Translations under genes and position numbers: made by a program
Assembly (NCBI RefSeq): GCF_002803295.2
Contig: NZ_PGGB02000009.1
Coordinates: 53,324-67,320 of the forward strand
Length of the DNA stretch: 13,997 nucleotides
DNA from: Caedibacter taeniospiralis
Lineage (GTDB): Bacteria > Pseudomonadota > Gammaproteobacteria > Francisellales > Francisellaceae
Direction: 5' to 3'
In this document: positions 1 through 13,997 of the stretch, one piece after another
Layout of the letters: each line of letters opens with the position of its first letter
How positions within the stretch are numbered: the stretch's first letter is position 1
The notes under the pieces: generated by a model
Databases searched by the model: none
What the model was told of the DNA's origin: nothing
Seen by the model: only the letters and a program-made list of their open reading frames with translations

Positions 1-79
1 AAAATTTATACCGCCGAGGATAGCCGATTCGATTTTGTGTATGGATATACAAAATCTATCATGAGGCCCGAGGCACCCT
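1..79. repeat. Left copy of a perfect inverted repeat of at least 79 bp (partner 13916..13994); it runs off the left window edge
   Basis: I reverse-complemented 13916..13994 by hand and it equals 1..79 base for base. Identity stops at 80 (t) versus 13915 (c). The right copy is followed by 'gcc', so the repeat may extend beyond position 1. Confidence 0.92.
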
Positions 80-474
80 TTAAGCTAACAAGTCTTAAAA
101 TAGCGCGCGAAGCAAAGGTGCTTAATCTGGGTAAATTTGTGAAGAACTTAGATGCTGAGCTTGTTGCTGTTAATAATGAAAAACTAAAATTTCTCAAAAG
201 AGAGCAATCACTTAAACGGCAGATTGAGTCTATCAAGACCTACCTGGCTAAAAACATGGCTGAGGGCGAACAATTCAAGGATGCGCAAATCAGGGTGAGC
301 TGGCGCATGCCAAGCGAACAAGTGCATGTGTCTAATGTTGACATGATTCCTGAAAAATATAAACGCATCACGGTTGAAGCAGATAAAATTGAACTTAAAA
401 AAGCGATTAAAAATGGCGAGCTGATTACTGGGGCATACTTGCAGTACGTTGAACCGAGTGTGTTAATCAAATAA
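37..474 (+). CDS. Siphovirus Gp157-family protein, N-terminally truncated or replaced; the homologous part begins about position 80, and the ATGs at 37 and 61 lie inside the inverted repeat
   Basis: The segments 'KFVKNLDAELVAVNNEKLKFLKREQSLKRQIESIKTYL' and 'SWRMPSEQVHVSNVDMIPEKYKRITVEADKIELKKAIKNGELITGAYLQYVEPSVLIK' follow the Gp157 (Sipho_Gp157) pattern as I recall it. Roughly the first 30-45 residues typical of the family are missing, and the break coincides with the repeat boundary at 79/80. Confidence 0.55.
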   Translation: MYGYTKSIMRPEAPFKLTSLKIAREAKVLNLGKFVKNLDAELVAVNNEKLKFLKREQSLKRQIESIKTYLAKNMAEGEQFKDAQIRVSWRMPSEQVHVSNVDMIPEKYKRITVEADKIELKKAIKNGELITGAYLQYVEPSVLIK

Positions 475-486
475 GAGGAAGTCGTT

Positions 487-1293
487 ATGAATATCGCTAT
501 AAGAGAACATGAAACTTTAATACAAGCAGTATCAGCACGAGAGCTTTACCAGTTTCTGGAAATTAGAGCGGATTTCACGCATTGGATGAAGCGAATGCTG
601 GAGTATGGATTTGAAGAAAATATTGACTATCTTTTGCACGTCAAAAATGACGAGCAAAAAAGCGGGCGCGGCGGTTACAACAAGGTGGACTATTTCTTAA
701 CCATTGACTGCGCCAAAGAAATAGCAATGCTTCAGCGTAGCGATAAAGGAAAACAAGCTCGCAAGTATTTTATTGAGTGTGAAAGGCAACTGAAAGAGCA
801 ACAGGCTAATCAAATTAGGGGGCAAAATACTCATGCTATTGGCAGTGGAAACTACATTGAAGCAGCAAAAGTAATGCGAGCAGCGAAGTTAGCTTTAACC
901 GGGTTAATTAAAGACAAAAACCAGTTAGCTATTGCATGTTCTCAGGTAGGTTACAAAGCTACTGGTGTTGATATTGTTAAAGCGGCGGAAATCCCGCTTA
1001 TATCAGCCCAACAGCAGCAATTATTAACCCCTACTCAATTAAGTAAAAGTATTGCCCCAAATCTGTCTGCCCAAAAGGTCAATCAGCTTCTTGAAGCCAA
1101 AGGACTGCAAACCAGAATAAAAGACGCAAAAGGTAATACAGTTTGGGCAGCTACTGAAAAAGGTTTAGATTTTGGCTTGTATCAAGACACGGGCAAAAGA
1201 CATTCAGATGGCGCGCCAGTCAGGCATTTAAATGGTTTGATAGTGTCATTGGTCAGGTGTAATCAATGCAGTACAGCGAATCTGGTGTGTTGA
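487..1293 (+). CDS. AntA/AntB-domain phage antirepressor-like protein
   Basis: A GAGGAA RBS lies before the ATG. The N-terminus 'AVSARELYQFLEIRADFTHWMKRMLEYGFEENIDY...DYFLTIDCAKEIAMLQRSDKGKQARKYFIECE' is the AntA-domain pattern. The last ~20 codons look out of frame (see findings). Confidence 0.7.
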   Translation: MNIAIREHETLIQAVSARELYQFLEIRADFTHWMKRMLEYGFEENIDYLLHVKNDEQKSGRGGYNKVDYFLTIDCAKEIAMLQRSDKGKQARKYFIECERQLKEQQANQIRGQNTHAIGSGNYIEAAKVMRAAKLALTGLIKDKNQLAIACSQVGYKATGVDIVKAAEIPLISAQQQQLLTPTQLSKSIAPNLSAQKVNQLLEAKGLQTRIKDAKGNTVWAATEKGLDFGLYQDTGKRHSDGAPVRHLNGLIVSLVRCNQCSTANLVC

Positions 1294-1316
1294 TTAGGTG
1301 ATAGGAGGAGAAGAGG

Positions 1317-2045
1317 ATGAATCAATTAATAAAACAGCAAAAAACCATGTCAAGTCGTGAGATTGCGGAGATTACAGGTAAAGAGCATAAAAATATTTTG
1401 CGTGATATTGAGAACATGCTTAACGAGCTCAAAATTGAGCTCGTTGAATTCTTAAGCGAATATGTAGATGCCAAGGGAGAGCGAAGAAAAAGCTTTAATC
1501 TACCTAAACGTGAAACTCTCATTTTAGTGTCAGGGTATAACATAGCAATGCGCGCTAAAATTATTGACAGATGGCAGGAACTCGAAGCACAGCGATCACT
1601 GAAAGCACCTCAAAATCTTTTAGAAGCCTTGCAGCTGGCTGTGAAGCTTGAAGAAGAAAAAGAAGCGTTGAGAATTGAAAGCAAGAAAAAAGATCAGCTA
1701 ATCGGTGAATACAAACCAAAAGCAGATTATGTTGATACGATTTTAAAATCAACCTCACTGGTTACGATTACGCAGATTGCCAAAGATTATGGCAAGAGCG
1801 GTCGTGCAATGAATCAATTATTAAATGATTTAGAGATTCAGTATTTTCAGAGCGGACAGTGGTGGCTTTATAGTAAATATCACGCGCAAGGCTATACCCA
1901 TTCGGAGACAATCAGCATTAAGCATAATAGCGGGATTGATGAAATAAGAATGATCACTAAGTGGACTCAAAAAGGACGCCTGTTTTTATATGACAAATTG
2001 AAGACGATAAGCGTTTTACCATTGATTGAACAAAAAGCAGCATAG
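1317..2045 (+). CDS. Rha-family phage regulatory protein with a C-terminal KilAC/ANT antirepressor domain
   Basis: A strong RBS (AGGAGGAG) precedes the ATG. The N-terminus 'MSSREIAEITGKEHKNILRDIENML...FNLPKRETLILVSGYNIAMRAKIIDRWQELE' is Rha-like. The C-terminus 'ADYVDTILKSTSLVTITQIAKDYGKSGRAMNQLL...' is KilAC-like. Confidence 0.75.
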   Translation: MNQLIKQQKTMSSREIAEITGKEHKNILRDIENMLNELKIELVEFLSEYVDAKGERRKSFNLPKRETLILVSGYNIAMRAKIIDRWQELEAQRSLKAPQNLLEALQLAVKLEEEKEALRIESKKKDQLIGEYKPKADYVDTILKSTSLVTITQIAKDYGKSGRAMNQLLNDLEIQYFQSGQWWLYSKYHAQGYTHSETISIKHNSGIDEIRMITKWTQKGRLFLYDKLKTISVLPLIEQKAA

Positions 2046-2047
2046 CT

Positions 2048-2425
2048 GTGCAGTACGAATTTACCACAGACTATCCGCCAAGTGTTAATGGGCTTTATGT
2101 GACAGGCAGAGATGGACGCAAGCATTTAACCAAACAGCACGTTGATTTCAGAAAACAAATTCGCTTAGACATGTTAGAGCAATGCGGGATACCTCAAGCC
2201 ATTAAGTCAAGTGCAGAGCTGACGATTACACTAACCCCTGGCGATAGAAGAAAACGCGATATAGATAATGGGTTAAAAGCACTTTTGGATGGGTTACAAA
2301 AAGCCAGGCTAATCAACGATGACAAGCAAATCAAGAAGCTAAATGTTGTTATGAATGATCGAGATTTAAGCCATGGTGGAAAGTGTCACATTCAACCAAA
2401 AGCACTTAATGCAGTGCAGGAATGA
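2048..2425 (+). CDS. rusA: RusA-family Holliday junction resolvase (GTG start)
   Basis: The motifs 'PPSVNGLY' and 'RRKRDIDNGLKALLDGLQKARLINDDKQI' match RusA hallmarks. The GTG start lies 2 nt after the upstream stop, which suggests translational coupling. Confidence 0.8.
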   Translation: MQYEFTTDYPPSVNGLYVTGRDGRKHLTKQHVDFRKQIRLDMLEQCGIPQAIKSSAELTITLTPGDRRKRDIDNGLKALLDGLQKARLINDDKQIKKLNVVMNDRDLSHGGKCHIQPKALNAVQE

Positions 2426-2723
2426 ATTTGGAAACAAGAGGAATTAATATGGCAATAACAATCGCGCCCATCATCCATTTGAAATTACTATCGATGCGAC
2501 TGTCCAATTTATCAATGCGACTGTCCAGTTTATCAATGCGACTGTCCAGCTTGTCGATACGACCGTTTAATGTGGCAATATCTTTATCCATCTTATCACG
2601 CAAATCTGAAATATCCTCTTTCATTTCAGCTTTAAAACTAGCCATGTCTTCTCTTGTCGCGGCGTGCATCAAAATATCGACAAGCTTATCCTGGGTAATG
2701 GTTACGTTAAATTCATTTTGCAT
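2406..2723 (-). CDS. Repetitive coiled-coil, C-terminally membrane-anchored protein (Bdr-like / DUF1640-like)
   Basis: I chose the ATG at 2723 (MQNEFNV...) because AGGAG lies 7 nt upstream. The longer ORF from 2762 has no SD. The protein has heptad repeats RIDKLDS x3-4 followed by a hydrophobic tail 'WMMGAIVIAILIPLVSKFI'. Its 3' end overlaps the rusA 3' end by 20 nt in convergent orientation. Confidence 0.65.
   Translation of the reverse strand: MQNEFNVTITQDKLVDILMHAATREDMASFKAEMKEDISDLRDKMDKDIATLNGRIDKLDSRIDKLDSRIDKLDSRIDSNFKWMMGAIVIAILIPLVSKFIPALH
2490..2573. repeat. 21-bp tandem repeat, 3 good units plus 1 degenerate unit, in frame within the Bdr-like gene
   Basis: The units are atcgatgcgactgtccaattt, atcaatgcgactgtccagttt, atcaatgcgactgtccagctt and gtcgatacgaccgtttaatgt. 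They encode the RIDKLDS heptads on the minus strand. Confidence 0.9.
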
Positions 2724-2782
2724 AAGGCGCTCCTGTTTTTGCGTCTGGTCAAAGTTTAGCATTAAAAAAGGAGAAACAAAAT

Positions 2783-3085
2783 ATGCACCATCATAATATT
2801 GTTGCCACTACAGGCACTTACACGGCGCAAGATGGTCAGAAGAAATATATCAATAAAACAGTTGGCAAGGTATTTCAGACGCAAAATGGCGTTAAGCTCA
2901 AGCTCGATGCCAGTTTTAATTTAGCGGCACTTGAGCAAACCGCTGATGGCAGTGTGTGGTTGTTAGTATTTCCGCCCAAAGAACAACAAGTCACACAATC
3001 CTATCAAAGCCCAAGTGCCGCACCGTACACACAGCCGACAATGCAACAAATCAATGATTTTGATGATAGTGAAGTACCTTTTTAA
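2783..3085 (+). CDS. Small hypothetical protein with a Q/P-rich linker and an SSB-like acidic C-terminal tip (DFDDSEVPF)
   Basis: An AAGGAG RBS lies 9 nt upstream of the ATG. The layout is a ~62-aa beta-rich N-domain, then 'PPKEQQVTQSYQSPSAAPYTQPTMQQ', then 'INDFDDSEVPF', which mimics SSB linker-plus-tip organisation. Confidence 0.6.
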   Translation: MHHHNIVATTGTYTAQDGQKKYINKTVGKVFQTQNGVKLKLDASFNLAALEQTADGSVWLLVFPPKEQQVTQSYQSPSAAPYTQPTMQQINDFDDSEVPF

Positions 3086-3106
3086 GTATGCAGTTTATGG
3101 TGATGT

Positions 3107-3382
3107 ATGAGCAATGATAGCCACAAATCAACACAACAGAAATCCTTCGTAATTCATGAGGTGTTTTTTAAAAATATGCGTGCGTTTGAGATATATTATG
3201 ATTTGCCTGAAAATACGTTGTCATACATTAAAAAGAAATATAAAACCACGGCTGAAGAAGCAGCTATGCGTGCGATGGAGTTGCCTCAAGTTAAGCGCTA
3301 CATTATTTACCAGAATTCATTCACAGCTAAATTTTTACAGATGAACTTACCAACGACTGATTTTGCTTATTATGTGGGTTAA
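3107..3382 (+). CDS. Hypothetical phage protein
   Basis: The ORF is in backbone orientation with a weak GGTGA SD. I recognise no motif. Confidence 0.45.
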   Translation: MSNDSHKSTQQKSFVIHEVFFKNMRAFEIYYDLPENTLSYIKKKYKTTAEEAAMRAMELPQVKRYIIYQNSFTAKFLQMNLPTTDFAYYVG

Positions 3383-3392
3383 GGAGAAGGTT

Positions 3393-3806
3393 ATGGGAGA
3401 ATTAACCCTTAATATGGGTTATAAGTTGATTAAAAATATAATCGGTGAGGAATATGCTGAAATCGTCCACGATGTGGCATCAAATAATGTCCGCAACAAG
3501 CTTTATTTTCCGATGTATGCGGGGAGGTCATGTGGTGAGCTTAGAAGAGCGTTGCCAAAAGAAGTATTGCAGAAGCTGTCGCAACACTTTGGTGGGCAGA
3601 CGCTTTACATACGCAAAGAAAACCTGAAAATTGATGACTCAAAACTCAAGCAATGGGCAGCAGATGTGCTTAGTAAAGCAGGTGCGTCACCGCGAGAAGT
3701 TGCGCAATTACTGAGGGTGAGAGAAAAGACGGTGCTTAATGGTTATGTTGAGAAACAGGAAAAGCCAGTTGATGACAGCGGGCAGAAGCAGATGTGTTTG
3801 TTTTAA
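3393..3806 (+). CDS. Putative Mor-family-like transcriptional activator (HTH)
   Basis: I chose the ATG at 3393 because AAGGAGAAGG lies just upstream. 'HFGGQTLYIRK' resembles the Mor 'GGxxxYIP(K/R)' signature as I recall it, and a C-terminal HTH-like 'ASPREVAQLLRVREKTV' follows. Confidence 0.4.
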   Translation: MGELTLNMGYKLIKNIIGEEYAEIVHDVASNNVRNKLYFPMYAGRSCGELRRALPKEVLQKLSQHFGGQTLYIRKENLKIDDSKLKQWAADVLSKAGASPREVAQLLRVREKTVLNGYVEKQEKPVDDSGQKQMCLF

Positions 3807-4213
3807 ACAAGTTTTAAATCCAAATGTTTGTCAAAGGTGGCAAGTGCTTGTTCAATGGCTTCAATTTTTGAGCGGTAGTGCAAGTTAAATAATCGATCCA
3901 GATTTGATGGCGCAACCCCTATTTTACTGGCAATATCTGTTTTTTTAAGATTAGATGCAAGCCACTCATTATAGAGATATACTTTGGCAGCCAGTCCAAC
4001 AGGTAGCGTGATATAATCAACGCCAATATGCTGAGGCACGGGAATAGGCTTTTTGTCCTCAATATAAAAATCAAATGCTGAAATAAGCGCATCAACTGCT
4101 TGGTCCTGTAATTCAGATAGCTTTTCAACAGTTGTCACAGCTTCAGGCGCATCAGGGAATGTGACTAAATACTCGCCGTTAGTATCTTCTTGAATATTAA
4201 TGTTATATTTCAT
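3803..4213 (-). CDS. hicB: HicB-family antitoxin (E. coli HicB type, with C-terminal HTH)
   Basis: 'LVTFPDAPEAVT...DALISAFDFYIEDKKPIPVP...RLFNLHYRSKIEAIEQAL' aligns along its full length with E. coli HicB as I recall it. A GAGGTG RBS is present. The gene lies 14 nt downstream of the hicA remnant. Confidence 0.85.
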   Translation of the reverse strand: MKYNINIQEDTNGEYLVTFPDAPEAVTTVEKLSELQDQAVDALISAFDFYIEDKKPIPVPQHIGVDYITLPVGLAAKVYLYNEWLASNLKKTDIASKIGVAPSNLDRLFNLHYRSKIEAIEQALATFDKHLDLKLV

Positions 4214-4227
4214 AATGTCACCTCGTA

Positions 4228-4408
4228 TTATTTTAAATCCAGGTCTTTTTTAATTTTCTCAACCAAGCCTTTACCAATTTCCTTAGCACCATGGTCAGGG
4301 AAAACGGTCTGGTATCCGTTCAAATATACTTTGAAATGGCTTGCCCTTTGCCTTCTTGAACGTGGCGCCGTTGTCTTTTAACCACTTTCTGAACTCACTG
4401 TATTTCAT
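4228..4408 (-). pseudogene. hicA: hicA toxin gene disrupted by a 1-nt insertion (frameshift just before the catalytic GSH motif)
   Basis: My hand translation from 4408 gives MKYSEFRKWLKDNGATFKKAKG and then runs into a stop at 4297..4295. The -1-shifted frame from 4341 reads SHFKVYLNGYQTVFPDHGAKEIGKGLVEKIKKDLDLK*, ending at 4228. The span is 181 nt (3n+1). Removing one A near 4342 restores a 59-aa HicA. Confidence 0.8.
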
Positions 4409-4439
4409 TGAAGAAAGGCTCCACGCTTGTTATGTGTTT

Positions 4440-4467
4440 AGTTTATCAAAAAAGATAAACTTTTCAA
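4440..4467 (-). promoter_or_regulatory. Predicted sigma70-type promoter of the hicAB locus
   Basis: On the minus strand: TTGAAA (4467..4462), a 16-nt spacer, then an extended -10 TGaTAAACT (4448..4440), about 30 nt upstream of the hicA ATG. Confidence 0.45.
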
Positions 4468-4513
4468 GATTAATTTATCAAAAAAGATAAACAACATTAT
4501 CAATTAAGATAAT
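4441..4513. promoter_or_regulatory. Three TTATC-N6-GATAA palindromic operator-like sites
   Basis: The sites are gtttatcaaaaaagataaac (4441..4460), atttatcaaaaaagataaac (4473..4492) and attatcaattaagataat (4496..4513). Site 1 overlaps the predicted -10 and spacer. Confidence 0.6.
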
Positions 4514-4530
4514 AAAACATTGCACAAACT
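4512..4530 (+). promoter_or_regulatory. Copy 1 of a 19-nt motif ATAAAAC(A/T)TTGCACAAACT, upstream of the methylase/terminase operon
   Basis: It is 18/19 identical to 9985..10003. Both copies are intergenic, on the + strand, and immediately downstream of a minus-strand TA cassette. Confidence 0.5.
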
Positions 4531-4732
4531 GTATGGGTGATAATTGTTAGAGTGTAGTGAACATAAGCTTTTAAGGTACTTTCGGAGGCTTGAAAGCACG
4601 GGGGTCGGCTATGCGCAAAAAACACTTTCTGCGTGAATGAAAAAAACGACTTCGTTTCGCTTTTGACACCTATGTGTATGGGGAAAGTGTTAAAAAAGCG
4701 AAATCAATAGCGAAATTAAAGGGGAATGGGGT

Positions 4733-6301
4733 TTGGAAAATAAGATTGAATATTTGGGTATTGATGAGTTGATGCCGTACAAAAATAACGCCCGTACACA
4801 TAGTGAAAATCAAATCAATAAGATTGCCGCCAGTATGCAAGAGTTCGGCTTTATAGCGCCTGTTGTGATTAACGATGAAAATATGATTTTGGCAGGTCAT
4901 GGTCGTCTGATTGCAGCAAAGCAGATAGGACTGCAACAAGTGCCCGTTGTGCGTGTTGCGCATTTAACGAAAGCGCAGCAGCGTGCCTATACTTTAGCTG
5001 ACAATCGCATTGCTGATGATGCGGGCTGGGATGATGAGCTTTTGAAGATTGAGCTTAGTGAACTGAACGAGTTAGATTTTGATTTAACGATGACGGGTTT
5101 TGAAGATGAGGAGTTAAACCGTCTTATCTTTGAAGAGGAGGACGAAGAAGATACATTTTTAACGGATGAGGAAGATTGTCCCGCGGTTGAAAACAATGCG
5201 GTATCTGTCTATGGAGATGTCTGGCTTTTGGGTGAGCATCGGGTGATGTGTGGTGATAGTACGGTGATAAGTGATGTTAAAAAGCTTGTAGGTGATGAAA
5301 AAGCACAACTACTCCACGCCGATCCCCCTTACGGTATGGGCAAGGCTAGTGATGGCGTTGCGAATGATAACTTATACGATGAGAAGCTCGATGACTTTCA
5401 AATGGCGTGGTGGGTGACTTTTCGTACTTTTGTTGCTGACAATGCCAGTGCGTATATTTGGGATAATGCACCCGAGTTATGGCGACTTTGGTATAAACGA
5501 TTAGAGAAGACTGAGCATATAGAGCTGCGCAATCAGATTGTGTGGGATAAAAAAAGCATTGCGGGAATGAAGTCAGAATTAATGACGCAGTTCCCGATTG
5601 CGACAGAACATTGTTTGTTTATGCAGCTTGGCAAGCAGTTTATTGGCTCAATTAACGCAGAGGACTACCCAGAGGAATACGAGGTGATCAGAACTTATCT
5701 AGCCGATGAAGCACAAAAAGCAGGGGTAAAGCAAAAAGACATGCAGCAACATTGCAACTGCCAAATGTATGCCCACTGGTTTACTAAATCCCAATTCACA
5801 TTAATTCCACAAAAGCATTACAAAACACTGCAAGCGGCTTATCCAGAGTACTTTAAAAAGTCATGGAGTGAATTAAAAAAAGAGTGGGATAAGCTAAAAG
5901 GTAAAGGCAGTGAGTTTAAGGCTGGCAAACTACAGTCGATGCGCAGTTATTTCGATAATGCGCACGAAGTGATGCGAGACGTATGGGAGTTTCCACGCGT
6001 CGTTGGTGATGAGCGTCATGGTCACGCAACGCCAAAGCCCGTTGCAATGATGGAACGCATTATGAAATCAAGCTTGCCTGCCAAAGGTTTATGCTTAGAG
6101 CCGTTTGGTGGCAGTGGCGCGACACTGATTGGTGCAGAAAAAACAAAGCGAAAATGTTACACAATGGAGTTGCAGCCCTGCTATGTCGACGTGATTGTTA
6201 AACGTTGGCAAAGTTTTACAGGCAAAGAGGCAATTCATTTAGCGTCTGGCAAAACATTTAATCAATTACTCAATACAGCAGATGAGAAAGTAAGCACATG
6301 A
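4733..6301 (+). CDS. ParB-like nuclease domain fused to an N6-adenine/N4-cytosine DNA methyltransferase (beta class), TTG start
   Basis: The N-terminus 'IEYLGIDELMPYKNNARTHSENQINKIAASMQEFGFIAPVVI...LAGHGRLIAA' is ParB/Srx-like. 'LLHADPPYGMG' is the DPPY motif IV, and the C-terminal 'CLEPFGGSGATLIGAE' is the AdoMet motif I. The conserved residues begin right at the TTG, which is why I chose it as the start. Confidence 0.8.
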   Translation: MENKIEYLGIDELMPYKNNARTHSENQINKIAASMQEFGFIAPVVINDENMILAGHGRLIAAKQIGLQQVPVVRVAHLTKAQQRAYTLADNRIADDAGWDDELLKIELSELNELDFDLTMTGFEDEELNRLIFEEEDEEDTFLTDEEDCPAVENNAVSVYGDVWLLGEHRVMCGDSTVISDVKKLVGDEKAQLLHADPPYGMGKASDGVANDNLYDEKLDDFQMAWWVTFRTFVADNASAYIWDNAPELWRLWYKRLEKTEHIELRNQIVWDKKSIAGMKSELMTQFPIATEHCLFMQLGKQFIGSINAEDYPEEYEVIRTYLADEAQKAGVKQKDMQQHCNCQMYAHWFTKSQFTLIPQKHYKTLQAAYPEYFKKSWSELKKEWDKLKGKGSEFKAGKLQSMRSYFDNAHEVMRDVWEFPRVVGDERHGHATPKPVAMMERIMKSSLPAKGLCLEPFGGSGATLIGAEKTKRKCYTMELQPCYVDVIVKRWQSFTGKEAIHLASGKTFNQLLNTADEKVST

Positions 6302-6302
6302 T

Positions 6303-6812
6303 ATGGCAGCAAATCTTATCACTGCAAGGGTTCTTGCAAAACTACTGAAATTATCAGAACGAAGAGTTCAGCAACTGGTTAAAGAAGGAGTTTTGACAAA
6401 AGAAAAAAATGGACAATATCCGATGATTGAAAATATTCATCGATATATTGATTACATTGGTGTACGTGCAAGGAATAATGACAGTGATATTGATTTAAAT
6501 GTGGCGTTGAAGGAGGAGAAATTGCGATTGATAAAAGCTCAAGCTGACAATCAAGAAATCAAAGCCAAGTTAGCCGCTAAGCAAGTCATTGAAGTGAGTC
6601 GAATTGAAATGGTTCTTGGTGCAGTTTTCACATTGATGCGTGAGCGTTTGCTTAATATCCCAGATAGATCGGAGCGTACACTGGTTGGTGAGACAGACAA
6701 AGATATATTTAAAAAAACACTTACGCATGAAATTACAGATTCAATGTATAGTATTGAAGATGGTATTGATGAAGTGTTTGATAAACTAATCAATGGAGAC
6801 AGTAATGACTGA
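6303..6812 (+). CDS. Terminase small subunit, lambda Nu1-like
   Basis: The N-terminal winged-HTH 'ARVLAKLLKLSERRVQQLVKEGVL' and the later 'KLRLIKAQADNQEIKAKL' follow the Nu1 layout. The start lies 1 nt after the methylase stop, immediately upstream of TerL. Confidence 0.7.
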   Translation: MAANLITARVLAKLLKLSERRVQQLVKEGVLTKEKNGQYPMIENIHRYIDYIGVRARNNDSDIDLNVALKEEKLRLIKAQADNQEIKAKLAAKQVIEVSRIEMVLGAVFTLMRERLLNIPDRSERTLVGETDKDIFKKTLTHEITDSMYSIEDGIDEVFDKLINGDSND

Positions 6813-8619
6813 GCTGGAGCTAAAAAAATTGATTCACGCTTGCTTTGAAAAATATTTTTTACCAGCAAAAGAAATGAACATTTCACAGTGGTCAGAAGCC
6901 TATGTATATTTGCCAGCAGGCACCTCGGCAGTACCAGGCAGGTGGCGAACATTGCCCTATCAGGTTGGCGTAATGGAGGCAGCAGAAAATACAAAAATAA
7001 ACAAAATCACCTTAATGTGGGGAAGTCAGTTAGGGAAAACGGCGTTAATCAATAATATTCTTGGTTACTACATTCAACATCAACCTGCGTCACAAATGAT
7101 GATGCAACCCAGTGAAACAGATACAAAAATTTGGTTAAATACAAAATTCTATCCAATGGTCAGAAACAGTAAAGAAATTGAAAGATGTCTTGCAAAGCCA
7201 CGGGGACGTGATGGTGTTAATACTAATCAAATGAAAGAGTACTACGGAGGGTTTCTAATGATGGCTTGGTCGGGCTCCCCAAATACCATGCGCGGGCGCT
7301 CGGCACCGAAGATTTATGCCGATGAGGTCGATGGTTATGAGCGCACCAGCGAGGGGCATCCCGTTAATTTATTATGGCAGCGTGCGGCAACTTTTGGCAG
7401 CAAGCGTAAGCTATTAATCACAAGCACCCCGACGCACAAAGGGGCGTCATTTGTTGAAATGAGTTATCTATCGGGTGACCAGCGTCAATTCTACGTGCCC
7501 TGCCCGCACTGCAATGAATTTCAAACTTTACAATGGAAAAATGTCACTTGGCAAAGTGATAAAGGAAAACATGATATTAAAAGCGCACGCTACGCATGCG
7601 AGCATTGTGGTAGTTTAATCAATGACGGACAAAAACTGGCGATGATTCGCAAGGGTGAATGGCGAGCAAATATGCCATTTAATGGGCATGCAAGCTTTCA
7701 TTTAAACGAGTTATACAGTCCCTTTAGAACCTTTGCTGATATTGTGCAATCGTTTTTGGAGAAGAAACAAACAGGTGATTTAAAAACCTTTGTGAATGTG
7801 TCATTGGCTGAAACATGGGAGGAGGAAGGTGAACAGCTAGAGCCAGGCAGTTTATTGGCGCGTGTTGAGTACTGGGAAGCATTACCAGAGGGTGTTGCTT
7901 TAATTACCGCTGGCATCGATGTGCAGCAGGATAGAATTGAACTGCAAGCCGTTGGCTGGGGCGTGGGTGAAGAAAGCTGGATAATTGATTATAAAGTCTT
8001 TCATGGCGAAACCAGTGAGGATGAGGTTTGGCGTGAGCTTACGCAATACCTTGTGCATAAGCGTTATCCGCATCAGTCTGGTAAACAACTGCCCATTGCT
8101 TTTGCCTGCTTAGATACAGGGGGCACTAATAACATGACCTCCAAAGCCTATGATTATGTCAGGCGCAGTCGGATTGGCTTGCCCTTTGCAATCAAAGGTC
8201 GCGGTGGTGAGCATCCTTTCGTTGCTGCCCCAAGTCGCAAACGTGTGCCCAATAAGAAGGCGTTTGATTTATACATGATTGGCATGGATGAGGGTAAAAG
8301 TATTTTATACAACCGTTTGAGACTTGAAGAAGAGAAAGGTGCAAGCGTCATCCACTTTGATGCTAAGGTGTGTGATGCGCGTTATTTTGGGCAGTTGACC
8401 GCTGAAAAACGATTATTGCGCTATCAAAAAGGTTTCCCAAAGTATGAATGGCATAATGTCGCCCCTGATAAGCGCAACGAAGCACTAGACACATATATCT
8501 ACGCGCTAGCGGCATTAAGGATTACCAATATTGATTTGAGCTTAAAACGCCAGCAGTTAAAGCAAGAAGCGAAGGACAATCCAAAGAAAGCAACAGCTAA
8601 AAAGAGTTACAAACTTTAA
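6805..8619 (+). CDS. Terminase large subunit, lambda GpA family
   Basis: The size is about 600 aa. It has a Walker-A-like 'GSQLGKT', a zinc-ribbon 'CPHCNEFQ...CEHCGS', and general GpA-family similarity. I prefer the ATG at 6805 (GGAGA 6 nt upstream); the in-frame ATG at 6793 is an alternative. Confidence 0.85.
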   Translation: MTELELKKLIHACFEKYFLPAKEMNISQWSEAYVYLPAGTSAVPGRWRTLPYQVGVMEAAENTKINKITLMWGSQLGKTALINNILGYYIQHQPASQMMMQPSETDTKIWLNTKFYPMVRNSKEIERCLAKPRGRDGVNTNQMKEYYGGFLMMAWSGSPNTMRGRSAPKIYADEVDGYERTSEGHPVNLLWQRAATFGSKRKLLITSTPTHKGASFVEMSYLSGDQRQFYVPCPHCNEFQTLQWKNVTWQSDKGKHDIKSARYACEHCGSLINDGQKLAMIRKGEWRANMPFNGHASFHLNELYSPFRTFADIVQSFLEKKQTGDLKTFVNVSLAETWEEEGEQLEPGSLLARVEYWEALPEGVALITAGIDVQQDRIELQAVGWGVGEESWIIDYKVFHGETSEDEVWRELTQYLVHKRYPHQSGKQLPIAFACLDTGGTNNMTSKAYDYVRRSRIGLPFAIKGRGGEHPFVAAPSRKRVPNKKAFDLYMIGMDEGKSILYNRLRLEEEKGASVIHFDAKVCDARYFGQLTAEKRLLRYQKGFPKYEWHNVAPDKRNEALDTYIYALAALRITNIDLSLKRQQLKQEAKDNPKKATAKKSYKL

Positions 8620-8942
8620 AGCACAGCTAATTTTGAACTAACAAGTCGATTAAGGCTTATGCCTTGCTCAGCTGCTTTAATAGCAAGAGTTCGATGCGAT
8701 TCAGGTGGTATTCTAACCATAAATGAACCGCTATACTTTTTCTCAGAAAGTGGCGCTGGAATTGCTTCAGCGGAGGCTTGCATATCAAACAAAACCTCAT
8801 GCACAGTTGTGCGAATTCCTTTCAAAGCTAATTCAGGGGATGTGTCAAGCCACGATAATGAAGGGAATTCAGCGCATAAGCCAATGTACTCATTATCATC
8901 AGCTGACCAGGTAACACGGTAGGTATAGTGATCGGCATTCAT
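8616..8942 (-). CDS. hicB: HicB-family antitoxin (N-terminal HicB fold plus C-terminal RHH-type 'RIPPESHRTLAIKAAEQGISLNRLV')
   Basis: The motif pattern fits, and an ATGA start/stop overlap with the upstream hicA is typical of a TA operon. Confidence 0.75.
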   Translation of the reverse strand: MNADHYTYRVTWSADDNEYIGLCAEFPSLSWLDTSPELALKGIRTTVHEVLFDMQASAEAIPAPLSEKKYSGSFMVRIPPESHRTLAIKAAEQGISLNRLVSSKLAVL

Positions 8943-9187
8943 TTTTGCATGTCCTCCAATTTTTTAATGGCTAGCAGAACTTGTTTCACCTGATACGGTT
9001 TAGCTTTGCCATTAGCATTTTGAATATTGATTCTGGGGTCACCAATCCAAGGGGTTTTAAATATCATGTGACTACTGCCAGATTGTCTAGGCTCACCAAA
9101 ATATTCTGTGCATATCTTAGCAAGTTCGTTAAAACTCACATGAGCAGGATTGTTTTTCATTTGCGCTAAAACTTTGTTAGTCGGCAC
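8939..9187 (-). CDS. hicA: HicA-family toxin (GTG start at 9187; an in-frame ATG 9 codons downstream is an alternative)
   Basis: 'GSSHMIFKTPWIGDPRINIQNANGKAKPYQVKQVLLAIKKLE' carries the GSxH core and a conserved tail of a HicA subfamily as I recall it. It is paired with the downstream hicB. Confidence 0.7.
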   Translation of the reverse strand: MPTNKVLAQMKNNPAHVSFNELAKICTEYFGEPRQSGSSHMIFKTPWIGDPRINIQNANGKAKPYQVKQVLLAIKKLEDMQK

Positions 9188-9217
9188 GCTACTATGCTCG
9201 TTTTATATTTTGCACCA

Positions 9218-9246
9218 ATAGTAGCAATATTGATACTAAAAGTCAA
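9218..9246 (-). promoter_or_regulatory. Predicted promoter of the second hicAB pair, with an overlapping 20-bp near-palindrome
   Basis: On the minus strand: TTGACT (9246..9241), 17 nt, TACTAT (9223..9218). The sequence tagtagcaatattgatacta (9219..9238) is an 18/20 palindrome spanning the spacer and -10. Confidence 0.5.
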
Positions 9247-9326
9247 ATAAGTAAGGACAGATTGACGTACTGTTGACATCCTACGCTCCGCAAAGGAAGG
9301 TGTTTTACGGCGCCTCTTTATAAACT

Positions 9327-9635
9327 CTAAGCAGCACACTCATGTAAATCCACCGCAAAATGAATATTATTTCTGTCGAGTAAATCTTGTAAGGCAAGCT
9401 CAATAAAAACTTGTTCAGAATGTCCTAGAATTTGTGCAAATTTTTGTGCCTGCTTGACACTCATTGTTTTACGGTTATTTTCAAGAGCAGATAAATATTG
9501 CTTTGAAACACCGAGTTTATTTGCGAAATCAGCTTGGCTAGATTCTTCACAAGTTCGTAAAGCCCATATTGCTTTGCCAAGCGTTAGTTTTGCTCCAGTT
9601 ATACTTTCAATTAATCTGCTTGTTTCAGTATTCAT
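9327..9635 (-). CDS. XRE-family HTH antitoxin (HigA-like)
   Basis: The HTH 'SQADFANKLGVSKQYLSALENNRKTMSVKQAQKFAQIL' is present, a GAGGTGA RBS precedes the start, and the gene overlaps the upstream toxin gene by 11 nt. Confidence 0.75.
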   Translation of the reverse strand: MNTETSRLIESITGAKLTLGKAIWALRTCEESSQADFANKLGVSKQYLSALENNRKTMSVKQAQKFAQILGHSEQVFIELALQDLLDRNNIHFAVDLHECAA

Positions 9636-9921
9636 GTTTATTCACCTCATCAATTTCAATATAATTCAGTTCAACACTTCCCTTAGCATGTTCGGTATAA
9701 ATGGCACGATGTGCTTTGTTTAATCGTACTGACCGCTGACCTTTTCTATTTCCCTGCAGAGGTTCATCATGATAACCTTTGCATTTTCTCGTTTCTATCA
9801 GACCAATAGCTTCCACCGACCTTGTCCACATCGTGATTTTTAAAGCAATTTGCGCAGGGACTTTCTTTAAATCCTTCTGAGCTTGTTTACCCAATTTAAT
9901 GTGTTTTGTTTCCATAAACAT
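9625..9921 (-). CDS. RelE/ParE-superfamily toxin (HigB-like; toxin-first gene order)
   Basis: 'HDEPLQGNRKGQRSVRLNKAHRAIY...IEIDEVNKHEY' follows the RelE/HigB-type pattern (xLxGxxxGxxSxRLxxxxRxxY ... H-Y). It is followed by the XRE antitoxin. The start is either 9921 or 9915. Confidence 0.7.
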   Translation of the reverse strand: MFMETKHIKLGKQAQKDLKKVPAQIALKITMWTRSVEAIGLIETRKCKGYHDEPLQGNRKGQRSVRLNKAHRAIYTEHAKGSVELNYIEIDEVNKHEY

Positions 9922-9947
9922 CGGCTTATGACGTTAGGTTAAATGTT

Positions 9948-9976
9948 ATAGTAAACCAAAAAGGTTTATATTTCAA
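9948..9976 (-). promoter_or_regulatory. Predicted promoter of the higBA-like pair, with a perfect palindrome in the spacer
   Basis: On the minus strand: TTGAAA (9976..9971), 17 nt, TACTAT (9953..9948). TAAACC-N5-GGTTTA (9952..9968) is a perfect 17-bp palindrome. Confidence 0.5.
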
Positions 9977-9984
9977 GGAAATAG

Positions 9985-10003
9985 ATAAAACTTTGCACAA
10001 ACT
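9985..10003 (+). promoter_or_regulatory. Copy 2 of the 19-nt motif ATAAAAC(A/T)TTGCACAAACT, upstream of the gpW/portal/capsid operon
   Basis: It is 18/19 identical to 4512..4530 and lies 48 nt upstream of the gpW ATG. Confidence 0.5.
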
Positions 10004-10050
10004 CCCCTTCCCCTGCTCCATAAAATAGCTTTATTAAAGATGGGGGGCTT

Positions 10051-10299
10051 ATGGATATTGAGAAAGAGTTACAGCAGAAATATGCTGAGTTAGAGGCGAT
10101 TCGTGCATCCATTAATAAGGTCATCGGCAATGCGCATATTGAATCGTATAGCGCAACAGGTAATTCAATCACGTATCGTGAAATGAAAGATTTGCGTGCG
10201 GAGGAGTCACGGCTGATGTTTGCGATTAATCAGCTTGAGCTGATCAAACAAGGTCAACGAGGCTCGAGCATTGTGAGCACAAGCTTTAGGGTGCGCTAA
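10051..10299 (+). CDS. Head-tail joining / head completion protein, lambda gpW-like
   Basis: The size and position match lambda (between TerL and the portal). The helical N-terminus 'YAELEAIRASINKVI' followed by 'YSATGNSITYREMKDLRAEESRL' follows the gpW pattern. A TAATG overlap joins it to the portal start. Confidence 0.6.
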   Translation: MDIEKELQQKYAELEAIRASINKVIGNAHIESYSATGNSITYREMKDLRAEESRLMFAINQLELIKQGQRGSSIVSTSFRVR

Positions 10300-11774
10300 T
10301 GGGCTTGTTATCATTGTTTAAGCGTGAGAGAGGAGCAAAACGCACAAGCCCATCATTTGAATTCATCGCACAAAAGCGCATGTACGAGGCAGCGCGTTCA
10401 CAGTTGGTGCGTGATGTTTTTAGTGGAGGTGATATCGATGAGATCATTGAATCGCAATCCAGTGCGATTTTGCGTCGCGCGCGTGAAGCCTATGCTAACA
10501 ATGATTATGTCAAAGGCTATATATCGATGGCGTGCACGAATATTATTGGACATCAAGGCATCCGCATTCAGTGCAAAACGCAAAGTGAATCACTGAACAA
10601 TAAAACGGAGCTTAACTTTAATCGTTGGGCGCGTCGGGGCAGATGTGATGTTACGGGACAGCTGTCACTTATTGATGTGCAGCTTGCCTGTGTACGTGCG
10701 CTTTTGCGGGATGGTGAGTTTTTTGTATTAAAACACGTCATCGATGGACAGTTGCAATTGCAGTTAATTGACAACACAAGAATTGATGTCACTAAACGTG
10801 CGACATTAAGCAATGGCAATAAAATCATTAACGGCATAGAACTCAATCAGCTTGGTAGGCCTCAAGCGTATTATTTGTTGGCTGATAATGGCGCGGATAC
10901 ACAGCGCATTGCGGCAAGCAACATCATTCACGGGTTTATTCATGAGTTTATCGGGCAAAAGCGTGGCATTTCAACGATTGCCACGGCATTAATTCGGCTG
11001 GGACTCTTGAAAGAGTTTGAAACGGCTGCCGTGGATAACGCCAGATGCAATGCTAAATCGATGGGGTTTTTCAATCAAGCAGAAACAGAGGTTGATTATA
11101 ATGCCTTAGCAGAAAGAGACAGGGAGGCGGATAATAGCTTTGATATCCAAACCTTAGATGACCGCGCACAATTTCATGTGATTAAGTCAGGATATAAGCT
11201 CGAGAAGTTTGACGGGCAGTTTCCAAGCGCCAACTATGCTCCGTTTAAAGAGTCTATTTTAAAAGCGATTAGTTCCAGTCTGGGTTATGGGGTCAATTAC
11301 ATCAATCTGGGCAATGATTTAAAAGGGGTGAGTTACTCAAGTGCGAGACAAGGCTTATTAAGCGAGCGTGATGCGTGGCGTATGCTGCAAACACTGCTTA
11401 TTGACACCTTAATGCACCCTGTTTTTGACAGTTGGCTTGAGGTTGAGTATTCAAGCGGCAGATTAGGCAACATCAGTGTGTTAAGCTTGGATAATTTAAT
11501 TGATACGGTACGCTTTCAAACGCGCGCATGGGCATGGATTGACCCATTGAAAGATGCCAAAGGCACCACTGAAAGCATTAATAATCGCACGATAAGCTTG
11601 TCGCAAGCTATTCTAGACGCAGGTGGCGACCCTGAGGATACCTTAAAGCAAATTGCTGCTGATTTAGTGCGCTTAAAAGAGCTAGGCATCGTCAATGAGG
11701 TAAGCCCTGAAGAAGACATTCAAAAACAAGTGGAGGATGGAGTAAACAATGCAGAACTATATCAAGACGATTAA
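10299..11774 (+). CDS. Portal protein, lambda family
   Basis: The protein is 491 aa. 'LRRAREAYANNDYVKGYISMACTNIIGHQGIRIQ' and the overall layout are typical of lambda-family (gpB-like) portals. Its position after gpW also fits. Confidence 0.85.
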   Translation: MGLLSLFKRERGAKRTSPSFEFIAQKRMYEAARSQLVRDVFSGGDIDEIIESQSSAILRRAREAYANNDYVKGYISMACTNIIGHQGIRIQCKTQSESLNNKTELNFNRWARRGRCDVTGQLSLIDVQLACVRALLRDGEFFVLKHVIDGQLQLQLIDNTRIDVTKRATLSNGNKIINGIELNQLGRPQAYYLLADNGADTQRIAASNIIHGFIHEFIGQKRGISTIATALIRLGLLKEFETAAVDNARCNAKSMGFFNQAETEVDYNALAERDREADNSFDIQTLDDRAQFHVIKSGYKLEKFDGQFPSANYAPFKESILKAISSSLGYGVNYINLGNDLKGVSYSSARQGLLSERDAWRMLQTLLIDTLMHPVFDSWLEVEYSSGRLGNISVLSLDNLIDTVRFQTRAWAWIDPLKDAKGTTESINNRTISLSQAILDAGGDPEDTLKQIAADLVRLKELGIVNEVSPEEDIQKQVEDGVNNAELYQDD

Positions 11775-13641
11775 AGAAGCGGAAATTTTGACCCGTGATT
11801 ACACGTTTAATGCCACGCATAGTAAGATTGATATGGATAAGCGCACGGTTGAGTTGAGTTTTTCAAGTAATACGCCCTACCAGCGTTGGCAAGATGCCAA
11901 TGAAGTATTGGAGCATCACGCGGGAGCGATTGATTTAACCCGCTTAAATAACAAGGGAGCGCTGCTTATCAATCACGACTGGAATCGCCAGATTGGGGTG
12001 GTTGAGCATGCGTATATCGATGGCGATAAAGCGCGCGCCGTGGTGAAGTTTTCCAAGCGTCAGGAAGCCCAGGACTTTTTTCAAGATGTTCAAGATGGGA
12101 TTATTGCCAATGTATCCGTAGGCTACAAAGTCGATGAAGCAGAGCCTGATGCAACCAATAAAGCGGTACGTGTGACGCACTGGCAACCGTTTGAGATTTC
12201 ATTAGTCAGTGTGCCTGCAGATGTCACCGTAGGCATTGGACGCAATTTTGCACAAAGTTGCAATGATGAAGCTGCTAAGCTAGATGCAGTTTTAGATAAG
12301 GTTAGTAAAAGTAAAAACAATCCTGAGGGGGAGAGAATGAGTAACGACGTAAAAGAAGTAAAAGAAGTTAAAACAGAGTCACAAATCACACGCTCATTTG
12401 ATGAGGGTATTAAAAATGAGCGTGAGCGGATTGCAAAAATTGACGCACTGGCAAGGAAATTCAATCAGGCAGAGTTTGCACGCAGCTACATTGAAGGTGG
12501 AAAACCTTTTGAGCAGTTTGAGCGTGACTTTGTCGAACATGTGCAGTGGGTTCAGGAAAAGCGGGAAAGAATGACCAAGCTGGAAAGCAACAGCCCGCAA
12601 GTTAATGCGGTACAATCCTGTGCCAATAACATTGGAATGAATGATAAAGAAACGCGCGAGTTCAGTTTATCGCGTGCGGTACGTGCACTGGTTAATCCGT
12701 TTGATATGAAGGCGCGTGAGGCTGCCAGTTTTGAGTTTGAGGCTTCCGATGCTGCAAAGCGTAAGCTTGGCATTAATGATGATTCGCTGATGATTCCACC
12801 TGATGTGCTGCAGCGTGATTTCAGTATTGCCACTGGGCGTAATGCTTTAGTGCCAACACAACTGCAGAGCTCTAGTTTTATTGACATGTTGCGTAACAAG
12901 TCGATTATGCTTAGCATTGCACGCAGGTTATCTGGCTTGCGAGGGAATGTGGATATTCCACGCCAGGTGGAAGGGTCTAATATTTACTGGGTTGGGGAAA
13001 AGCAAGACGTTGGTGAAGGCAAGCTCACCACTGACCAGGTTCATTTAACACCAAAGACCCTGGGTGCTTATTTGGAGGTCTCGCGCATGCTGATGATCAA
13101 TAGCTCACTGGATGCCGAAACCATGGTGCGTAACGACTTATTGGCAGCAGTAGCACTGGGAATTGATACGGCGGCATTGTATGGCACTGGCAGCAATCAT
13201 CAACCGTTAGGCTTAACGGGAGTTAGCGGTATCACTGCTGTTGAATATGCAGGAGATAATCCAACCTTAGCGGATTATATCGGCTTAGAAACCAGTATTG
13301 CATTACAAAATGCCGATGTTGCTAACATGCGTTATCTACTCAATCCTGCGCTCAGGGGTGCGGCTAAAACCACACCAAGATTGCCAGGCAGTGAAATGAC
13401 GGTATGGGAGCCAGGCAATACAATTAATGGCTATTCGGTTGAGGTCAGCAATCAGATTAAACCAAATCAGGTGATCTTTGGTGACTTTAGCCAGTTGATT
13501 GTAGGGTTGTGGGATGGTTTACGCTTAACGGTGAACCCCTATAGCCTGGATAAATCAGGTGGTATCCGTTTGGTGGTGATGCAAAGTGTGGACTTTGCGG
13601 TGCGTCGTCCTGAGTCGTTTGCGATTGCTAACAAAAAGTAA
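11749..13641 (+). CDS. Single ORF fusing an HK97-type (S78/U35) prohead protease to an HK97-fold major capsid protein
   Basis: Protease motifs are 'LLINHDWNRQIGVV', 'NVSVGYKV' and 'FEISLVSVPAD' in residues 1-165. A coiled-coil delta-like region follows, then a capsid domain ('LGAYLEVSRML...LGIDTAALYGTGSNHQPLGL...FGDFSQLIVGLWDGL'). GGAGGATGGAG lies before the ATG. Confidence 0.85.
   Translation: MQNYIKTIKEAEILTRDYTFNATHSKIDMDKRTVELSFSSNTPYQRWQDANEVLEHHAGAIDLTRLNNKGALLINHDWNRQIGVVEHAYIDGDKARAVVKFSKRQEAQDFFQDVQDGIIANVSVGYKVDEAEPDATNKAVRVTHWQPFEISLVSVPADVTVGIGRNFAQSCNDEAAKLDAVLDKVSKSKNNPEGERMSNDVKEVKEVKTESQITRSFDEGIKNERERIAKIDALARKFNQAEFARSYIEGGKPFEQFERDFVEHVQWVQEKRERMTKLESNSPQVNAVQSCANNIGMNDKETREFSLSRAVRALVNPFDMKAREAASFEFEASDAAKRKLGINDDSLMIPPDVLQRDFSIATGRNALVPTQLQSSSFIDMLRNKSIMLSIARRLSGLRGNVDIPRQVEGSNIYWVGEKQDVGEGKLTTDQVHLTPKTLGAYLEVSRMLMINSSLDAETMVRNDLLAAVALGIDTAALYGTGSNHQPLGLTGVSGITAVEYAGDNPTLADYIGLETSIALQNADVANMRYLLNPALRGAAKTTPRLPGSEMTVWEPGNTINGYSVEVSNQIKPNQVIFGDFSQLIVGLWDGLRLTVNPYSLDKSGGIRLVVMQSVDFAVRRPESFAIANKK
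12337..13641 (+). CDS. Possible nested in-frame major capsid protein (delta domain plus HK97 fold) from an internal start
   Basis: The in-frame ATG at 12337 is preceded by GAGGGGGAGAG, the strongest SD-like run in the window. It sits exactly at the protease/capsid domain junction. Confidence 0.45.
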   Translation: MSNDVKEVKEVKTESQITRSFDEGIKNERERIAKIDALARKFNQAEFARSYIEGGKPFEQFERDFVEHVQWVQEKRERMTKLESNSPQVNAVQSCANNIGMNDKETREFSLSRAVRALVNPFDMKAREAASFEFEASDAAKRKLGINDDSLMIPPDVLQRDFSIATGRNALVPTQLQSSSFIDMLRNKSIMLSIARRLSGLRGNVDIPRQVEGSNIYWVGEKQDVGEGKLTTDQVHLTPKTLGAYLEVSRMLMINSSLDAETMVRNDLLAAVALGIDTAALYGTGSNHQPLGLTGVSGITAVEYAGDNPTLADYIGLETSIALQNADVANMRYLLNPALRGAAKTTPRLPGSEMTVWEPGNTINGYSVEVSNQIKPNQVIFGDFSQLIVGLWDGLRLTVNPYSLDKSGGIRLVVMQSVDFAVRRPESFAIANKK

Positions 13642-13690
13642 CAAAAAGATAGTAAAAAGATAGTAAAAAGATGGTAAAAAGATAGTATAA
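13630..13690. repeat. 10-11-bp tandem repeat carrying five phased A5 tracts
   Basis: The sequence is aacaaaaagt aacaaaaagat agtaaaaagat agtaaaaagat ggtaaaaagat agtat. The A5 tracts start at 13633, 13643, 13654, 13665 and 13676. Confidence 0.9.
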
Positions 13691-13700
13691 GGGGCTGGAA

Positions 13701-13895
13701 ATGAAAGCAGAATTGTTGCGATCGATTGTTGCGGCAGGTGAAGCGCGCAAGGTCGGTGATGTGGTTGAGTTGACTAAAAATGAATATGATTTTTTAGTCA
13801 GTCGCGGGCTTGTCAAAACGGTTGTTGATAAAGAAGTACTCGAAGAAAAGCAGCCAGCTTTACGTAAAGCAAATAGCAAAAAGACAGATAATTAA
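13701..13895 (+). CDS. Small hypothetical phage protein downstream of the capsid gene
   Basis: An AAGGGG SD lies 7 nt upstream and the ORF is in backbone orientation. I can assign no family securely. Confidence 0.5.
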   Translation: MKAELLRSIVAAGEARKVGDVVELTKNEYDFLVSRGLVKTVVDKEVLEEKQPALRKANSKKTDN

Positions 13896-13915
13896 ACGAT
13901 GGCAGTCTATCTGGC

Positions 13916-13994
13916 AGGGTGCCTCGGGCCTCATGATAGATTTTGTATATCCATACACAAAATCGAATCGGCTATCCTCGGCGGTATAAATTTT
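13916..13994. repeat. Right copy of the perfect inverted repeat of at least 79 bp (partner 1..79)
   Basis: It is the exact reverse complement of 1..79 and begins 20 nt after the stop of the last ORF. Confidence 0.92.
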
Positions 13995-13997
13995 GCC

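Follow-up and report, generated by a model that had tools for sequence, protein, structure and literature searches.

The inverted repeats that bracket a prophage fragment in Caedibacter taeniospiralis, within a stretch of 13,997 nt analysed here as a whole (the window), are very probably the ends of two copies, lying in opposite orientations, of a non-coding, dispersed mobile repeat of ~291 nt. This element is present in many copies with exactly shared termini, it disrupts genes and it has fragmented the prophage, while its mobility is suggested by its distribution and by its clean insertion sites. Scattered through the genome of this Paramecium endosymbiont, the repeat broke up an old prophage, a case of ordinary genome decay, and its insertions account for both limits of the prophage fragment. 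A lineage-specific mobile repeat has cut the 'incomplete prophage' of C. taeniospiralis.

A repeat search of the window found positions 1–79 and 13916–13994 to be 100% complementary over 79 nt, with 13836 nt between them, which bears out the exact reverse complement claimed in an earlier sequence-only reading of this DNA. All other inverted repeats in the window are of 31 nt or less (at 71–89% identity), so the arms are far beyond chance. The left arm (1–79, + strand) comprises element positions 213–291 in forward orientation and ends at the terminus ...GGCACCCT; it is 100% identical to five copies on the plasmid pKAP298 and to 20 further copies, with the same end base in all. The right arm (13916–13997, − strand) comprises element positions 210–291 of a second copy in reverse orientation, in which three more nucleotides up to the window edge (GCC on the + strand, GGC in element orientation) also match the element and bring the match to 82 nt. 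Both arms are cut by the window edges, so that their lengths of 79 and 82 nt are not set by biology, and the appearance of a short perfect inverted terminal repeat arises because the window stops 79 and 82 nt into the copies, each of which may be full-length or a deletion variant. A subterminal imperfect hairpin lies at 31–56 of the + strand (GATTTTGTGTAT-GG-ATATACAAAATC), with its mirror at 13939–13964. It gives a self-complementary blastn match and forms a stem in DNA and RNA folds, with a fold energy not significantly better than that of shuffles (z −0.8).

Termini of the element were identified in 27 copies, all ending in CACCCT and with 27 different flanks, of which the window contributes 2, pKAP298 of C. 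taeniospiralis 5, and metagenome and Caedibacter contigs 20. The question raised by the sequence-only reading of how often, and in which contexts, the 79-mer occurs is answered by 25 loci beyond the window, each with a different flank. On pKAP298, the 79-mer is found with 100% identity at five sites as the 3′ end of a 291-nt unit with unrelated flanks, four of these copies being full-length (96–100% identity) and the fifth a 116-nt internal-deletion copy. A group II intron with a reverse transcriptase (RT) gene abuts one of the plasmid copies and is 5′-truncated exactly at the element end. The terminus 30-mer was matched exactly on 18 metagenome contigs, plus two further loci (L010 and L029). 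Nearly all of the metagenome copies (17/18) are incomplete because the contig or the available stretch stops there, often with ~119–127 nt of the repeat present, and since 17 of the 18 contigs stop inside it, the repeat can be said to break short-read assemblies. The same 30-mer gave 0 matches in 185,579 species genomes, so the element occurs in no representative genome of that set; the arm 69-mer gave 0 matches in the viral_contigs collection, and at blastn sensitivity the full element matched pKAP298 only among plasmids and phages. The repeat is specific to C. taeniospiralis and close relatives. No orientation bias relative to flanking genes was observed among the 27 copies (8 same, 9 antisense, 10 unclear). 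Integrase-specific targeting, suggested by a tblastn match that pointed to a second integrase interrupted at the same position (L024), was rejected, as the translated flank is an unrelated membrane sensor and the match came from an element-derived tail.

The element ends are fixed (CGCTGCGAGCC... at one and ...GGCACCCT at the other), and all copies seen are of 291 nt or shorter. The mismatch rate among copies is 4.2% in element positions 1–208 versus 0.05% in positions 209–291, the last 83 nt being almost invariant, and the smallest derivative retains ~33 nt from one end and ~83 nt from the other. No open reading frame above ~60 codons was present in any frame of the 291-nt unit, nor was a transposase ORF, and terminal inverted repeats (TIRs) were absent, with the best complementarity between the first and last 60 nt being an 8-match stretch with one gap. 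Two insertions allow the footprint to be read directly. In the first (L010), the element lies within a coding array of 15-nt tandem repeats, and taking out the element together with 1 nt brings back the register and an open frame of 599 codons; in the second (L029), it lies within a tyrosine integrase gene, where a complete HDLRH...LGH...Y integrase is recovered once the element and 1 nt are taken out. The extra base, at the CCCT end, is A in 13, G in 8, T in 6 and C in 0 of the 27 copies. No target-site duplication (TSD) was found at either of these two loci, and bases −1 and +1 differ in three of the four informative copies. The eight 5′ flanks (CGCT, CATA, CAAT, CACT, CGCT, CCTC, CATA and CTAA) have only a C at −4 in common (8/8 copies).

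Secondary structure and expression signals in the element are sparse. An imperfect 11-bp hairpin near the CCCT end has no counterpart at the opposite end, where the first 54 nt fold with energies no more favourable than those of shuffled sequences (z +0.7 and +1.4), which is also true of the whole element and its ends in RNA and DNA folds. A tRNA scan and Rfam returned no match for the arms or the element, with no Rfam hit to the element at the gathering threshold, nor at E ≤ 1 in context, and noise only when it was searched alone (E 4.5–6). A scan of the element for sigma-70 promoters and terminators was likewise negative, and an outward promoter picked out by eye (TTGTGT-N16-TATCAT) fell below the criteria of the promoter scan. 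Apparent covariation between two subfamilies at approximately positions 141–196 proved on inspection not to be compensatory.

Both inner boundaries of the arms fall within prophage genes. At the left boundary, the Pfam match to Sipho_Gp157 (PF05565, E = 5e-22) runs from residue 29 of the frame-1 translation, equivalent to profile position 31, and full-length homologues (162 aa, 84–86% identity) show homology from their residue 33 (KLTSLK), which corresponds to window base 82. Because homology begins at homologue residue 33, 32 N-terminal codons are missing, a figure that sharpens the ~30–45 codons previously proposed to have been lost from a cut Gp157-family gene. The 3′ 130 codons of this siphovirus gene remain at 82–474 (+ strand), as delimited by the Pfam match and the alignment with the 162-aa homologues, and RefSeq records a chimeric ORF of 137 aa (WP_100551063) whose start ATG, at window position 61, lies within the left arm. 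Two junction bases, TT (80–81, + strand), separate the element terminus from the restart of Gp157 homology, relatives aligning from base 82; base 80 is probably the one additional nucleotide seen with every insertion. At the right boundary, the structural module does stop, as the sequence-only reading stated, 20 nt past a small post-capsid ORF (13701–13895, + strand; 64 aa, WP_100551081, weak match to DUF7210), with the stop at 13895 and the arm from 13916. The bases at 13899–13915 (+ strand; ATGGCAGTCTATCTGGC) hold, by alignment to two related prophage loci (L005 and L008), the ATG and first 16–17 nt of the next head-completion gene of the intact relative, so the right arm cuts a gene too. 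The cut gene is a homologue of a 106-aa ORF of Fastidiosibacter lacustris (L005, 12138–12458). Since the blastn alignment to the F. lacustris locus stops at window base 13914, base 13915 probably represents the extra junction nucleotide on this side.

The body of the prophage fragment (487–13641, + strand) was delimited by Pfam scans and by synteny, at 70–85% nucleotide identity, with four related loci (L003, L004, L005 and L008). It encodes AntA, Rha/KilAC, RusA, a ParB-methylase, a Nu1-like small terminase, a GpA-type large terminase, HicAB, a weakly HigB/RelE-like toxin with an HTH partner, a lambda-type portal and a protease-capsid fusion. It is collinear with ~40-kb prophages of F. lacustris and Cysteiniphilum species, and the 13.8-kb segment is an internal piece of a prophage of lambda-head/P2-tail type. 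Homology between the window and the intact syntenic Fastidiosibacter/Cysteiniphilum prophages is restricted to bases 82–13914, from which it follows that one copy removes Gp157 codons and the other cuts the next head gene after ~16 nt. These borders are not normal prophage borders, as the sequence-only reading had recognised: the repeats are inverted rather than the direct, integrase-adjacent repeats of att sites, and both lie within prophage genes when compared with intact relatives. The related prophage loci contain no copy of the element, and the element-bearing metagenome contigs contain no prophage DNA. In the phage collection, the whole window had no megablast match, and the large terminase shares at most 49% identity with those of known phages. 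The window proteins correspond to RefSeq C. taeniospiralis WP_100551063 to WP_100551081 on a chromosomal contig of 74,898 bp. A tail module of the same prophage type is found on another Caedibacter contig, severed from the baseplate genes and adjoining the interrupted integrase.

One copy of the element lies within the Gp157-family gene and another 16–17 nt into the first head-completion gene. Both copies would have arisen by independent insertions, in opposite orientations, into one prophage, which would simply leave their identical CCCT ends facing inward. Later recombination among the many copies may then have separated the 13.8-kb piece from the remaining prophage.

Of the four explanations offered by the sequence-only reading, the one closest to this had two inverted copies of an IS, MITE or other mobile element flanking or capturing a phage fragment. 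Its first half stands, in that inverted copies of a small multi-copy mobile element do flank the fragment, with the correction that the element qualifies neither as an IS nor as a MITE proper; its second half, a capture resembling a composite transposon, is unsupported for an element without transposase ORF, TIRs or TSD. That two copies captured the 13.8-kb fragment and moved with it as one piece is highly improbable. The geometry is that of Tn5/Tn10-type composites, in which a DNA segment is bracketed by inverted copies of one mobile element, here with identical ends inward, and it recurs on pKAP298, where a 3.3-kb terminase segment (22038–25355) lies between inverted element copies, but random orientation alone gives this arrangement in a quarter of copy pairs. 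Unlike Tn5 and Tn10, the flanks are 291-bp non-coding units that lack a transposase, the two element ends differ, and the outer ends of such a unit would both be the CGCTGCG end rather than a normal pair of left and right ends. Moreover, nothing indicates that the unit has moved, both breakpoints being collinear with the intact prophage, as two insertions in situ would give. It is very unlikely that the 13.8-kb piece is an invertible segment that flips between the copies, be it by a programmed switch or through polymorphism driven by RecA. Homologous recombination can act on inverted, near-identical copies of up to 291 bp, and rearrangement breakpoints at other places fall at copies of the element, as with the truncated group II intron of pKAP298; inversion by homologous recombination between copies would be physically possible. 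A programmed inversion is not supported: Hin/Gin/Cin-type and tyrosine-invertase switches have an adjacent invertase and dedicated sites, whereas no ORF of the window has an invertase or recombinase domain and the arms derive from a dispersed repeat with 25 other copies.

That the arms are true inverted terminal repeats of a small linear element, phage or plasmid, a reading to which their position at, or within 3 nt of, both window ends would lend itself, is refuted: the identical sequence and terminus recur at 25 other loci whose flanks are unrelated, the inner borders interrupt two genes of a segment internal to a collinear prophage of ~40-kb type, the window encodes neither a protein-primed polymerase nor a protelomerase, and the genes lie on the 74.9-kb chromosomal contig. 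An assembly artefact, in which the arms are k-mer overlaps or the products of chimeric joining at a repeat, is very improbable. The published C. taeniospiralis draft is a short-read ABySS assembly, in which 79 nt would equal k − 1 if k were 80 (the paper gives no k); in addition, among the 18 metagenome contigs with a copy, 17 end in the repeat, and joins past a repeat of more than 20 copies can be wrong. However, an artefact does not explain the junctions, since a chimeric join would land inside shared sequence, whereas both inner junctions fall exactly where the element ends and show the extra base also seen at the clean, bona fide insertions elsewhere. RefSeq also places the genes on the 74.9-kb contig, and Oxford Nanopore (ONT) reads served to check and join contigs.

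As to its class, the element is most aptly called an unclassified mobile repeat of non-autonomous kind, because it lacks defining features both of MITEs and of IS200/IS605-derived elements. Like a MITE, it is small (291 nt), non-coding and multi-copy with varied flanks (27 termini, 27 flanks), but it has neither terminal inverted repeats nor a target-site duplication of fixed length. Rickettsia palindromic elements are small non-autonomous repeats in obligate intracellular bacteria. In common with the MITEs and small repeats of such bacteria, the element inserts in genes and in intergenic DNA, gives rise to chimeric ORF tails and pseudogenes and breaks short-read assemblies, and it differs from them in its lack of TIRs and TSD, its +1 untemplated-looking nucleotide at one end, its unrelated ends and the lack of a known parent IS. 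The MITEs of Coxiella burnetii (PMC5896051) are one example, and such repeats resemble it in being short (~0.1–0.3 kb), non-coding and multi-copy, with precise ends, in a host-restricted bacterium. Derivatives of IS200/IS605 (PATEs) share with it the absence of TIRs and TSD, asymmetric ends, a subterminal imperfect hairpin near one end and insertion in either orientation relative to genes. PATEs are distinguished, however, by hairpins at both ends on the same strand, of which the element has no comparable one at its other end, and by a conserved tetra- or pentanucleotide 5′ of the left end, in place of which it has only the C at −4; the extra junction base and the absence of any match to TnpA/TnpB or to omega-RNA/HEARO further separate it from IS200/IS605. 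Fragments of group II introns and other retro-mobile RNAs resemble it in having no TIR or TSD and one precise junction alongside one with an extra nucleotide. Such an extra nucleotide at one junction is a reported feature of linear intron RNA retrohoming. The element differs from group II introns in that no intron model matches either strand and neither a GUGYG 5′ end nor a domain V is present. The idea that it is the 5′ part of the adjacent pKAP298 group II intron was rejected, given the lack of a model match and an intron that is simply 5′-truncated where it meets the element. The repeat falls within no described family; the Caedibacter literature covered here gave no repeat description, although the original pKAP298 paper (Jeblick & Kusch 2005) may have one.

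The footprint and conserved ends are the pattern expected of a non-autonomous element that would be moved in trans by some enzyme. More speculatively, and rather unlikely to be correct, the repeat might represent a new class of non-autonomous elements in bacteria, moving by a route other than classical cut- or copy-and-paste of DNA, its vehicle being either a SINE-like retro-mobilised RNA or a single-strand or rolling-circle intermediate. Such movement is suggested by the pairing of one precise junction with another that carries an untemplated-looking nucleotide of polymerase 'A-rule' spectrum, as well as by the lack of TIRs and TSD and by the invariant 83-nt module, which is like a recognition or priming site. 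The RT-encoding group II intron adjoining one pKAP298 copy could be the source of the enzyme. The unusual footprint (no TIR, no TSD, +1 nt and an invariant 83-nt end) makes the element a candidate for an undescribed mobilisation mechanism, a lead rather than a result.

For genome scans, the window is a caution that perfect ends resembling inverted terminal repeats on a phage-like contig or window can be copies of a dispersed repeat truncated by the ends of the sequence. The repeat interrupts cas1c, an integrase and other genes and therefore contributes actively to the genome decay of an obligate endosymbiont, and its mark extends to annotated proteins, with RefSeq Cas1c and integrase of C. taeniospiralis both bearing element-derived C-terminal tails.

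The inverted repeat noticed in the sequence-only reading was confirmed by repeat search and by direct reading, with window positions 1–79 and 13916–13994 being perfect reverse complements, and the match is beyond chance because the second-best inverted repeat within the window spans only 31 nt at 71% identity. The left arm begins at base 1 and the right arm reaches the window end, with three bases (GCC) still remaining after 13994; both arms are therefore cut by the sequence edges. Judged from sequence, this repeat is the trace of two copies, in opposite orientation, of a lineage-specific, non-autonomous and putatively mobile element; the copies would be truncated by the window ends, leaving the arms to appear as a short inverted repeat.

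The first 82 bases of the window are 100% identical to five places on the C. taeniospiralis plasmid pKAP298, which is matched by no other part of the window. Alignment of these five sites identified the arm as the 3′ end of a discrete 291-nt unit (pKAP298 21747–22037), starting with CGCTGCGAGCCATGG and ending with GAGGCCCGAGGCACCCT. The plasmid carries four full copies (96–100% identical) and one of 116 nt, the smallest derivative, in which only element positions 1–33 and 209–291 are present, directly fused; all five lie in unrelated flanks. Scanning metagenome contigs with the terminal 30-mer provided 18 additional copies, while a search with element-translated peptides yielded three proteins whose tails derive from the element (a RefSeq C. 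taeniospiralis integrase, Cas1c and one metagenome protein), leading to two further complete copies with both flanks, on contigs L010 and L029. In total, 27 termini were found in 27 different flanks, with the CACCCT end in 27/27. The exact terminal 30-mer is absent from 185,579 species-representative genomes, and the element is absent from related prophages and, at blastn sensitivity, from all other plasmids and all phages. As 17 of the 18 metagenome copies break off at the edge of their contig or stored stretch, or ≤12 nt from it (often with ~119–127 nt of the repeat kept on the terminated contigs), the element routinely ends short-read contigs. It is apparently undescribed, with no description in the accessible literature, the original pKAP298 plasmid paper aside.

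ORF and Pfam scans indicate that the window itself contains the early-right, packaging and head region typical of a temperate phage. It encodes a Gp157-family gene fragment (left end, on the base-82 side, in chimeric ORF 61–474), AntA and Rha/KilAC antirepressor-like genes, RusA, a ParB-methylase, Nu1-like small and GpA-type large terminases, a HicAB module, a second pair formed by an HTH protein and a weakly HigB/RelE-like toxin (sub-threshold Pfam matches), a lambda-type portal, a protease-capsid fusion (stop at 13641) and a 64-aa ORF (ATG 13701). No nucleotide match to the window was found in the phage collection, and its large terminase is ≤49% identical to those of known phages. The window proteins correspond to RefSeq C. 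taeniospiralis WP_100551063 (Gp157 fragment) to WP_100551081 (64-aa ORF), all recorded on a single 74,898-bp contig. The published genome, first assembled from short reads with ABySS as a 24-contig draft and later brought down to 18 contigs by means of ONT reads, was reported to contain ‘one incomplete prophage of ca. 12 kb’ encoding a terminase and HicB, which is evidently this region.

Fastidiosibacter lacustris and Cysteiniphilum halobium carry prophages collinear with the window (RecT, Gp157, (RusA), ParB-methylase, terminases, portal, capsid), and nucleotide homology to these starts at base 82 and stops at base 13914. Their full-length Gp157 homologues (162 aa, 84–86% identical) bear out the proposed disruption of this gene at the left boundary, where 32 N-terminal codons are absent. 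WP_100551063 (137 aa, window 61–474), annotated as a Gp157 family protein, is an element–phage chimera, since its start ATG at window 61 lies inside the left arm (MRPEAP...). The same element-internal ATG is the annotated start of pKAP298 CDS 25138–25374. On the right, the structural module does end 20 nt past the small ORF as first described, and these 20 nt include ATGGCAGTCTATCTGGC, the beginning of the next F. lacustris prophage gene; the truncated gene is a homologue of the 106-aa ORF at 12138–12458 of that prophage locus (L005). Both arms thus lie at intragenic breakpoints of a single prophage.

The element has neither terminal inverted repeats nor an ORF, matches no Rfam family on either strand, and its predicted RNA/DNA structure is no better than shuffled, the exception being an imperfect hairpin of 11 bp located 23 nt from the CCCT end. 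Divergence among copies is 4.2% across positions 1–208 but only 0.05%, a single change, in the final 83 nt, and no orientation bias relative to flanking genes was observed. Two insertions could be reconstructed exactly. The L010 copy lies inside a coding array of 15-nt tandem repeats, whose register and 599-codon frame are regained only on deleting the element and one A beside CCCT, and in L029 deleting the element and one nucleotide regains a complete integrase with catalytic motifs. For two pKAP298 copies the longest spanning ORF is also obtained with the element and 1 nt removed. The bases flanking the two element ends differ in 3/4 of these reconstructions, indicating an extra base rather than a 1-bp duplication. 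Across the 27 copies, CACCCT is followed by A in 13, G in 8 and T in 6, and never by C; the second base is T in 16/26, and position −4 from the opposite, CGCTGCG end is C in 8/8 complete copies.

A diverged (81%) solo copy comprising only the element's last 47 nt (hairpin and ...CACCCT) was observed at pKAP298 48084–48130, upstream of CDS 48211–48477, and could be an older-subfamily relic or a related native site. Directly past the CGCTGCG end of the copy on contig L013 lies a degenerate IS3-like remnant (179–555, minus strand) with a leucine-zipper N-terminus (MKLEKMIQELL...) followed by an rve C-terminal fragment. The 7 nt beside this copy (CTTCATA) are identical to those beside pKAP298 copy 38855–39145, which may reflect coincidence or target preference.

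These features bear on the explanations initially offered. The proposal of a phage fragment flanked by two copies of a small mobile element in inverted orientation holds, but the element is neither an IS nor a true MITE, and capture of the fragment as a composite transposon has no support. It differs from MITEs in lacking terminal inverted repeats and target-site duplications, and from IS200/IS605 derivatives in having a hairpin at one end only and no fixed target; as both comparisons failed and no RNA family matched, it is left unclassified. A retro-mobilised or single-strand-intermediate type is allowed by the one-nucleotide A>G>T footprint and invariant 83-nt end, and we regard it as improbable. 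Inversion of the segment by homologous recombination between the copies could occur; the window encodes no invertase. The idea of genuine terminal repeats of a linear element is refuted. Assembly artefact bears on arm length and on the reliability of joins beyond the repeats, but does not explain the junctions, which carry an authentic element terminus and the +1 footprint. The identical CCCT ends face inward, as two independent insertions in opposite orientation would give. The outer flanks may still hold the other halves of both genes, or unrelated DNA following recombination among the many copies. Overall, this is genome decay of an ordinary kind, caused by a dispersed repeat that is itself of modest interest. 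C. taeniospiralis is an obligate R-body-producing endosymbiont of Paramecium tetraurelia, and in its behaviour the element resembles the small, non-autonomous repeats whose numbers expand in host-restricted bacteria.

Further phage remnants were found on L029, a 42.9-kb C. taeniospiralis contig, where a P2-like tail module (11433–17776; gpD, gpX, gpU, tape measure, chaperone, tube, sheath), with 79–89% identity to the distal end of the same F. lacustris prophage, is severed from its baseplate and head-completion genes. It adjoins a tyrosine integrase gene (10001–11436) split by a third element copy (10846–11134); the phage remnants in this genome are thus more extensive than the single incomplete prophage of ~12 kb that was published. 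In the intact F. lacustris prophage, ~6.4 kb separate the counterparts of the window and tail pieces. Other copies also coincide with rearrangement breakpoints, with two examples on pKAP298. Within 38855–41058, a group II intron (RT ORF 39601–40626, domain V/VI 40945–41058) starts exactly at the CGCTGCG end of copy 38855–39145, 5′-truncated by about the first 60–100 nt of domain I, and within 21747–25646 a 3.3-kb phage-like segment (a terminase family protein gene and two hypothetical genes) lies between inverted full-length copies with CCCT ends inward, matching the window's geometry. In the RefSeq C. taeniospiralis Cas1c (P0012; type I-C Cas1, 329 aa), the C-terminal ~37 residues come from another deletion variant of the element (...GCLGPHDRFCISIHKIESAILGGINFAR/DSTLRLG), so that cas1 was truncated by insertion; according to the genome paper, the CRISPR array has just 3 repeats and 2 spacers.

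Three repeat features were also observed within the window. Between the capsid stop and ATG 13701, an 11-nt unit (AAAAAGATAGT) occurs in 4.1 tandem copies (13643–13687), with one unit in the homologous F. lacustris spacer; as its period equals one helical turn and its units are A-tracts, it may reflect bent DNA or slippage. A 21-nt tandem repeat (2489–2563, 3.6 copies) codes for RIDKLDS heptads in ORF 2406–2762 (minus strand), a predicted membrane-anchored coiled-coil protein of 118 aa whose XhlA-like and DUF matches are weak, overlapped by an antisense ORF of similar length. Finally, a 23-nt palindromic site (TTAGTTTATC-AAAAAA-GATAAAC) occurs twice, spaced 32 nt apart (4438–4492), in 350 nt of non-coding DNA that lies upstream of the genes for the ParB-methylase and the terminases; it could be an operator, a late-promoter activator site or a packaging-related site.
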